This document shows, one piece after another, positions 1 to 64,000 of a stretch of DNA of 64,000 bases. Both the position numbers and the translations under genes were made by a program. The stretch spans positions 1 to 64,000 of the forward strand of contig JAUWOR010000009.1 in the NCBI GenBank assembly GCA_030612025.1, in the 5' to 3' direction. The notes below the pieces were generated by a model, which had not been told where the DNA came from, did no database searches, and saw only the letters and a program-made list of their open reading frames with translations. The stretch's first letter is position 1, and each line of letters starts with the position of its first letter. The DNA comes from Dehalococcoidia bacterium. Its GTDB lineage: Bacteria > Chloroflexota > Dehalococcoidia > GIF9 > AB-539-J10.

Positions 1-1
1 A

Positions 2-202
2 GTTAAATATACAAAAATCAGCTCTGGTTATATGGGGCAGCTTGTGGAATGGCCAGAGGTAATAACCGAGGGAAGAACTTTAGAAGACTGCAGGGAAATG
101 CTCAGGGACGCTTTACACGAAATGATATTAGCCTACCGAGAGCAAAATAAAGAAGTCCCTGCTGGACAAGCTCTTCTGGAACAGATACCTGTCGAAATAT
201 AG
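2..202 (+). CDS. hicB: HicB-family antitoxin (5' truncated by window edge)
   Basis: Manual translation VKYTKISSGYMGQLVEWPEVITEGKNLEDCREMLRDALHEMI...EI* fits the HicB pattern and lies directly upstream of HicA. Confidence 0.85.
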   Translation, partial: VKYTKISSGYMGQLVEWPEVITEGRTLEDCREMLRDALHEMILAYREQNKEVPAGQALLEQIPVEI

Positions 203-203
203 G

Positions 204-392
204 ATGTCAGTAAAACGCAGAGACTTAATAAAATATTGTGAGCAGAACGGTTTTTATTTGTTGCGTGAAGGTGGAAAACATTCCATATACACCAACAACG
301 AAAAGATACTACCCATCAAAAGGCACCGAACAATTGACAGAATAACAGCAAACGAGTTATGTAAACAGGCCGGACTAAAACCTAAATTCTAA
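204..392 (+). CDS. hicA: HicA-family mRNA interferase toxin
   Basis: 62 aa with GF.LLREGGKHSIY motif, dsRBD-like HicA. Confidence 0.9.
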   Translation: MSVKRRDLIKYCEQNGFYLLREGGKHSIYTNNEKILPIKRHRTIDRITANELCKQAGLKPKF

Positions 393-410
393 CAGAGGAA
401 ACTCAGCAAT

Positions 411-468
411 GTGGCCTAGCACACAGAGGCGGGACGCTGAGGTCAGAGGTCCAAATCCACCCGCCTAC
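411..468 (+). pseudogene. Degenerate tRNA 3' remnant (tRNA-Pro(CGG)-like)
   Basis: cagag-gCGGGA-cgctg-aggtc-agagg-tccaaat-cc resembles the anticodon arm, variable loop and T arm with broken stems. Confidence 0.5.
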
Positions 469-636
469 GGCAATCTATCTGGCACTAGTTGTTGACACGC
501 CCTGCCAGAAGCATCTATGTGACCTTATCCAGAAGACAAACGGAATGCCAACTCGTTCCATATTGCACCTATGTGCTTCCATATGCTAGAATAGCCTAAC
601 CAGAGAAGATATTGCGCCCTGCAGGAGGTTTGCCCC

Positions 637-918
637 ATGGTGATTATAAAGGAATGGTTCACAGTAGAAGAAGCTGCAGAATATTTGTCTGTCTCCAAGA
701 GAACTATTTATAAATTGACTCAGGAAGGCAGATTGCCTGCTTTCCGTATTGGCCAAGAGCGCCACCGCCGATTTCGCAAGGAGGACTTGGATAAGGTGCC
801 TCGGGTACCAGGGGCTACCAAGGGCATGGATTCTATGCTAGCCCTGTCAGCCTCAGCTGACCCTGTTCTGGCAGAACTCTGGGATAACGAAAGAGATGCC
901 GCCTATGACCAACTATAG
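637..918 (+). CDS. Excisionase-type HTH protein with antitoxin-like C-terminal tail
   Basis: FTVEEAAEYLSVSKRTIYKL HTH_17 motif; acidic tail LAELWDNERDAAYDQL; overlaps the MazF start. Confidence 0.8.
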   Translation: MVIIKEWFTVEEAAEYLSVSKRTIYKLTQEGRLPAFRIGQERHRRFRKEDLDKVPRVPGATKGMDSMLALSASADPVLAELWDNERDAAYDQL

Positions 919-1246
919 TCGTGGTGACGTGGTGCTGGTCAGTTTTGTCTTTGCTGATGAAACTGGAGCTAAGCAACGTCCTGCCGTTATCATCAGTTCG
1001 GATATCTATCACCAACAGCGACAAGAGACTATCATCAGCGCCATTACCAGTAGGGTAGACCGAATATTGGTAGGCGACCATGCGATAAATCACTGGCGGG
1101 AAGCTGGGCTATTATTCCCCTCTGTAGCTACGGGAATTATCAGGACGATAAAACAGAGCATGGTTGTCCGTAGACTGGGCAGAATATCAGCAGATGACCT
1201 GAAGGAAATTGATAGACAACTGAGCCTTGCTCTTGCAATAGCTTAG
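905..1246 (+). CDS. mazF: PemK/MazF-family toxin
   Basis: RGDVVLVSF..D....KQRPAVIIS motif; ATG at 905 preferred over 896. Confidence 0.9.
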   Translation: MTNYSRGDVVLVSFVFADETGAKQRPAVIISSDIYHQQRQETIISAITSRVDRILVGDHAINHWREAGLLFPSVATGIIRTIKQSMVVRRLGRISADDLKEIDRQLSLALAIA

Positions 1247-1398
1247 GAATGACAGACATTCTTATCCATGAGTATTTCGGCCTAGCTTTAGAGCTGGCGT
1301 GGAAAGCTGCTAAAGAAGACGTTTTTGAGTTGAAAACGAAGCTATTGAAGGTGAAGAAGGATTTGGAGGAAATTCACAGCTCTAGCAAGCAACCTTGA
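1246..1398 (+). pseudogene. C-terminal fragment of DUF86/HEPN (HepT-like) RNase
   Basis: GMTDILIHEYFGLALELAWK matches GMRDILIHEYFGVDL..VW; catalytic R replaced by T and N-terminus missing. Confidence 0.75.
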
Positions 1399-1461
1399 TT
1401 ATAGAGCGGAATCGGTATCCCGCTCACGCCTTTACCCAACATAGCCGGCAAAGCCACAACC

Positions 1462-1737
1462 CTACTTCTTATCCTCCTCCTGGAAATGCTCCGCCACGGT
1501 TTTGCCAAAGTCCTGAGCTGCCTTTCCCGCCTCACTGAGTTTCTCTTTCACTTCCTCGTCCTTAAACCTCCTGGCCAGGGCCTTGGCGGATTCAGCCGTG
1601 GCATCGCCAAATTCCTTGGCCTTTTCCTTCAGCTCAGGATCATTGAATATTTCGCTGATCGCCGACCCGAATGCGGTGAGCATCTCCCCGAAACTATCTC
1701 CCGGACTCTTTTTAGTGCTCTCCTTTTCTTTCGCCAT
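1462..1737 (-). CDS. Hypothetical helical protein
   Basis: 91 aa charged helical ORF with GAGGGG RBS. Confidence 0.7.
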   Translation of the reverse strand: MAKEKESTKKSPGDSFGEMLTAFGSAISEIFNDPELKEKAKEFGDATAESAKALARRFKDEEVKEKLSEAGKAAQDFGKTVAEHFQEEDKK

Positions 1738-1965
1738 AATACCCCCTCGGCTGTTTTCTTTTTTGTGCAGTTAAGTTATACCCTATTATACACATCTTTC
1801 TGCTCTTCATTTTGCGGACTGCTCGGTGCCAGGACAAGATGCAGCCATGCCTGCAGACGAACAGCGTTCCGAACGCTGAAGCTGGAGATTCAAATCGTCT
1901 CACCCGAACTTTTCTTCCCCAAGGTCTAGCCGCATCGGTCAACTGAGATTTGACTGGAACCAGGC

Positions 1966-1994
1966 TTGACGACATACCTTTAGGACATTATAAT
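1966..1994 (+). promoter_or_regulatory. Sigma70 promoter of the MTase operon
   Basis: TTGACG-17 nt-TATAAT followed by GTAATA(A/G)TA-like tandem repeats. Confidence 0.7.
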
Positions 1995-2062
1995 AGTAGA
2001 AGTAATAATAATAGATGTAATAGTAACTCAATAATCAAACAGAAGGCGGATAAAGTATTTAC

Positions 2063-2305
2063 ATGGAGCAGATTGAAATCACCATTCGGGGTCATGTTTA
2101 CAAGTTATCTCGAGAGGATGTTATAAAAAGTGTATCAAAAATAAGCCCCGGCCCCATACGTAAGCATTATGTTGAAATATCTGGCACCTGCTATCCAATA
2201 AAGCAAGCACTAGCCCAAGTTTTGAGACTCGAAGTAATCGGCTTTAATAGCCAAGATGCTTATCACGTATTTCGCCGACTAGGTTTCCCTATTGGGCAGA
2301 GGTAG
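2063..2305 (+). CDS. Small SCO5918-like protein (resembles the ScoMcrA head domain)
   Basis: LSREDV...HYVEISGTCYPIKQ...FNSQDA..VFRRLGF pattern, recognised from memory. Confidence 0.6.
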   Translation: MEQIEITIRGHVYKLSREDVIKSVSKISPGPIRKHYVEISGTCYPIKQALAQVLRLEVIGFNSQDAYHVFRRLGFPIGQR

Positions 2306-2333
2306 TGATTTCTATGCAACTTAGGAGACAAAA

Positions 2334-3284
2334 ATGGTAGAGGACATTGAAAGACTCCCGACTCCGTATTATGTTACTGAATATGGAGCAGCTTACCTTG
2401 GCGATGCCTTAGAATTATTAAAGCTCCTTCCCAACAAATCAGTCGACTTGGTAATGACTTCCCCACCCTTTGCCCTGAATCGCAAAAAGGCATACGGCAA
2501 TGCTAGTTCTAAGGAATACGTCAAATGGTTTATGCCCTTCGCTAAGGAATTTTGGCGAGTTTTAAAGGACAATGGAAGTTTGGTTATACATATAGGTGGT
2601 GCTTGGGACAAGGGACAACCAACACGTTCGGTATACCATTTTGAGTTACTTTTGGAACTTTGTCACAATAATGATAGCGATTGTAAGTTTCACCTTGCCC
2701 AAGATTTCTATTGGTTCAATTCTGCCAAGCTACCATCCCCAGCAGAATGGGTGACAGTACGAAGAATCCGGGTCAAAGATGCTGTCGATCCAATTTGGTG
2801 GCTTTCAAAAAGCCCCTTTCCTAAAGCGGATAATCGTAAAGTCTTAAATCAGTACAGTAAAGCAATGCAGCAATTATTAAAGCGCGGGTACAATGCTGGT
2901 CCTCGACCTTCTGGGCATAATATATCTTTGAAATTTCAAAGGGACCTCGGGGGGGCCATCCCTCCAAACTTACTGGTGTTTGCAAATACTGAATCGAATA
3001 GTCAATATTTAAGGACTTGCCGAGAATACGAAATTCACCCTCACCCAGCTCGCTATCCGGTCGAGCTACCTGAATTCTTTATTAAGTTCCTAACTGACGA
3101 AGGTGACCTTGTCTTGGATCCCTTTGGAGGGAGCAATGCCACTGGGGAAGCAGCAGAAAAAATAAAAAGACAATGGATATGTTTTGAAACAGAAGAGCAA
3201 TATTTGAAAGGCTCCAAGTTCAGATTTGCATCTGATAAGCCAACTCCGATTTGCACTAATTCAATAAACTCTACTCTCCTCTGA
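2334..3284 (+). CDS. Site-specific DNA methyltransferase, beta class N4-cytosine (M.PvuII-like)
   Basis: TSPPF catalytic motif before the DPFGGS SAM motif; KLPSPAEWV, IRVKDA, HPARYP segments as in M.PvuII. Confidence 0.92.
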   Translation: MVEDIERLPTPYYVTEYGAAYLGDALELLKLLPNKSVDLVMTSPPFALNRKKAYGNASSKEYVKWFMPFAKEFWRVLKDNGSLVIHIGGAWDKGQPTRSVYHFELLLELCHNNDSDCKFHLAQDFYWFNSAKLPSPAEWVTVRRIRVKDAVDPIWWLSKSPFPKADNRKVLNQYSKAMQQLLKRGYNAGPRPSGHNISLKFQRDLGGAIPPNLLVFANTESNSQYLRTCREYEIHPHPARYPVELPEFFIKFLTDEGDLVLDPFGGSNATGEAAEKIKRQWICFETEEQYLKGSKFRFASDKPTPICTNSINSTLL

Positions 3285-3316
3285 CCTTGGATTTACCCCT
3301 TTAGCAAGCTATTCTA

Positions 3317-3373
3317 TAATTAATCTTCGATCAATTTTAAGATATTGACAGATTAATTATTTTATGCTATATT
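3317..3373 (+). promoter_or_regulatory. Sigma70 promoter with inverted-repeat operator
   Basis: TTGACA(3345)-17 nt-TATATT with an extended TG; ATAATTAATC (3317) and GATTAATTAT (3351) form an inverted repeat. Confidence 0.65.
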
Positions 3374-3430
3374 GATTTATAACCAGTTGTGCCTTAAATT
3401 AATATTAAGATATGATTAAGGGAGAGTTAC

Positions 3431-3652
3431 ATGGGCAAAAACGAATCTAAAAGAGAAGCATTTCGCCGCCTAGGGACACAACGAACAAATGCAGTTCTGG
3501 AGCGACTCCGCATTTTAGGACATTGCACAAATCCTCAGCTCTATGAATACTCTGAGGGAGATATCCGAAAAATGTTCCGAGCAATAGAAGCTGAAGTAAG
3601 GACAGTGAAGGCAAAATTCCAAAATTCTAGCCGATCACAGTTCAAGCTATAG
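3431..3652 (+). CDS. Small basic helical hypothetical protein, possible regulator
   Basis: 73 aa with RBS; KRE.F.RL...RTN.VL..LR.LG..N...YEY pattern. Confidence 0.75.
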   Translation: MGKNESKREAFRRLGTQRTNAVLERLRILGHCTNPQLYEYSEGDIRKMFRAIEAEVRTVKAKFQNSSRSQFKL

Positions 3653-3667
3653 CCATACAGAGAGGTA

Positions 3668-6412
3668 ATGACGATTCAACTTAGTAGTGCACAAGTCGAC
3701 ACCCTCTTCACGCTCCAGTCGAAGAACAATGTGGACAAGTTCATCCAAGATACCTGCCCTAGTGCTACTTGGCATAACCTTGGAGATAGAGAAAGCCCCG
3801 CAGCCAATGTAGAGGTGTCACCTGACCCAATCAACCCGTTAGTTGAAAGATTAGTCAACAGCATGGAGAGTTTAATCCAGCTTAAGCTAGAACTTAAACG
3901 TCTAGCGGGCAAAGGTCACCAAGGAATACCATCTTCGGTATTTGAGGCTGCTGAGAGATATTTTGGCGTTCCTCAAGGCCGGGCTCAGAATCTCTCTACC
4001 ACTGACCGACGACGGTTGGCCCAGAACCTTAAACTTATCCTTAGAGGAAAACGAGGAATACCTACAGTAGTAGTTCAAGACAAAGGGATTGGCGTTCACC
4101 CCGATTACATGCCTGATACGATTCTTTCTTTAGCAAACAGCAGCAAAGGTAAAAAACCGTACCTTATAGGTGCCTATGGGCACGGTGGCTCTTCTAGCTT
4201 TGAATGGTGCGAATATACCGTGATAATCTGCCGGAAGGAACCACGCCTTTTGAATGGTAAGCAGGACTTAGTAGGCTGGACTATAGTCAAGAAATCAGCA
4301 GAGTCGGGCGCTAGAGTCAGTGATTACCAATATCTCGTAGATGCTTCACGGAGGGTGCCGAGGTTTGATCCAAAGCTTTTGGGCGTCCGTGACTTTCCAC
4401 ATGGAGTCTTTGTTTGCCATATCGATGTGCGAGATACTGGTGCCTTTGGAACCCAACCCCCTGGCCTTGCCCCATTCCAAACGCTTGATTTCCGCCTTTT
4501 CGACCCTATCATGCCTTACCTACTGGTGGAAGAGCGGCCAGAATTTATAGGAGGTGCTCCACACAAAGGGCTAGATGGCTACAAAGGTGGATGGAATCGA
4601 GCTCTAGCAGGTGTAAGAGGACGCTTGGAGGGGCTCTATACTAGCCCGGAGAAGAGTAGGAGAGTGGAGTTTTGGAACAAGGGGTATACAGTTCAATTAG
4701 GCGGAGGTAGAACAGTCCGTATAAACTACTGGGTAATCGAAGACCTGGATGTTGATCCCATAACAAATATTCGGAAAAATGACCACAAGAGGAAGGCCCA
4801 ATACCTTAAAGATGGTAGCAGGCTATCACAAAGACCGTGTGCTGTTACCTTTGGGGGCCAAGTACACACATCACTGACTGAGAAGGTTTTCCGTGAAAGG
4901 AAGCTCAAGCGAGTCGGCGAGTCAGCAATAATCCATATCGAACCCGATAAAATGGGTGATGCCATCCGAGGGTTCTTTAGCTCCAATCGGGGAGAACCGA
5001 AAGAGCAAAGTGAAAAGCAGCTAGAACAGTGGATCGCCGAAGCGCTAGAGGTTCATATCCGAGACCTTAAGGCAATTGAATATCGCCGGTTTAATGCATT
5101 TCTGCAAAGAAGCAGGGCTCAACCGGATATTGAAGTACGAACGTTATTAGATCCAATGATACAAGAATTTCTAAGAAAGGAAATGACAGACCTAAAGGAG
5201 ACAGTTGCACGGCGTAAACTCCCCCACTTTAAACCAAAACAAGTCCCAACCTATCTTACCTTTGCAAACCCCAACAAGGTCGTGCAGCTCGCACCAGGGG
5301 ATAGCGTAAATGTCGTGGTTTTGACAAATGCTCGAGATGATGTAATGCCAAAGGCAAAGTTTGAACTGTCATTGTCCAACCCGAACATCTTAACAGCTAG
5401 CTTAACCAGTCACTATGCCGGTAGATGGATTATCCGCGTCTCGGCCTATCCAAATATGGCAACAAACTCGACATGCGAGATGAATGCCACGCTAATATGC
5501 CCAGGGGCGTGGATATGTAAAACTCCCAAACCCCTGCGATTCAGAGTTGTCACATTTTCACCACCCCCCTTATATTTGGGTTCAGACCCTCCTAGCCGGT
5601 TCCGTATCAAAACCCAGGGTGGTGAAATCAGACTGCAAGAAGGTAAACGAAGAGTCATCTGGATTGACACTGACTGTGTTGATGACCTTTTGACGCGCTC
5701 AGTGGATGCAGCTACATTTGAACTCGTCTCGCTTCCCTCCCCGGTCATATACAAGGGGTTGAACCAGCCTCTACGGGGTCAAATCGGGCTTGTGGTGTCG
5801 ACACCCATAGGCATAGCTCCTCTTGAACCAGGATACTTAGAAGTTCGTTTGAAGCTTGCTGATGGCTCTTACCTTTCTGACAGAGCACCACTCAAAATTC
5901 TCCCACAGTCGCCACGAGGGGGAATAATTACAGTCAGGGTTCCTTTCAAGTTGCCTAACTACGAGGTAGTTTATGTAAGTGAACAGCCCAGCGAAAATGA
6001 AAAATCATGGACAGCTATGCAAGACCCGTTTGGGCACGAGTGGGATAAGGAGGATGTAGCGGGATACAGTATAGAGCCTGACGCTCAAGGCAACGACAAG
6101 CTCTGGATCTTCATGAATCGTGATTTTGCTGATTTCACCGTAGAGCAGAGAATTTGGGCTCAGCGTGGCGAGAACTGGATGAGGCGAATGACAAACCAAT
6201 ACGACGCTCAAATTGCATTCCAATGCTATCAAGCATCTATCGGGAGGGGTGATAGACCACAACCTGACGGAGACTCTTTGGATCCATCAACGGGATACCG
6301 CTTTATCCCCCGGGAGTACCCAGAATACCGACCTGAGATGATACGAGTTGGTAAGACAATTCTTTGGGCTAGGAAACAGTTTGGTCCTATATTACAAAAT
6401 GATATAGTTTAA
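3668..6412 (+). CDS. Large GHKL-ATPase (TopoVIB/MORC-like) protein with beta-rich C-terminal domains
   Basis: ERLVNS (N box), DKGIG (G1), GAYGHGGSS (G2); proline-linked beta-rich C-terminal half. Confidence 0.75.
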   Translation: MTIQLSSAQVDTLFTLQSKNNVDKFIQDTCPSATWHNLGDRESPAANVEVSPDPINPLVERLVNSMESLIQLKLELKRLAGKGHQGIPSSVFEAAERYFGVPQGRAQNLSTTDRRRLAQNLKLILRGKRGIPTVVVQDKGIGVHPDYMPDTILSLANSSKGKKPYLIGAYGHGGSSSFEWCEYTVIICRKEPRLLNGKQDLVGWTIVKKSAESGARVSDYQYLVDASRRVPRFDPKLLGVRDFPHGVFVCHIDVRDTGAFGTQPPGLAPFQTLDFRLFDPIMPYLLVEERPEFIGGAPHKGLDGYKGGWNRALAGVRGRLEGLYTSPEKSRRVEFWNKGYTVQLGGGRTVRINYWVIEDLDVDPITNIRKNDHKRKAQYLKDGSRLSQRPCAVTFGGQVHTSLTEKVFRERKLKRVGESAIIHIEPDKMGDAIRGFFSSNRGEPKEQSEKQLEQWIAEALEVHIRDLKAIEYRRFNAFLQRSRAQPDIEVRTLLDPMIQEFLRKEMTDLKETVARRKLPHFKPKQVPTYLTFANPNKVVQLAPGDSVNVVVLTNARDDVMPKAKFELSLSNPNILTASLTSHYAGRWIIRVSAYPNMATNSTCEMNATLICPGAWICKTPKPLRFRVVTFSPPPLYLGSDPPSRFRIKTQGGEIRLQEGKRRVIWIDTDCVDDLLTRSVDAATFELVSLPSPVIYKGLNQPLRGQIGLVVSTPIGIAPLEPGYLEVRLKLADGSYLSDRAPLKILPQSPRGGIITVRVPFKLPNYEVVYVSEQPSENEKSWTAMQDPFGHEWDKEDVAGYSIEPDAQGNDKLWIFMNRDFADFTVEQRIWAQRGENWMRRMTNQYDAQIAFQCYQASIGRGDRPQPDGDSLDPSTGYRFIPREYPEYRPEMIRVGKTILWARKQFGPILQNDIV

Positions 6413-6575
6413 GTTCTTCATCCGCTACTAATGCCTACTTCATATTAACCTTTAGATAGGCCTACAACCAGGTGCTAGATACGACCATTTGTGACGATTC
6501 CATCATAGAATTCCCATCAAACTTTTCTTTCTAGAGACAGCTTTTATTTCCTAAATAATCGTCTTACCCCTGCAA

Positions 6576-6811
6576 CTAATGCGCATCCCCCAAAAAGATA
6601 AACACTTCCCCCCTCTAATCCTTTTTAGCCCTTGTGTCTTTGCCAGGCATTCCTTGGCGTGGCGTCTGGAAGTGATAGGCAAATCGCTGTCTATATTAAG
6701 GGGATTGTCTTGATTCCTTTGTTTGCCAGTGTCTCGACGATATATCTTCGAGGGCAGCCGACATCTTAGTGGTTAGTCAATAGTCCTGAAGTCAAAGGAG
6801 CTCGCTTATGA
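6576..6811 (-). repeat. Composite gene-end repeat, copy 1 (gene X end, heptamers, DUF488 end, radical SAM end)
   Basis: Minus strand reads DVGCPRRYIVETLANKGIKTIP, then DLPITSRRHAKECLAKTQGLKRIR. Confidence 0.85.
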
Positions 6812-6822
6812 AGCAGCGGGGT

Positions 6823-6935
6823 TCACCCTCACCTTAGTTCCTTCGCTTTGCTTAGGACTAGCCTCACCTCCCTCCAAGGGAGAGGGAACAGGTCTTTTTG
6901 AGATTGCTTCGTCGCTTCGCTCCTCGCAATGACAA
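6823..6935. repeat. Cluster of REP-like palindromes
   Basis: CACCCTCACC...GGGAGAGGG and AGATTGCTTC...CTCGCAATGAC. Confidence 0.8.
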
Positions 6936-6989
6936 TAATGAGGAAAGGCCTGGCAATAGCAGAAGAAAAGGTGCCCCGGAATGACAACT

Positions 6990-7214
6990 GCATATTTGCG
7001 GTAGCCAACTTGACGGAATCCACCCAGGGTATCGCCCATTTAGTCGACAGCCATTAGTCCAGAAGTCAATAGTCCTGACCTCCTGACTGAGTCTTTATCC
7101 AGGCACTTTACTTTTGGGAAACGCCGAACATCCACAAGGAAGGTGATGTTATGCTCCTTTAGGAGTGATACTAAACCAGCAAACTTCCTGCCTCCGTAGC
7201 CAATAGTGAAAATT
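6990..7214 (-). pseudogene. Fragmented DUF488-family gene
   Basis: IFTIGYGGRKFAGLVSLLKEHNITFLVDVRRFP and GDTLGGFRQVGYRKY fragments, separated by TAGTC heptamer repeats. Confidence 0.7.
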
Positions 7215-7280
7215 GCTTGACAAAAGTTTCACTAATTTGTATAATTTCAACAAACGGTGAAAATACTATAATTGGTGAAA
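7204..7280 (+). promoter_or_regulatory. AbiE promoter with operator repeats
   Basis: TTGACA(7217)-17 nt-TATAAT; TAGTGAAA/TTTCACTA inverted repeat and repeated GTGAAAA. Confidence 0.7.
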
Positions 7281-7284
7281 ACCC

Positions 7285-8337
7285 ATGAGGGAGTCAGAGG
7301 TCGTAGATAAAATTCGAGAGAGACTTGAAGGTCTTTTGAGTGATATCCCCTTCCTTGAAGCAGGACAGCCTATCACGCAAATGTATTTGGAAGGTGTCCG
7401 CCCCGACTTGCTATTCGAGGTTATGGCAGGAAATCGCCCCTCGAAAATCATAGTAGAAGTGAAGTCCGTTGGGGAACCACGGCAAGTACGGTATTCTATA
7501 CAGCAGTTGAGGGAATACTTGACTCGGATTGAAGATGCTTACGGGGTGGTGGCTGCGCCTTACATCAGCAATGACACGGCTCGCCTTTGCAAGGGAAACG
7601 GCGTGGGCTATATAGACCTGGCGGGAAATTGTTTCCTGAACTTCGATAAGGTATACATCGAACAAAAAAATTACCCGAATCCGACTGTAGAAAGGCGGCA
7701 GCTCCGTTCCCTCTTCACCCCCAGGTCAAGCCGTGTTCTCAGGATGATGCTTGCCAATCCTAAGCGGTCTTGGCAGGTGCAGGAGTTGGCAGAGGAAGCC
7801 AATGTGAGCCTTGGCCTGGCTTTTAAAATCAAAGAACGCCTTTTGGATCTGGAGTATGCCCGTGAGGAAAATAGGAATATCCTTCTCAACCGCCCGGGAG
7901 AGCTTCTGGATAAGTGGGCAGACAACTATTCCTTCCGGAGAAATAAGATGTATGACTACTTTGGCTTTGAGGAGCCCAAGGAGATAGAGCGAAGGCTTGC
8001 AGGATATTGTCAGGAGAGAGAAATCCCTTATGCTCTAACTCTTTTTTCCGGTGCTGCCCTGGTGGCACCTTTTGTCCGTTACACCAGGGGATTTGCGTAT
8101 GTGGGCCAAGGGATTCGAGAGTTGGCAGAATCGCTGGAGTTGAAGGAGGTCTCCTCAGGACCAAACTTTAGCATATTAGAGCCCTATGATGAAGGGGTCT
8201 TTTATGGGAACAGAAGGATTGAAGGACTAGAGGTCGCTTGCGATGTGCAACTCTATCTTGACCTTGTGGGATTTAGAGGGCGTGGTGAGGAATCAGCCAA
8301 GTTTCTTCTCGAGCAGAGGATAAAGCCTCAATGGTAA
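7285..8337 (+). CDS. Type IV TA antitoxin, AbiEi family
   Basis: N-terminal PD-(D/E)XK-like fold (RPD...EVK), GYIDLAGNC, wHTH, C-terminal VQLYLDL...GRGEE. Confidence 0.85.
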   Translation: MRESEVVDKIRERLEGLLSDIPFLEAGQPITQMYLEGVRPDLLFEVMAGNRPSKIIVEVKSVGEPRQVRYSIQQLREYLTRIEDAYGVVAAPYISNDTARLCKGNGVGYIDLAGNCFLNFDKVYIEQKNYPNPTVERRQLRSLFTPRSSRVLRMMLANPKRSWQVQELAEEANVSLGLAFKIKERLLDLEYAREENRNILLNRPGELLDKWADNYSFRRNKMYDYFGFEEPKEIERRLAGYCQEREIPYALTLFSGAALVAPFVRYTRGFAYVGQGIRELAESLELKEVSSGPNFSILEPYDEGVFYGNRRIEGLEVACDVQLYLDLVGFRGRGEESAKFLLEQRIKPQW

Positions 8338-9179
8338 GACAAAGCGATTATGGGGAAGCGGAGGTTCAGGCTTGTTTGTCTGTATTGTTGGAGATAATGA
8401 CAGTCTTGGGTGAATTTCGAGAAAATGTTGTTATTGTGGGGGGAAACGTCCCTTCGCTTCTTATTCCGTCTGCTAGGGAGAAACACTTAGGTACGCTGGA
8501 TATAGACCTTGCCTTAGATTTTAAGCATATTTCGGATGATGCTTACAAGACAATTGTCAAAACCTTGAGCGCCAGAGGCTACTACCAGAAGGAAGGCACG
8601 CAACCCTTTGTCTTTCATAGAGATGTAGAGGATAAATTTAGAAACAAAATCACTGTGGAGATCGACTTGCTGGCTGGAGAATATGGTGGCACAGGGAAGG
8701 GACATCGCCACCAAAAAATACAGAACGCTCAAGCTAGGAAAGCTAGAGGGTGCGACCTTGTTTTCGATAGCGCGGTAAGAGTCAATCTAGCTGGCACTTT
8801 ACCAAGTGGTGGTCAAAACGAGGTAACCGTTAAAGTGCCTTCCATTGGACCTTTTCTGGTAATGAAAGGCATGACGCTCTGGGAACGGATGAAGGAAAAA
8901 GACGCCTATGACATCTATTACTGCTGCCGGAATTATCCTGGGGGTCTGACAGCCTTGGTGGAGGCGATAAGGCCGCTGGTAAGGAACAGACTGGCAAGGG
9001 AAGGCCTGGGAAAAATCAAAGCAAAATTTGCCATAGTTGCTGGAATAGGACCAACTTGGGTGGCAGACTTTCTAGAGATTGCAGATCCAGAGGAGGAGAG
9101 AGCCAGGATCCAGAGAGAAGCCTTCGAGCTAGTAAACGCCTTAATGGAGAAACTAGGTATCGAGCCCTTTTTAGAGTGA
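8331..9179 (+). CDS. Nucleotidyltransferase toxin, AbiEii-like
   Basis: VIVGG, GTLDIDL and KEKDAYDI motifs; overlaps the antitoxin. Confidence 0.85.
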   Translation: MVRQSDYGEAEVQACLSVLLEIMTVLGEFRENVVIVGGNVPSLLIPSAREKHLGTLDIDLALDFKHISDDAYKTIVKTLSARGYYQKEGTQPFVFHRDVEDKFRNKITVEIDLLAGEYGGTGKGHRHQKIQNAQARKARGCDLVFDSAVRVNLAGTLPSGGQNEVTVKVPSIGPFLVMKGMTLWERMKEKDAYDIYYCCRNYPGGLTALVEAIRPLVRNRLAREGLGKIKAKFAIVAGIGPTWVADFLEIADPEEERARIQREAFELVNALMEKLGIEPFLE

Positions 9180-9365
9180 CTTCTAGGTCACACCTATCCT
9201 TTCAGCCTGGGGCAGGTGGACTTGGCATAGCAGTGAATGTAGGCCGTTATGGTGAAGGTGGGAGAAAAGATTACTCAGATTACAGTCCTCTATATGTGTT
9301 CTCCGGAGTGATTAGTATTTGCTCAGGGTAACAAATCGTCATTTTGTTACAGCTTAGAAGAGGAC

Positions 9366-9547
9366 GATTAGCTAAATTGTGGCCTGTGCAATAAGACAGA
9401 CAACACCTCATCTTTTTTTGGTGTTTCACTGGAAATGTCCCCCTTTAATTGTCTGCCTTTTAATTAATCATCCCTAAAAGGTGGACATTGCCCACTCTGA
9501 CTTTTCTTAGCTCTTGGAGTTTTGCTTCTGCTGGGCGTTCCTCAACG
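9366..9547 (-). repeat. Composite gene-end repeat, copy 2 (radical SAM end plus downstream segment)
   Basis: Minus strand reads EERPAEAKLQELRKVRVGNVHLLG; shares TTTAATTGTCTGCCTTTTAATTAATCATC with the copy at 11.5 kb. Confidence 0.8.
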
Positions 9548-9789
9548 ATTATGCAACGGAGTATACTTCAAAATTATGACCTTTTATTGCGTGGAGGGTA
9601 AGCGCCAAGAGTTAGCAATGATTAGTATAAGGGCATGCTGCTATACATTTCGTCATTTTGTTCGTCTAGTTTGTTGTCATTATTTTCTTGCGTGCCATAA
9701 GCCTATTGACTTGCGAAAGTTTGGCTGGTAGACTTGTTTTAAAAGGGATAAATTTCTGGATTTCCGAAATGAATTGGAGGGAGGCAAAT

Positions 9790-10932
9790 ATGCCAAACAT
9801 TATGGTATCCCCATCTGCAGTTACGGTTGGACAGGCGTTAAAGCATGCCAGAGTGGCTATGGGCCTTACCTTGAAGCAAGTGAGTAAAAGTATGAGTATT
9901 GCCATGTCTACCATTTCGGAGATTGAAAGCGGTAAACGACGCATATCGGCAGTAGAGCTATATAGATTTGCAAAGTTGTATCAGCGCCCGATAAGTTTCT
10001 TTCTTGAAGAGAGCGAGACTAGTGCCTCCTTTGCAATTCTAATGCGTGCTGCAGGCACCGCCTCTGTTTCCAAGGAAACCATTATTAATTTCCATGAGCT
10101 GTGTAGAAGCTATCGAGATTTAAGAAAACTCGTCAGAGCACCAGTAATGCCAAGCCCGCCTGATTACTCGGCCTCCAGATTAACAACACTTGGCCAAGCT
10201 GAGGAGTTAGCAGAAGCTGAGCGAAGCTCTTTGGGACTCAATGGGCAGCCTATAAAGGACATTTGTGATTTACTAGAGGGGAAAAGGGGGGTCAAGATAT
10301 TTCATTTACTAGAGGATGCGGAAAGGTTCTCCGGTGCCTTTACATACGATGAACAACTAGGAGCTTGCTTCTTAATCAATTCGCACCATCCTAAACGGAG
10401 ACGGACATTCACAGTAGCGCATGAGTATGCCCACTGTGTTGCTCATCGAAATCAACTGGCCCACATTGATACTTGTCCTGCTTTCGAAATCAAAAATCCT
10501 CGTGAACGTTTTGCTAACGCCTTTGCCGCTGCCTTCCTGATGCCAAGACGTACCGTCAATGAGGTGTTAGGCCAATTGGTCTTCCCACAAAAATCTGCGC
10601 TAGCTGCCGAAGTTCTCGTTCATCTGGCCATGTATTTTGGCGTGAGTTTTGAAGCCATAGGCTGGCGATTGGTATCACTAAGGAGGTTAGCTCTTTCCAG
10701 ATGGGAGGAGCTTTTGAGCCAACAGGTGCCATCATCACCAACTGCCCGACTGCTCGGGTATTACAAGGAGGAAGAGCCGCCCGATACAGTTCCTCGCCAG
10801 TACAAATACCTGGCTTACAAAGCATATGGAATGAAGTTCATCTCTTTTGAGAAGCTAGCTGAACTTCTGCGGAGAAACTACTACGAGCTTAAGGAAGAGT
10901 TCGAGCAAGGAAGTCAGGAAGGCGATGAGTAA
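9790..10932 (+). CDS. XRE HTH fused to ImmA/IrrE metallopeptidase
   Basis: XRE motif ISEIESGKR; RRTFTVAHEYAH zinc motif; ERFANAFAAAFLMP; GGAGG RBS before ATG 9790. Confidence 0.9.
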   Translation: MPNIMVSPSAVTVGQALKHARVAMGLTLKQVSKSMSIAMSTISEIESGKRRISAVELYRFAKLYQRPISFFLEESETSASFAILMRAAGTASVSKETIINFHELCRSYRDLRKLVRAPVMPSPPDYSASRLTTLGQAEELAEAERSSLGLNGQPIKDICDLLEGKRGVKIFHLLEDAERFSGAFTYDEQLGACFLINSHHPKRRRTFTVAHEYAHCVAHRNQLAHIDTCPAFEIKNPRERFANAFAAAFLMPRRTVNEVLGQLVFPQKSALAAEVLVHLAMYFGVSFEAIGWRLVSLRRLALSRWEELLSQQVPSSPTARLLGYYKEEEPPDTVPRQYKYLAYKAYGMKFISFEKLAELLRRNYYELKEEFEQGSQEGDE

Positions 10933-11433
10933 ATGTCGCCTCTCAAGAAACCAATCGTGCTCGACAACGATGTAATCTCGAGGTTGTATAGTGCGGGTGC
11001 CTTGCGTCGAGCCTTAGAAGTTTGGCCAAAACTGAGTTTCCGTGTTACTGAACAAGTTATTGAGGAGGCTGGACAGTGGCACACCCAGGGACAAAGACTA
11101 GTAGCACTTCTGAAAGAGCTTGAGGCTAAAGGAATCCTTGCCTTCGTCTCTATCGATGAGACTTCTGAAGAAGAAATCTGGGCATATGCCAGGCTGCAAT
11201 TAGAAAGGAAACTGGGGCGAGGTGAATCTGCTTCGATTGCCATTGCCTGTCATCGGGGATTCGACATAGCAACAGACGACAGTGTCGCTGCAGATATATG
11301 TAAAGAGATGTATCCTTTTGTTTCTATCTTTGGCACTGGAACCCTGTTGAAGATGGCTGTTAAGGATGGTCTTATGACTCAGAATGAAGTCAATGCTATT
11401 CAATCTAAGATATATCGGGCAGGCAAGGCGTGA
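10933..11433 (+). CDS. PIN-domain protein (DUF3368/DUF4411-like)
   Basis: IVLDND, LGRGESASI and IATDD PIN motifs; abuts the ImmA stop. Confidence 0.8.
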   Translation: MSPLKKPIVLDNDVISRLYSAGALRRALEVWPKLSFRVTEQVIEEAGQWHTQGQRLVALLKELEAKGILAFVSIDETSEEEIWAYARLQLERKLGRGESASIAIACHRGFDIATDDSVAADICKEMYPFVSIFGTGTLLKMAVKDGLMTQNEVNAIQSKIYRAGKA

Positions 11434-11460
11434 TGTGTTGCTGGATAATACCCGCTGAAC

Positions 11461-11812
11461 AATCAGCCAAATTGCAGTCTGTGCAATAGGAGTGACAGCA
11501 TGTCATCGTTTTTTGGTGTTTCAGCGGGAATCACCTACTTTAATTGTCTGCCTTTTAATTAATCATCACCTGAAGATAAGTATTCCGCACCATGACCTTT
11601 CTTCGTCCTTGGGCCTCTGCCAGATATTCCTTTGCATGGCGCCCAGGATGGTAAGCAAATTGCTGCTTATGTTAGGGGGATTGTTTCGATGCCTTTGTTT
11701 GCCAGCGTCTCCACGATATAGCTTCGAGGGCGCCGACAGCTTAGCCGTTAGTCCTTAGTCGTTAGTCAATAGTCACGAAGTCAGAGGAGCTTGCTTATGC
11801 CGCGTTTGTAGA
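11461..11812 (-). repeat. Composite gene-end repeat, copy 3 (most complete)
   Basis: Minus strand reads VYKRGISKLL*, heptamers, DUF488 end YIVETLANKGIETIP, then RHAKEYLAEAQGRRKV. Confidence 0.85.
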
Positions 11813-11933
11813 CGGGGCTTCAGCTCACCACAATGACTTTATTGTATTCCGACACAGTGCTTTCAGGGAATGACGAATAGCAACAACAAAGGCAATGTTG
11901 TGCTGTTGTAGAAGTGCTACGAGGTCACCTATC

Positions 11934-12215
11934 TTACCCCAAGTCTTTTATTAACTCTTCTGCGGAGTCAAAAGTCTTGACCCGACCGGCCTTAATATCC
12001 TCACTAGCTTCTTTCTCCGCCTCCTGCCACTCTTTAGTCCAGAAGTAGGCTTGGCTCTTATCTACTAACTTCTTCGGAATTAGCACTGCCTTCTCATCTA
12101 TTATCTCAATCTCCACCAGGTCACCTTCCTCAACCCCAAGCTCCTTACGCACAGATGCGGGAAGGGTAATCTGTCCGTGCCTCGTGACCTTGCTATATGC
12201 TGGCATTCTCATCAC
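11934..12215 (-). CDS. AbrB/MazE-family antitoxin
   Basis: GQITLPASVRKELG; QAYFWTKEWQ tail. Confidence 0.88.
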   Translation of the reverse strand: MMRMPAYSKVTRHGQITLPASVRKELGVEEGDLVEIEIIDEKAVLIPKKLVDKSQAYFWTKEWQEAEKEASEDIKAGRVKTFDSAEELIKDLG

Positions 12216-12218
12216 CTT

Positions 12219-12479
12219 CTAAGGTCGCTCCAGTGTTTCATTATGATGCCCAATGTTACGCAAGATAACTGTATCACCCTCAATTCGGAAAGTCATTCTC
12301 AGTGAGCGACTTGCTCTGGCTTCCCAAAGACCTTCAGCCCCCTTTATCTTTTTTGCCCTGAGGGCAGGATACCGAATGTCCATTGCCAGGTTTCTGATTG
12401 CCTTCCGAGCGAGCATTTTTTCCTCTTCAGTTAGCTGTCCCCAGGCTTTCTTGAATCTAGCAGTCCGGGCAATCTTCAC
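12219..12479 (-). CDS. RelE/ParE-family toxin
   Basis: T.RFKK, YPALRAKKIKG, WEAR...RMTF, LRNIGHH. Confidence 0.85.
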   Translation of the reverse strand: MKIARTARFKKAWGQLTEEEKMLARKAIRNLAMDIRYPALRAKKIKGAEGLWEARASRSLRMTFRIEGDTVILRNIGHHNETLERP

Positions 12480-12572
12480 TGAAAACCTTCCCCATTCTGT
12501 CTGAAATTACTATATTACTAATCTACTTGGCTGTCAACCACTAGCCCAATGTTAGACACTGCCTCTCCTTAT

Positions 12573-12694
12573 CTTAGTCCTCGGGCCTTTCGCTGCTGCC
12601 AGGCATTCCTTGGCATGGCGTTTAGAGTAGCCAGCATCTTAGTCGTTAGTCCTGAAGTCAAAGGAGCTTGCTTGTGCCACGCTTGTAGAGGGGG
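12573..12694 (-). repeat. Composite gene-end repeat, copy 4 (internally deleted)
   Basis: Minus strand reads PLYKRGTSKLL*, then SKRHAKECLAAAK. Confidence 0.8.
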
Positions 12695-12700
12695 GCACCA

Positions 12701-15700
12701 TCACCTTGGTTCCCGCGTGGTTACCCCCAAGTGCCCTTCCCTCTCTGCTTTGCTGCAGAATCTGAGTATCTCAGCAAAGTTATTGACCCTGGTGAGGTTG
12801 TTGGTCTCCATAATCCCGTCATAGGTGACGTTGATCCACGGTTTTTGATATAGCGCGGTGAACTTCTCCGACATGGCGGCCACAATTCCACCGGGCATAC
12901 AGCCATGGGGCATCACCGATATCACACCGGCAAACCTGGGATTCTCCATGCAGTCGATTCCACTGCCTATGCTGAGGACTGCCTCGCTGCCGCATTTTGG
13001 TGAAAGCCAGCGGCTTGAAAATCCCAGCAGATGCGCCGTCGAGGGCTCTCTCTCATCAATCAAATCCATGAAGTGCTTTTCTACCGAGCGCTCTTCGTGC
13101 CCTTGTATCCGCTCCACTATATAACTGCCTATCATCTTGATGAACTTTCTATCCCTGATAGCATCCTCAACATGCCGGTATAAAATGTATTTCAGCCACT
13201 CACCCATAGGAGAAACAACAACTTCCAGACCGGCATCTTCGCACGCCTTTACCAAGTTATTGTTGCTGAATTTGTTGGACCGTAAGAAAATCTCGCCGTT
13301 AATACCCACCAGTGGCTTCCTGGGTATCTCAGGATCGATGAGAGATTTGAAGTCAGAGGTGGCCTGGCGCAGAAGGTCATTGAACGCTTCTTTCCTGCGA
13401 ATGCGGTCTGCAATCCTGCGTATGTAGTCCTCGAACAATATGTCTGTTGACCCCGCCTGTTTTTCATAAGGACGGGTGCGCCAGAGTAATTTGTATAAAC
13501 AATCCACCGCTATGCAGCCATTCCAGGCGAGGCGCATAAAAGCGAGGCGCCTAAAAGGGGAACCAAGATCCATATCTTGATAGGCATTGTTTGACACGCT
13601 GGTTCGCATCCCAAGGTCAATACCCATGTCTTTGAATATCCTGACCTGTTCTCCAGCATAATGCCCCAGGCGGCACGGGCCGTATGCTCCGGCCATAAAC
13701 GCCTCGAACTTCTTCATGTCGCTGCCATTATCATGATAGAATCTCAGAAAGCTGCCCAGGGTTACTCGATAGGGCAAACACTCGACACCCGATGTTACCT
13801 GATTGGCATACAGGAGGTCACGTTCGTTCGGCTCAGGAAGTACAAGTGCTCTAATTCCATAGGCTTCCATCGCCGCCCCTATAAGATCAACATGCGCTGA
13901 CATGTTGACTAACAGAAAAGTCTTGCTTGATTTAATGACCGTAGGCACTCCTCGGTAGATGTCTCCAGCTGAAACCTTAAGCTCTGTAGCAGAACGTGCA
14001 AATCCTTTAATCGTATCAACGAAGGCTTCCAGGCGGGTAACGATACCCGCTTCGGCGGCATGCTCGTCAATCTCCAGCTCTCCTAGAGGCTTGCCGCCCA
14101 TGATATCCTCCACCATTGGGAGTATGAATGAGTTCGGGCCGCATCCAAAGTTTGTCAGTGCCAATCCATATAGCTGTGGGTCTGCTGCTGTTATCACAGC
14201 AGCAGCAATATACTTGCTTTCATAGTGCCAGTATGGTCGATCCTGGTAATCCTTGGCATTCACTGTTTCAAGCGGCAGGAAGTCAAGCGGTATAGGCACC
14301 ACACCGAGCTGAGCAAGTTTCTCGGCTATGCCAAGGTTTGCTCCCGAATCCTGCGACACATAGGACCTGGCGAAGAGAACCACCCCCAGTTTGTCGCTCT
14401 GGTGCAGCTCCTCCAATAGCTTTTTGCCAAGTGCTGCTTGCTCTGCCTCGAAATCTTCCTGAGTTTTGATGCCAGCCAGGGCAGCCTTCTTGCTTTTGCT
14501 TTTGCTGAACCCCATCTTCACAGCAGCATCGGTAAGGTTCCTTATCACGTCCGCAGTGCCATGACTGAAATCAAGCGTGGGAATCAACAGCTGTTCCCCA
14601 AGGTTAACCATCTGACGTATTATGTACGGCGCTGCCTGTACCAGAGGACAGGAGTATTTCTGATTCTCATCCCCATCCATCTCACCCAGTCGGATAGCTG
14701 AGGGATAGAGAATATAATCAACGTCATCAAGCATTGCGGCATGACCATGGAGAAGCTTGAGTGGAAAACAACTGTCAGTATAGCTTAGCTCGACTGCCTT
14801 CCCGATGATTTCAGCGGTAGACTTGCTGGTAAGGACACATCTGGCATTGAGTGCGTTGAGAAAACCGATAAGCAGTGGAGCAAAGTCATACATCAGCAGC
14901 GCCCTGGGAATCCCCACCAAGGGCCCTGTACCGGAATCTGGCTTATACTCCCCAAAGAGCAATTTTTCCCGCTCGTCAAAGAAGGTTTCTTGCTTTGCCT
15001 GGCCGGCGGCGGCATCGTAGCGGTCGCACCTGCTGCCATAGTAGGTGGCTTTCTCACCTGGCATCTGCATTCGGGTAATAGTGCAATTGTTGTCGCATCC
15101 TTTGCAGGTGAATGTGGAAAGGGTTACTTCACTGTCGACAACCTTTTGGAATCCCTTAAACTTCGATTCCCGACCTGCCATTTCTTCTTCGGCCAGAAGC
15201 GCTGCACCTATTGCCCCACTTATTTCTTTGTGCTCCGGTACGGTTAGCGTTTTCCCTTCAAGTTCCCGGTGAAATGCCGACTCAACCGCCTTGTTATAAA
15301 ATACCGCTCCGGTGAGGATAACCTTGTCGCCCAGCCTTCTGTTGCCCACCACTTTGGAGAGATAATTCTTGGCTATGCCGATGGCAAGGCTGGATGTGAT
15401 TACTTCCAGTGGCACGCCCTGTTGCTGGGCTGAAGCTACTGCCTGACCCATAAAGGCGGCACACCTTGTTCCCAGGTCAATGGTATAGGGCGCTGCGAAG
15501 GCGAGATTGGCGAACTGACCATCGGTTACGGAAACACCGAGCATTTCAGCCAGTTCATCAATGAAGCTTCCCGTTCCAGCAGCGCAGGCTTTGTTCATCT
15601 GGTAGTCAACGACAACGCTATTTCTCTTGATGACAAGCTTGGAGTCCTGGCCCCCAATCTCAATGATATCTGCCTCAGGGTCCAGCTCTACACCAGCTCT

Positions 15701-16888
15701 CGTCTGTGCTGAGATCTCGTTCTTAATCAGGTCTGCCCCAATGAAGCCGCCAATCAGGTATCTACCGGAACCTGTGACACCCACGCCGGCTATCTTGGCC
15801 TTGTCCCCGCCATACCGAAGCAAGTTCCTGAAAACTTCCTTGATGGCATCAACGGGCCTACCAGCAGTCATTAGATAGTGTTTTGCCAGGACCTTTCCCT
15901 TTTCATCAACTATCACCGCCTTGGTGCTGGTAGAGCCAACATCCACCCCAAGATAGCCAGTGCACTCGCTCTCTATCTTTTGAACTGCCTGGATATCCTC
16001 AGCGGCAACAAAATCTAGCCTGGGCATTTCAAAATAGCGTTGCTTCACGTCGGCTTCTGACAGTGCAACACTTTGCGAAGTTTTCCCAATTGAAAGTAAT
16101 GCCGAGCCCAGTGCTTCGAAGTAAAGGTAGTCATCCGGGACAATTACCTCCACTTGATGCTTATTCCTTGCCGAGAGCATCTCGTTGAGAGCTTTTGCTA
16201 TAGCCTTATTGGCAGCAACGCCACCAACAAAGTACACCGGCTCAACAAAAGTGCCTTTTTTGAGAGAGCCAACCATACGAGCAACACTCTCACACAGGGC
16301 ATAAAGCATCGGCTCAACTGTTACCCCCTTCTGCTGGAGATGGATGAGGTCGGTTTTGGCAAAGACACTGCATCTAGCAGCTATCCTCGGTGGGGCGCCT
16401 TCACATTGCAGCGCCAGGCTGGCAAAGTCCTCCATGCCGATGTCGAGGCGGTATGCCTGCTGCTCGAGAAACCTTCCCGTGCCGGCAGCACAAAGGGGGT
16501 TAGATACCACCTTCCATGGCTTTCGCAACCCGTCTTCTAGCTCTATTACCAGCGAACTCTGTCCGCCAATCTGTATGATAGTTTTGACATCAGGATAGAA
16601 ATGAAGCAGTCCAGCAGCAATCGCCAGTGGGCTGCTGTACTCTGCCCATTCGAGCTCTTTGGGAATCGCTGTCTTACCCGAACCCGATACGCCAGTGGCG
16701 ACAATCTGGTCAAGATTGAACCCCTGGCCTAACCTGGCGATAAGTGTAGAGACCGCCGCTCTGGGGCCCGTGCTTATCTTCTCGGTATCAAGCTGAACAA
16801 TATTTCCGCTTTCGCCGATAAGCGACAGCTTAACGTTGCCAGAGCCGATATCTACGCCCAGAAAGTAACTCATTTGTGCCGGGACCAT
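12701..16888 (-). CDS. Acyl-CoA dehydratase activase fusion (two BadF/BcrAD ATPase domains plus DUF2229)
   Basis: GVDIGS and GVDVGSTSTK; two CAAGTG motifs; RCSVFAKTD; CGPNSF; EIDEHAAEAG. Confidence 0.92.
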   Translation of the reverse strand: MVPAQMSYFLGVDIGSGNVKLSLIGESGNIVQLDTEKISTGPRAAVSTLIARLGQGFNLDQIVATGVSGSGKTAIPKELEWAEYSSPLAIAAGLLHFYPDVKTIIQIGGQSSLVIELEDGLRKPWKVVSNPLCAAGTGRFLEQQAYRLDIGMEDFASLALQCEGAPPRIAARCSVFAKTDLIHLQQKGVTVEPMLYALCESVARMVGSLKKGTFVEPVYFVGGVAANKAIAKALNEMLSARNKHQVEVIVPDDYLYFEALGSALLSIGKTSQSVALSEADVKQRYFEMPRLDFVAAEDIQAVQKIESECTGYLGVDVGSTSTKAVIVDEKGKVLAKHYLMTAGRPVDAIKEVFRNLLRYGGDKAKIAGVGVTGSGRYLIGGFIGADLIKNEISAQTRAGVELDPEADIIEIGGQDSKLVIKRNSVVVDYQMNKACAAGTGSFIDELAEMLGVSVTDGQFANLAFAAPYTIDLGTRCAAFMGQAVASAQQQGVPLEVITSSLAIGIAKNYLSKVVGNRRLGDKVILTGAVFYNKAVESAFHRELEGKTLTVPEHKEISGAIGAALLAEEEMAGRESKFKGFQKVVDSEVTLSTFTCKGCDNNCTITRMQMPGEKATYYGSRCDRYDAAAGQAKQETFFDEREKLLFGEYKPDSGTGPLVGIPRALLMYDFAPLLIGFLNALNARCVLTSKSTAEIIGKAVELSYTDSCFPLKLLHGHAAMLDDVDYILYPSAIRLGEMDGDENQKYSCPLVQAAPYIIRQMVNLGEQLLIPTLDFSHGTADVIRNLTDAAVKMGFSKSKSKKAALAGIKTQEDFEAEQAALGKKLLEELHQSDKLGVVLFARSYVSQDSGANLGIAEKLAQLGVVPIPLDFLPLETVNAKDYQDRPYWHYESKYIAAAVITAADPQLYGLALTNFGCGPNSFILPMVEDIMGGKPLGELEIDEHAAEAGIVTRLEAFVDTIKGFARSATELKVSAGDIYRGVPTVIKSSKTFLLVNMSAHVDLIGAAMEAYGIRALVLPEPNERDLLYANQVTSGVECLPYRVTLGSFLRFYHDNGSDMKKFEAFMAGAYGPCRLGHYAGEQVRIFKDMGIDLGMRTSVSNNAYQDMDLGSPFRRLAFMRLAWNGCIAVDCLYKLLWRTRPYEKQAGSTDILFEDYIRRIADRIRRKEAFNDLLRQATSDFKSLIDPEIPRKPLVGINGEIFLRSNKFSNNNLVKACEDAGLEVVVSPMGEWLKYILYRHVEDAIRDRKFIKMIGSYIVERIQGHEERSVEKHFMDLIDEREPSTAHLLGFSSRWLSPKCGSEAVLSIGSGIDCMENPRFAGVISVMPHGCMPGGIVAAMSEKFTALYQKPWINVTYDGIMETNNLTRVNNFAEILRFCSKAEREGHLGVTTREPR

Positions 16889-17190
16889 TCTACCAAGAAA
16901 TGGGTTTTCTTGAAAGCCCCCACCTGGAAACCTTGAGGAAAAAATGCACGTTCTCAGTCTTTACCCCCCTGGTGCCTTTGCCATTCAGAATGCAACAGTT
17001 TATAATCTGGCATCAACTAGGTGGCAAAATCTAAGTTGGTGGTCTCTGAGCGGCCACCCAGATCCAGATACAGTCGGTTTTCGTTACTGCCTTACAGCAG
17101 GTAGCTGTCCAAGGAGCCAGGCTTCCAAACATCACTGGATCGCCCACGCACTAATATATGCTACCTGGATTTAACTAATGGCGTGCTGAA

Positions 17191-18399
17191 ATGTTGAACC
17201 CATCCCTAGCTTTGCTGGCATCCATCGCCGGAATTCTGATTCTCCTGAGGCTAAGGCTTCACCCAGGCTTAGCCATTTTCGTAGGAAGTCTCATCCTTTC
17301 CCTGCTGGTCCTGCCACCACATTCCGTGCCAGACCTTATGATGCGGACTTTGTTGGATCACCAGACCCTTAAACTGCTGGCGATCGTTGCCAGTGCCCTG
17401 ACCTTGAGTCGCCTGATGGATGTCAAAGGTTTGCTGGCAAGCCTGGCAGCCACAATGGAGAGAATAGGCCCCAGGCTCGCTATGCATCTTGTGCCTGCTG
17501 TAATAGGGCTGGTTCCTATGCCGGCTGGAGCTTTAGTTTCGGCTGCCGCTTTGCGGGATTTAGTTAAAAGAATGGGCTTAACCCCAGAACAGGCCACGTT
17601 CATAAATTACTGGTTCAGACACTTGTGGGAATATTCCTTGCCGGTATATCCGGCCATCATAACAACAAGCGTAATACTGTCGGTCCAACTTTCTTCCGTG
17701 GTGATAACCCTTTTGCCCATGACTGCTTTGGCCATTGCACTTGGAACCATCTCGAGTTACCGGATGCTTAAGCCAAATAAGAGCCGGGAAACAAAAGAGA
17801 GGATGTCAAAGAATATAGCTTACAACCTTTTGAGAGCCTCTTGGCCAATCCTTTTACTCGTGGCGCTAGTTTTGCTGGGCCTGGATGCAGTGATAGCCTT
17901 TCCTCTTGTATTGGCCCTTTTGGCTTGCCAACAAAGAGCTAAATGGCCGGAATTGAAGAAAGCACTCAAATATGGCTTGGACCCAAAAATCCTGTTCTTG
18001 TTATATGCCATAATGCTATATAAGGCAACAATAGAAGGCTCTGGGGCTGCCTACACACTCTTTTCAGATATGCAAAACATAGGGCTGCCCGCCCTAACCG
18101 TCTTGGCAGCCCTGCCCTTCCTGATGGGCTTTGCCACCGGGATTGGCATGGGATTTGTCGGCATTAGCCTTCCGCTATTGGTTCCTTTCTTAACCCTCGG
18201 CTCAGAGGTCAACAGCTATGCTCTACTGCTGGCCTACACAAGTGGATACGTGGGGGTTCTTTTCTCGCCTGTCCACCTTTGCCTTACACTTTCGGCTGAG
18301 TACTTTAAAGCTAGCTTAGCTAAGGTATATAGGTACATTCTGCCTCCTCTCATAGCGATAGAAGCCGTTGCAGTACTCATCTACTACATAGCAGCCTAA
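17191..18399 (+). CDS. DUF401-family membrane protein
   Basis: Multi-TM; GLVPMPAGALVSA, NYWFRHLWEY and SPVHLC motifs. Confidence 0.85.
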   Translation: MLNPSLALLASIAGILILLRLRLHPGLAIFVGSLILSLLVLPPHSVPDLMMRTLLDHQTLKLLAIVASALTLSRLMDVKGLLASLAATMERIGPRLAMHLVPAVIGLVPMPAGALVSAAALRDLVKRMGLTPEQATFINYWFRHLWEYSLPVYPAIITTSVILSVQLSSVVITLLPMTALAIALGTISSYRMLKPNKSRETKERMSKNIAYNLLRASWPILLLVALVLLGLDAVIAFPLVLALLACQQRAKWPELKKALKYGLDPKILFLLYAIMLYKATIEGSGAAYTLFSDMQNIGLPALTVLAALPFLMGFATGIGMGFVGISLPLLVPFLTLGSEVNSYALLLAYTSGYVGVLFSPVHLCLTLSAEYFKASLAKVYRYILPPLIAIEAVAVLIYYIAA

Positions 18400-18639
18400 C
18401 AACTCAGGCCTTCATGATGCCCCAATTCAGCTGTTTCCTCAGGTTGCCTGAATCAGTTTAGCCCTCTAAGCAAAAGACTAACATTCTTCAACCCCCCTTG
18501 CTACTTCCAACCCGACAGTCTATAGTCTTAAACCAATAAGGTGGTAAAGTCCCAATTGGTCGCCACTCGGAGACCACCCAGATCCAGACAAGGATTCACA
18601 GACCCAAGCATGAAAAAACATGAGTAAGGAGGCAATAAA

Positions 18640-19206
18640 ATGCAAGAACACACACCGACATACGATGAAGCATTGTCACTTCTCAAGGAATTTAACAAAG
18701 GTGAGAGCCTGCTGAAGCACGCTTATTCCGTTGAGGGAGTGATGCGCTACATAGCACGCAAGCTGGGTGAAGATGAGGAGAAGTGGGGAATCATTGGACT
18801 AATACATGACCTGGACTACGAACGCTTTCCGGAGCAGCATTGCCAAAAATCACGGGAGATACTAGAGGGGCAAGGTTGGCCAGAGGAGCACATACGTGCA
18901 GTTGTCTCCCATGGCTGGGGTAAATTTAATGACGTTGAGCCGCAAACCAACATGGAGAAGACACTGTATGCCGTTGACGAGCTAACAGGGCTTATCACGG
19001 CGGTAGCCATAATCCGCCCCTCAAAGAGCATGGCAGACCTAGAGGCAAAGTCGGTGATGAAGAAATGGAAAGATAAGTCTTTCGCTGCTGGCGTGAACCG
19101 CTCGGTGATCGAAAAGGGAGCTGCGATGTTAGGGGTGGAGGTAAGAGAGCTGGTCACCGACACTATCATGGGGATGCGGGAAGTGGCTGATAAAATAGGA
19201 CTGTAG
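18640..19206 (+). CDS. HD-domain (HDIG) hydrolase
   Basis: LLKH, LIHDLDYE, AVDELTGLI, FAAGVNR. Confidence 0.9.
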   Translation: MQEHTPTYDEALSLLKEFNKGESLLKHAYSVEGVMRYIARKLGEDEEKWGIIGLIHDLDYERFPEQHCQKSREILEGQGWPEEHIRAVVSHGWGKFNDVEPQTNMEKTLYAVDELTGLITAVAIIRPSKSMADLEAKSVMKKWKDKSFAAGVNRSVIEKGAAMLGVEVRELVTDTIMGMREVADKIGL

Positions 19207-19304
19207 GGTTAGAATTGCATGTAGCTTCTTCGATTATCCGTGGCCTGTTCTACGGTACTGGCAAACTTAAGCTACCTCTCAGGCATCATGACAGTCCCCG
19301 TAGT

Positions 19305-19508
19305 CTATCTCTCCAAGCCAATGCGATAGCCATCGGCAATAGCTTCGCGTATTGTTCGTGGCTCAACACAGTCCCCGGCGAGGTAAGTATTGGAGACTTT
19401 CCCTTTGATCTCTTCGTAAAGCTTTTTGTCGGGGGTAGCCCCGGCCGCCAGAACTATGGTATCAGCCTCGATGGTTTTCCTCTCCCCTTCTTTCGTTTTC
19501 AGCTTCAC
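19305..19508 (-). pseudogene. Orphan C-terminus of an FAD-dependent (NADH:flavin) oxidoreductase
   Basis: ADTIVLAAG...AGDCVEPRTIREAI.DG; N-terminus missing. Confidence 0.8.
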
Positions 19509-19539
19509 CTTGTAGCTCCCTTAACCTAATTATGCTTAT

Positions 19540-19613
19540 GCCTAACGTTCCCGGTCTTTGCAAAGTGCGAAGCATTTGGGCGAACGAAGTGAGCCGCAAT
19601 GCCTGCGTTAGAT
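19540..19613. mobile_element. attC-like integron recombination site
   Basis: GCCTAAC...GTTAGAT (RYYYAAC/GTTRRRY on either strand), 74 bp with internal hairpins. Confidence 0.55.
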
Positions 19614-19707
19614 GGAGTTTTGGCTAACTGCTTTTATGTCTTTGTTCCTAGCGGTTTTGTTTTTGTGTCATAACCACGATTGTGCGAATCAGTTGGTTAT
19701 GATGATT

Positions 19708-21303
19708 CTAGAAACCGACTGCTTGTCCGTCTTTTCTGGGATCAGAAGCACCGCAATAGCCATCAGCTAACTTGTAGATTAACTGAGCCCCTCCAAACCA
19801 CCGACCTTTTCCAACTTTTTTAATTTTGTGACCTCGCTTACTCAAATCTTCCAAAACCTCTGGTTTAAAACCAGGCTCAAAAGCCACTTCCATATTTGGA
19901 AATACCTGCCAACGGGGAGCATCACAAGCTGCCTGTGGGTTTTGATGATAATCAAACATTCGAATCATAATTTGTGCATGACCTTGTGGTTGCATCACTC
20001 CTCCCATTACCCCAAAGCTCATTAACGGCTGGTCATCTTTAGTCACAAACGCTGGGATGATTGTATGGAAAGGCCGCTTTCCTCCTTCAACTTGATTAGG
20101 ATGACCTCTCTCCAGACTAAAACAAGCTGCTCGACTTTGTAGACTAATTCCCGTATCTGGCACTACAATGCCTGATCCAAAATCAAGGTAATTAGATTGG
20201 ATAAAAGAAACTATCATGCCATTAGCATCAGCTGTGGTTAGATAAACGGTGTCCCCACGCTCTGGGATGCCGTAGCCTGGATTCTGAGCCTTTGCTAAGT
20301 CAATCAGCTTCGCTCGTTGGGATAAATAGTCCCAGTTCAATAAGTCTTTATAATCTATGTCCATGCTGGATGGGTCAGAAACATATCGATATGTATCTGC
20401 AAACGCCAATTTCATAGCTTCAATTTGGAGGTGTAAGCTATCCGCAGAGTCTACAGGATAATCTTGAATATCCCGATGCTCAAGGATGCCCAACATAAGC
20501 AATGCTGCTATGCCTTGTCCATTGGGAGGGATTTCACATAAAGTAAATCCATGATAATTAATGGATATAGTTTCAACCCAATCGGCTTTATGGGCAGCTA
20601 AGTCTTCTTTCGTAATCAAACCACCAGTAGCCTTGGCATGAGCAACTATTTTATCTGCCAACTTTCCGTGATAAAAAGCTTCGCCCCTTGTTTCTGCAAT
20701 CCGTTCTAAGGTCTTTGCTTGAGCTTTAAATTCAAATTTTTCTCCTACCTTAGGTGCTCTACCATTTGGTAAAAATGCAGCGACAAATTCAGGAAAATCT
20801 TTATATGTTTCGGGGGCAGAACTCCATCTTTCAGCGGTTATCGGGGAAACCAGAAAACCGTTATAAGCATATTCTATTGCTGGTTCAAATAGGTCCTCAA
20901 AGGGTAAATGTCCGAACCGGTTAGATAGTTCTACCCAGGATGATACGGCGCCAGGAATGGTTACTGAATTCCATCCAAGTACAGGCATAAATTTAAATTG
21001 AGAAAACTGCTCAAAATCCCAAGCAGCAGGAGACCGACCTGAAGCATTGAGACCATGTAATTCATTCCCATCCCAAACAATAGCGAAAGCATCGCCACCT
21101 ATTCCATTCATAGTGGGCTCTACTACCGTTAAAGCTATAGCAGTAGCAATAGCGGCATCCACAGCATTGCCACCTTTTTGCAGCATTCTTAAACCGGCTT
21201 GGGCTGCTAAAGGTTGGGATGTGGCAACAATATTGCGGGCCATAATGGGCATACGCTTAGAGGCATAAGGGAATTCCCAACTAAACTGTATCATTCTAAT
21301 CAC
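19708..21303 (-). CDS. ggt: Gamma-glutamyltransferase family protein (YwrD-like)
   Basis: GGNAVDAAIA, nucleophile site GDTVY, KRPFHTIIP, SDPRKDG. Confidence 0.93.
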   Translation of the reverse strand: MIRMIQFSWEFPYASKRMPIMARNIVATSQPLAAQAGLRMLQKGGNAVDAAIATAIALTVVEPTMNGIGGDAFAIVWDGNELHGLNASGRSPAAWDFEQFSQFKFMPVLGWNSVTIPGAVSSWVELSNRFGHLPFEDLFEPAIEYAYNGFLVSPITAERWSSAPETYKDFPEFVAAFLPNGRAPKVGEKFEFKAQAKTLERIAETRGEAFYHGKLADKIVAHAKATGGLITKEDLAAHKADWVETISINYHGFTLCEIPPNGQGIAALLMLGILEHRDIQDYPVDSADSLHLQIEAMKLAFADTYRYVSDPSSMDIDYKDLLNWDYLSQRAKLIDLAKAQNPGYGIPERGDTVYLTTADANGMIVSFIQSNYLDFGSGIVVPDTGISLQSRAACFSLERGHPNQVEGGKRPFHTIIPAFVTKDDQPLMSFGVMGGVMQPQGHAQIMIRMFDYHQNPQAACDAPRWQVFPNMEVAFEPGFKPEVLEDLSKRGHKIKKVGKGRWFGGAQLIYKLADGYCGASDPRKDGQAVGF

Positions 21304-21425
21304 CTCCTATATAGTCAGCCCAACCAGGGCAAATTTCGTCTAACAGCCATATAAACGAACTCCGGATTCGTTTGGCCCGCCCAATCACGGTAGATGGTAA
21401 CACCTACTGTGGTAGCTTCTCAACT

Positions 21426-21566
21426 TTATGTTAAAGGAATTGTTTTGATCCCTTTGTTTGCTAGCGTCTCGCCTATATATCTTCGCTGGCAGCCGGCATC
21501 CTAGTCGTTAGTCAATAGTCCTGAAGTCAAAGGAGCTTGCTTAGGCCACGTTTGTAGAGGGGGATT
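21426..21566 (-). repeat. Composite gene-end repeat, copy 5 (gene X end plus DUF488 end)
   Basis: Minus strand reads IPLYKRGLSKLL*, heptamers, then DAGCQRRYIGETLANKGIKTIPLT*. Confidence 0.85.
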
Positions 21567-21680
21567 CACCCTCACCTTAATCCTCTCCCGTCAAGGGAGA
21601 AGCAACAGGTAATCTTGAGATTGCTTCAGCGCTGCCCCTTCGCCATGCTCAGGGCTTCGACCTCACCCTGGCAATGACAA
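21567..21680. repeat. REP-like palindrome cluster
   Basis: CACCCTCACC..TCTCCCGTCAAGGGAGA and AGATTGCTTC..GCAATGAC. Confidence 0.75.
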
Positions 21681-21682
21681 GG

Positions 21683-22795
21683 TCAATAATCTCCTCCTAG
21701 AAGATGAATATTGCCCAGCCTCACCCTTTTTAGCCCCCAGGCTTTTGCCACTGCCAGGCACTCCTCTGCATGACGCCTCGAGGTAGTGGGCAAATCCCTC
21801 ATCATAAATTGAGGGGCAAAGGCAAGAAGGGAGTAAGGGATGTCTGGATTGAGGGAGGAAATAAATTGGGCAATCTGGGAAACTTCTTGCTTGTCTATGT
21901 ATCCTGGGACTAATAAGGTGCTGGCCACTAAGAAGGGAGGCGAAGGCCTTTTCTTAGTATATTCGGCTAGAAGTTGAAAGTTTTCCAGGGTTCTCTTGTT
22001 GCTGACACCACAAAGGGCAATGTGGACTTCTTCGCTCCAGGCTTTGAGGTCAAACTTAATACAGCCACCAGAATTTAGGGAAATCTCGGCTGCCTGTCTT
22101 AATAAGGCTGGGTGCATGGAACCATTGGTCTCCCAGCAGATGCGCAGAATCCTACCTCTCTTCTTCTGCAAAGCTAGCCTGGCCACACGAATAGAATGAG
22201 GTAATTGAGGTGTGGGGTCGCCACCAAAGTAGCAAATGCAGGAAGTTTGGCCATCAACGGCGTCACTTAGCATTGAAGCAGTGACAGTAGCTTCCTTCAA
22301 TGCCTGACTGCGATAGTGCCAATTTTGACAAAATAAGCAATCAAAGGAACAGGCTTGATAGAAAACAGCCAGGTTTTTGTAACCATATTCAGGACCAGCG
22401 CGATAGGCAAAATCAGGATAGCCAGCTCCTGTGCCCCCAGGGCAAACCCAATCAGCCACGCAGTTAGTGGGCAGGGGGTCATAATACCAACTGACATTGG
22501 CTTTATCTGCCGTGGCGCCCTTGAGCTTATTTCCTTCATTGTAGCGTAGTCCACAATAGCTTCTGCCGTTCGGAGGCAAGCGGCATTCATTGACACAAAT
22601 GCGGCATTGGGGACCCGTTTCACTTTCGGGAGGATGAAGGGGAAGGTTAAACAGGCTCCTAGCCTTTTTATGAGCTTCCTCTATGCTAGGCAATACGGCA
22701 GCAAAGTCCCCCCGAATACAATCGAGACACACCCCTAATGCCTGGGAAGTAAGGCCGGATTCCCTACCACAGTGCTGGCATCTAACAGACAACAA
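21683..22795 (-). CDS. Radical SAM protein (PFL-activating enzyme/AmmeMemoRadiSam-like)
   Basis: CSFDCLFCQN CxxxCxxC motif; GGDPT; WETNG. Confidence 0.9.
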   Translation of the reverse strand: MLSVRCQHCGRESGLTSQALGVCLDCIRGDFAAVLPSIEEAHKKARSLFNLPLHPPESETGPQCRICVNECRLPPNGRSYCGLRYNEGNKLKGATADKANVSWYYDPLPTNCVADWVCPGGTGAGYPDFAYRAGPEYGYKNLAVFYQACSFDCLFCQNWHYRSQALKEATVTASMLSDAVDGQTSCICYFGGDPTPQLPHSIRVARLALQKKRGRILRICWETNGSMHPALLRQAAEISLNSGGCIKFDLKAWSEEVHIALCGVSNKRTLENFQLLAEYTKKRPSPPFLVASTLLVPGYIDKQEVSQIAQFISSLNPDIPYSLLAFAPQFMMRDLPTTSRRHAEECLAVAKAWGLKRVRLGNIHLLGGDY

Positions 22796-22799
22796 AAAA

Positions 22800-23750
22800 C
22801 TACCTTCTGTCTGAACCTAAAATAGAGCCGATAAAATTCCTTTGCCCGCGCACAAAGTCGGCAATTGACATCTCATGTCTTCCCTCTAATTGAACTTGAC
22901 AAAGCCCTAGAATGCCATCTCCAGTCACTACCCCCACTTTGGGTGGCTGTCGCAAAGCTATCACCTTTCCTACTTCACCCCTTGCCAGCCTGCTAACGGG
23001 AGCAGCACTATGGATTTTGAGCCGCTTGCCTTGCCACCAGGTGTAGCAAGTCGGCCAAGGATTAAAGGCTCTTATTCGCCGCCACAGTTCCACTGCTGGG
23101 AGATGCCAATCTATCTCGCCATCTTTGCTGGTTATCAGCCTGCTATAGGTAGCCTGGGACTCGCCTTGCGGCTGTGGTTCAATCTCACCCTTAAGCCATT
23201 TAGGCAGGGTGTCCATCAAAAGCCCAGCCCCCACATGAGCTAATTTGGCTGTAAGAGAGCCAGTGGTATCCGTAGCAGCAATACCCACCTTTTCCTGGGC
23301 TAAGATCGGCCCGCTATCTAAGCCCTCGTCCATTAGAATGATAGTAACGCCGGTGAGTAAATCTCCGCAGAGAAGAGAGTCAGCTACTGGAGATGGACCT
23401 CGATGCTGAGGCAACAGTGAAGGGTGGATGTTAAGACAACCAAATTTAGGCAGAGACAATACCTCCCGAGGAAGGATCTGCCCGAAAGCAGCAACTACAA
23501 TCAGCTCTGGCTTAAGCCTAGCCAAATCCTCTACTACTTCTGCTGTCTTAAGCGTACTTGGCTGAATGACGGGAATTTTATGCTCCCTGGCCAGCTCTTT
23601 TACCGGGGATGGAGTAAGCCGTTGCCTTCTACCAACTGGCTTGTCAGGCTGAGTATATACAGCAACTACTTGATACAGATCGCGGAGCAAAGACTCCAGT
23701 ATGGGGACAGCAAACTGTGGAGTACCCATAAAAACTGTGCGCATTTTCAC
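22800..23750 (-). CDS. fmt: Methionyl-tRNA formyltransferase
   Basis: FMGTPQFA, NIHPSLLP. Confidence 0.95.
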   Translation of the reverse strand: MKMRTVFMGTPQFAVPILESLLRDLYQVVAVYTQPDKPVGRRQRLTPSPVKELAREHKIPVIQPSTLKTAEVVEDLARLKPELIVVAAFGQILPREVLSLPKFGCLNIHPSLLPQHRGPSPVADSLLCGDLLTGVTIILMDEGLDSGPILAQEKVGIAATDTTGSLTAKLAHVGAGLLMDTLPKWLKGEIEPQPQGESQATYSRLITSKDGEIDWHLPAVELWRRIRAFNPWPTCYTWWQGKRLKIHSAAPVSRLARGEVGKVIALRQPPKVGVVTGDGILGLCQVQLEGRHEMSIADFVRGQRNFIGSILGSDRR

Positions 23751-23917
23751 GGCAGAGACATTTTCCCTAATTTCTTTTGTTATGTCAAAACCTCCCTAGA
23801 GAAAAAACAAGACCGTCTGATAACCTAAAATTTGTATCCTTACCATCCCACTCTTCCTCAACTATCTCTTCAGCTATCCTCTTGGCTAATAGTCAAGAAG
23901 CAGACCGCGGAGGTGAA

Positions 23918-25261
23918 TTGGAGTCGTCAAAACAAATTTGGGAAAAGGCACTAGGGGAACTTCAAATTCAAGTCAGCAAAGCAAATTATACTACTTGGCT
24001 TAAAAATAGCCAGGGCATAAGTTACCAAGAAAATGTTTTTGTTGTTGGAGTTCCCAGCGCCTTTGTCGCTGAATGGTTAACTAAGTCCCTCCATTCCTTG
24101 GTAAGCAAAACCCTAGCCCAAATCATAGGTGGGGATGTTGATGTTCAGTTTACCGTTCACAATCAAAACCAACCAAGGAATGGTTCTTTAGCCTATGCCA
24201 ACCAACCAGATGGTGGGATAAGCACCAAAGCTAAAATAGACAGGTTCAATCCAAAATACACTTTTGCTAATTTTATCGTTGGTGATTGTAATCGCTTAGC
24301 TTACGCCGCCACAATAGAAGTAGCTGAAAATCCAGGGCATAGCTACAATCCTCTTTTCATCTACAGCAGCACGGGGCAAGGTAAGACACATCTGCTACAT
24401 GCCATTGGGCATAGGGCAATAAGCAATGGACTAAAAGTAGCTTATACTAGCGCAGAACAGTTCACCAATGAATTTGTACTGGCTATCAAACAAGGGCAGG
24501 TCGAAGATTTTCGCGCTAGACTCAGGACAGTTCACATCTTCCTGTTTGACGATATTCAATTTATAAGTGACAAAAAACAAACCCAACAATGCTTCTTACA
24601 AACCTTCAATGATCTATATAACAATAATCGCCAAATCATCATTACTGCTGACCGCCCTCCTAAAGACATGGCATTACTTAGCAATAAGCTAAAATCACGT
24701 CTTGAATGGGGTCTTGTTACCCCTATTCAGCCACCAGACTTTGAGTCGCGCCTCTCTATCCTACGAGCTAAGGCAAAGGAAACGATGATAACAATCACTG
24801 ATGAAGTGCTGCAACTTTTAGCGAAACAAATAAGGGAAAATGTCCGCCAGCTTGAAGGTGCTCTAATATATTTAACCGCTCGAACTAAGCTAACTGGAAT
24901 GGAACTTACTCTACAAACAGTTAACAAGTTATTAACAAGCACTGCTGATAAGCAAGGCAGCGAGGTAATAATGCAAGTGGTAGCTGATTATTTCACCCTT
25001 ACCGTAGAGGAGTTAACTGGCAAAAGGAGAGATAGGAAGACCGCTTTAGCACGCCAAATTGTAATGTACCTTATGCGGGAAGAAGATAATTGTTCTTTCG
25101 CTGAAATTGGCAAGAGGTTAGGCAATAGAAACCATGCCACAATCGTTCATGGTTATGAAAAAATAGCTGCTGAAATGAGCGTTAACTCTAAATTGTATCA
25201 TCAAATCTTAGGGATTAAAGGAAAAATTGACTTAAGCAAAGCTTCCAGAGAGAAATATTAA
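23918..25261 (+). CDS. dnaA: Chromosomal replication initiator DnaA
   Basis: NPKYTFANF, YNPLFIY, GKTHLL, DDIQF, ARQIVMYL; TTG start after GGAGGTG. Confidence 0.93.
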   Translation: MESSKQIWEKALGELQIQVSKANYTTWLKNSQGISYQENVFVVGVPSAFVAEWLTKSLHSLVSKTLAQIIGGDVDVQFTVHNQNQPRNGSLAYANQPDGGISTKAKIDRFNPKYTFANFIVGDCNRLAYAATIEVAENPGHSYNPLFIYSSTGQGKTHLLHAIGHRAISNGLKVAYTSAEQFTNEFVLAIKQGQVEDFRARLRTVHIFLFDDIQFISDKKQTQQCFLQTFNDLYNNNRQIIITADRPPKDMALLSNKLKSRLEWGLVTPIQPPDFESRLSILRAKAKETMITITDEVLQLLAKQIRENVRQLEGALIYLTARTKLTGMELTLQTVNKLLTSTADKQGSEVIMQVVADYFTLTVEELTGKRRDRKTALARQIVMYLMREEDNCSFAEIGKRLGNRNHATIVHGYEKIAAEMSVNSKLYHQILGIKGKIDLSKASREKY

Positions 25262-25444
25262 AATAATGTTAATAACTGCCCTCGGGGGTAAAATTGAATT
25301 GTTAAAACCTTGGCCTTTATTTTGGGAGTAAACTTGCTGTCTTTTATATTCTTTAATTGGCAACTCCTCCTAATTATTATTCTTATTAATAAACTTCCTA
25401 TTAAGAAATGTAGTATAAGTAATTTTTAGTATTAAAATAAAGCG
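25262..25444. other. Candidate oriC
   Basis: AT-rich gap after dnaA; box-like TGTTAATAA and TGTTAAAAC; visible compositional switch. Confidence 0.5.
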
Positions 25445-26053
25445 ATGAATATAGGTATCTTGGGTGGCACATTTGATCCTATCCATGTGGGGCATCTTGT
25501 TATAGCTGAGGAAGCAAGGGTAAAGCTAGGCTTAGCTAAAGTTCTCTTTGTGCCTGCCGGGCAGCCATGGCTCAAAGTAGACCATGTTGTTACCCTGGCG
25601 AGCCATAGAGTAGAGATGGTGCGCCTGGCTATTGCTGGTAATTCTTATTTTAAACTTTGCCCTCTTGAAGTAGAACGCCCCGGCCCTTCTTATACTATAG
25701 ATACTATAACTGCCCTTCAAAGCCAATTGGAGGTACAGTCTTTCTTTTTCATCCTTGGTAGTGATAGCCTTGCTGGACTTCACTTATGGAAAGAGCCAGC
25801 TAAGCTAGTACAAATGTGTCGGTTAGTAATTGTTCCCAGGTTGGGTTTAAGCTTGCCAGATTTAAAATCCTTGGAAGCATCTGTCCCTGGAGTGACTAGT
25901 AATATCGTTCAACTTGATACGCCTATCATTGGTGTCAGCTCTTCGGAGATCCGACAGCGTGTGGCTCAAGGATTGTCTATACGTTACTTAGTGCCCGGCA
26001 AGGTGGAGAAGTATATCGCGGAGCAAAAGCTATATCTAGGAGGTAGCGGGTAG
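25445..26053 (+). CDS. nadD: Nicotinate-nucleotide adenylyltransferase
   Basis: GGTFDPIHVGH, SYTIDT, SSSEIR. Confidence 0.95.
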   Translation: MNIGILGGTFDPIHVGHLVIAEEARVKLGLAKVLFVPAGQPWLKVDHVVTLASHRVEMVRLAIAGNSYFKLCPLEVERPGPSYTIDTITALQSQLEVQSFFFILGSDSLAGLHLWKEPAKLVQMCRLVIVPRLGLSLPDLKSLEASVPGVTSNIVQLDTPIIGVSSSEIRQRVAQGLSIRYLVPGKVEKYIAEQKLYLGGSG

Positions 26054-26080
26054 TTACTACACCCTACACGCTACCCGCTA
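26044..26080. terminator. Hairpin between convergent nadD and gyrB
   Basis: TAGCGGGTAG...CTACCCGCTA. Confidence 0.45.
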
Positions 26081-26109
26081 GTAACTGGTGGAGGATTGTT
26101 AAACGGCCT

Positions 26110-28017
26110 CTAGATATCCAGATTTCTGACATTTTGAGCGTGGGCCTGGATGAAGTTCTTACGAGGCAAGACTTCGTTGCCCATCAGCATATGAAACGCC
26201 TGATCGGCAGCTATGGCATCTTCTATCTCTACTCTAAGCAGTGTTCTGGTATCAGGATTCATTGTTGTTTGCCATAGCTGTTCAGGGCTCATCTCACCCA
26301 GCCCTTTATACCTCTGGATCTCCTGCTTGTTTCCCTCCAACTCCTTAATCTTTCTCTCCTTTTCTTGCTCCGAATAAATCCAAAATTGCTGCTTGCCAGA
26401 CTTTATACGGTAAAGAGGTGGCTGGGCTATGAAAAGGTATCCCTGGTTAATTAACTCCATCATATGGCGATAGAAAAAGGTAAGAAGCAAGGTGCGAATG
26501 TGAGAACCATCAACATCGGCATCGGTCATGATGATTATTCGCTGATACCTGAGCTTGGAAAGATCGCCTTGACCATCAATATTTGCTCTTAAAGCTGTAG
26601 CAATAGCTCTTAGCTCTTCATGTTCGATAATCTTGTCTTTAGTGGCTTTTTCCACATTAAGTATTTTGCCTCTAAGGGGGAGGATAGCTTGAAAGCGGCG
26701 ATCGCGACCCTGCTTAGCTGAGCCGCCGGCTGAGTCACCTTCGACTAGGAAAAGCTCGCATAATGCCGGATTTTTCTCTGAGCAATCAGCCAGTTTTCCC
26801 GGTAACGTTGATGCTTCGAAGCCAGTTCTTTTAAGGATGAGGTCACGGGCCTTACGTGCCGCTTCTCTGGCTTTGGCTGAGGTGAGGCATTTCTCTACAA
26901 TTGCCCTTGCCTCGTCTGGATGTTGTTCAAGGTAAAGAGATAAGTTATCTGCTACCACAGATTCAACCTGGCTTCTCACCTCAGGATTTCCAAGCTTCGC
27001 CTTGGTTTGCCCCTCGAATTGAGGCTCGGGAAGTTTTATATTGATAATAGATATTAATCCCTGGCGTACATCCTCGCCGATCAGATTTGGTTCGGTGTCC
27101 TTGATAAGTTTATTCTTCCGAGCATAATCATTGAGGGCGCGAGTTAATGCTGAGCGAAAGCCAGTGAGATGGCTCCCCCCATCTCTAGTATTGACACAGT
27201 TAGCGAAGGAGAAAGCGGATTCTGTGAAGCTGTCATTATATTGTAGGGCTGCTTCGACTACGGTGGAATTGACTGTAGCTGAAAGATAGATGGGGTAATG
27301 GTGAATAACGGCTCTATTTCTATTCAGGCGCTGAACAAAGCTAGCTATACCCCCTTCAAAATAGAAAGTTTTCCCCTGGTCAGTCCTTTCATCTTTAATG
27401 GATATTTGCACTCCTTTATTCAGGAAAGCTAGCTCCCTTAATCGCTGGCAGGTTGTATTAAAGTCATAATTAATGTTTTCGAAGATTTCTTTATCAGCAA
27501 GGAAGGTGACTGTAGTGCCCGTATCAAGGGCATCTCCAATGAGTTGCACCTCACTCGTGGGGATTCCCCGCTGGTATTCTTGAAGGTAGATTTTCTCCTG
27601 GCGCCTAATCTCAACTCGAAGCCAGGAGGATAGGGCATTTACTACCGAAGCACCAACGCCATGTAAACCACTAGATATGTTATAGACAAGTCCTCCGAAC
27701 TTGGCTCCAGCATGCAGGCGGGTCATTACTGCCTCTAGCGCAGTAATATCTGCTGTGGGGATAGGCTCTGTAGGGATACCACGCCCATTATCAATTACAG
27801 TGATGCTATTATCGTTATGAATTATTACCTCAATTTGATCACAGAAGCCGGCCATTGCTTCATCTATGCTGTTGTACACTATTTCGTAAAGGAGACGCTG
27901 TAATCCTTCACGGCTAGTGCCACCAATATACATTCCAGGCCGTAAGCGGACGGCCTCTATCTCATCTAAGATTTGAATATCTTCAGCCGTGTAGTTATTC
28001 ATCTCATTTTGGGACAT
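26110..28017 (-). CDS. gyrB: DNA gyrase subunit B
   Basis: RPGMYIG, GLHGVG, EGDSAGGSAK, PLRGKILN, RYKGLGEM. Confidence 0.95.
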   Translation of the reverse strand: MSQNEMNNYTAEDIQILDEIEAVRLRPGMYIGGTSREGLQRLLYEIVYNSIDEAMAGFCDQIEVIIHNDNSITVIDNGRGIPTEPIPTADITALEAVMTRLHAGAKFGGLVYNISSGLHGVGASVVNALSSWLRVEIRRQEKIYLQEYQRGIPTSEVQLIGDALDTGTTVTFLADKEIFENINYDFNTTCQRLRELAFLNKGVQISIKDERTDQGKTFYFEGGIASFVQRLNRNRAVIHHYPIYLSATVNSTVVEAALQYNDSFTESAFSFANCVNTRDGGSHLTGFRSALTRALNDYARKNKLIKDTEPNLIGEDVRQGLISIINIKLPEPQFEGQTKAKLGNPEVRSQVESVVADNLSLYLEQHPDEARAIVEKCLTSAKAREAARKARDLILKRTGFEASTLPGKLADCSEKNPALCELFLVEGDSAGGSAKQGRDRRFQAILPLRGKILNVEKATKDKIIEHEELRAIATALRANIDGQGDLSKLRYQRIIIMTDADVDGSHIRTLLLTFFYRHMMELINQGYLFIAQPPLYRIKSGKQQFWIYSEQEKERKIKELEGNKQEIQRYKGLGEMSPEQLWQTTMNPDTRTLLRVEIEDAIAADQAFHMLMGNEVLPRKNFIQAHAQNVRNLDI

Positions 28018-28168
28018 AGCTAATTCGTCTCCTTATACTCATGCATTTTGGCGGAGTAAAAATTGCCCCATAGCCTGCCGGGAAGGATTTAAGCTTTCTC
28101 TCGGTGGTAATAGCTAAGAGCACTATATCTATTATATCATATCTGGAGATAGAAGGCGTGTTTTGATG

Positions 28169-29434
28169 CTATCCTGATTTTTGCTTCCGGTTAAACGCTG
28201 CAGCTACCTCGGCTAGAGGGATCACTTTCTGTTCCCCGCTCTTCATATCTCGCAATATTACCGTTTGGCTTTCGACTTCTGCTTTGCCTATGAGGAGCGC
28301 ATTATCAATGCCCAACGAGTTAGCCTGTCTCAACTGTCCTTTTAGACTTTTATCGCCTGCGGCCGCAATGACGGCAATTCCACTTTGGCGTAGCTCGGAG
28401 GCGAGCTTTATTGCTCTGATTTTAGCTACTTCTCCTAAGTAGGCGATAAAAGCGGTAGGCTTAGACAGAGCGGGAATGGCTATTTTTTGTCTTTTTAAAT
28501 TTAATATAATTCTTTCTATGCCAGCGGCAAAACCCACTGCTGGGGTGGGTTTCCCTCCTAGTTGTTCAATGAGGTTGTCATAGCGGCCACCGCCTCCAAG
28601 GGCGCTTTGTGCCCCTTCCTCGCGAGGGCCAACTTCAAACACGGTCCTGGTGTAATAATCTAGACCCCGTACCAATCTGTAGTTTAATTGGAAAGGAATA
28701 CCTAAAGCCTCTAAATATTGTTGCACGCTTTGGAAATGTGCTTGGCACTCAGAGCATAGGTAATCTGTGATTCTTGGTGCCGTCTCAGCAATCTTTTGAC
28801 ATGAGGCTTTTTTGCAGTCGAGTAAGCGGAGAGGATTTCTGAGCAGCCTAGCTTTGCAATCTGGGCATAGCCAAGCTGTATAGCTGGCGTAGTGCCGCCT
28901 TAGCGCCTCTATATACTTGGGTTGGCAGAGGTTACAGCCAATGCTATTAAGCTGGCAGGAGAATCCAGAGAGGCCTAGAGAGAGGAAGAATCGCCGTGCC
29001 ATCTCGATCACCTCGGCATCCAGGGCAGGGTCAGCATCCCCTATAGCTTCGTAGCCAAACTGGTGATGTTGGCGATAGCGACCAGCTTGAGGGCGCTCAT
29101 ATCTGAAAGCAGGGCCAATGTAATAGAGTTTCACCGGTTGGGGTAAATTAAATAATCCATGCTCTAGGTAGGCGCGGCAAACTGGTGCTGTTCCCTCAGC
29201 CCTTAAAGCCAATTTCTGACCACTTCTATCCTCAAAGATATACATTTCCTTATCAACAGCTATCTGCCCCCCAGCTACAGTAGGGGCGAAGAGGTGAGAA
29301 TCTTCAAAGATTGGCGTGGTCAGGAGCTGGTAGCCATAAAGCTGGCATAAGGAAGCAGCTTTTTCCTCCACATATTTCCAGTAAGCTTGCTCTTGTGGCA
29401 GGATGTCTGATGTGCCCCGGGGCGCTTTATACAC
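28169..29434 (-). CDS. hisS: Histidine--tRNA ligase
   Basis: FRYERPQAGRYRQ, LVRGLDYY, GGGRYD. Confidence 0.96.
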   Translation of the reverse strand: MYKAPRGTSDILPQEQAYWKYVEEKAASLCQLYGYQLLTTPIFEDSHLFAPTVAGGQIAVDKEMYIFEDRSGQKLALRAEGTAPVCRAYLEHGLFNLPQPVKLYYIGPAFRYERPQAGRYRQHHQFGYEAIGDADPALDAEVIEMARRFFLSLGLSGFSCQLNSIGCNLCQPKYIEALRRHYASYTAWLCPDCKARLLRNPLRLLDCKKASCQKIAETAPRITDYLCSECQAHFQSVQQYLEALGIPFQLNYRLVRGLDYYTRTVFEVGPREEGAQSALGGGGRYDNLIEQLGGKPTPAVGFAAGIERIILNLKRQKIAIPALSKPTAFIAYLGEVAKIRAIKLASELRQSGIAVIAAAGDKSLKGQLRQANSLGIDNALLIGKAEVESQTVILRDMKSGEQKVIPLAEVAAAFNRKQKSG

Positions 29435-29541
29435 GAAGCCTCCCTTCCATTGTTTTTAATTTAGTTTACCATAATAAGCTAGCATAATTTAAGTTAAAGA
29501 TTTGCTTTGGTTTTTTTCTTACGTTATTATAAACTTAGGAT

Positions 29542-31695
29542 ATGGAGATAAGCGCGCTTATAGCGAAAGCCAGCGAATATCTACCTGGTGACAAGGTAAG
29601 TCTGATTAAAGCAGCTTACGAGTTTGCCTCACAGGCCCACCAGGGGCAAATGCGCAAATCGAGAGAGCCCTTTTTAGAGCATCCTTTACATACGGCAATG
29701 ACCTTAGTTGAACTTCGACTTGATGCTGATACATTGGCTGCTGCCTTGCTGCATGATGTTCCTGAGGATTGTGGCATATCACTGGAAGAAGTTGAGGCTA
29801 ACTTCGGATCTGAAGTAACCAGATTAGTTGATGGCGTGACTAAACTGAGCAAGCTCACAAGCCGAGCTGAAGGTGAACAGAGGAAGTCGAAGGTTCAAGC
29901 GGAAAACTTACGTAAAATGCTTGTGGCTACAGCTAAAGACTTGCGGGTGGTTTTTGTTAAATTGGCTGACAGACTACATAACATGCGCACACTAGGCGCT
30001 TTGCCACCAAGGAAACGCCAGGCAATTGCCCAAGAGACGTTGGAGATATATGCTCCTCTGGCGCATCGGTTAGGCATGTGGAATGTGAAGTGGCAACTGG
30101 AGGATCTAGCCTTCCGTTATCTGGAGCCACAGCAATACCGTCGGCTTTCTCGCTTGGTGGCGGAAAAACGACTTCAGCGAGAAGGCTTTATAAACGAGGT
30201 TAGCCAGACGCTGCGTCAGGAATTAAGCCAGGCTGGCATAGAGGCTAAGGTTTTTGGTAGGCCGAAACATATTTACAGCATCTATCAAAAGATGGGCCGG
30301 TATGCCGCGCAGGGCAAGGATTTTGGCGACATCCATGACCTTTTTGCCTTGCGTGTATTAGTGGACTCCGTTCCGGATTGTTATAAGGCGCTAGGGGAAA
30401 TTCACAATTTTTGGCGTCCTATAACCGAAGAGTTTAACGATTTTATTGCTAATCCTAAAGATAATGGCTATCGCTCCCTGCATACCACAGTAATGTGCCA
30501 AGGCGTTACCCCGCTAGAAATACAAATACGGACTCATGATATGCATCAAATCGCTGAGTATGGGGTAGCTGCTCACTGGAAGTATAAGGGAGGGGAGGCA
30601 GATGCGGCATTTGACAATGAAATATCTTGGCTACGTGAGGTTAACGACTGGCGAGAAGAACTCGATAGTGAGGAGTTTCTGGAGTCGGTTAGAACCGACG
30701 TCCTTGTGGATCGAGTATATGTCTATACTCCTAAGGGTGAGATAAAGGAGTTGCCCAAGGGTGCCACCCCTCTAGATTTTGCCTTCCGAATTCATACAGA
30801 CTTGGGCTACCGTTGTATTGGGGCAAAAGTTAATGGACGGCTGGCCCCCTTGAGCTATGTACTTAATAATGCTGATGTGGTGGAAATCATCGCTGCCAAA
30901 GGGGAGAAAGGGCCCAGTTTGGATTGGCTTAACTCCCAACTTGGCTATATTAAAACTTCTCACGCCCGGGGGAAGGTGCGGCAATGGTTCAAAAGGCAGG
31001 AGCGAGGTCAGAGTATAGAGACTGGCAAGCAGCTTTTGGACAAGGAACTTAAACGTTTAGGCGTCAGCCTACCCAATGTTGATAAATTAGCCCGTCAGTT
31101 TACCTATAGTAGTTCAGATGACTTTCTCTTTGCTCTCGGTTGTGGCAGTATTAGCCCTTCTGAGGTGGCGCTTAAACTAAGCGCAGATTTTGAGCCACCG
31201 AGCAAAACAGTCGAAATTTCGCCTCCGAGGAAGATTAGCCCTTCGAGTGTCCGAGTATTGGGTGTTGGTGACTTGTTCACTCGTTTAGCCAGTTGTTGCC
31301 ATCCATTGCCGGGAGACGAGATTATTGGTTATATTACTCAAGGACGTGGTATCACCGTGCATCGCCGGGATTGCCCTAATATTATCAATGAGGTAGAAAA
31401 GGAGCGACTGATCAATGTCAATTGGGGTGATGTGGAGCAAGTTTACCCGGTAACTATTCAGGTTGATGCCTGGGATAGAGTTGGGTTAGTTCGGGATATT
31501 AGTGCTATCATAGCTGACGAAGGGGTAAATATTACCGATGTTAATATGACTAGCCATGACGATAATATTATCTTACTATACTTTACCCTCGAGATTAAAA
31601 GCACAGCTAAGTTAAGTAGATTGATGTCTAAAATTTACTCGGTATGGAATGTGATAAATGTAGTAAGGAAAGGAGAAGTGAGTGCTAAGCAGTAA
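29542..31695 (+). CDS. relA: Bifunctional (p)ppGpp synthetase/hydrolase
   Basis: LLHDV, KLADRLHNMRT, GYRSLHT, TGS and ACT domains. Confidence 0.95.
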   Translation: MEISALIAKASEYLPGDKVSLIKAAYEFASQAHQGQMRKSREPFLEHPLHTAMTLVELRLDADTLAAALLHDVPEDCGISLEEVEANFGSEVTRLVDGVTKLSKLTSRAEGEQRKSKVQAENLRKMLVATAKDLRVVFVKLADRLHNMRTLGALPPRKRQAIAQETLEIYAPLAHRLGMWNVKWQLEDLAFRYLEPQQYRRLSRLVAEKRLQREGFINEVSQTLRQELSQAGIEAKVFGRPKHIYSIYQKMGRYAAQGKDFGDIHDLFALRVLVDSVPDCYKALGEIHNFWRPITEEFNDFIANPKDNGYRSLHTTVMCQGVTPLEIQIRTHDMHQIAEYGVAAHWKYKGGEADAAFDNEISWLREVNDWREELDSEEFLESVRTDVLVDRVYVYTPKGEIKELPKGATPLDFAFRIHTDLGYRCIGAKVNGRLAPLSYVLNNADVVEIIAAKGEKGPSLDWLNSQLGYIKTSHARGKVRQWFKRQERGQSIETGKQLLDKELKRLGVSLPNVDKLARQFTYSSSDDFLFALGCGSISPSEVALKLSADFEPPSKTVEISPPRKISPSSVRVLGVGDLFTRLASCCHPLPGDEIIGYITQGRGITVHRRDCPNIINEVEKERLINVNWGDVEQVYPVTIQVDAWDRVGLVRDISAIIADEGVNITDVNMTSHDDNIILLYFTLEIKSTAKLSRLMSKIYSVWNVINVVRKGEVSAKQ

Positions 31696-32017
31696 GTCAA
31701 TTAACAAAGCAGCGCGGATGGCGGAAAGAAAGCGATTACGAAATCGCCTGGTGCGAGGTAGCACTAGAACTCAGATAAGTAAGGTACGAAGGCTTATTAC
31801 CTCTAGGGAATTAGAATCAGCAAAGCAAGAGATGGTGGCAGCCACAAGCAGCATTGATAAAGCTACAAGTAAAGGGGTTATTCATAAAAATAAAGGTGCC
31901 AGGCTTAAATCTCGTTTAATGAAGAAGCTAAACGCCGCCGTTGTGGTGGGCCAAAGCAATGTCATTGCGAGCGAAGCGAAGCAACCTCGCAGTAAAGGGA
32001 AGGTGGAACAATCTTAA
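31682..32017 (+). CDS. rpsT: 30S ribosomal protein S20 with repeat-derived C-terminal extension
   Basis: IDKATSKGVIHKNKGARLKSRL. Confidence 0.92.
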   Translation: MLSSKSINKAARMAERKRLRNRLVRGSTRTQISKVRRLITSRELESAKQEMVAATSSIDKATSKGVIHKNKGARLKSRLMKKLNAAVVVGQSNVIASEAKQPRSKGKVEQS

Positions 32018-32038
32018 AGAAGCGGAGGTTAATATTTC

Positions 32039-32683
32039 TTGGCTGCTAAAGCACTTTCTTCAAAGCAAAAGCGTATTATCAGCTTTATCCATGATTTTTT
32101 GCGCCAAAAGGGCTATCCCCCCAGTGTTAGGGATATTGCTAAGGGATGCCAGATAAGTTCCACTTCAGTGGTAGCTTATAACTTGGCTAGATTGGAAGAA
32201 GCGGGATATATCCACCGACATAGCGATATATCGCGAGGAATTGAGCTTCTGAATGGCTGGCAAAATAGCCGGAAGGTTGTTTATATCCCTATAGTGGGGA
32301 GGATAGCTGCTGGAGAACCCATTCCTGTGCCTGCTTCAGACACAGGGAGCGTTATCTCTACTGAGGGGTTAGAGGTAAGCGAGGAGTTAACAAAGGGGAG
32401 ACAAAATGTTTATGCCCTTCGAGTGAAGGGTGACTCCATGGTAGACGCTTTGATAAAAGATGGTGACATCGTCTTAATGGATTATGTCACTACTGCTGAG
32501 GAAGGAGAAATGGTAGCAGTTTGGCTTAAGAGGGAGCAAGAGGTCACGCTGAAAAAAATTTTTACCGAGCCAAACCGCATTCGTTTGGAACCGGCAAATA
32601 GTCAGACGAAACCCATCTACACTACTCCAGACAACGTTGAGATCCAAGGGAGAGTTGTTGCTGTTATTCGGCGCATGCCATAG
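32039..32683 (+). CDS. lexA: LexA repressor
   Basis: GYPPSVRDI, AAG cleavage site, GDSM, TLKK. Confidence 0.95.
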   Translation: MAAKALSSKQKRIISFIHDFLRQKGYPPSVRDIAKGCQISSTSVVAYNLARLEEAGYIHRHSDISRGIELLNGWQNSRKVVYIPIVGRIAAGEPIPVPASDTGSVISTEGLEVSEELTKGRQNVYALRVKGDSMVDALIKDGDIVLMDYVTTAEEGEMVAVWLKREQEVTLKKIFTEPNRIRLEPANSQTKPIYTTPDNVEIQGRVVAVIRRMP

Positions 32684-32689
32684 CTTAGG

Positions 32690-32794
32690 AAATGCAAAAA
32701 GCAAAAATAAAAATGCCAAAATACAGAGAAAAAGTTAAAAAGTTTTGCATTTTGAGTTGTAATTTTGACTTTTGGTCTTTGATTTTTAATTTTG
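32690..32794. repeat. Inverted heptamer-repeat element
   Basis: A-rich AAAATGC/AAAAAGC arm followed by a T-rich TTTTGCA/TTTTGAC arm. Confidence 0.7.
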
Positions 32795-32795
32795 T

Positions 32796-33359
32796 GTGAT
32801 GTTATCCCAATTCAAGGCAGTAGGACATGCCCTTTTTACTCAAGGGCTTGTCTCTCCCTGTAGTGGCAACCTCAGTATAAAGCTGGGAGAGCATCTAGTT
32901 ATCACACATCGGGGCAGCACTTTGGGGTCCATTGGGGAGGCAGATTTAGTAGAAACTGGTATTGCTAAGAACGATCGGGCTACGCCTTTGGCATCCAGCG
33001 AGTTAGCGGTTCATCGTTCTATTTATAAGAACACATCAGCATTAGCTGTGGTGCATGCTCATCCACCCTACGCCGTTGCCTTGTCCTTTATAGAAAAAGA
33101 GATTATACCTTGTGATATGGAAGGGCGAGCTCTGTTGCCAAAAGTGCTAATCTTGGGCCAGGGGATAGCGCTAAAGGCTGGAGACCTCGGCGAAGAAATA
33201 GCCGAAACCTTGAAGCAATATAAAGTGGTTTTGGTGTGGGGTCATGGAAGTTTTGCTGCTGGCCAGCTACTAGAGGAAGCTTATTACTATACTAGTGTAC
33301 TGGAGCAGAGCTGTCGTCTCCTCTATTTGCTCAAGGCTTTAGGGCGAATCCTAACTTAA
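32796..33359 (+). CDS. Class II aldolase/adducin family protein
   Basis: SGNLS, ASSELAVH, VHAHP, GHG. Confidence 0.9.
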   Translation: MMLSQFKAVGHALFTQGLVSPCSGNLSIKLGEHLVITHRGSTLGSIGEADLVETGIAKNDRATPLASSELAVHRSIYKNTSALAVVHAHPPYAVALSFIEKEIIPCDMEGRALLPKVLILGQGIALKAGDLGEEIAETLKQYKVVLVWGHGSFAAGQLLEEAYYYTSVLEQSCRLLYLLKALGRILT

Positions 33360-33423
33360 TGGATAAATACTAAGCACTAATATCCAAATCTTAAACGCTT
33401 GGGATTTTGGGTTTTGAAATTGT

Positions 33424-34365
33424 TTAGGAATTGGAGTGTAGAATTTGGGATTTAGCCAAAAAGGTATACCAATCAAGGTATTTAGGATTCCTGCCTAGTA
33501 TCACCTCTACGAAGAGCTTTTGTAGCGCCGATGTTATTTTGCCAATCTCACCTGTGCCTACTGGACGGTGGTCAATTTCCACAATTGGGGCTATATGGGC
33601 AGCCGTGCCGCTAAAGAAGCACTCATCAGCGAGGTAGAGTTCGCTCTTGTCAACACTTCTCTCTATAGTGTCTAGGCCTAACTCGTTCTTGGCTAGTTTT
33701 ATCACAGTATCTCTGGTAATGCCCATAAGGATGTTGTCAGAGGAAGGGGGGGTAACTAGTTTCCCATTGATGACAAGGAAGATGTTTTCCCCGCTGCCCT
33801 CGGAGACATGTCCATCGTGAGTTAGCAATATTGCTTCGTCAAAGCCGTTTTCCCAAGCCTCGGTTTTAGCTAAAGCGCTGTTGACATAAATACCACAGAT
33901 CTTGCCTCGAGCCGGAATCATAGTATCATCAACGCGGCGCCATGATGAAGTGCAGCAGCGCACTCCCTCTCCAATACCAAGGTAAGGAGGAAGAGTGGTC
34001 ACGATGATAAAGAAATCGTCCTCTAGGTCATGGAGGCGGACGCCAATAGTTTCGGAGCTTTTGTAGGCTAAGGGGCGGATATATACATCTTCATGGTAGC
34101 CGCTCCTTCTTACAAGCTCAGTAGTCAATTGACATAGCTTATCACTGGAGTAAGGGAGATTGATTTTTAAGATGCGACAACCATTCAGAATGCGGTTATA
34201 ATGGTCCTTTACGCGGAAGAGGCAAAATCTTTCTTGCTCACTATCCCAATTACCGCGGATACCATCAAAGCAGGCGGTACCATAGTGCAAGGCGTGAGTT
34301 AAAATCCCGATTTTGGCTTCAGACAATGGCATGAATTGTTTCTGGAAAAAAGCATAAGGTGGCAT
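33424..34365 (-). CDS. ilvE: Branched-chain amino acid aminotransferase
   Basis: HALHYG, EGSGENIF, GITRDTV, SGTAA. Confidence 0.95.
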   Translation of the reverse strand: MPPYAFFQKQFMPLSEAKIGILTHALHYGTACFDGIRGNWDSEQERFCLFRVKDHYNRILNGCRILKINLPYSSDKLCQLTTELVRRSGYHEDVYIRPLAYKSSETIGVRLHDLEDDFFIIVTTLPPYLGIGEGVRCCTSSWRRVDDTMIPARGKICGIYVNSALAKTEAWENGFDEAILLTHDGHVSEGSGENIFLVINGKLVTPPSSDNILMGITRDTVIKLAKNELGLDTIERSVDKSELYLADECFFSGTAAHIAPIVEIDHRPVGTGEIGKITSALQKLFVEVILGRNPKYLDWYTFLAKSQILHSNS

Positions 34366-34439
34366 CTTTCCTCCTTTTATTATTTATAGGTAATTCAGGG
34401 CAATTATACTTTGTGGCCCAAGGTAAAAACAAGCCTGCC

Positions 34440-35600
34440 TTAAATAGAAATGTCCTTGCCGGCCTTTATCGATGCTGGGCCGTATTTTCTTCGAATCTGG
34501 TCGATAGCTTTATCTAGATGCTCCAATTTTTCTCTTTCGGAATCAAACATATGGAGCTGCCTTTCTTTGCCAGATAAACTTGACACCCTGATACCTATAA
34601 GGCGGATTGGTTCCCCCCTTTGTACTAAAGTTTCGCTCAGTAATTGCCGGGCTGCGGCGAAGATAACCTGACTAACATTGCTAGCTTCTTTTAAGGTAAC
34701 TTGGCGAGTGATTGTCCTGAAGTCAGCATATCTTAACCTTAAAGTCACACACCTTGCCTGTTTATCTCGATAGCGTAGCTCTGCACTGACTTGCTGGCAT
34801 AAGTGGTGGAGGTTAGCCTCAAGAAAATGGCGGTCTAAAGTATCTTGAGCAAAAGTTGTTTGCTTACTAATGGACTTGGATTCACCAGGTGCCTCTACCC
34901 TTCGGTCATCTATTCCATTGGCGTAGCGATGAATTACTACCCCGAATTTTCCAAAGTGTTTTTCCACTATATTTAAAGGAAGTGAGGCTAATTCAGCTAT
35001 GGTGGTTACACCCATCTCTTTTAATACTTGCTCTGTCTTTTTGCCCACTCCAGGTAATCTAGCTACCGGAAGAGGGTTTAGGAAGTGGCGCTCTTCCCCC
35101 CGGGCTACTTCCAGCAGTCCATCGGGCTTACATAAATCTGAGGCAATTTTAGCCACCACCTTGCATGTGGCAATGCCCACTGAGGCTGTTAGCCTGAGCT
35201 CTCTACGTATTCGGTCTTTTAGCGCTAAGGCCATTTGGCGCAAAGAGCCATAAGGTTCCTCACAGCCAGTAACGTCAAGGTATGCCTCATCAAGCCCCAA
35301 AGGCTCAACACAGGGAGAGAAATCAGCCAAGATTTCCATAAACTTGTCTGCCGCCTCTCTATAGCGGGAGAAATTAGCCTGGATAAAAATAGCTTGAGGG
35401 CAGAGGCGGCGAGCTTTAGATAAAGGCATGCCGGCATGGATGCCGAAGGGGCGCGCTTCGTAAGAAGCAGAAGCTACCACGCCACGCCGCTCAGGGTCTC
35501 CACCGACAATTACTGGGTTTCCCTTTAGCTTCGGGTCAAGCACTTGCTCCACAGAGACGAAGAAAGCATCCAAATCAATGTGGAAAATACCGCGAGCCAT
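34440..35600 (-). CDS. dinB: DNA polymerase IV
   Basis: HIDLDAFFVSVE, SYEAR, LDEAYLD, KPDG. Confidence 0.95.
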   Translation of the reverse strand: MARGIFHIDLDAFFVSVEQVLDPKLKGNPVIVGGDPERRGVVASASYEARPFGIHAGMPLSKARRLCPQAIFIQANFSRYREAADKFMEILADFSPCVEPLGLDEAYLDVTGCEEPYGSLRQMALALKDRIRRELRLTASVGIATCKVVAKIASDLCKPDGLLEVARGEERHFLNPLPVARLPGVGKKTEQVLKEMGVTTIAELASLPLNIVEKHFGKFGVVIHRYANGIDDRRVEAPGESKSISKQTTFAQDTLDRHFLEANLHHLCQQVSAELRYRDKQARCVTLRLRYADFRTITRQVTLKEASNVSQVIFAAARQLLSETLVQRGEPIRLIGIRVSSLSGKERQLHMFDSEREKLEHLDKAIDQIRRKYGPASIKAGKDISI

Positions 35601-35786
35601 ACTGCGAATTATAGATTAGCTTTAGAAAGGTAGCAATGATTAATTATCGTCTTTTGGAAGTGGCTCTCTTTTGTGTTGATAGGGCATGACTTTCTATATC
35701 TGCCCATTCGTGATAGGGCTCTGTTAGCACTACGTGACCTGGAAGTCTTTCTGAGCTTATTTTATATTATTGTTCCCCTGCAGCAC

Positions 35787-35874
35787 TTAATCGCTCTTGG
35801 AAAGAACTTCCTTTAACCTTCTCTCAAAAATGCTTCGCTCCAAAAGCACCCTTCGTTGGCATTTGAGGCATTTA
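35787..35874 (-). repeat. Orphan duplicate of the DUF951 gene 3' end
   Basis: [28 protein letters not shown]; 20-nt identity between 35842-35861 and 37486-37505. Confidence 0.88.
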
Positions 35875-35899
35875 CCTTGGCATCTGAAAGTGAATCGCG

Positions 35900-36154
35900 T
35901 TATCTTAAAAGATTCAAGCGTTTTAAATCTTCCTCACTCCACTTAGCCTGTTTCTCAATGATGCTTTTTAGAGTTTCTCTGGTAAAAGTCTCGCCAGAAC
36001 GTGTGAAGGGAACTGTCACTCTTCGACCATCTGGATGATGGTAACGATGATGACTACCTCGCTGGCGGGTAAAAATGAATCCTTCTTTTGACAGAGCTTT
36101 TATCAATTCTCGAGCCGTGAGGGAACCAAGTTTTCCATAATCAATCTTGTTCAT
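35900..36154 (-). CDS. hicA: HicA toxin
   Basis: RQRGSHHRYHHPDGRRVTVP. Confidence 0.9.
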   Translation of the reverse strand: MNKIDYGKLGSLTARELIKALSKEGFIFTRQRGSHHRYHHPDGRRVTVPFTRSGETFTRETLKSIIEKQAKWSEEDLKRLNLLR

Positions 36155-36390
36155 ACATTTACTGTCACCAGGGCTTCCTCAGAGACAGTCATTCTTTCTG
36201 TAATGGGTATTGGCTTTCCCTCCTCAGCAAATTCCTCCAAAATCATAGAGAGGACTTCCGTAATATTTTTTAAAGCCTCCTCTTTGGTTTTACCCCAAGT
36301 AGAAGCTCCAATTTCTTCCCAAGGAGGATAAAAAGCTCGCCATCCCTCCTCATCAGGTTCTAAATCCACGTTAAAAGCATAGGTTTTCAT
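36151..36390 (-). CDS. hicB: HicB antitoxin
   Basis: TWGKTKEEALKNI.E. Confidence 0.9.
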   Translation of the reverse strand: MKTYAFNVDLEPDEEGWRAFYPPWEEIGASTWGKTKEEALKNITEVLSMILEEFAEEGKPIPITERMTVSEEALVTVNV

Positions 36391-36463
36391 TTACTCATTC
36401 TCTAACCTTTAACTTAGTTTAACTTAATTTAAAGATCTATTCAAGGCGTATTTTAGGGTTACT

Positions 36464-37330
36464 TCAATCCTCACTGTCAATCAGGTCATCCCGGGTGCTA
36501 GACTCAAAGAGACTTAGTTGTGCTCCTCCTTGAGTACCCAAGCTGACCTTGCGTGGCACCAGCCCTTGTTCGTCAAGGCCGCCCAGCCTATTAATGTTTT
36601 CCACGATGGTGGGCAGGCAGTATTCAGCCATTGCTTCCATGATGTGTGGGGTGTTAAAACGCAAAATCCTCCAGCCGGCTGTTTCCAGGTCATTGTCTCG
36701 CAGGTTGTCTAGCGGAATGCGGTCCGGGTCGGCATGCCAGATGTCACCATCAGCCTCTACGTCAATCTTGCCTGATGCGCAGTAAACGGCAAAGTCCAGG
36801 GCGTAAGTGCGTCTTTTCACTGGCACAAACTCTTGCCGCGCTGCAGTGATGTTTAGCCGCTTGAGCTCAGCCCATAGTCGGTCTTCTAGCGGGCTCTCAT
36901 CGTATAGGTCGTTGATTTCCGCGGCATTTATAAACTTCTGCCAGGTGGTTGGGATGAAAACGATAAGTCGTCGGCGTCGGCTGAAAATGGGTTGGGGCAG
37001 CCGCTGCAATGGTGACAGCAACAGTTGGTAGTAGCGTTGTTGTCCCCTCTCATCATGGGGTTGCTCAGGGAAGAGCTGCCAGCGGAAGACTCTGCGAATA
37101 TTGAGGACACGTGCAAAGTAATTCACAGCGTAGGCTTCACTGCCAAAGACTTTGGTCTGGTAGAAAGCTAGCCATTGGGGTGGCCAGCGTTTTTTAAGCA
37201 GATTTTCCACGCTGCGCACTGGGATGCGGTACCAGTGCTGGTTGCGAGCGATGGTGAAGTCCAGCAGGTTGTTCATAATGGCAACTAGCACCTCGCCTCG
37301 TGTATCTATTGTGTCTTTCGATCGTTTCAA
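36464..37330 (-). CDS. DUF559 (Vsr-like) endonuclease with aromatic-rich N-terminal domain
   Basis: ESPLE..LW, YALDFA, VEADG..WH, RDN.L...GWRILRF. Confidence 0.85.
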   Translation of the reverse strand: MKRSKDTIDTRGEVLVAIMNNLLDFTIARNQHWYRIPVRSVENLLKKRWPPQWLAFYQTKVFGSEAYAVNYFARVLNIRRVFRWQLFPEQPHDERGQQRYYQLLLSPLQRLPQPIFSRRRRLIVFIPTTWQKFINAAEINDLYDESPLEDRLWAELKRLNITAARQEFVPVKRRTYALDFAVYCASGKIDVEADGDIWHADPDRIPLDNLRDNDLETAGWRILRFNTPHIMEAMAEYCLPTIVENINRLGGLDEQGLVPRKVSLGTQGGAQLSLFESSTRDDLIDSED

Positions 37331-37409
37331 TCTTACCTCTTTGCGCTAGGCTCTATTTTTCGTTATGTGTCATTCTGAGCTGTAGGCGAAGAATCTCCGA
37401 GACCCTTCG

Positions 37410-37622
37410 CTATCGCTCAGGGTGACAGTTGGACTCCCTCTTATAAACTATTTCTCTTACCCCTCTCTCGAATGTGCCCCTTTCTAAAAGCACCCTTCGT
37501 TGGCACTTAAGGCATTTAAGGCCGATGTCGGCGCCTACTCTTACTACCTCCCACTCATAGCTGCCGCAAGGATGTGGTTTGCGCAGTCGAACTACATCAC
37601 CAATCTTTATGTTTACAGTCAT
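37410..37622 (-). CDS. DUF951 family protein
   Basis: [15 protein letters not shown]...RVGAD..KC..C. Confidence 0.9.
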
Positions 37623-37761
37623 CTTGAGGTCGTTTAGCAACCCCTCCTGTCATTCTGCCCTCTAGCGAAGGGACACGGAGATTCTTCGGTCGCTTCGCTC
37701 CCTCAGAATGACAAAAAATGAAGGACTCAGAGCTTCGGCGCAGGGTGACAAAATAAAGATA

Positions 37762-38562
37762 TCACTTTGCTTTTAGACAAGAGTTGATTTGGTTGCGTAT
37801 TTTCTCGGCTGCATTCCTGGCTGCTTGGGCAAAATCCTTCTCTCGTGAAGCATAAAGAACTTGTCTTGATACATTGATGATCGCTTTTTCCCCTTGAGCA
37901 TCCACTCCGTAGCTAACCGCTAAAGCCAAATCTCCACCTTGCGCACCAATGCCCGGGATGAGCAAGCACATCTCGGGGCAAATTGAGCGAACCCTCTTCA
38001 ATTCCTCGGGATAAGTAGCCCCCACCACCAAGCCAACATTGCCATAAATATTCCATTCTTTGGCTTTCTGTGCCACCATTTCATAGAGCGACAAACCACC
38101 AGTGCAATGAAGATCTTGAAAATCCGAAGCACCTCGGTTTGATGTTCGACATAAGATGAACACTCCTTTATCTTGGTAGCTAATGAAGGGCTCTATGGAA
38201 TCGAAGCCAAGATAAGGGTTAACTGTGGCAGCATCAAAGCCAAGGGTGGAGAAAAGTGCTCTGGCATAAGCTTTAGCCGTGTTACCTATGTCGCCACGCT
38301 TGGCGTCACCAATTATGGGTATATCAGGAGGCATATATTTGATGGTCTTCTCTAAAATGACAAGCCCTTCAATTCCCAGGGCTTCATAAAAAGCCAGATT
38401 GGGTTTATAGGCACATACCAAGTCGTGAGTGGAGTTGATGATAGCTTTGTTAAATTCCAAAATACCTACTTTAGGCATAAGGTCTGGATTTGGGTCAAGC
38501 CCAATGCAAAGCAAACTTTCGTTTTTCCGGCTAATATTAAGCAGTTTGTCAATGAAGTTCAT
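37762..38562 (-). CDS. pyrF: Orotidine-5'-phosphate decarboxylase
   Basis: CIGLDP, DAKRGDIGNT, PGIGAQGG. Confidence 0.95.
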   Translation of the reverse strand: MNFIDKLLNISRKNESLLCIGLDPNPDLMPKVGILEFNKAIINSTHDLVCAYKPNLAFYEALGIEGLVILEKTIKYMPPDIPIIGDAKRGDIGNTAKAYARALFSTLGFDAATVNPYLGFDSIEPFISYQDKGVFILCRTSNRGASDFQDLHCTGGLSLYEMVAQKAKEWNIYGNVGLVVGATYPEELKRVRSICPEMCLLIPGIGAQGGDLALAVSYGVDAQGEKAIINVSRQVLYASREKDFAQAARNAAEKIRNQINSCLKAK

Positions 38563-38604
38563 TAGCTGGATAATATCAAAGGATGCCTATAAAATAAAGC
38601 TCAA

Positions 38605-39933
38605 ATGAATTATAGCCAGGCAGAAGAGTATCTTCATAGCTTTATTGATTACGAAAAGATTCCCGGTATATCTTACGCCTCCCATGACTATAGCCTGAAG
38701 CATGTAGAAGAACTTTTGCACCGATTGGGTGACCCTCATTTAGCCGCCAAGACAGTTCATGTAGCCGGTACCAAGGGGAAGGGGAGCATAGCAGCTATGA
38801 TTGCCCAGGTTTTGACTGTCTCAGGCTATCGGACGGGATTATATACCTCCCCCCATTTTTACACCTTAAGGGAGCGCATCAGGGTGGGCAGTAATTTGAT
38901 TTCGGAAGAAGAGTTCGCTGCTTTGATGACGGAAGTAAAGCCCTATTTTGAGGCCATGAACCACGACCCTCTTTATAGGCAATTGACTTTCTTCGAAGTA
39001 CTGACTGCGCTGGCATTTGCCTATTTCAGGCAGAAGCAAGCAGATTTTCAAGTATTAGAAGTAGGCTTAGGTGGCCGGCTTGACGCTACCAATGTGGCTA
39101 AGCCCGAGGTATGTGTCATCACTCCTATTAGCCTGGAGCACACTCAGGTTTTGGGTGATAGCCTGGAAAAGATAGCTTATGAGAAAGCAGGCATTATTAA
39201 ACCTGCCCGCTTTGTGGTGAGTTCTGCTCAGCTAAAAGAAGTGTCTCAGGTAATTAGTGACGTTTGCTGCCAGCGAGGGGCAAATTTAGTTCAGGTAGGC
39301 AAAGATATTACCTGGCGCAGGATAGCTGGTGACTTCCACCAGCAAGCGTTTGTAGTTCAGGGTAAAATGGGTACTCATCAGCTTACTATTTCACTCTTAG
39401 GTGATTACCAGGTTGAGAATGCCGCCACTGCTGTAGCTACCCTGGAGATATTGGCATCCTTCGGCTTTAACATTGCTGCTGCCGATATTGCCCAAGGGCT
39501 GGCCCAGGTTGAGTGGCCGGGGCGATTCCAGATTTTAAGTCATCAACCGATAGTGTTAGTTGACGGTGCTCACAATGTGGGTTCAATGAAGAGGCTGGTG
39601 GAGAACATTAGAGCATATTTTAATTATGACAAACTTTTCCTCATCATTGGGATATCTTGTGATAAAGACATATCGGGGATAGTGAAAGAATTAATTGGTC
39701 TCTCCCCTCAAGTCATCGTCACACGTTCTTCGCATTCTCGTGCCGCCTCCCCTCCACTTATAGCTGCTGAGTTTAGCAAGTGGGGCATTACCTCAACCAT
39801 TAGTGCTGCTGTATCCCAAGCCCTTTCCCAAACTTTGTCTATCGCTGGCAGGAAAGACCTCGTTTGCGTTACCGGTTCTCTATTTGTCGTGGCAGAGGCT
39901 TTGGATTATGCCGCTAGCCATTCCAATTTCTAA
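38605..39933 (+). CDS. folC: Folylpolyglutamate synthase/dihydrofolate synthase
   Basis: HVAGTKGKGS, EVGLGGRLDATN, DGAHN. Confidence 0.95.
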   Translation: MNYSQAEEYLHSFIDYEKIPGISYASHDYSLKHVEELLHRLGDPHLAAKTVHVAGTKGKGSIAAMIAQVLTVSGYRTGLYTSPHFYTLRERIRVGSNLISEEEFAALMTEVKPYFEAMNHDPLYRQLTFFEVLTALAFAYFRQKQADFQVLEVGLGGRLDATNVAKPEVCVITPISLEHTQVLGDSLEKIAYEKAGIIKPARFVVSSAQLKEVSQVISDVCCQRGANLVQVGKDITWRRIAGDFHQQAFVVQGKMGTHQLTISLLGDYQVENAATAVATLEILASFGFNIAAADIAQGLAQVEWPGRFQILSHQPIVLVDGAHNVGSMKRLVENIRAYFNYDKLFLIIGISCDKDISGIVKELIGLSPQVIVTRSSHSRAASPPLIAAEFSKWGITSTISAAVSQALSQTLSIAGRKDLVCVTGSLFVVAEALDYAASHSNF

Positions 39934-40193
39934 GGTTGAGTTACTATAGGGGAGGTAAGAGCCTCCTTGGGCAGCATATTGACTAACATTTGCTGTAACG
40001 CCATAGTATGGCTACAAGTCTCCCATTGAGAAAAGAAATGGCAGTTACATTGCCACTTTCCATCAGTGTAGCTTAACTTATAATTATTATTATCTCCGCG
40101 GAAGTCAGCCGTGAGACCTGACAAGGTAACACGGTCTGGCTCTTGGGCATATCTTTTGGCTTTTTCAATCTTCCCAATAAGGCTTGATCTCAT
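39930..40193 (-). CDS. Small SWIM zinc-finger-like conserved protein
   Basis: CNC...CSH motif; AAGGAGG RBS. Confidence 0.8.
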   Translation of the reverse strand: MRSSLIGKIEKAKRYAQEPDRVTLSGLTADFRGDNNNYKLSYTDGKWQCNCHFFSQWETCSHTMALQQMLVNMLPKEALTSPIVTQP

Positions 40194-40209
40194 TCCCGTA
40201 CCTCCTTAT

Positions 40210-40416
40210 CTATTTATTAAAACCATCCTCAACATAGTTGTTTATTGGTAATCTTAAAGACAATTTCAGCTATCTCAGAGGTGTTTCACCCCCAAATTTT
40301 TGTAGTTGCCTGATTTATCAGGCACAGGCGCCCAATAAATTGGGCAACTACATTTTTAAACGGCCGCTATTTATTAAAACCCATCTCAACATAGTTGTTT
40401 ATTGGTAATCTTAAAG
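40210..40416. repeat. ~50 bp direct repeat enclosing a GTAG-type REP doublet
   Basis: 40210-40259 and 40367-40416 near-identical; TGTAGTTGCC...GGCAACTACA between them. Confidence 0.85.
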
Positions 40417-40526
40417 GGCACTAAGCAAAGTATATAATAGGTCTTGGGAAAAGTCTAGGAAACTAAGCCACTCAAGACAATGAGTTCTTGCTATTGTAGT
40501 GGGTTTGTTGCCATAGATTGGGGCGA

Positions 40527-40724
40527 TTATGGTTTGTGGTTATTGTGTGTGATAAAACTTTCCACGTCCTCATGTTTGAACCTGCGGTCACCCCTTGGCC
40601 CCAGGCGGTAGACATGGATCAGTCCTCTATTGGCCCAGTGCCTCACTGTGTTGGCATGAACATGCAAAAGCTGAGCTACCTCTGTGGTGGTCAATATCTC
40701 TGAATTCCTCGACCTCTGTGCCAT
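40527..40724 (-). CDS. Excisionase-family HTH DNA-binding protein
   Basis: LTTTEVAQLLHVHANTVRHW...RLGPRGDRRF. Confidence 0.88.
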   Translation of the reverse strand: MAQRSRNSEILTTTEVAQLLHVHANTVRHWANRGLIHVYRLGPRGDRRFKHEDVESFITHNNHKP

Positions 40725-40899
40725 GGTACCCTTATCCTCCTTATTTTTATAGAACATTATTTAACCTAACATTACCTCTATTCTCTGTCTATTACCCAAA
40801 AGTCCTATGCCTGAGCCTTGGTGGTCATCTCCTTAGCCAAAAGTCCCAGAAAAACAGGACGTCTGTCCTATTTTTGGAGGTAAAGTAAAGATAATGCTA

Positions 40900-40927
40900 T
40901 TGACATGAGTGTGGTGTATGGTAAAAT
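40900..40927 (+). promoter_or_regulatory. Sigma70 promoter for the riboswitch leader
   Basis: TTGACA-16 nt-TAAAAT. Confidence 0.6.
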
Positions 40928-40959
40928 AGTCGTAGGACTTAAAAAGGCAAAATTTACTG

Positions 40960-41055
40960 GGTGAGGGGGCGATGAAGCGGGGCTTGTAGCTGGTCGCTTG
41001 GGTTCTGTGGAGCCAATGGCGAAACCGACCTCAGATGAGGGGTTTCGTTTTTTTA
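40960..41055 (+). ncRNA. c-di-GMP-II riboswitch with overlapping terminator
   Basis: GG..GATGA-CGGGGCT..GGTCGCTTG-GGTTCTG-TGGAG..GCGAAACCGACC matches the class II layout with pseudoknot; P1 TGAGG/CCTCA; CGAAACC...GGTTTCG plus T-run. Confidence 0.8.
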
Positions 41056-41056
41056 T

Positions 41057-41770
41057 TTGGAGACGCAGATGAAAGTTCTGGTTGTTGGTGGCTCGCGGGA
41101 CTCGGCACAAGACATTTCCCTCATCCTGAAGGTAAGATGGCCACAGCTAAGCTTAGTCCAGGCCACTGAAGCAAGGGAAGGCATAGAGCTGATACATCGG
41201 GAACAACCCGACATCGTTGGGCTTCATCTCGATTCAGCAGCTCTGGACTGTTTTGACCTCATAAGCCAGATTCGTAGTTTTTCCGATGTGCCCCTCATTG
41301 TTCTTAGTCAAAGTGATGATGTTGTAGACAAGGTAAGGGCTCTGGAAATGGGTGCTGATGACTGGATTGCCCCATCCTCTATACCTATGGAATTTATCGC
41401 TAAGGTGACCGCTATCCTTCGCCGTTGCGCCGCTAATGCTAAGGAGCAAGTCTCCTCTTTCCTCGACGGCAAGCTAAGGATAAATTACGCCACTCATGAG
41501 GTATGCGTCTCGGGAAGACCAGTGAAGCTGACCCCTATCGAGTATAAACTTCTTTGCCAGTTAGTCAAAAATGGGGGAAGCGTAGTCAGCCAGGTAAATT
41601 TGCTCCAGAGTGTCTGGGGACCAAATTATGGAGCTGACCCTGAATTTCTCAAGAAGTATATCTACCGGCTACGCTCTAAAGTTGAAGAAGAGCCTGCTGC
41701 CCCGAAAATCATTCTCACTGAAAGAGGTGTAGGCTACATCTTCGTTGGAGCCCCAAATTCTGCAACCTAA
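41057..41770 (+). CDS. OmpR-family response regulator with atypical receiver
   Basis: Receiver plus wHTH (LTPIEYKLL, YIYRLRSK, TERGVGY); acidic pocket and conserved Lys degenerate. Confidence 0.88.
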   Translation: METQMKVLVVGGSRDSAQDISLILKVRWPQLSLVQATEAREGIELIHREQPDIVGLHLDSAALDCFDLISQIRSFSDVPLIVLSQSDDVVDKVRALEMGADDWIAPSSIPMEFIAKVTAILRRCAANAKEQVSSFLDGKLRINYATHEVCVSGRPVKLTPIEYKLLCQLVKNGGSVVSQVNLLQSVWGPNYGADPEFLKKYIYRLRSKVEEEPAAPKIILTERGVGYIFVGAPNSAT

Positions 41771-41841
41771 TTTCTACCAGTGATCTAGTTCAGATAGATA
41801 GGTGACACTTGGGGCGATTTTTTATGCCATTGTGAGAATAA

Positions 41842-41965
41842 GGCGGGGATGACCCCCGCCACTACGATTAGCTTCCCCTTTGTAGTACGACCCTTTAGGG
41901 TCGTGCGGCACGAGGCTTTAGCCTCGCACTACGAAGTTAAGCTGCTGCACGGCTCGCAATGACAA
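41842..41965. repeat. GTAG-type REP cluster, inverted copy of 49041-49094
   Basis: CCGCCACTACGATTAGCTTCCCCTTTGTAGTACGACCCTTTAGGGTCGTGCGGC. Confidence 0.8.
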
Positions 41966-42108
41966 ACAGGGTGAGCCTCGTAGGGTTTGGGGCTTGTCCC
42001 CGACCGAGGTGCGGTGGCGGGGCAATGTCAGATATTGCACAGCTTATTGACGAGGTCTTTGGAACTTGCTAGACTGAACCCAGTAACAGCAACTAATAGG
42101 GGCGAAGT

Positions 42109-42345
42109 ATGACAAGAACAACTAAAACTGTAACCTTATCTCTGCCTCCAGAGATGGCAGATAAAATAGAAGAGTTAATGAAGAAAGAAGGTAGAACTAG
42201 GAGCGAGCTTCTAAGGGAAGCCCTCAGGCAATATGTTGAGGAGCGAGAATGGCGGGAAATCTTGAGGTATGGCAGAATGAAAGCGAAGGAGAAGGGAATC
42301 ACCGAAGATCAGGTAGAAGACATTGTTGATGCCTACCGAAAGTAG
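42109..42345 (+). CDS. CopG/RHH antitoxin
   Basis: TVTLSLPPEM...GRTRSELLREALRQY. Confidence 0.88.
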   Translation: MTRTTKTVTLSLPPEMADKIEELMKKEGRTRSELLREALRQYVEEREWREILRYGRMKAKEKGITEDQVEDIVDAYRK

Positions 42346-42502
42346 AGAGCCAGAGGTAGTAATAGATACCAATGTCTTTATTTCAGGCCTGAATTTCACT
42401 GGAAAACCAAGCGAAGTTTTAAAGTTATTCTGGAAAGGGGAAATAAGAGTTTTTATTTCCCCTTTTATGCTATCCCCATCTGAGTTTCTTAAATTCTTAT
42501 AG
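42329..42502 (+). pseudogene. Internally deleted PIN toxin
   Basis: VVIDTNVFISGL N-terminus joined directly to an LSPSEFL C-terminus; only 57 aa. Confidence 0.8.
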
Positions 42503-42614
42503 CAGGGACGCGCCCCCATCAATCAGTTTCCACCAGATAGAGACTTTTTTCTATTACCTAAGTACTGCATCTTTCGTCCTTAGCAATTAGACTGTGATTT
42601 AGGCTTAGCTCAAG

Positions 42615-43007
42615 ATGCGGAAAATCTTACTGATTCATCCTGACTTGGCGCTGGGAGATGACTTGGCTTTTGTATTACAGCATTCAGGTTTTCAAGTGAC
42701 ACATGCTATCGAGTGTCAGCAAGCTTTGGCTGAGGTATGCCGAAGCTGCCCTGACCTTGTAGTCATAGCTGAGGGCACCCCCAAATTGAATGGAGACGAG
42801 CTGTGTGTGCGTATTCGGGGGATATGCCAGGTTCCCATCATCATCCTGGGGCAGGACCACGAGGAAGCGGCTGGGATTAACCTCCTGGAAATGGGCGCTG
42901 ATGCTTATTTAACCTCTCCCCTAAACCTGAGGGAATTACTCGCCCGGATTCGTTCCTTACTCCGCCGCGCCAAAGGGAATCCTAAGGATTATGGAAAAAG
43001 AGGATAG
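42615..43007 (+). CDS. Stand-alone pseudo-receiver protein
   Basis: Receiver fold (GADAYL..P...ELLARIRSLLRR); phospho-Asp and Lys absent. Confidence 0.8.
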   Translation: MRKILLIHPDLALGDDLAFVLQHSGFQVTHAIECQQALAEVCRSCPDLVVIAEGTPKLNGDELCVRIRGICQVPIIILGQDHEEAAGINLLEMGADAYLTSPLNLRELLARIRSLLRRAKGNPKDYGKRG

Positions 43008-43042
43008 TTAAGATGAAAGCTGGCTATAGGAGAAGCAAGAAT

Positions 43043-43267
43043 TTAAAGAAGCTCTGTAAACTCGTCAACCGTGAGGTCAGCCTTACGGATAAGGGTTCGC
43101 AGTGTGCCTGGCTTGAGTTCTTTTCTTCCCCCGGGAACGCTAAGGTGACGTCCGTCGGGATGATAAAGGATGGCATGTCGTCCTTTCCAGTGGTCAAGAG
43201 AGAAGCCAGCTCTCCCAAAGGCTTTGATAGCATCATCTCCTCTTACCACAGGCAGCTTTGCCATCAA
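43043..43267 (-). CDS. hicA: HicA toxin
   Basis: KGRHAILYHPDGRHLSVP...GTLR. Confidence 0.88.
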   Translation of the reverse strand: MMAKLPVVRGDDAIKAFGRAGFSLDHWKGRHAILYHPDGRHLSVPGGRKELKPGTLRTLIRKADLTVDEFTELL

Positions 43268-43557
43268 ACTGGAACCTTAGGAGTTACCTCTACCTCGTCG
43301 GTCTCAATCTTGAGGGGGAGTCCTTCTGCTCTCCGCTCACTTAGACAGCAGCGTATCTCTTGTGACACAAGTTCCGCTGTCTCTTCCGGCAGAGGCATAT
43401 TATGTTTCTCTCTCAGGGCTAAAATTCCCTCGATAGCCTCCCGAATGTTAGCCATGGCTTCCTCGCGACTGTCGCCCTGGCTGACACAACCTGGTAGAGC
43501 AGGGCAGTGGATAGAATATCCGATGTTCTCAGGCTCAAGGATAACGGTGAATTTCAT
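43264..43557 (-). CDS. hicB: HicB antitoxin
   Basis: CPALPGCVSQGDSREEAMANIREAI; ATG 43557 after GGAGG. Confidence 0.9.
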   Translation of the reverse strand: MKFTVILEPENIGYSIHCPALPGCVSQGDSREEAMANIREAIEGILALREKHNMPLPEETAELVSQEIRCCLSERRAEGLPLKIETDEVEVTPKVPV

Positions 43558-44244
43558 AGGTAACCTCCGCTTAAATAGCATAGCAACAGGAATTTGAAAA
43601 TGCAAAATAGTCTGTCTAAAAACCTTCTTGATTACTACCCATGCCGAGCCCTTGGGCTCTATTCCCCGCTTTCCTCTCCCTTGACGGGAGAGGATGAAGG
43701 TGAGGGTGATAAAAGAGCCGGTCGATCTTGGGCCATTGGGCTTAAGCCCGGTAAGGCACGCCGCAAATCAAAGATGAGGTGGAATTAAGATATGCCCGAT
43801 GAGATAGAGCAATTCCCAGGCTCCCCGAAATCACCCCTCCAAGCGTGTTTTAAGAACGTAGTGCGAGACCTCAACCAAAAAATATTTGTAGTGCGAGGCT
43901 TTAGCCTCGTGCACGACCCTGAAGGGTCGCACTACGAAAATGTTGAAACTAGGGGTGGTAAGCGGAGCATGGTCGATGTGGGCAAAAATCTCAACTATGA
44001 TTGCCAGGTTCTTCTGTATCGTTGTGGCGAGGTTTTTCCCTTTGTCATTGCGAGGCACGAAGTGCCGAAGCAATCTCAAATTGGGCAAAAGGAGAAAAAG
44101 CGTTCAGTTATCGGTCATCAGCGACCAGCCGGGAGGATGAGGCATCTGACCGCTGAATTCTGAAGGCTGAAAGCTTCTAAGAAAGCGAAAGCTATTTACT
44201 GAAAGCTGATAGCTAAATGCTTAAAAAACAAGGAGGAAAAATAG

Positions 44245-45255
44245 ATGAAAAAATTAGTTAGCATATTGCTAACACTGGCAGTGGCAGTTTCACTGTTGGT
44301 TATGCCGGCAGTGGTTAATGCTGACAGCCCTAGTGCTGTAGGGTTTAGCACTGAAGGAGATGGCACAGCGGTGTGGTCAGATGCAGCATCCCATAGCGGA
44401 AGCTACTCGGTTCTATTAACCGCCGCGAACCCAGACAGTGCCGCTGTAGGTATTCCAATTGTTCCAGTTTGGCTGTGGCTGGCCGATGTAGAACAGTTAT
44501 CCTTCTGGTACAATAGTGAATCATATCTTCCCGGGACGGGTACTATTGTGGGGCCAGACATGGACCTAATTCTGCTTGATGGATCTCATCAGCACTATCT
44601 AGCTGGCACGGGAGGTGCAGTAGACAGCGGTGGTGCCTGGTGGGGGGCAGATGCCATATCGGGTGCCCATCTTACTCCTTCAGGTACGGATGCGATATGG
44701 TGGTACGGAACCTGGGACGGAACAGATCCAGCCACCTACGTGTCCGTGACGTCTGGTAGTCACATTACATTCGCTGACCTTAAAGCAGCTCTTTCGGACG
44801 CCGTGGTCCTCGGCGTAGTGGTCAACCTTGATCCACCCAGTGTAGATGGAAGCGGAAGTGTCTACGTTGATGACATCACGGTAAACGACGTCACCTACGA
44901 CCTTGAGCCTGGTGGAGTAGTGGATATGGGCACCAATGTTTTGGTAGACTCAATCCAGATTGATGTTTCACCAAGCTCCTTAGGCTTTGGTGACGTTTAC
45001 CCAGAAGACTGCTCACCTGCCAAGACCCTCACCATCAAGAACACTGGCAGTGTGACAGTCAACCTTTCTGCTTCGACTGAATCAGCCTTCTATAATCTTT
45101 GTCTTGATATTCAAGGCAGTTCCGTAGCGGGGTGGTTCGTTCCCGGATTAGTGGAAGATGCTGTTCACAATGCGGAGCTCAAAGTTTGTGTTCCCCCTAA
45201 CTATCCGGCCGGTGTTCAAACTGGCACCTTAATCATCTGGGCTAGGAAAGCATAA
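44245..45255 (+). CDS. Secreted protein with beta-sandwich and C-terminal Ig/WxL/TasA-like domain
   Basis: Signal peptide; LGFGDV.P, TIKNTGSV and terminal GTLIIWA strand. Confidence 0.75.
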   Translation: MKKLVSILLTLAVAVSLLVMPAVVNADSPSAVGFSTEGDGTAVWSDAASHSGSYSVLLTAANPDSAAVGIPIVPVWLWLADVEQLSFWYNSESYLPGTGTIVGPDMDLILLDGSHQHYLAGTGGAVDSGGAWWGADAISGAHLTPSGTDAIWWYGTWDGTDPATYVSVTSGSHITFADLKAALSDAVVLGVVVNLDPPSVDGSGSVYVDDITVNDVTYDLEPGGVVDMGTNVLVDSIQIDVSPSSLGFGDVYPEDCSPAKTLTIKNTGSVTVNLSASTESAFYNLCLDIQGSSVAGWFVPGLVEDAVHNAELKVCVPPNYPAGVQTGTLIIWARKA

Positions 45256-45266
45256 ACTCCAGTTCG

Positions 45267-45296
45267 ATGGAGGTGGCCTTCGGGCTGCCTCCATCC
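45267..45296 (+). terminator. Stable hairpin after the secreted protein gene
   Basis: GATGGAGGTGGCC-TTCG-GGCTGCCTCCATC. Confidence 0.6.
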
Positions 45297-45316
45297 TCTC
45301 AATATAAGGAAAGGAG

Positions 45317-45913
45317 GTGAATAAAATGAAAAAACACATAGGTATATTGATAGCAGTAGCTCTTTTGTTATTGCCAATACCAGCGTTAGCTTCTAGCTTT
45401 GGTATTGGCCCGCCAGAAATTGAGCTCGAGGTTCCAAGCGATGGTAGTGCAACAGCAACGTTCTACATAAGTAGTGACTTCGATGGTGAACTTCAAGTGA
45501 GCTTGGTGGATATCCCATTAAAGGTAGAGCCAACAACTATACCAATTACCAAATCAGATAACAACCGTGAAGTAAAACTAACTTTCTATGGTGATGATTC
45601 TCTTGGTCAGCAAACATTCAATGGTGAAATGAGGTTCTTAGCTTTGACTGGAGGCAACATTGCTAGTGGAATAATAATCGATGTCAAAATAACCAATGTA
45701 GTTGAAGGGCAACCAATTCCAAAGGAAGCAAGTCCTCCAGAGCAGTCCTCACCTCCAGAGTCAACAGGGCCATCATCAGAGCAGCCAGCTCCAGAAAAAC
45801 AGGGTGGAATAGCAGGTATGTCCTCCACCATGGCAATTATCATAGCGGGAGGCCTGGTTTTTGTAGGCCTGATAGTTCTCAGTATAACCTTACTTAGAAG
45901 GAGAAAGTACTGA
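45317..45913 (+). CDS. Membrane-anchored surface protein
   Basis: Signal peptide, FGIGPPEIEL Ig-like domain, Pro/Ser/Glu linker, C-terminal TM plus RRRK. Confidence 0.8.
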   Translation: MNKMKKHIGILIAVALLLLPIPALASSFGIGPPEIELEVPSDGSATATFYISSDFDGELQVSLVDIPLKVEPTTIPITKSDNNREVKLTFYGDDSLGQQTFNGEMRFLALTGGNIASGIIIDVKITNVVEGQPIPKEASPPEQSSPPESTGPSSEQPAPEKQGGIAGMSSTMAIIIAGGLVFVGLIVLSITLLRRRKY

Positions 45914-45939
45914 AAATAATCAAGATTGTCCTGGCTGCG

Positions 45940-46362
45940 GTGCTATCATTCGCACTGCTAGTGGCAATAACCCCCCTGGCTCAAGCTGACGATAGCAAAG
46001 CCGAAGTCAAGCTAAAGGTTAAAGTTGTCTCACCGGTTACGGTAACTACCGGTTACGCTTGGCCTGTCGGTTACCGTATGGCCCTTCTACATGGCAGGCT
46101 GGATGATATGGGCACCAGCTCATCTGTGGATGTTTACTTCGAGTGTGTTGGAACGACGGACTACGACTCTAGTACCAAAGTCAGAAGAATGACCCACACA
46201 GGGCGTTTTTCCGCTGTCATTCACGACTTAACTCCGGGCACTACCTACCATTTTAGAGCTGTGGCGAAGGGTCATGGCACTATAGTCTATGGTGATGAGA
46301 TTAGCTTTACTACTAAAAAGCAAAAGCGTTTTTGGTGGTGGTTCTGGTGGTGGCGATGGTAA
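45940..46362 (+). CDS. Secreted fibronectin type III protein with Trp-rich tail
   Basis: LTPGTTYHFRAVA FN3 motif; tail KKQKRFWWWFWWWRW. Confidence 0.78.
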   Translation: MLSFALLVAITPLAQADDSKAEVKLKVKVVSPVTVTTGYAWPVGYRMALLHGRLDDMGTSSSVDVYFECVGTTDYDSSTKVRRMTHTGRFSAVIHDLTPGTTYHFRAVAKGHGTIVYGDEISFTTKKQKRFWWWFWWWRW

Positions 46363-46495
46363 GCAATAAGCAGATAGCTAAGGCTCTAAACACGAGCTAG
46401 CAGATTGTAAAGAATTATGTTGTCCTTATACTCGCGAAGTTAAGCAGAAATTAGCTCTGTTTGGGACTGCCAGAGCCAAAAAGAAATACAAGCAG

Positions 46496-46687
46496 GTGAT
46501 GGTGCATATCGAGGAGATGCCTTCAGTAAAACCGAACGAGACAGTCATACCTTTAAGCTCTTTGGATGATCTTGTCCGAATTGCTGATGACCTGGTTAAG
46601 CCGGTGCTGCATCGGATTCAGGAAGGCAGGCATATTTATTGCACCATTGATGGCACAGTAAGATACCAGTACATGAGTCAGCCTTAA
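46496..46687 (+). CDS. Hypothetical protein
   Basis: 63-aa ORF with globular composition. Confidence 0.55.
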   Translation: MMVHIEEMPSVKPNETVIPLSSLDDLVRIADDLVKPVLHRIQEGRHIYCTIDGTVRYQYMSQP

Positions 46688-46729
46688 GAGCGTGCCTTTG
46701 AGGGTGCTCCGTAAATGCTTTGCCTCCTA

Positions 46730-46887
46730 CTAAACTAGCACGGGATGGTCAAATTTGATAACGTCAACAGTGAGATGCTTGGATGGTGTTGTTTTCGCGG
46801 AAATCGACATTGACCTTCTGGTTAACTACTTTTCCTCTGCAGAAATAACATCTGTCGCTCATCCTTCTACCTTCTCGTCTTCCAATC
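46730..46887 (-). pseudogene. TA debris: DUF4258-like end plus internally deleted YgiT-type zinc finger
   Basis: DWKTRR*, then MSDRCYFCRGKV..VNVDFR joined out of frame to HLTVDVIKF. Confidence 0.65.
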
Positions 46888-47101
46888 AGATTCCCTCTCC
46901 ATCCTCCAAGGTGTAAATGTCCTCATCGGGATGGTGCAGGAAATCGTAGCTGCCAGATTGCTGAGCCGCCTGAGCAATGAGCGAGGCAGCTAAGGCATCT
47001 TCCAAGATGAGAATTTCCACCCTTTGCTGCTCAGTGAGGTCTAATTTATGCAGCGGCTTAAAAACTCCGTTTTCATAGATTGCTGGAATTGTGGATAGCA
47101 T
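46886..47101 (-). CDS. AF2212/DUF104-like antitoxin (orphan)
   Basis: IPAIYENGVFKPL; SYDFL..PDEDIYTLEDGE tail. Confidence 0.82.
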   Translation of the reverse strand: MLSTIPAIYENGVFKPLHKLDLTEQQRVEILILEDALAASLIAQAAQQSGSYDFLHHPDEDIYTLEDGEGI

Positions 47102-47336
47102 TATTAACTTCCATGGTGAGGATAGCAAAAGGGATAGGCAGATGTCGATAAGAAATGAGGAGTTTGTCAGAAGGAAATGAAGATTTTTGACATTTTGAGT
47201 TGTGACTTTGAATTTTTACCTCTCGCTCAGAATGATGTCCCCTACTGACTACCCTAGAGAGTTGGCACAGCCGCGTATTTAAAAATGGGAGAATTCAGTG
47301 GTCAATAAAGGGGGAAGGCTGAATTTTAGTTGAGAA

Positions 47337-47681
47337 TCAAGATAATTCCAGATGAATTTTCACTGCCTTTTCAAGCTGGATTATCTCTTCTCTTTCTAAC
47401 TTCCCTATAAGAGTAAGGAGGCGACTCTTGTCAAGAGTGCGAATTTGGTCGGCTTTAACCTTGGAATCCTTGGGAAGATTCCCGGCACCTTTAGGTAGAA
47501 ACAGCTCAAAGGGATAAATCTTCTGGAGGTTTCTAGAGGTTAAGGGTAAGATGGTTACTGTGGCTGAAAATTCATTGTTCTTGTCATTAGAAACGACCAC
47601 AACAGGGCGAGTCTTTGAAATCTCCCTTCCCACCACTGGATCCAGGGCAGTAAGGTATATTTCGCCCCTTTTAATATTCAT
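47337..47681 (-). CDS. mazF: PemK/MazF toxin
   Basis: RGEIY...LDPVVGREISKTRPVVVVSND, DQIRTLDKSR. Confidence 0.93.
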   Translation of the reverse strand: MNIKRGEIYLTALDPVVGREISKTRPVVVVSNDKNNEFSATVTILPLTSRNLQKIYPFELFLPKGAGNLPKDSKVKADQIRTLDKSRLLTLIGKLEREEIIQLEKAVKIHLELS

Positions 47682-47913
47682 CCCACCCTTCTAAATCAAC
47701 AGGCTCAAATTCCTTCGTTATGTTAAGGCTTTCTTGTCTAGCAGATTTATAGCCTTCTTCCAGGAGCGTTTGGAGCTGTTCATTTTGAATCTTTTCAATC
47801 CTTTGTCTCAAAGTTTCAGCAATGAAACGGCTCTTCTTTCTGGTTCCAGCCAAGTTATCCAATTGCCGGGCAAGCTCTTCGGGAAGGGTGACATTCAATC
47901 GAACTGTACTCAT
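47671..47913 (-). CDS. RHH antitoxin
   Basis: RLNVTLPEEL...SRFI; LEEGY. Confidence 0.85.
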   Translation of the reverse strand: MSTVRLNVTLPEELARQLDNLAGTRKKSRFIAETLRQRIEKIQNEQLQTLLEEGYKSARQESLNITKEFEPVDLEGWDEY

Positions 47914-48138
47914 AATGCTCCTCCATATGACTAATTATTTTGCGTATTTATAATACACTATTTTAAAGGGGTTTATCAAGGGAAAGAGCAAAAATCAAAA
48001 CATGACAAATCCTAAACAATATTAAATGACCAAAATCCAAAGGAACTAAACGGCCTTGAATTTGAAATTTGGAAATTAGAATTTGTTTAGGATTTAGAAA
48101 CTTGAAAGGGAATGGAACAATTAGAAATCAGAGTAGGG

Positions 48139-48531
48139 TCATCCCAAGCGATCGAGTGTGAGGATCCCATACTCAAAGTCAAGTCCGATATTGAAATGAC
48201 GCAAGAAGTTAAGACCGATAACGCCATCAATGCCGTGCTCCTCGGGGAGGGTATAGATAAGCACATCGAGGTTATCGATTTTGGCGTCAGCCAGGCTGAA
48301 AGAGTTAAGGGTTACTTTGGGGACAAGGTGGCTTTGAGAGGCATTGCTAAAAGAGACATACTCGGATATCTTAGAAAGGCCATAACCAACTTGGGTTGCT
48401 GCTGCTTCAGAGATGATAGTGTAGGAGGAGCCACTATCAATGGCCATAATAAATATATGTCGGCTCTTGAATTCAAGGACACATTCAAACAGCAAAATAG
48501 GAGCATTGGGATCGAAGGGAATCCTGCTCAT
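48139..48531 (-). CDS. Retropepsin-like aspartyl protease
   Basis: IDSGSS catalytic motif; GVIGLNFL. Confidence 0.85.
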   Translation of the reverse strand: MSRIPFDPNAPILLFECVLEFKSRHIFIMAIDSGSSYTIISEAAATQVGYGLSKISEYVSFSNASQSHLVPKVTLNSFSLADAKIDNLDVLIYTLPEEHGIDGVIGLNFLRHFNIGLDFEYGILTLDRLG

Positions 48532-48761
48532 AAAACAACTGCCATGCCTTTTTTCGGTTTCGGGCCAGTGTAAATGCGGTAAGTATGATGATAAACGCCA
48601 ACCCTCTTATTCATAAATTCATCCAAAGCGGCTCGGCTGGGGCTATGAGCCAGAAGCTTACCCTTTATGGGGCGATTCAGCTCATCAGTCTCATAGACTT
48701 CAAACCAAAGCCATTCATCTGGGTATTGCTTTTCTACCTCAGGAACATCAAGGATTTCCAT
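48528..48761 (-). CDS. Small partner protein of the aspartyl protease (DUF5678-like)
   Basis: YPDEW..., GKLLAHSP; ATGA overlap with the protease. Confidence 0.75.
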   Translation of the reverse strand: MEILDVPEVEKQYPDEWLWFEVYETDELNRPIKGKLLAHSPSRAALDEFMNKRVGVYHHTYRIYTGPKPKKGMAVVL

Positions 48762-49236
48762 TAGGTATCACCTCCTTTGCTAACATAGCAGAAAGAAAAG
48801 CAATATGCAAAATGACAGAGGAAAGGAAAATTAAAGAGCAAAAGTAAAAATGCAAAATTGGGGAGGAATTCAGGAGTCAGGAGCCAGTAGTCAGTAGAGG
48901 GAAGGGGAGGCTACTGAATTCCGAATTCTGGCTACTGGCTACTAAGTTTTGACTTTTTATCTTTGAACTTTGAAATTGTTTAGGATTTTGTGCTTAGGAT
49001 TTAATCTCTGTAGGCTTATGCCTAATAACTTAATGTGTTCGCCGCACGACCCTAAAGGGTCGTACTACAAAGGGGAAGTTAATCGTAGTGGCGGAGTTCA
49101 TCTCCGCCTCAGGTCGGGGACAAGCCCCGACACTACGAGAACTAAGGTACTGAACGAGTACATTAGCTTGATTTTGACTCTCTTTTAAGTTATAGTAATA
49201 CCAAGAATATTTCAATATCAAATTGGAGGTAAGGGT

Positions 49237-49500
49237 ATGCCTAAAGTTGTAAACAGAACTGCCATTACTAAGAAATCCCAGATTACTTTGCCAAAGAAGG
49301 TAAGGGAGATTTTGAAAGTGAAACCTGGAGACCAGGTCAGTTTCCAGATAGAGGGTAACGAGGTCAAGGTCGTCCCTGTTCCTTCTTTGCTTAAGGAGAA
49401 CTTTGGCAAGGTAAAGCCAAGAAGAATGCCTGAAGAGTTTAAGGAGCTAAGAAGAGATTTTGAGGAAGGAGTTGGGAAGGAAGCCTTAAAGGGACTTTAA
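49237..49500 (+). CDS. AbrB/MazE antitoxin
   Basis: ITKKSQITLPKKVREIL. Confidence 0.88.
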   Translation: MPKVVNRTAITKKSQITLPKKVREILKVKPGDQVSFQIEGNEVKVVPVPSLLKENFGKVKPRRMPEEFKELRRDFEEGVGKEALKGL

Positions 49501-49505
49501 AGCTC

Positions 49506-49907
49506 ATGCGTTTTATAGATACAAACCTATTTCTTCGTTACTTCACCAGAGACGATGAGAAAAGGGCACAGGATGTCTTGGAATTGCTGAAGAGAGTGGA
49601 GAGGAACGAAGAGAAAGTTATTACCAGCCCTTTAGTGATTTTTGAGTTAGTATTTACTCTGGAGAGCTACTACAAAGTTCCAAGAAAGGAAATTAAAAAG
49701 CTTCTCCAACCTATTCTTGACCTCAGGGGTTTAAGATTGGATTTCAAGGACCTCCTTGAATCGGCACTGGAACTTTATTCCGAACAGAGAATCTCCTTTA
49801 CCGATGCCTTCAATGCTTGCTTTATGCAAAAAAGAAAAATTAAGGAAATATATAGTTTTGATGAAGATTTTGACAAAATAGAAGGAATTAAGCGAGTTAT
49901 CCCTTAA
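49506..49907 (+). CDS. vapC: VapC PIN toxin
   Basis: FIDTNLFLRY, SFTDA, YSFDEDFD. Confidence 0.9.
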   Translation: MRFIDTNLFLRYFTRDDEKRAQDVLELLKRVERNEEKVITSPLVIFELVFTLESYYKVPRKEIKKLLQPILDLRGLRLDFKDLLESALELYSEQRISFTDAFNACFMQKRKIKEIYSFDEDFDKIEGIKRVIP

Positions 49908-49981
49908 TCCTCTCGCTAATGAACCCTTGCCTGCGTTAGCAAAGACCCGCAGCTATATTATCAAGCCCAGCATAACCAATT

Positions 49982-50305
49982 GTAGTGGCGGAGTTCATCT
50001 CCGCCTCAGGTCAGGGACAAGCCCCGACACTACGAGGCTCATTTGGGTTGCAATGACGCAAAGGCAAGGCCTGGGAATGGCGCCGCGGGTTTTGAATGAC
50101 AGCCTCTCTTTGTCACCCTGAACCGAAGCCCTGAGCGTAGCAAAGGGGCTGGTGAAGGGTCTCAGAGATTCTTCGCTTCGCTCAGAATGACATTGCTTGG
50201 GGGTTAGAGTGACATAAAGCAAGGGGCTCACAACTATCCCACAGGGATTGCTTCGGCACTCTTTGTGCCTCGCAATGACAAAAAAGAGGAGGCCTCGCAA
50301 TGACA
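49982..50305. repeat. Stacked REP-like palindromes
   Basis: GTAG REP duplicating 49084-49139; several GTCA..GAG/CTC..ATGAC units. Confidence 0.8.
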
Positions 50306-50378
50306 AGAAAGGAAGTCATGGGGCACTAATCGTATGAACGAGTACAGAGTATTGCCTATTTGCCCAGGATTCATGTAT

Positions 50379-50400
50379 ACTTAAGTCCTAGGACTTAAGT
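50379..50400. promoter_or_regulatory. Perfect 22-bp palindrome before the DUF5658-like gene
   Basis: ACTTAAGTCCTAGGACTTAAGT. Confidence 0.55.
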
Positions 50401-50401
50401 C

Positions 50402-50710
50402 GTGACAAGGCTTAGATTACTAGTTGCTGAAGCAAACTTAAGGAAGGGCATCCTGCTTGGCATTGCTTTTGTCGGGTTAAATATCCTCGATGCCCGACTG
50501 ACGGGAACCGCTCTAGTACTTGGAGCTAGTGAGTTGAACCCCATTGCTGCCACAGGATTTGGCAGCAGCATGTTGCTTAAGGGGCTGCTCTCCCTGGCAA
50601 TAGTTATAGCTCTGGTTTTGCTTAAGCGAGGCAAGTTATTGAAGCCGTTGGATCTGGGGATGCTCCTTATTGTCCTGTGGAATGGTCTTGCCATCTGGTC
50701 ATGGAGCTAG
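50402..50710 (+). CDS. DUF5658-like small membrane protein
   Basis: LNILDA.LT...GA.ELNP pattern; 3 TM segments. Confidence 0.75.
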   Translation: MTRLRLLVAEANLRKGILLGIAFVGLNILDARLTGTALVLGASELNPIAATGFGSSMLLKGLLSLAIVIALVLLKRGKLLKPLDLGMLLIVLWNGLAIWSWS

Positions 50711-50930
50711 TGATATAAGCACAACTGAGTGCTCTTAAGGCCGGGAGGGTGTTTACTAATCGGCAAAAAAGTCACTCTGAGCGTAGCGAAGAATGTCCAG
50801 ATTCCTTGCCGGGCCTGTCCTGAAGGAGATTCTTCGGTCGCCTTGCTCCCTCAGAATGACAAATAGGGTTGCTAAATAGCCCTACGACGAGTCTTTTGTC
50901 TTTATGCCCATCAGGAATTACAATAAAAGC

Positions 50931-52367
50931 ATGCGTGATCAATTTGTCGAGGCTTTAAAGGGGCATAAGGCTGATTATATTGAAGCTCATTTTGAGGAGA
51001 GCGAAGCCACTCACATTGTTTACCGCGGTGAAAGGTTGGAGGAGGTAAACAGGACGCGTAGCTCTGGAGGAAATGTGCGTGCTTTGGTTAAAGGCGGCTG
51101 GGGATTTGTTAGCTTTAATAGCTTCAATAAGTTAAGGGATAAGGTGGCTCTGGCAGTGGAGGAGGCAAGATTGGCTAGCAGGGAAGAGCTTAAGCTTTCC
51201 TTAGGGGAGCCTGTGGTGGATGTGGTGGCTCAATTTCACCCTCACCCTTCGCTGACCCTTCGCTATGCTCAGGGCTTCGACTCAGGGCAGGCTCTTAGTC
51301 CTCTCCCATCAAGGGAGAGGAGGGACTCGGCAACTGTGCCATTAGCAGCAAAGAAGGAACTTCTTGATGAATACAACGATATTATGTTAAGCGCTGGTAA
51401 GATTCAAAGCACAAGAATTGCTTATCGTGATGTCAGGCGCAAAGTTATTTTTGCCAGTTCTGAAGGGAGTTACATAGAGCAAAGTAAGCCGGACCTCATC
51501 TTGCGATTGACAGCCATAGCCAGGGAGAATAATGAAGTTCAGCAGGCCGGGTTGAGTTTGGGCAGTAATGGTGATTTTTCCGTGATAGAAGGTTTGCATC
51601 ACCAGGTGAGGGAGCTAGCCAGGCGCGCCGCGGCCCTTCTTCATGCTTCTCAAGTGAAAGGAGGCGAATATACCGTAATTTTAGACCCAATTTTAGCCGG
51701 AGTTTTTGTTCACGAGGCATTTGGACATTTATCGGAGTCGGATTTCGTTTACCAGAATGAGCAGCTACGCAACATCATGGCTTTAGGGCGAAGATTTGGT
51801 GGCAGGCACCTTAATATTGTTGATGATGCCACTATTCCTAATTTGAGGGGAAGCTATAAATATGATGATGAAGGGATGCCGGCATCGAGAACCTACTTGA
51901 TTCACGAGGGCATTCTGGTGGGAAGGCTTCATTCTCGAGAGACAGCGGCTAAAATGGGAGAGCCACCTACGGGGAACGCTCGTGCCATTAATTATCACTT
52001 TCCTCCTATAGTGCGGATGACTAATACCTTTATTGAGCCCGGCAATTCGTCTTTTGAAGGAATGCGTGGTGACATCAAAGAGGGTGTGTATGTCAAGGAC
52101 TGGTATGGAGGAACGACTAGCTTAGAGATGTTCACCTTTTCCGCCGGGGAAGCCTACATGATTCGCCAGGGGAAATTGGCAGAGCTGCTACGTCCAGTGG
52201 TGCTAAGCGGCAACGTTTTTGTTACCCTGGGCAATATAGATGCTGTGGGCAGCGACCTGAAGATGAATCAGGGGGGAGGTTGCGGCAAGGGAGGGCAATC
52301 TCCCTTACCTGTGTCCAATGGTAGCCCGCATATTAGAGTTCGCTGTTGCCTAGTTGGAGGAAAATGA
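50931..52367 (+). CDS. tldD: TldD metalloprotease with in-frame repeat insertion
   Basis: HEAFGH, DDEG, RMTNT, CGKGGQ. Confidence 0.93.
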   Translation: MRDQFVEALKGHKADYIEAHFEESEATHIVYRGERLEEVNRTRSSGGNVRALVKGGWGFVSFNSFNKLRDKVALAVEEARLASREELKLSLGEPVVDVVAQFHPHPSLTLRYAQGFDSGQALSPLPSRERRDSATVPLAAKKELLDEYNDIMLSAGKIQSTRIAYRDVRRKVIFASSEGSYIEQSKPDLILRLTAIARENNEVQQAGLSLGSNGDFSVIEGLHHQVRELARRAAALLHASQVKGGEYTVILDPILAGVFVHEAFGHLSESDFVYQNEQLRNIMALGRRFGGRHLNIVDDATIPNLRGSYKYDDEGMPASRTYLIHEGILVGRLHSRETAAKMGEPPTGNARAINYHFPPIVRMTNTFIEPGNSSFEGMRGDIKEGVYVKDWYGGTTSLEMFTFSAGEAYMIRQGKLAELLRPVVLSGNVFVTLGNIDAVGSDLKMNQGGGCGKGGQSPLPVSNGSPHIRVRCCLVGGK

Positions 52368-52515
52368 AAATAAAAAATAAAAGATAAAAATGCAAAATGA
52401 CAAGGCAAAATTTAAAAATGAATTTAAGGGCCGCGTCTACAAATTTGCATTGGGTGTAACAGAATCCATGGAGGAGAATAAAGGTTTTGACTTTTGACAT
52501 TGTTTAGGATTTAAG
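52365..52515 (+). mobile_element. Heptamer-flanked element carrying a four-helix-bundle gene remnant
   Basis: A-rich and T-rich heptamer arms around MQNDKAKFKNEFKGRVYKFAL (from 52390). Confidence 0.6.
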
Positions 52516-53889
52516 ATGGGACGCTCTTTACCCTTGGAGATTCTTCACGCCGCTCAGAAAGTGGCTGAGCAAGCTGAGGTTTTTTGGGTTTCTACTCAGG
52601 AAACGCCAGTTGATTTTGAAGCTAATAAGCTGAAGCAAATTCAGAATAAAGAAAGCACCAGCGTTGCCCTGCGGATTTTCCGAGGGGGCCGGATTGGCTA
52701 TTCAGCAGCCAGCGGTCCTGACGGGGCAGGGAAAAAGGGTTCACCCTCACCTAACCTCTCCCTTCGAGGGAGAGGGATCTTAAGGGATTTGCTCGATATG
52801 GCTGTGGAAACGGCTCAGTTTGGTAGTCCAGCTAGTTTTACCTTCCCTTCCTTAAAGGATTATCCTGAAGTGAGCATCTTTGATAGTCAAGTGGAAAAGA
52901 TGCCTATGGAGGAAATGATTGAGCTTGGCAATCAGCTTATAGCCAGGGTCAGGGAATATGCTCCCGATATCCTTTGCGATGTTAGAGTGACTAAAGGAAC
53001 AGGCTCAGTCCAGATAATCAATTCCCAAGGTGGTGAAGCGAGTTATGCCAAAAGCTTCTTCAGCCTTAGCCTGGAAGGCATCCTTATTCAGGATACAGAC
53101 ATGCTTTTTGTTGCTGATAGTAAAAGCTCATGTTGTTTGCCTGATAAGCTTGATGTTGTGGCTGATAGGGTGATCAGGCAATTAGAGCTAGCTAAAGAAA
53201 AGGCTGCTGTTTCTGGGGTTAAGTTATTACCGGTGGTTTTTACTCCTCGTGGGGTGGCTAGCGCTTTTTTAAGTCCCATAGAGGTGGCTTTTGATGGTAA
53301 GGCTATCCTTGAAGGAGCCTCGCCATTGAAAGATAAGTTAGGAGAGCAAGTTTTTGACAATGGGCTTAGCTTATGGGATGATGCTACTACAGCTTATGGT
53401 ATAGGGAGTTCTCCTTGTGATGATGAAGGGATGCCCAGTCAACGCACAGCGCTTATCAAAAATGGAGTAGTGTCGAATTTCTTATATGATTTACAAACAG
53501 CGGCTTTAGCTGGCACTCAAAGCACCGGCAATGGTAGGCGAAGTGGGGCTAGTTTTCCTAAACCAGCGATAAGTTCCCTTGTTATAGATGAGGGAGGTGT
53601 TTCCTTTGAAGCTATGGTGGAGGATATGAAGGAGGGTTTAATTGTCGAGCAACTTATCGGAGCTGACCAGGGTAACCTCTTAGGTGGTGATTTCGGCGGC
53701 AATGTTTTGTTGGGATATAAAGTAGAAAATGGGAGAATAGTAGGACGAGTAAAGGATACTATGATTTCGGGGAATATCTATCAAGTTTTGGCTCGTCTTC
53801 TTGGTGTAGGTAGTGAGGCAAGGTGGGTTGATGGGGTTTTGCGGACTCCGCACTTATATTGCTCACGCCTATCAGTGGCGGCAAAATAA
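52516..53889 (+). CDS. pmbA: PmbA/TldE protein with in-frame repeat insertion
   Basis: DDEG, STGNG, GDFG; lacks HExxH; follows tldD. Confidence 0.9.
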   Translation: MGRSLPLEILHAAQKVAEQAEVFWVSTQETPVDFEANKLKQIQNKESTSVALRIFRGGRIGYSAASGPDGAGKKGSPSPNLSLRGRGILRDLLDMAVETAQFGSPASFTFPSLKDYPEVSIFDSQVEKMPMEEMIELGNQLIARVREYAPDILCDVRVTKGTGSVQIINSQGGEASYAKSFFSLSLEGILIQDTDMLFVADSKSSCCLPDKLDVVADRVIRQLELAKEKAAVSGVKLLPVVFTPRGVASAFLSPIEVAFDGKAILEGASPLKDKLGEQVFDNGLSLWDDATTAYGIGSSPCDDEGMPSQRTALIKNGVVSNFLYDLQTAALAGTQSTGNGRRSGASFPKPAISSLVIDEGGVSFEAMVEDMKEGLIVEQLIGADQGNLLGGDFGGNVLLGYKVENGRIVGRVKDTMISGNIYQVLARLLGVGSEARWVDGVLRTPHLYCSRLSVAAK

Positions 53890-53901
53890 AAAAGAGAGAG
53901 A

Positions 53902-54723
53902 GTGCTGAAAGAAATGAAGGAGATAATGAAGGGTGCAATAAGGCTTTATAGCCACCCACGTCCTAAGAGCTGTGCGATGTTTGCTTCTTGGCCAGGCATC
54001 GGTGATGTTTCCTTAATAGCGGCGAAGTACTTAAAGGAAAAGCTAAAAGCCGTGGAAATAGGGGAAATCGAAGCGGTCAATTTCTTCGAGCCGGTGGGTG
54101 TTACGGTGGAAGACAATGTGGTTGAAAGCCCTCGTTTTCCCGAGAGCAAGTTTTACTACTGGCAGGATAGAAAGACCAAGAAAGGCTTGGTGTTGTTTAT
54201 TGGTGAAGAGCAGCCTAGTTCTAAGGGGTATGAATTGGTTAATTGCATTTTGGATGTGGCCGAGAAGCTCAGAGTAGGGAGGGTGTATAGTTGTGCTGCC
54301 GCGGTAACTCGGATTCATCATAGCGAGGAAGCGCAAGTCTGGGGAGTAGCGACGAAGCGAGAGTTAATCAGTGAGTTAAGTAAGCACAATGTTATTCTTA
54401 GAGGCGATCTCCGCATCGCCGGGTTGAACGGATTAATTTTAGGCATAGCCAAGGAGCGAGATATTGATGGCATTTGCTTGCTTGGTGAGGTGCCGGTGTA
54501 TGCTACCCAAGTAGCAAACCCCAAAGCTTCCTTGGCTGTGGTCAGGGTGCTAACCGGAATGCTGGGAATTGACATTGACCTGACAGAGCTCAGCAATCTG
54601 GCCAAGCAAACGAGTAAGGAGATGGAGAGGCTCGCTAAGCAAGCTACGGCTGAATTCATTGACCGCTTCACTGAACCTATTTGGGAGCGAGAAGAAGAAG
54701 AGGAGGAGGAGGAGGAGGAGTAA
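53902..54723 (+). CDS. PAC2-family protein with poly-Glu tail
   Basis: WPGIGDV, IAGLNGLILG, CLLGE, NPKAS. Confidence 0.88.
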   Translation: MLKEMKEIMKGAIRLYSHPRPKSCAMFASWPGIGDVSLIAAKYLKEKLKAVEIGEIEAVNFFEPVGVTVEDNVVESPRFPESKFYYWQDRKTKKGLVLFIGEEQPSSKGYELVNCILDVAEKLRVGRVYSCAAAVTRIHHSEEAQVWGVATKRELISELSKHNVILRGDLRIAGLNGLILGIAKERDIDGICLLGEVPVYATQVANPKASLAVVRVLTGMLGIDIDLTELSNLAKQTSKEMERLAKQATAEFIDRFTEPIWEREEEEEEEEEE

Positions 54724-54973
54724 TAATACAGTCTATATGTGACGACATAGATACTTGCGTACAGGAAAGGATACAGACAAATTCTAAATACTAAGCAATA
54801 TCAAAATTCAAAGATAAAAAATCAAAGTGACAAATCAAAATGCAAAGATACCTTTTTAACTTTTGCTCTTTTATTGTTTCACATACTGCGATTTGTTTAG
54901 CATTTCGTGCTTAGGATTTAGGATGCTATATATAAATTGACCACCAAGGCTATGCGTGTTATTATCGAGTTAG

Positions 54974-55567
54974 ATGTCAGCTTTGACCGAGCTTTACCAG
55001 GAAATTGCCAATTGTCGAGCTTGCGAGCTAGTTAAGTATCGCACCAAAGTAGTACCTGGTGAGGGTCCTGAGGATGCCGACTTGCTTTTTATTGGTGAGG
55101 CGCCAGGATGGCATGAAGACCAGCAAGGGCGCCCCTTTGTGGGACCAGCGGGAGCATTTCTGGACCAGCTATTGGCTTCAATTGGCTTATCCCGGGAGCA
55201 GGTTTACATTGCCAATGTAATTAAATGTCGCCCTCCCCAAAATCGTGACCCGCTACCGGCTGAGACACAAGCTTGCCGCAAGTGGCTCGATCGCCAAATA
55301 GAGATAATCCACCCAAGAATGATTATCACCTTAGGCCGTTATTCTTTGGCCAGGTATTTCCCTGACGAGAACATAGGAAAGATTCACGGAAAGGCGCGAA
55401 AAGTGGCTGATATTATTTATTATCCTATGTATCATCCCGCCGCTGCCCTCCACCAGGGCAGTCTGCGTAGAATTATTGAGGCTGACATGCTTCAGATTCC
55501 GCGAGTGCTGGTTCAAGGTGAAAGAATAGCTGAAGCTGTAGAATCTCAGCAATTGAGCTTATTTTAG
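54974..55567 (+). CDS. Uracil-DNA glycosylase family 4
   Basis: GEAPG, GRPFVG, KCRPP, YHPAA; Fe-S cysteines. Confidence 0.95.
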   Translation: MSALTELYQEIANCRACELVKYRTKVVPGEGPEDADLLFIGEAPGWHEDQQGRPFVGPAGAFLDQLLASIGLSREQVYIANVIKCRPPQNRDPLPAETQACRKWLDRQIEIIHPRMIITLGRYSLARYFPDENIGKIHGKARKVADIIYYPMYHPAAALHQGSLRRIIEADMLQIPRVLVQGERIAEAVESQQLSLF

Positions 55568-55576
55568 ATTAAGGCA

Positions 55577-57451
55577 ATGTCAGCACAGAGATTGGAAATG
55601 TCATTCAGCCACTCCACCTGTCATTCTGAGCCCTTCGCCTCTCGTCATTCTGAGGGAGCAAAGCGACCGAAGAATCTTGCTCAGGGCAAACTCCGTGAAG
55701 GCGAAGAATCTCACACCGCTCAGGACAGGCTCCGTGAAGAATCTAGACCCTTTGCTATCGCTCAGGGTGACAGACTAAAGAATAAAAAGTTAAGGATAAT
55801 TCCTTTAGGTGGACTGGGTGAGGTTGGTAAGAACATGATGGTCCTGGAATATGCCGATGACATTGTGGTTATTGATGCCGGGCTCATGTTTCCTAGCGAA
55901 GAAATGCTAGGGGTTGACTTACTTATTCCAGATATCAACTATGTTCTCCAAAGAAAGCAAAATCTAAGAGGCATTATCATTACTCATGGGCATGAGGACC
56001 ATATTGGCGCCTTGCCTTACGTTCTGCCTCAGCTTAACCCTCCTATTTATGCCACCAAGCTCGCCGGGAGGTTGATTTCTACTGAGCTTAAACAGCGTGG
56101 AGTGAAAGGTAGGGCAAAGATAAATGTAGTTCACGCTGGTAGTAGGATTACATTAGGCAATTTTACCGTAGAGTTTTTTCCTGTCTGCCATAGCATTCCT
56201 GATTCTATGGGGCTGATCATTCATACCCCGGTAGGCATGGTAGTTCATAGTGGTGATTTTAAGCTTGATTATACCCCTGTGATTGGTGAGACGACTGACC
56301 TCAACCAATTAGCTTGGCTGGGAAGAAAAGGGGTTTTACTTCTCCTTTCCGACTCCACTTATGTTGAGCTTTCTGGATATACCCCTTCTGAGAGGGTGGT
56401 CAGTGATGCGCTGGACCATATTATGATGGAAGCTTCAGGAAGGGTAATTGTAACTACATTCTCCTCCCTTATCTCTCGCATTCAGCAGGTGATTGATGTC
56501 GCTGCCAAGCGCGGTCGTCGCGTATTTATCACTGGTCGCAGCATGGAGGAGATAGTAAAGGTGGCAGCGGAAATGGGTTATCTTGTTATCCCTCCGGACG
56601 TCCTTTGCCGTTCTGATGAACTTAAACATTTGCCTCATAATCGGGTAGTCATTTTGACTACCGGAAGTCAAGGTGAGCCTACCTCTGCCCTGGTACGTAT
56701 GGCTAATCGAGACCATCGTCAAGTCCAAATCGTCCCTGGCGACACAGTGGTAATGTCAGCCACCCCTGTTCCTGGGAATGAGGCACTAGTTAACAAGACT
56801 ATAGACAGCCTCTTTCGGCAAGGCGCTAATGTGATTTATGAGAAATTGTCTCAAGTTCACGTTCATGGACATGGCAGCCAAGAGGAGTTAAAGCTTTTAT
56901 TTAATTTGGTTAAACCTAAGTTCTTCGTACCTATTCACGGTGAGTATCGCCATTTGAGCTTGCATGCCAGGTTGGTCCGGAGCTTGGGTATGCCAGAAGA
57001 TAATACTTTCGTTCTCGAGGATGGAGATATACTTGAGCTAGGGCAGGAGACTGGGAAAATCGTGGGTAAAGTTCCCATAGGTAATGTCTATGTGAATGGT
57101 TTGGTAACCGGTGAGCTGGATAGTACTATGCTTCGTGACCGCAAATTGCTTTCGCGAGATGGCATTGTGGTGGTAACCCTTGCTATCGATGCCCAAAGGG
57201 GCAAATTAGTGGGAAGGCCCTGTATTATAACACGGGGTTTTGTTGATGCTGGAGAGAGCCAGACATTAATAGAGAAGAGCCAAGATGTGGTGATAGCTGC
57301 TCTGAATCATGATAAAAAGCACTCATTTGGGCCAGGAAGGTTATCACAAGTGAGCAATCTTGAGGCCAAAGTAAGGAATTCTTTGACCAAATTTCTTTAT
57401 GAGCAGACTCATCGCCGTCCCATTATTATCCCTATAATTATGGAGGTATAG
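55577..57451 (+). CDS. rnj: Ribonuclease J with repeat-derived N-terminal extension
   Basis: PLGGLGEVGKN, THGHEDHIGA, GSQGEP, HVHGH. Confidence 0.93.
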   Translation: MSAQRLEMSFSHSTCHSEPFASRHSEGAKRPKNLAQGKLREGEESHTAQDRLREESRPFAIAQGDRLKNKKLRIIPLGGLGEVGKNMMVLEYADDIVVIDAGLMFPSEEMLGVDLLIPDINYVLQRKQNLRGIIITHGHEDHIGALPYVLPQLNPPIYATKLAGRLISTELKQRGVKGRAKINVVHAGSRITLGNFTVEFFPVCHSIPDSMGLIIHTPVGMVVHSGDFKLDYTPVIGETTDLNQLAWLGRKGVLLLLSDSTYVELSGYTPSERVVSDALDHIMMEASGRVIVTTFSSLISRIQQVIDVAAKRGRRVFITGRSMEEIVKVAAEMGYLVIPPDVLCRSDELKHLPHNRVVILTTGSQGEPTSALVRMANRDHRQVQIVPGDTVVMSATPVPGNEALVNKTIDSLFRQGANVIYEKLSQVHVHGHGSQEELKLLFNLVKPKFFVPIHGEYRHLSLHARLVRSLGMPEDNTFVLEDGDILELGQETGKIVGKVPIGNVYVNGLVTGELDSTMLRDRKLLSRDGIVVVTLAIDAQRGKLVGRPCIITRGFVDAGESQTLIEKSQDVVIAALNHDKKHSFGPGRLSQVSNLEAKVRNSLTKFLYEQTHRRPIIIPIIMEV

Positions 57452-57455
57452 CTCT

Positions 57456-59585
57456 GTGGCTAGGACAAAACAGAGGAGCACATTCAGGCCAAAGCGGAAG
57501 AGAGTCAAAAGCCGGCCGGAGAGGAATGGGTTTCTCAGTTTTATCGCTTCCCCGGTGGCGAGAAGGCTCACATTAGTTGTTGTCATAGTAGGATTGCTGT
57601 ATTGGTTTAGACCTAGTTTGATTGCCTGGGGCGCTAGTATATTTACCTTGTTTGGTTTTGGCTTAATTGTAATAGCTATTGCCCTGGGCGTGATAATCTG
57701 GGTGATATGGGGGGGGCACTTCTCTGCTTCAGTAAGGAAGTGGAATTGGTTTGTGGGAGGGGCTCTCGTAGCTTTGGCTATTTGGGGAGCGATTTCTTTT
57801 TCCTCCCCTACATTGGGGGGCAGAATTGGGCGGAGGATAATAGGGACCACCGATGTTGTAGGAGGTCTCCGGCTAGCTGGGCTTGTTCTTCTGGGTATCA
57901 TTTTTATAGCTCCGCGCAAGTTCTGGGGTGGGCTAACGAATGCTTTTAGAAGTAGTTGGCGGTTTCTTACCAAGGTTTCTCAACCGCGTCCTAAAGTCGC
58001 TGCCCCTCAAGTTCCTCACCAGTTAGAGGGTGGGGAAGGGCGAGTATCCCTTACCCCTCCTAAAGTTGTCTCTCCTGAGACAGCGGTAAAGCCTGTCCCA
58101 ATTCCTGAAGTAGTGCCAGAGATGAGAAGACATGAGCCAATTCTCACCCCCAGTGGTTGGCAGCTTCCGCCTATTGATATCTTAGATAAACCAACTGAGG
58201 TGGAGCTGAACATAGAGGATATTAACAAAAGGGCTCGGCTGATTGAGGAAGCTTTAACCAGCTATGGTGTAGAAGCTAAAGTGGTGCAAATAAACATGGG
58301 TCCCACTGTAACGCAGTTTGGCGTTGAGCCTGGCTGGGACAGGAAATATAAGGAAATCAGAGAGAAAGGCCAAACGAGGTTGGAAGAAGTATCAAGGACC
58401 AGGGTCAGGGTAGAGCGCATTACTTCTTTGTCCAATGATTTAGCTTTAGCCTTAGCTGCCCCAAGCATCAGAATTGAAGCTCCTGTGCCGGGGAAATCAA
58501 TGGTGGGCATTGAGGTTCCTAACATAGTGTTCGGCTCAGTTGCCCTTCGCAGCGTGATAGAGACTACCGCTTTTCAGAGGATTAAAGCTAGGTCGAAGAT
58601 AGCTACAGCTTTAGGTAAGGGTGCTGGAGGTGAAGCTATAGCGGCGGACCTGGCCAGGATGCCTCACCTGCTCATTGCTGGGGCTACTGGCAGCGGCAAA
58701 ACTGTTTGTCTTGATTCTATCATTTGCTGCTTACTTCTGCATAATAGCCCTGACGATGTCCGGTTCATTATGGTTGACCCTAAAAGGGTGGAGCTGGTGG
58801 CCTTTAATGGATTGCCTCATTTAGCTGCCCCTGTGGTTGTGGATAGTGATAAAGCCATCAAAGCGCTGAGGTGGCTTAATTTAGAGATGGATAATAGATA
58901 TCGCCAATTTGCCCAAGCGGGAGTGCGCAACATCGAAGGTTACAACAAAGACCGCTCACCCGGAGAGGGATTACCATACTTGGTGCTGATCATTGATGAA
59001 CTAGCTGATTTGATGATGACGGCCTTTGATGAAGTAGAGCATACCCTTTGTCGCTTAGCTCAATTGGCTCGAGCCACCGGCATTCATCTTGTTGTGGCTA
59101 CTCAACGCCCTTCAGTGGATGTAGTTACCGGGCTTATTAAAGCTAATTTCCCTACTCGTGTCAGCTTCGCAGTTACCTCTCAGGTAGATTCGCGTACTAT
59201 CCTTGACGTGGTTGGTGCTGAGAAATTGCTGGGCAGGGGTGATATGCTTTACATGCCGAGTGAAGCGGGTAGGCCTAAGCGTCTCCAGGGAAGCTATATT
59301 TCCGATGTTGAAATCGAGAGGTTAGTATATTTCTGGGGGAACCAGCGTGAGGTGAAGGTGAGTTCGGTTAACTTTGATGAGGTGGCTGAGCTTGTCACCT
59401 TAAGTCAAAGGTTAGCTTCTGCCCCCGACCCTCTTTTAGGGGAGGCGAAGCGTTTAGCGCAGGAGCACAAGCATGTATCTACCTCTTTCTTGCAACGGCG
59501 TCTTCGTGTTGGCTATCCCAGGGCAGCACGCCTTATGGAAGCGTTAGAACAGGAAGGCTTGCTTGAAATCAAATCTCAAAGATAA
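57456..59585 (+). CDS. ftsK: DNA translocase FtsK
   Basis: N-terminal TMs, GATGSGKT, IDELAD, ATQRPS, gamma domain. Confidence 0.95.
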   Translation: MARTKQRSTFRPKRKRVKSRPERNGFLSFIASPVARRLTLVVVIVGLLYWFRPSLIAWGASIFTLFGFGLIVIAIALGVIIWVIWGGHFSASVRKWNWFVGGALVALAIWGAISFSSPTLGGRIGRRIIGTTDVVGGLRLAGLVLLGIIFIAPRKFWGGLTNAFRSSWRFLTKVSQPRPKVAAPQVPHQLEGGEGRVSLTPPKVVSPETAVKPVPIPEVVPEMRRHEPILTPSGWQLPPIDILDKPTEVELNIEDINKRARLIEEALTSYGVEAKVVQINMGPTVTQFGVEPGWDRKYKEIREKGQTRLEEVSRTRVRVERITSLSNDLALALAAPSIRIEAPVPGKSMVGIEVPNIVFGSVALRSVIETTAFQRIKARSKIATALGKGAGGEAIAADLARMPHLLIAGATGSGKTVCLDSIICCLLLHNSPDDVRFIMVDPKRVELVAFNGLPHLAAPVVVDSDKAIKALRWLNLEMDNRYRQFAQAGVRNIEGYNKDRSPGEGLPYLVLIIDELADLMMTAFDEVEHTLCRLAQLARATGIHLVVATQRPSVDVVTGLIKANFPTRVSFAVTSQVDSRTILDVVGAEKLLGRGDMLYMPSEAGRPKRLQGSYISDVEIERLVYFWGNQREVKVSSVNFDEVAELVTLSQRLASAPDPLLGEAKRLAQEHKHVSTSFLQRRLRVGYPRAARLMEALEQEGLLEIKSQR

Positions 59586-59674
59586 AAAATCAAAATTACA
59601 GGTCAAAACTTAAAAACTTTTGATTTTTGCTTTGCATCTTTGCCTTTTGCATTTTAATCTTTTATTTAGCTTTG

Positions 59675-60892
59675 CTAGGCACCAAACTTATCCAGTTTCA
59701 AGGCGTTAGCCATAGCCAGGGGCAGGATATCCACGGCGGGAAAACGACCCATGCCGCCGGCAAGGCAAGCTCGTTCTGAGAACTCACTTACATCGTCAGG
59801 ACGACACCATCTTGACCTCAGCATGAAGGGAACCGAGTGCCAGCTATGCATGGCTAAAGTTGCTGGAGTGGAATGGTCTCCAGTGACAATCAGGACATCT
59901 GGGTTCTGTTTGAGCAGGTTAGGAAGAGCGGCATCAACTTCCTCAACGGCGCGAACTTTAGCCTCGAAGTCGCCATCCTCCCCTCTAGAATCAGTTGCCT
60001 TAAAGTGGATAAAGAAGAAATCGTAGTCCTGGTAATGATAATGCAAGCTTTCTAACTGGTCTGTTATACTGCCACCTGCTGGCAATATCTGCATTCCCAC
60101 CAGCCTGGCCAAACCACGATACATGGGATATACGGCGATAGCAGCTGGCTTTAGCTTATAGATTTCAGGTATAGTGGGGATGTCTGGACGCTGGGAAAAG
60201 CCGCGCATAAGCACCATGTTGGCAAGAGTTTCATTCTTTAAGCAGGCTCTTGCCTGTGAGACAAACTCGTTGGCGATTTCTGCTGTTCTCTGTGCTTGTG
60301 GTACTAGAGCCTCTACCTTTTTGGGAACCAAGCCTACTTGCTGAGGGTCAGAATCCGTTAGCTCCCATGATAAACCTCCGCCTCTAAGAATGAGCACAAA
60401 TCTGTGTTCCTTCACTGGCGTAACCAGGATTTCGGCTCCATCAATGGCAATTTTATTAAGTAGCTGACATAACTCAGCATTCTTTTCTGTGGTGATTCGC
60501 CCTGCCCTCCTGTCAGTGATAATTCCTCTGCTATCAATAGTGCAAAAGTTGCCCCGAGCGGCGATATCCCCTGGCTTTAGCTCCAAGTCTATTCCCAGAG
60601 CCTCAATGATTCCCCGCCCGATATTGTATTTGATAGGGTCATAACCAAAGATTGCTAGATGTCCCGGCGCACTCCCAGGTGTAATTCCTGGGCTTACCGG
60701 GTCAATAAGGCCACAAATTGACTCCTTGGCTATCTGGTCTAGATTTGGTTTTTTGGCTGACTCCAGCTCAGTCTTGCCAGTTTTGGAATGAGGCAATCCA
60801 CCTACGCCATCAATTATTAGAAGCACTATCTTAGATGGAGAAGTGTGGGAGAGTTTCTTCAGGTGCTCAAATCCAATCATTGTATTGGCCAT
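59675..60892 (-). CDS. apgM: 2,3-BPG-independent phosphoglycerate mutase (ApgM type)
   Basis: IIDG, PGSAPGHL, DRRAGRI, TGDHSTP. Confidence 0.92.
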   Translation of the reverse strand: MANTMIGFEHLKKLSHTSPSKIVLLIIDGVGGLPHSKTGKTELESAKKPNLDQIAKESICGLIDPVSPGITPGSAPGHLAIFGYDPIKYNIGRGIIEALGIDLELKPGDIAARGNFCTIDSRGIITDRRAGRITTEKNAELCQLLNKIAIDGAEILVTPVKEHRFVLILRGGGLSWELTDSDPQQVGLVPKKVEALVPQAQRTAEIANEFVSQARACLKNETLANMVLMRGFSQRPDIPTIPEIYKLKPAAIAVYPMYRGLARLVGMQILPAGGSITDQLESLHYHYQDYDFFFIHFKATDSRGEDGDFEAKVRAVEEVDAALPNLLKQNPDVLIVTGDHSTPATLAMHSWHSVPFMLRSRWCRPDDVSEFSERACLAGGMGRFPAVDILPLAMANALKLDKFGA

Positions 60893-60982
60893 TTTATCCC
60901 TTGAGTTCGCTGTGTGGAGGGAAGAGGCAGCGGAGATTCTTCGCTTTGCTCAGAATGACAAAGAGGTAAAGCTTGCCGCTGT

Positions 60983-61234
60983 TCATTTGTAGGCATTTCC
61001 CCTTGCGGATATCCTGAATACCAGTATAGTTTTATCAAATTTTCTTAGTAGCACCCTGTACTTACCTACCCTAACCCGATAAATGTACTTTTCACCCTCT
61101 ATAGGCTTCAAATCCAGTCCTAATCCTTCAGACAATTTATAAAGAGCGATATCAACCAAGCCCTTATATCCCCCAGGTAGCTTCTTATATTGTTTGGCTG
61201 CCTCCTTAGAAAACTTTATTTCAAATCTTCCCAA
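60983..61234 (-). CDS. relE: RelE-family toxin
   Basis: YRVRVGKYRVL...R.NAYK. Confidence 0.88.
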   Translation of the reverse strand: MGRFEIKFSKEAAKQYKKLPGGYKGLVDIALYKLSEGLGLDLKPIEGEKYIYRVRVGKYRVLLRKFDKTILVFRISARGNAYK

Positions 61235-61419
61235 CTGGTAACCTGGCCTTTCTCATACTCTTTCAAAGCCTTGGTGTATGATGCCTTTTCCTTATCAGTT
61301 AGGGGAGAAACATCGTTTTCGATTAAAGTCTTTGAGAATATGTCCACCAGAGTATCTCGAGGCAATGCCTTGAGCATCACTATAATGCTCTTCTCAGGTA
61401 TTGAGATTGTCTTTGCCAT
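61216..61419 (-). CDS. Antitoxin partner of RelE
   Basis: PLT..EK...EYEKGQVTSWEDLK; GGAGG RBS; overlaps the toxin. Confidence 0.8.
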   Translation of the reverse strand: MAKTISIPEKSIIVMLKALPRDTLVDIFSKTLIENDVSPLTDKEKASYTKALKEYEKGQVTSWEDLK

Positions 61420-61721
61420 TTCTCCTCCTTTATCTATATTGCTATTATACTGCCCGCGCAATTGCTTTGTATAGCTCATATCTATTTCTCCATATTTGTA
61501 GTATGACCCTGAGGAGGCCCACCCAAGTCCACCCTCACTTTAATCCTCTCCCGTCAAGGGAGAGGAAATTCGGCTCCTCGCAATGAGATAAAGAACTACC
61601 AGGGCCTTTGTTCCAAGCATAAAGTGGAAGATACCCTTATACTTTGAGATGTTACCCAGCTAGCTGAATGAGATCACGCCGTTTGACAAGCCATGTTGTT
61701 GACACGTAGCATAAGGATGCA

Positions 61722-62720
61722 TTGGTAATGCCAGAAAACAAGGAACAAAAGCTTATCTTAGGGGTAGACCTTGGCGGCACTAAGATTGCTACCGCCCTTG
61801 CCACTGCCCAAGGGGAGATTCTGGTGCGAGGGCGTCGCTCTACGCCGGCTCAAGCTGGTCCTGATGCCGTGATAAAAAGCATTTGTGCCTCTATTGACAA
61901 AATCTTATCTGCTAAAAAATTGGAGCCATCTCAGCTTTTGGGTATAGGTATTGCTGCTGCTGGCATTATAGACAGCGATAAGGGCAAGGTTGTTTCCTCT
62001 CCTAATCTTCCTGGCTGGCATGAAGTACCATTGGGAGATGCTGTTGAACAGAGATTTGGCATTCCTACCTATTTAGGCAATGATGCCACTCTGGCTGCTT
62101 TGGGAGAGTGGTGCTTTGGACTGAAGAAGGGAATTGCTAATCTCATTTATATTACCGTGAGCACTGGCATCGGGGGAGGCATCATTGCTGGTGGCAAGTT
62201 ATATACCGGAGCTTGCGGAGTCGCTGGCGAAATTGGGCACATGACTATAGATATAAATGGACCAAAGTGCAACTGTGGCAATATCGGCTGCTGGGAAACC
62301 CTAGCCTCAGGCACAGCTTTAGCTAGAGAAGCAGTGAAGCAAATCAGGGAAGGTGCCAAAACATCTATTATTGAGCTCGTGAATGGCGACATAAGCAAAA
62401 TTGATGCCAAGGTTGTGGACCTGGCCGCCAAACAGGGAGATGAGTTGGCTAAGGAGCTAATTTCCCGTTTGGGCTATTATCTTGGGGTGGGCTTGGTTAA
62501 TTTAGTCAATATTTTCAACCCCGAGCTGATATTGATAGGTGGTGGTGTTGCCAAGACGGGTGATTTATTACTTCAGCCGGCAATAAAAGTGGTTAAGGAG
62601 AGAGCCTTCAGCACACCAGCGAATGCTGTTAAAATCAAGCCAGCTTTGCTGGGGGACGATTCTGGCCTGTTAGGGGCAGCAGCCTTTGTTCTGGAGCGCT
62701 CTAAGAATTACAGGAGGTGA
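61722..62720 (+). CDS. ROK-family sugar kinase (glucokinase)
   Basis: GVDLGGTK, NDA, GEIGH, CNCGNIGCWE. Confidence 0.93.
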   Translation: MVMPENKEQKLILGVDLGGTKIATALATAQGEILVRGRRSTPAQAGPDAVIKSICASIDKILSAKKLEPSQLLGIGIAAAGIIDSDKGKVVSSPNLPGWHEVPLGDAVEQRFGIPTYLGNDATLAALGEWCFGLKKGIANLIYITVSTGIGGGIIAGGKLYTGACGVAGEIGHMTIDINGPKCNCGNIGCWETLASGTALAREAVKQIREGAKTSIIELVNGDISKIDAKVVDLAAKQGDELAKELISRLGYYLGVGLVNLVNIFNPELILIGGGVAKTGDLLLQPAIKVVKERAFSTPANAVKIKPALLGDDSGLLGAAAFVLERSKNYRR

Positions 62721-62726
62721 TAATTT

Positions 62727-62882
62727 ATGTTTATTGGACATAGTAGTGCCGGGCTGATTATAGGAATAGCCAGTCTAATTTTCGGTATTGTGGTGATGAT
62801 CTTTCCCAAAATCCTCAATTATCTGGTGGGCATTTATCTTATCGTGGTGGGAATAATAGCCATTGTTGCTTACCTGATTTAA
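62727..62882 (+). CDS. DUF3096-like small membrane protein (not in ORF track)
   Basis: 51 aa, IFGIVVMIFPKILNYLVGIYLIVVG; GGAGGTG RBS. Confidence 0.8.
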   Translation: MFIGHSSAGLIIGIASLIFGIVVMIFPKILNYLVGIYLIVVGIIAIVAYLI

Positions 62883-63100
62883 CCCAAAAGTATAGAGGCT
62901 ATTTAGCAATCGGTCTGTCATTCTAAGCGAGTGAGCCGAAGCCTTGAACGAAGTGAAGGGGAAGAATCTCACCGCGCAGGATATGCTCCGCGAAGAACCC
63001 TTCGTCATGATCAGGGCGGCGTCTGGAGGTCCTTCGCTAGCGCCCGGGGTGCCAGTTAAACGAGCCAAAAGTGTAGAGATTTATTTTTTGTATGGCTTTA

Positions 63101-63176
63101 TGGTGGGCGGTAGAGGACTTGAACCTCTGACCTCCTGTGTGTAAAACAGGCGCTCTAACCACTGAGCTAACCGCCC
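63101..63176 (-). tRNA. tRNA-Val(TAC)
   Basis: Full cloverleaf, loop TTTACAC, encoded CCA. Confidence 0.96.
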
Positions 63177-63195
63177 GTCCCTCGCCAGATAAAGG

Positions 63196-63272
63196 TGGCA
63201 CGCCTGGCGGGATTTGAACCCGCGGCCTCAGCCTCCGCAGGGCTGCGCTCTATCCAGCTGAGCTACAGGCGC
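63196..63272 (-). tRNA. tRNA-Arg(GCG)
   Basis: Cloverleaf with CAGCC-CTGCGGA-GGCTG arm; CCA. Confidence 0.93.
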
Positions 63273-63332
63273 ATACACACCCCGAAAAGTCCCTCGCTTC
63301 GCTTAGTGTACTTTTCGGGGGCCCCATCCAAT

Positions 63333-63418
63333 TGGTGCCGAAGGAGGGACTTGAACCCTCACGTCCTTGCGGACACTACGCCCTGAACGTAGCGCGTCTG
63401 CCATTCCGCCACTTCGGC
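63333..63418 (-). tRNA. tRNA-Leu(CAG)
   Basis: Long variable arm; loop TTCAGGG; CCA. Confidence 0.96.
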
Positions 63419-63420
63419 TT

Positions 63421-63804
63421 TTATTCCTCTGGCACAAATTCTCCCCTTGCCAGGGATACAAAGATCACTGCTAATATTCCCAAAATGCCCGATGGAAGGG
63501 CACAGATAGCCCCGGCTAGGGACAAGCCAAAACTTTTCCTTCTTATGGCTGAGGTGCCACCCACTATAGCCACTATGCCCAGTACAGCAACGACAATCCC
63601 TAGGATAATCACTATAGTTAGTCTTGCGCCAAAAAAATCTCCAAACTCGGGAAAGAAGGGAAAGCATGGGTGCCAAAATGGTATGCTAAGCGCCATTAAA
63701 GCGGCTATTAGCCCTCCGCCGATTACCTCAAATACCCCCACTATTATGCTTAAGATTCCTCCAGCGCTAAGTAACCCACCACGACCATTACTATCAGATG
63801 CCAT
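63421..63804 (-). CDS. Small 3-TM membrane protein between tRNA genes
   Basis: 127 aa hydrophobic; GAGGAGG RBS. Confidence 0.8.
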   Translation of the reverse strand: MASDSNGRGGLLSAGGILSIIVGVFEVIGGGLIAALMALSIPFWHPCFPFFPEFGDFFGARLTIVIILGIVVAVLGIVAIVGGTSAIRRKSFGLSLAGAICALPSGILGILAVIFVSLARGEFVPEE

Positions 63805-63824
63805 TTCCTTACCTCCTCATTTTA

Positions 63825-63900
63825 TGGTGGGCAGTAGAGGATTTGGACCTCTGACCTCTTGCGTGTGAAGCAAGCGCTCTCACCACTGAGCTAACCGCCC
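63825..63900 (-). tRNA. tRNA-Val(CAC) with atypical T-loop
   Basis: Cloverleaf, loop TTCACAC; T-loop TCCAAAT instead of TTCRAAT. Confidence 0.85.
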
Positions 63901-64000
63901 AAATCATATTTATTTTAACCCTAAAAGCTAGCTTTGTAAACATAAAGAGTGTCAGAGTGCTTAGTAACCTTACCTTCCTGTCGTTCTGAGGATGCACTTC

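Follow-up and report, generated by a model that had tools for sequence, protein, structure and literature searches.

Decayed copies of a radical SAM-DUF488 gene end punctuate a variable defence-cassette array in an uncultured Dehalococcoidia bacterium

Results and discussion

An uncultured Dehalococcoidia bacterium (1.4-Mb genome, here G000) has a plasticity island close to its replication origin, where four self-contained cassettes of defence or TA genes follow one another at 1,900-12,707 of the window, the 64,000-nucleotide stretch analysed. Between the cassettes lie four decayed copies of a unit in which a DUF488 pseudogene is joined to the 3' end of a radical SAM (rSAM) gene. Cassettes differ between close relatives and their boundaries coincide with the repeat, which bears out an earlier description of the locus as a defence-cassette hotspot. 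With a probability of roughly 0.55, the array reflects homology-anchored cassette shuffling, and would then count as a variant of the tandem-accretion island and the core defence hotspot rather than as an integron.

The island is bordered on one side by tRNA-Pro(CGG)-asd and on the other by CoA-activase...GGT-DUF488-rSAM-fmt-dnaA, with fmt and dnaA just beyond the rSAM gene. Its flanks, asd and the CoA-activase gene, are kept in the relatives G001 and G002, and contig G001:C58 is 95% identical to the window as far as 12709, where it departs. The initial annotation placed the array directly downstream of the rSAM gene. In G000 it instead starts at the stop codon of the CoA-activase gene (12701-12707), about 9 kb away. 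The source assembly is a MAG (95.6% complete) whose contig begins within the island. Other G numbers denote genomes of relatives (C marks a contig) and L numbers metagenome contigs; the comparators are without exception MAGs or metagenome contigs, are related to each other and may in some cases be chimeric.

Table 1. Features of the island, in order of position in the window
Feature	Position	Strand	Evidence or remarks
Decayed tRNA-Pro(CGG) copy	406-465	+	between HicAB and MerR-MazF cassettes
tRNA-Pro(CGG) 3' fragment, tRNA positions 27-71	1862-1905	+	z 7.2; 36/44 identities
80-aa protein, type II DNA methyltransferase (2334-3284), 73-aa protein, 914-aa protein	1966-6412	+	Pfam PF01555 E 6e-42; PADLOC MTase_II E 1e-115
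Unit 4: DUF488 pseudogene nearly whole, from codon 2 (6692-7216), joined to R4 (6586-6703)	6586-7216	-	
AbiEi (350 aa) and AbiEii-like protein (282 aa)	7285-9179	+	Pfam PF09952 E 5e-10; AbiEii weak, E 0.0016
Unit 3: R3 (9465-9547) and tail (9364-9465), without DUF488 part	9364-9547	-	
HTH and ImmA/IrrE peptidase protein (414 aa, RmrA-like) and 166-aa partner	9688-11433	+	Pfam PF06114, PF01381; PADLOC RmrA E 6e-27
Unit 2: DUF488 codons ~14-45 (11853-11920), T and U (11667-11829), R2 (11560-11662), tail (11459-11560)	11459-11920	-	
AbrB/MazE-type antitoxin (11934-12215) and 86-aa weakly ParE-like protein (12219-12479)	11934-12479	-	Pfam PF04014 E 6e-13; ParE_like E 0.008
Unit 1: DUF488 pseudogene remnant (12629-12707) and R1 (12587-12627)	12587-12707	-	deletion spans joint
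CoA-enzyme activase gene, 1395 aa	12701-16888	-	Pfam, NCBIfam; stop codon is right border of cassette array
Gamma-glutamyltranspeptidase gene	19708-21303	-	Pfam PF01019
DUF488 pseudogene #0, native site	21426-21579	-	3' half only: shared heptamer lesion (T part) and 3' end (U)
REP-like short dispersed repeats	21585-21682	.	lie between rSAM stop and pseudogene #0; 13 other contigs carry dozens of copies
rSAM gene, 370 aa, anchor	21683-22795	-	Pfam PF04055 E 3e-15

Anatomy of the repeat unit

A complete unit consists of a DUF488 pseudogene and, 9 nt past its stop, the part of the rSAM gene that runs from codon ~332 through the stop codon. Units are 0.2-0.75 kb long, and two copies carry a tail of ~100 nt after the rSAM end. 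The source of the rSAM part is R0, the last ~130 nt of the rSAM gene (21683-21815). Four decayed copies of its last ~40 codons (R1 to R4, Table 1) lie in the same orientation, as had been proposed, and all four are recovered by self-BLAST and by tblastn with the rSAM C-terminus as query. Self-BLAST aligns 21426-21816 as direct minus-strand repeats with 6586-6931, 11459-11829, 9364-9547 and 12587-12707, at 81.8% over 154 nt (E 6e-38), 76.2% over 206 nt (E 7e-37), 78.0% over 164 nt (E 7e-31), 76.0% over 154 nt (E 2e-25) and 81.8% over 88 nt (E 7e-18). The rSAM end at 6586-6703 matches 21692-21816 at 69% over 126 nt (E 8e-5). Identity among the copies within the genome is 69-82%, and their divergence shows no gradient by distance, in agreement with the first reading of the sequence. 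A possible fifth copy suggested at about 1901-1940 has no similarity to the rSAM end or DUF488 (z at most 1.1, 200 shuffles); a tRNA-Pro(CGG) fragment is found there instead.

The D, T and U parts of the unit are homologous to DUF488 (PF04343) over its length, and their DNA aligns collinearly with the intact gene of G001. The initial annotation described three joined gene ends. The DUF488 and rSAM ends are indeed joined; the supposed third, PLYKRGxSKLL*, is the interior of the DUF488 pseudogene. It is rejected as a separate gene by the intact G001 DUF488, which reads ...YQSGINKLLEL... upstream of ...GCQRRYIV.... Unit 4 is detected in tblastn searches with a DUF488 ORF (E 5e-20, stops present) and the rSAM C-terminus (E 4e-9), and its DUF488 part is interrupted by a REP insert at 6868-6931. 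The deletion across the joint of unit 1 is also present in G002:C111 at 6373-6524.

The joint between the DUF488 stop and rSAM codon ~332 is found in 10 of 13 aligned units from six genomes (G000-G003, G005 and G010) representing three genera. On metagenome contigs, the rSAM-end copy lies at most 70 nt from the end of U in 14 of 20 testable units; in eight of the 20 it is present from its first bases, at most 8 nt from that end. Because the joint is identical wherever it is seen, as is the lesion in most copies, a single origin of the joint appears most likely from these alignments. The joint has the look of a microhomology junction. Its codon-332 boundary is not universal: G028:C16 has a longer rSAM piece (at least 230 nt) beside an ImmA-pair cassette.

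A search of the whole 1.4-Mb assembly finds the rSAM-end and DUF488 parts at this locus only, so the repeat is not dispersed genome-wide. The short modules at 21550-21682 and 6822-6957 are REP-like and occur throughout the genome; no other part of the repeat does so. A PF04343 search of the genome reports only two intact paralogues, both on contig C16.

Cassette content

The cassettes lie in both orientations, one of them on the opposite strand to the others. Promoter-like sites, predicted from 11-12 of 12 consensus matches, are found just 5' of four cassette-leading genes: at 12537-12509 for the AbrB cassette (11/12), at 7217-7245 for AbiE (12/12), and at 1966-1994 and 3345-3373 for the methyltransferase cassette. 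Among the labels first given to the cassette genes, those of the methyltransferase, AbiEi, ImmA/HTH and AbrB/MazE proteins are upheld by Pfam, and the AbiEii and ParE-like matches are weak. The labels 'GHKL' and 'PIN' are not supported. The 914-aa protein called GHKL has no family match in Pfam, NCBIfam or PADLOC and no PDB match. The 166-aa partner of the ImmA protein, called PIN, has no match in Pfam or NCBIfam and just weak PDC-S70 matches in PADLOC (E 3e-4).

The native rSAM-DUF488 locus

A full-length orthologue of the rSAM gene is found in 15 of 60 relatives. G005 and G008 keep only its N- and C-terminal pieces, and in G014 and G040 it is split. In the congener G001:C53, an intact 130-aa DUF488 gene follows the rSAM gene directly, with its start overlapping the rSAM stop, which gives the native operon order. 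DUF488 ORFs downstream of rSAM in G010 and L169 match PF04343 (E 2e-8 and 2e-9). The native DUF488 gene is intact in G001, reduced to its 5' part in G002 and to its 3' part in G000. The G000 pseudogene carries the array-type lesion and the G001 gene is intact, which points to exchange between the array and the native site. The top NCBIfam match of the rSAM protein is the AmmeMemoRadiSam rSAM family, with a score far under the cut-off.

Directly after DUF488, the gamma-glutamyltranspeptidase gene and a fragment at 19305-19508 form a strain-variable insert. The 96%-identical contig L159 lacks this gene and has the order rSAM, DUF488 pseudogene, HD gene.

Variation among relatives

Cassette content differs across G000-G003 and the metagenome contigs, and includes AbiE, methyltransferases, BrxC/D, BrxL, HerA, Mrr, MNT-HEPN and SocA-MazF. 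G002:C111 shares the AbiE cassette (95% identical), followed by sigma/SNase/LuxR, MNT-HEPN and RNaseH-like cassettes between three units, and G003:C135 carries BrxC/D-like, HerA and SocA-MazF cassettes. Copies of the ImmA pair that are 87-96% identical occur in other contexts in G028:C16, L155, L156, L163 and L168. On metagenome contigs the pair may be absent (L174) or the order reversed (L168), and almost the whole array is missing from L177. Some cassettes remain attached to an rSAM or DUF488 fragment in another genus, at its native locus or close to it: a sigma cassette in G005:C89, and the ImmA pair in G028:C16 and in L156, where it lies directly 3' of the native rSAM-DUF488 genes. These cases fit the earlier suggestion that a cassette travels with a diverged allele of the anchor gene end.

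Breakpoints between relatives concentrate at the units. Twelve of 29 informative synteny-block edges lie inside units, which make up 12.9% of the interval, and 20 of 29 lie in or at most 40 nt from them (15.8% of the interval), although binomial values for this excess overstate the support because the comparators are mutually related. Edges within units are spread over ~300 nt (6606, 6749, 6756 and 6894; 11560, 11633, 11815, 11829 and 11866). The AbiE cassette and the 5' part of unit 4 are 95% identical between G000 and G002, versus 76% for the remainder of the unit. Contigs from three other studies link different unit copies where their positions are homologous, as in the joins of 7118 to 11881 (two runs), 11711 to 6740, and 11822 to 12703; these joins are weak, with sides of just 21-98 nt at a 90% likeness threshold. 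Cassette junctions also vary, falling at DUF488 codon 2 (AbiE), at codon ~13-14 (AbrB pair) and at several ends of the rSAM-end copies. AbiE and the ImmA pair have a common left junction, at the end of the tail. When the copies are aligned, the internal joint is constant, while cassette junctions and strain breakpoints are scattered.

How the array may have formed

Homology-anchored shuffling would begin with one illegitimate joint, for example a tandem duplication of the segment 'rSAM 3' end plus DUF488'. Unit copies would then serve as portable stretches of homology. General, RecA-type recombination between them could add, remove, replace or reorder cassettes, and would not require a dedicated integrase. 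The partner of a given copy could be another unit of that array, the copy at the native rSAM-DUF488 locus or one on DNA acquired from relatives. Site-specific and homology-anchored recombination had both been put forward for this locus; the latter fits better because crossovers are scattered along the unit. RecA, ComEC and DprA are encoded in the genome and are found in 10-14 of 14 control genomes, so their presence carries little weight. Identities of 69-82% within the genome make a poor RecA substrate, and exchange would have to occur mostly between near-identical alleles of different strains. The joint common to all units and the left junction common to AbiE and the ImmA pair are also expected from a site-specific system, and the 9-kb gap between array and rSAM gene in G000 is left unexplained by this simple model.

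Alternatively, units could be decayed attachment sites, the attL/attR remnants of integrase-less (CIME-like) elements inserted successively by a site-specific recombinase. The attP would be the joint between the DUF488 stop and rSAM codon 332, the attB the matching place in rSAM, and the integrase lost or acting in trans (Xer-type, or from an unassembled element). Islands bordered by direct repeats of the 3' end of the target gene, as seen here, are a hallmark of such accretion in the available parts of three accounts (PMC3146451, PMC5704250, PMC6379469). The shared joint and left junction agree with this explanation, as do five tRNA-Pro fragments in the left half of the island and native loci of other genera where the array adjoins rSAM-DUF488 directly (G005:C89, G010:C60, L160 and L169). 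However, no recombinase is found among the array ORFs of G000, G002:C111, G003:C135 and G010:C60 or the 51 ORFs within 2 kb of metagenome units, and ORFs of window positions 1-24000 include no integrase or transposase, as originally noted. Genome-wide, the only full-length tyrosine recombinases of G000 are two Xer-like proteins in housekeeping contexts, beside uvrC/pimt and NAD synthase, in addition to one fragment, and no serine recombinase was found in this 95.6% complete assembly. The varying junctions and scattered breakpoints, the separation of the array from the rSAM gene in this genus and the longer rSAM piece of G028:C16 also speak against attachment sites, which we consider an unlikely if serious alternative.

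It is somewhat more doubtful that the units are passive scars, inert remains of old segmental duplications or deletions around rSAM-DUF488, with cassettes exchanged by illegitimate recombination or through conserved flanking genes. Gene decay that leaves a terminus is common here (rSAM in G005, G008, G014 and G040; DUF488 in G000 and G002), the joint resembles a microhomology junction, and the copies are too diverged to recombine easily. Yet inert scars fit poorly with the clustering of synteny edges at units, the joins between homologous positions of different copies in other populations, or the array-type lesion at the native G000 site. Moreover, rSAM-end copies 91-96% identical to R2 have different neighbours in L158, L162, L164 and L166, where they lie beside MNT-HEPN or MNT-HepT ORFs and not the ImmA pair.

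At the other extreme, the unit might be no scar but an active recombination site serving a Dehalococcoidia cassette system that has no integrase, a reading that we regard as improbable. Host enzymes of the Xer type, or RecA, would act on the conserved joint and on the heptamer-repeat segment, so that unit-bounded cassettes are looped out and reinserted at any other unit or in the native rSAM gene. If units are active sites rather than passive homology, they would amount to a cassette platform of a new kind: a chromosomal counterpart of the integron for defence genes, made from a domesticated operon piece. The array does share with integrons a series of exchangeable single-function cassettes with a recurring element between them. 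The integron comparison in the initial annotation nevertheless proves a loose one. No intI, attI or hairpin-forming attC was found; cassettes have their own predicted promoters and lie on either strand, and what recurs between them is a fragment of a pseudogene. Genome-wide integrase_gron scores are far under the cut-off, and none of 16 inverted-repeat pairs in positions 1-24000 has both arms inside one unit.

An assembly artefact, in which the assembler joined up different alleles of a single variable site from a mixed population, is very improbable: the genome is a MAG, its contig starts within the island and Logan contigs of the best-matching run stop at the REP insert of unit 4, but Logan contigs of run X1 (records 6 and 7) bridge units 3, 2 and 1, the copies share almost no long exact words, which makes a de Bruijn mis-join impossible, and two or three tandem units occur on single contigs of independent MAGs or metagenomes from other samples (G002:C111, G003:C135, L162 and L174).

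Comparison with known systems

Comparisons with published systems refer to the available parts of each account. The high-plasticity regions of Dehalococcoides contain tandem islands anchored at ssrA or tRNA genes (McMurdie 2009, PMC2764846; McMurdie 2011, PMC3146451). The present island comes from the same class of bacteria and resembles them in being origin-proximal, with a tRNA at its border and tandem variable islands separated by direct repeats of the anchor 3' end, and its tRNA-Pro fragments fit that type directly. Some ssrA islands also lack an integrase (PMC3146451). However, the Dehalococcoides repeat is described as ~20 bp of ssrA (58 bp for tRNA), 16 islands carry a serine-integrase module (DsiB) and the cargo is rdhA, whereas here the repeat is a 0.2-0.75-kb pseudogene plus the end of a second gene, no integrase is found in any array examined, the cargo consists of defence and TA genes, and breakpoints are scattered. 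The 'high plasticity region' picture of Dehalococcoides is thereby extended to a distant non-dehalogenating relative with defence cargo.

Accretion of CIMEs and IMEs was reportedly described by Pavlovic in 2004. Such accretion proceeds by site-specific recombination (Guedon et al. 2017, PMC5704250), and CIMEs as described there keep functional attL/attR sites used by a related integrase, unlike the present array, with no such integrase and no constant cassette boundaries. Prophage e14 supplies a substitute 3' end for icd and leaves a 163-bp pseudo-icd (PMC6379469), much as a diverged 3'-end copy of a protein gene, ~120-160 nt long, marks the far border of an insert here. In that account, though, e14 is a single element with its own integrase, contiguous with its target gene, and has neither a second pseudogene in the repeat nor an array.

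Minimal mobile elements of Neisseria are similar flank-bounded variable regions between core genes. In Pseudomonas aeruginosa, core defence hotspots likewise are stretches of variable, defence-rich DNA enclosed by conserved core genes; 29-47% of them lack any mobile gene, and one has a proline tRNA at its flank (Johnson et al. 2023, PMC10250203). The island shares this defence-rich variable content without a single type of mobile element. The available part of that report describes no flank-derived internal repeat, whereas here a flank-derived unit recurs between cassettes and holds the breakpoints. Its authors propose target-site seeding, inserts that bring further target sites, and transfer by flanking homology, and they treat as an open question how hotspots without mobility genes gain and shuffle systems (PMC10250203). 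The present locus offers a readable record of such events, because the flank-derived pseudogene units that bracket each cassette can be aligned and dated. Where crossovers fell, which lineages were donors and in what order events took place can be traced from sequence alone in many populations of uncultured Dehalococcoidia.

tRNA-Pro copies on the left side of the island

Five direct copies of tRNA-Pro punctuate this side of the island, and the fragment at 1862-1905 is the last of them. The tRNA-Pro(CGG) gene itself lies at G000:C12:159649-159725, and asd sits between it and its first fragment. Fragments of tRNA genes are a classic mark of tandem islands made by integrases, and these copies make it very likely that integrase-type accretion has acted in the same island. 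Relatives depart from the window at 1879-1907. All four rSAM-end copies and all five tRNA-Pro fragments lie in the orientation of their respective source genes.

Repeats and layout of the island

Self-BLAST of the window bears out, well beyond chance, the recurrent decayed copies of a radical SAM gene (rSAM) 3' end reported in the initial annotation, and six-frame translation reproduces the three 'gene ends' described there. Every repeat part is on the minus strand, as is the rSAM gene itself. Beyond rSAM come fmt and dnaA, so the region adjoins replication origin genes. In a search of the whole assembly (1.4 Mb, 19 contigs, 45% GC), the rSAM-end and DUF488 parts are confined to the array locus rather than dispersed genome-wide. 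Two short modules belong to a genome-wide REP-like family, and REP matches dominated a wide DNA search that used the whole unit as query. The repeat is not a known RNA, as Rfam gives no match in 1-24000 at E <= 1, and ARAGORN run on the window finds no tRNA in the array region itself.

The array had been described as lying downstream of the rSAM gene. In this genome it adjoins not that gene but the CoA-activase gene, beyond a block that begins with gamma-glutamyltranspeptidase (GGT). The whole island runs from tRNA-Pro/asd, on contig C12, to CoA-activase; synteny with contig C111 of the relative G002 places the end of C12 before the beginning of C11. Its left part is punctuated by tRNA-Pro fragments and its right part by DUF488/rSAM units, each set being oriented as its own anchor gene.

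Features of the island, listed from rSAM in its direction of transcription and then by type (positions on contig C11, 1-64000 being the window, unless C12 is given)
Feature	Position	Strand	Remarks
rSAM gene	21683-22795	-	followed by REP
REP-like modules	21550-21682; 6822-6957
DUF488 pseudogene #0	21426-21579	-
GGT and oxidoreductase fragment	19207-21425		67-aa C-terminal fragment at 19305-19508
HD, DUF401, CoA-activase			CoA-activase stop at 12701
Unit 1	12587-12707	-
AbrB/ParE-like pair
Unit 2	11459-11920	-
166-aa protein, ImmA/HTH pair
Unit 3	9364-9547	-
AbiEii/AbiEi
Unit 4	6586-7216	-	DUF488 from codon 2 at 6992-7216
914-aa protein, MTase, two small genes	3668-6412 (914 aa)	+ (914 aa)
Small TA cassettes	from ~1900		91 aa, MazF/MerR-HTH, HicAB
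91-aa protein	1462-1737	-
tRNA-Pro(CGG) fragments	1862-1905; 406-465; ~C12:163424, 164414, 165060		1862-1905: z 7.2
tRNA-Pro(CGG) gene	C12:159649-159725		just before asd
Heptamer runs	6773-6800; 11745-11800; 12640-12665; 21505-21535	-
Predicted promoters	7217-7245; 1966-1994; 3345-3373	+
Predicted promoter	12537-12509	-
Self-BLAST pair	6692-6836, 21427-21579		81.8% over 154 nt, E 6e-38
Self-BLAST pair	6620-6810, 11596-11799		76.2% over 206 nt
Self-BLAST pair	11667-11829, 21426-21576		78.0% over 164 nt
Self-BLAST pair	9364-9517, 11459-11612		76.0% over 154 nt
Self-BLAST pair	12629-12707, 21491-21578		81.8% over 88 nt
Self-BLAST pair	6586-6703, 21692-21816		69% over 126 nt; second is rSAM 3' end
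Block edges inside units	6606, 6749, 6756 (twice), 6894; 11560, 11633, 11815 (twice), 11829, 11866; 12639
Joints between unit copies	7118 to 11881/11883; 6723 to 11778; 11711 to 6740; 11822 to 12703; 9221 to 11614		first in two runs

Identity and probable origin of the repeat unit

The unit is a DUF488 pseudogene to which, 9 nt past its stop, the rSAM gene is joined from codon ~332 to the rSAM stop. An intact DUF488 gene of 130 aa stands after rSAM in the congener G001 (contig C53), its ATG overlapping the stop of rSAM, and is itself followed by GGT. The intact protein reads ...YQSGINKLLELADQGNVVLMCKECHDAGCQRRYIVGTLANKGIKTIPLT. PLYKRGxSKLL*, which had been taken for the end of a third gene, thus belongs with GCxRRYIVETLANKGIKTIP to one DUF488 gene, as neighbouring stretches. 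In the array copies, a run of GACTAAY-like heptamers containing in-frame stops takes the place of the stretch between these two. Units 4 and 2 (the latter with codons ~14-45) retain more of the 5' part of DUF488, and open reading frames at the rSAM-downstream place match Pfam DUF488 in the genome G010 (E 2e-8) and the metagenome locus L169 (E 2e-9).

The run of GACTAAY/GACTATT heptamers, which stands in for 49 nt of DUF488, is the best-conserved part of every unit. The number of heptamers varies among copies, and the run might serve as an array of protein-binding sites or be a repeat prone to slippage.

Within the unit the native order (rSAM end, then DUF488) is circularly permuted. A first MAFFT alignment of six stretches was uninformative because of this permutation between native site and copies. 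Ten of 13 aligned units, drawn from six genomes in three genera, have the same joint of DUF488 stop to rSAM; two others share a deletion across the joint, and the remaining one is truncated within the DUF488 end. On metagenome contigs the rSAM-end copy lies at most 70 nt from the DUF488 end in 14 of 20 testable units, and in 8 of the 20 it is present from its first bases, within 8 nt of that end. One junction so widely shared points to a single origin of the unit. The sequence of the joint resembles a microhomology joint, such as might be left by tandem duplication of 'rSAM 3' end + DUF488'. A best-match comparison of the pseudogene segments, including the 3' end, sorted them cleanly neither by genome nor by position.

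Units 2 and 3 carry a 'tail' of ~100 nt after the rSAM-end copy, and these tails match nothing elsewhere except the ImmA unit of the genome G028. By eye (~14/25 matching bases) the tails seemed to end in the first codons of DUF488, an idea that is not put forward here. Elsewhere the assembly has two intact DUF488 paralogues in tandem (C16:20659-21491). These paralogues may make the rSAM-linked copy dispensable, which would explain why it can decay.

Cassette variation among relatives

Consistent with the proposed cassette array, the content and order of the cassettes between units differ among this genome, its relatives and metagenome contigs. Compared with the window, G002:C111 is 95% identical over 2124 nt covering AbiE and the 5' part of unit 4, but identity drops to 76% in the remainder of that unit. 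After unit 4 this contig carries sigma/SNase-LTD/LuxR, MNT-HEPN and an RNaseH-like gene, with two more units between, and collinearity returns at the 91-aa/MazF block. G003:C135 is 97% identical over the AbrB end and the beginning of unit 2, and within that unit it departs to SocA-MazF. BrxC/D-like, PLD, HerA and radical SAM genes are also found on this contig, ahead of another full unit. In G001 a type IIG restriction-modification gene lies beside a unit (contig C117), and CoA-activase is followed by ArsM-like and patatin genes with no unit. G028:C16 has the ImmA pair (87%) beside a longer rSAM piece.

Other genera carry a unit at the native rSAM site. The order in G005:C89 is fmt, rSAM with an internal deletion, DUF488, a short rSAM-end copy and a sigma cassette; this cassette is 79-84% identical to those of G001 and G002, compared with 68% for fmt and 78% for the rSAM end. 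In G010:C60 the order is rSAM, DUF488, rSAM-end copy, MTase/HerA cassettes and HD. Among 28 other Dehalococcoidia-type loci, one weak extra rSAM-end match was found within 10 kb of rSAM (L073, E 0.002), and DUF488 follows rSAM in three (L068, L094 and, on the opposite strand, L075). The units are therefore restricted to a few genera or lie beyond the 10-kb flanks.

The rSAM gene itself is being lost in several related genera, by splitting or by internal deletions that keep the first ~26-38 and last ~41-55 codons (G005:C89, as L046 230-440; G008:C23, as L045; G014:C10; G040:C44). The G005 deletion ends ~10 nt from the start point of the array rSAM-end copies.

A 21-nt motif of the unit, searched against JGI metagenome contigs, yielded 32 stretches containing the same cassettes in other combinations. 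L174 reads CoA-activase, unit 1, AbrB pair, a unit and AbiE, with the ImmA pair absent, and L168 has the reversed order AbiE, unit, ImmA pair. The array is almost empty in L177 (CoA-activase, unit remnant, 91-aa block). Native rSAM and the DUF488 pseudogene are followed by the ImmA pair in L156 and by HD in L159. Since L159 lacks GGT and is 96% identical to the window on both sides, GGT is itself a variable insert. GGT and the oxidoreductase fragment sit right after DUF488 in the window, and other genes replace them in G010 and G014. Further unit neighbours in metagenomes include AbiE of another type, BrxL, DUF499/DUF1156, Mrr, MNT-HEPN and HepT. No integrase or transposase was found among 51 open reading frames scanned near these units.

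Breakpoints

To locate breakpoints, window 1-13500 was compared by BLAST with 35 sequences, and the ends of blocks of >=300 nt and >=85% identity were taken unless they coincided with the end of a comparator; the overlapping loci L152, L173 and L175 had been dropped first. Twelve of 29 edges fall inside units, which make up 12.9% of 1900-12760 (binomial 1e-4), and 20 of 29 fall within 40 nt of units, a zone making up 15.8% of the interval (binomial 2e-10); both binomial values overstate the support because the comparators are related. Each of the other nine edges is either at the far end of a cassette or within the ParE-like gene.

Contigs from sequencing runs of three other studies join different unit copies at homologous positions. 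Since they rest on short sides of 21-98 nt at 90% likeness, these joints are taken as supporting only. In the 7118 joint, the 14 letters between resemble, by eye, a diverged copy of the same DUF488 stretch. Joints that go back along the window are readable as other cassette orders, as in L168, just as well as excised circles. The run covering the window best, probably its source, has no alternative joints, and its contigs bridge units 3, 2 and 1. Window parts lacking cover in runs X9 and X12 were left out of the evidence.

Proposed mechanism of cassette exchange

In the assembly (95.6% complete) there are two full tyrosine recombinases, each of them Xer-like and surrounded by housekeeping genes, and also one fragment. 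No serine recombinase was found in this assembly, and its few IS-type transposase genes are on other contigs. RecA, ComEC and DprA are encoded.

Homology-anchored shuffling, the second of two mechanisms offered in the initial annotation, fits best: there is one inherited joint, units travel with cassettes, content and order vary, crossovers are scattered inside units, and no integrase is seen. Unit copies would provide a foothold for general recombination. Exchange at the same unit allele in two strains would swap adjoining content, while exchange between different copies would delete, duplicate or insert cassettes, including by re-entry of looped-out circles. Exchange between the array and the native rSAM-DUF488 locus could account for the array-type lesion in the native DUF488 of this genome, that of G001 being intact. 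The low identity of unit copies within one genome counts against shuffling, as does the position of the array in this genus, beyond the GGT-to-CoA-activase block. A site-specific origin of the units would fit the tRNA-Pro fragments next door and the left junction that two cassettes share, but no integrase was found in the arrays examined and the crossovers inside units are scattered; we consider it unlikely.

The array is not an integron, to which it had been likened; it is a variant of known systems, namely the tandem anchor-repeat islands of Dehalococcoides (PMC2764846, PMC3146451), CIME accretion (PMC5704250), the pseudo-icd left by e14 (PMC6379469) and core defence hotspots without mobile genes (PMC10250203). 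Narrow word searches of the open-access literature turned up no account of a pseudogene unit that derives from the flank and recurs between defence cassettes.

tRNA-Pro fragments and cassette genes

A further rSAM-end copy suspected at 1901-1940 was rejected (z <= 1.1); 1862-1905 is a fragment of tRNA-Pro(CGG). From asd to ~1900, small TA cassettes (HepT/MNT, HicAB, MerR-MazF and others) are punctuated by five direct decayed copies of this tRNA (C12:159649-165123 and the window). The essential-looking asd sits between the tRNA-Pro gene and the first fragment. The Lys/Glu-rich 91-aa protein, which has no family, is 88-92% identical in G001, G002, G003 and one metagenome contig, always at the border between the tRNA-fragment and unit parts of the island.

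Beside a type II DNA methyltransferase, the 914-aa protein has no match in Pfam, NCBIfam, PADLOC or PDB sequences. DxGxG and GxxGxGG-like motifs seen by eye are compatible with a GHKL ATPase, and the protein may be the effector of an unclassified restriction-like system. Putative sigma-70-like promoters (11-12/12 matches) lie just upstream of four cassette-leading genes, and the one predicted for AbiEi begins one base past the end of the DUF488 pseudogene.
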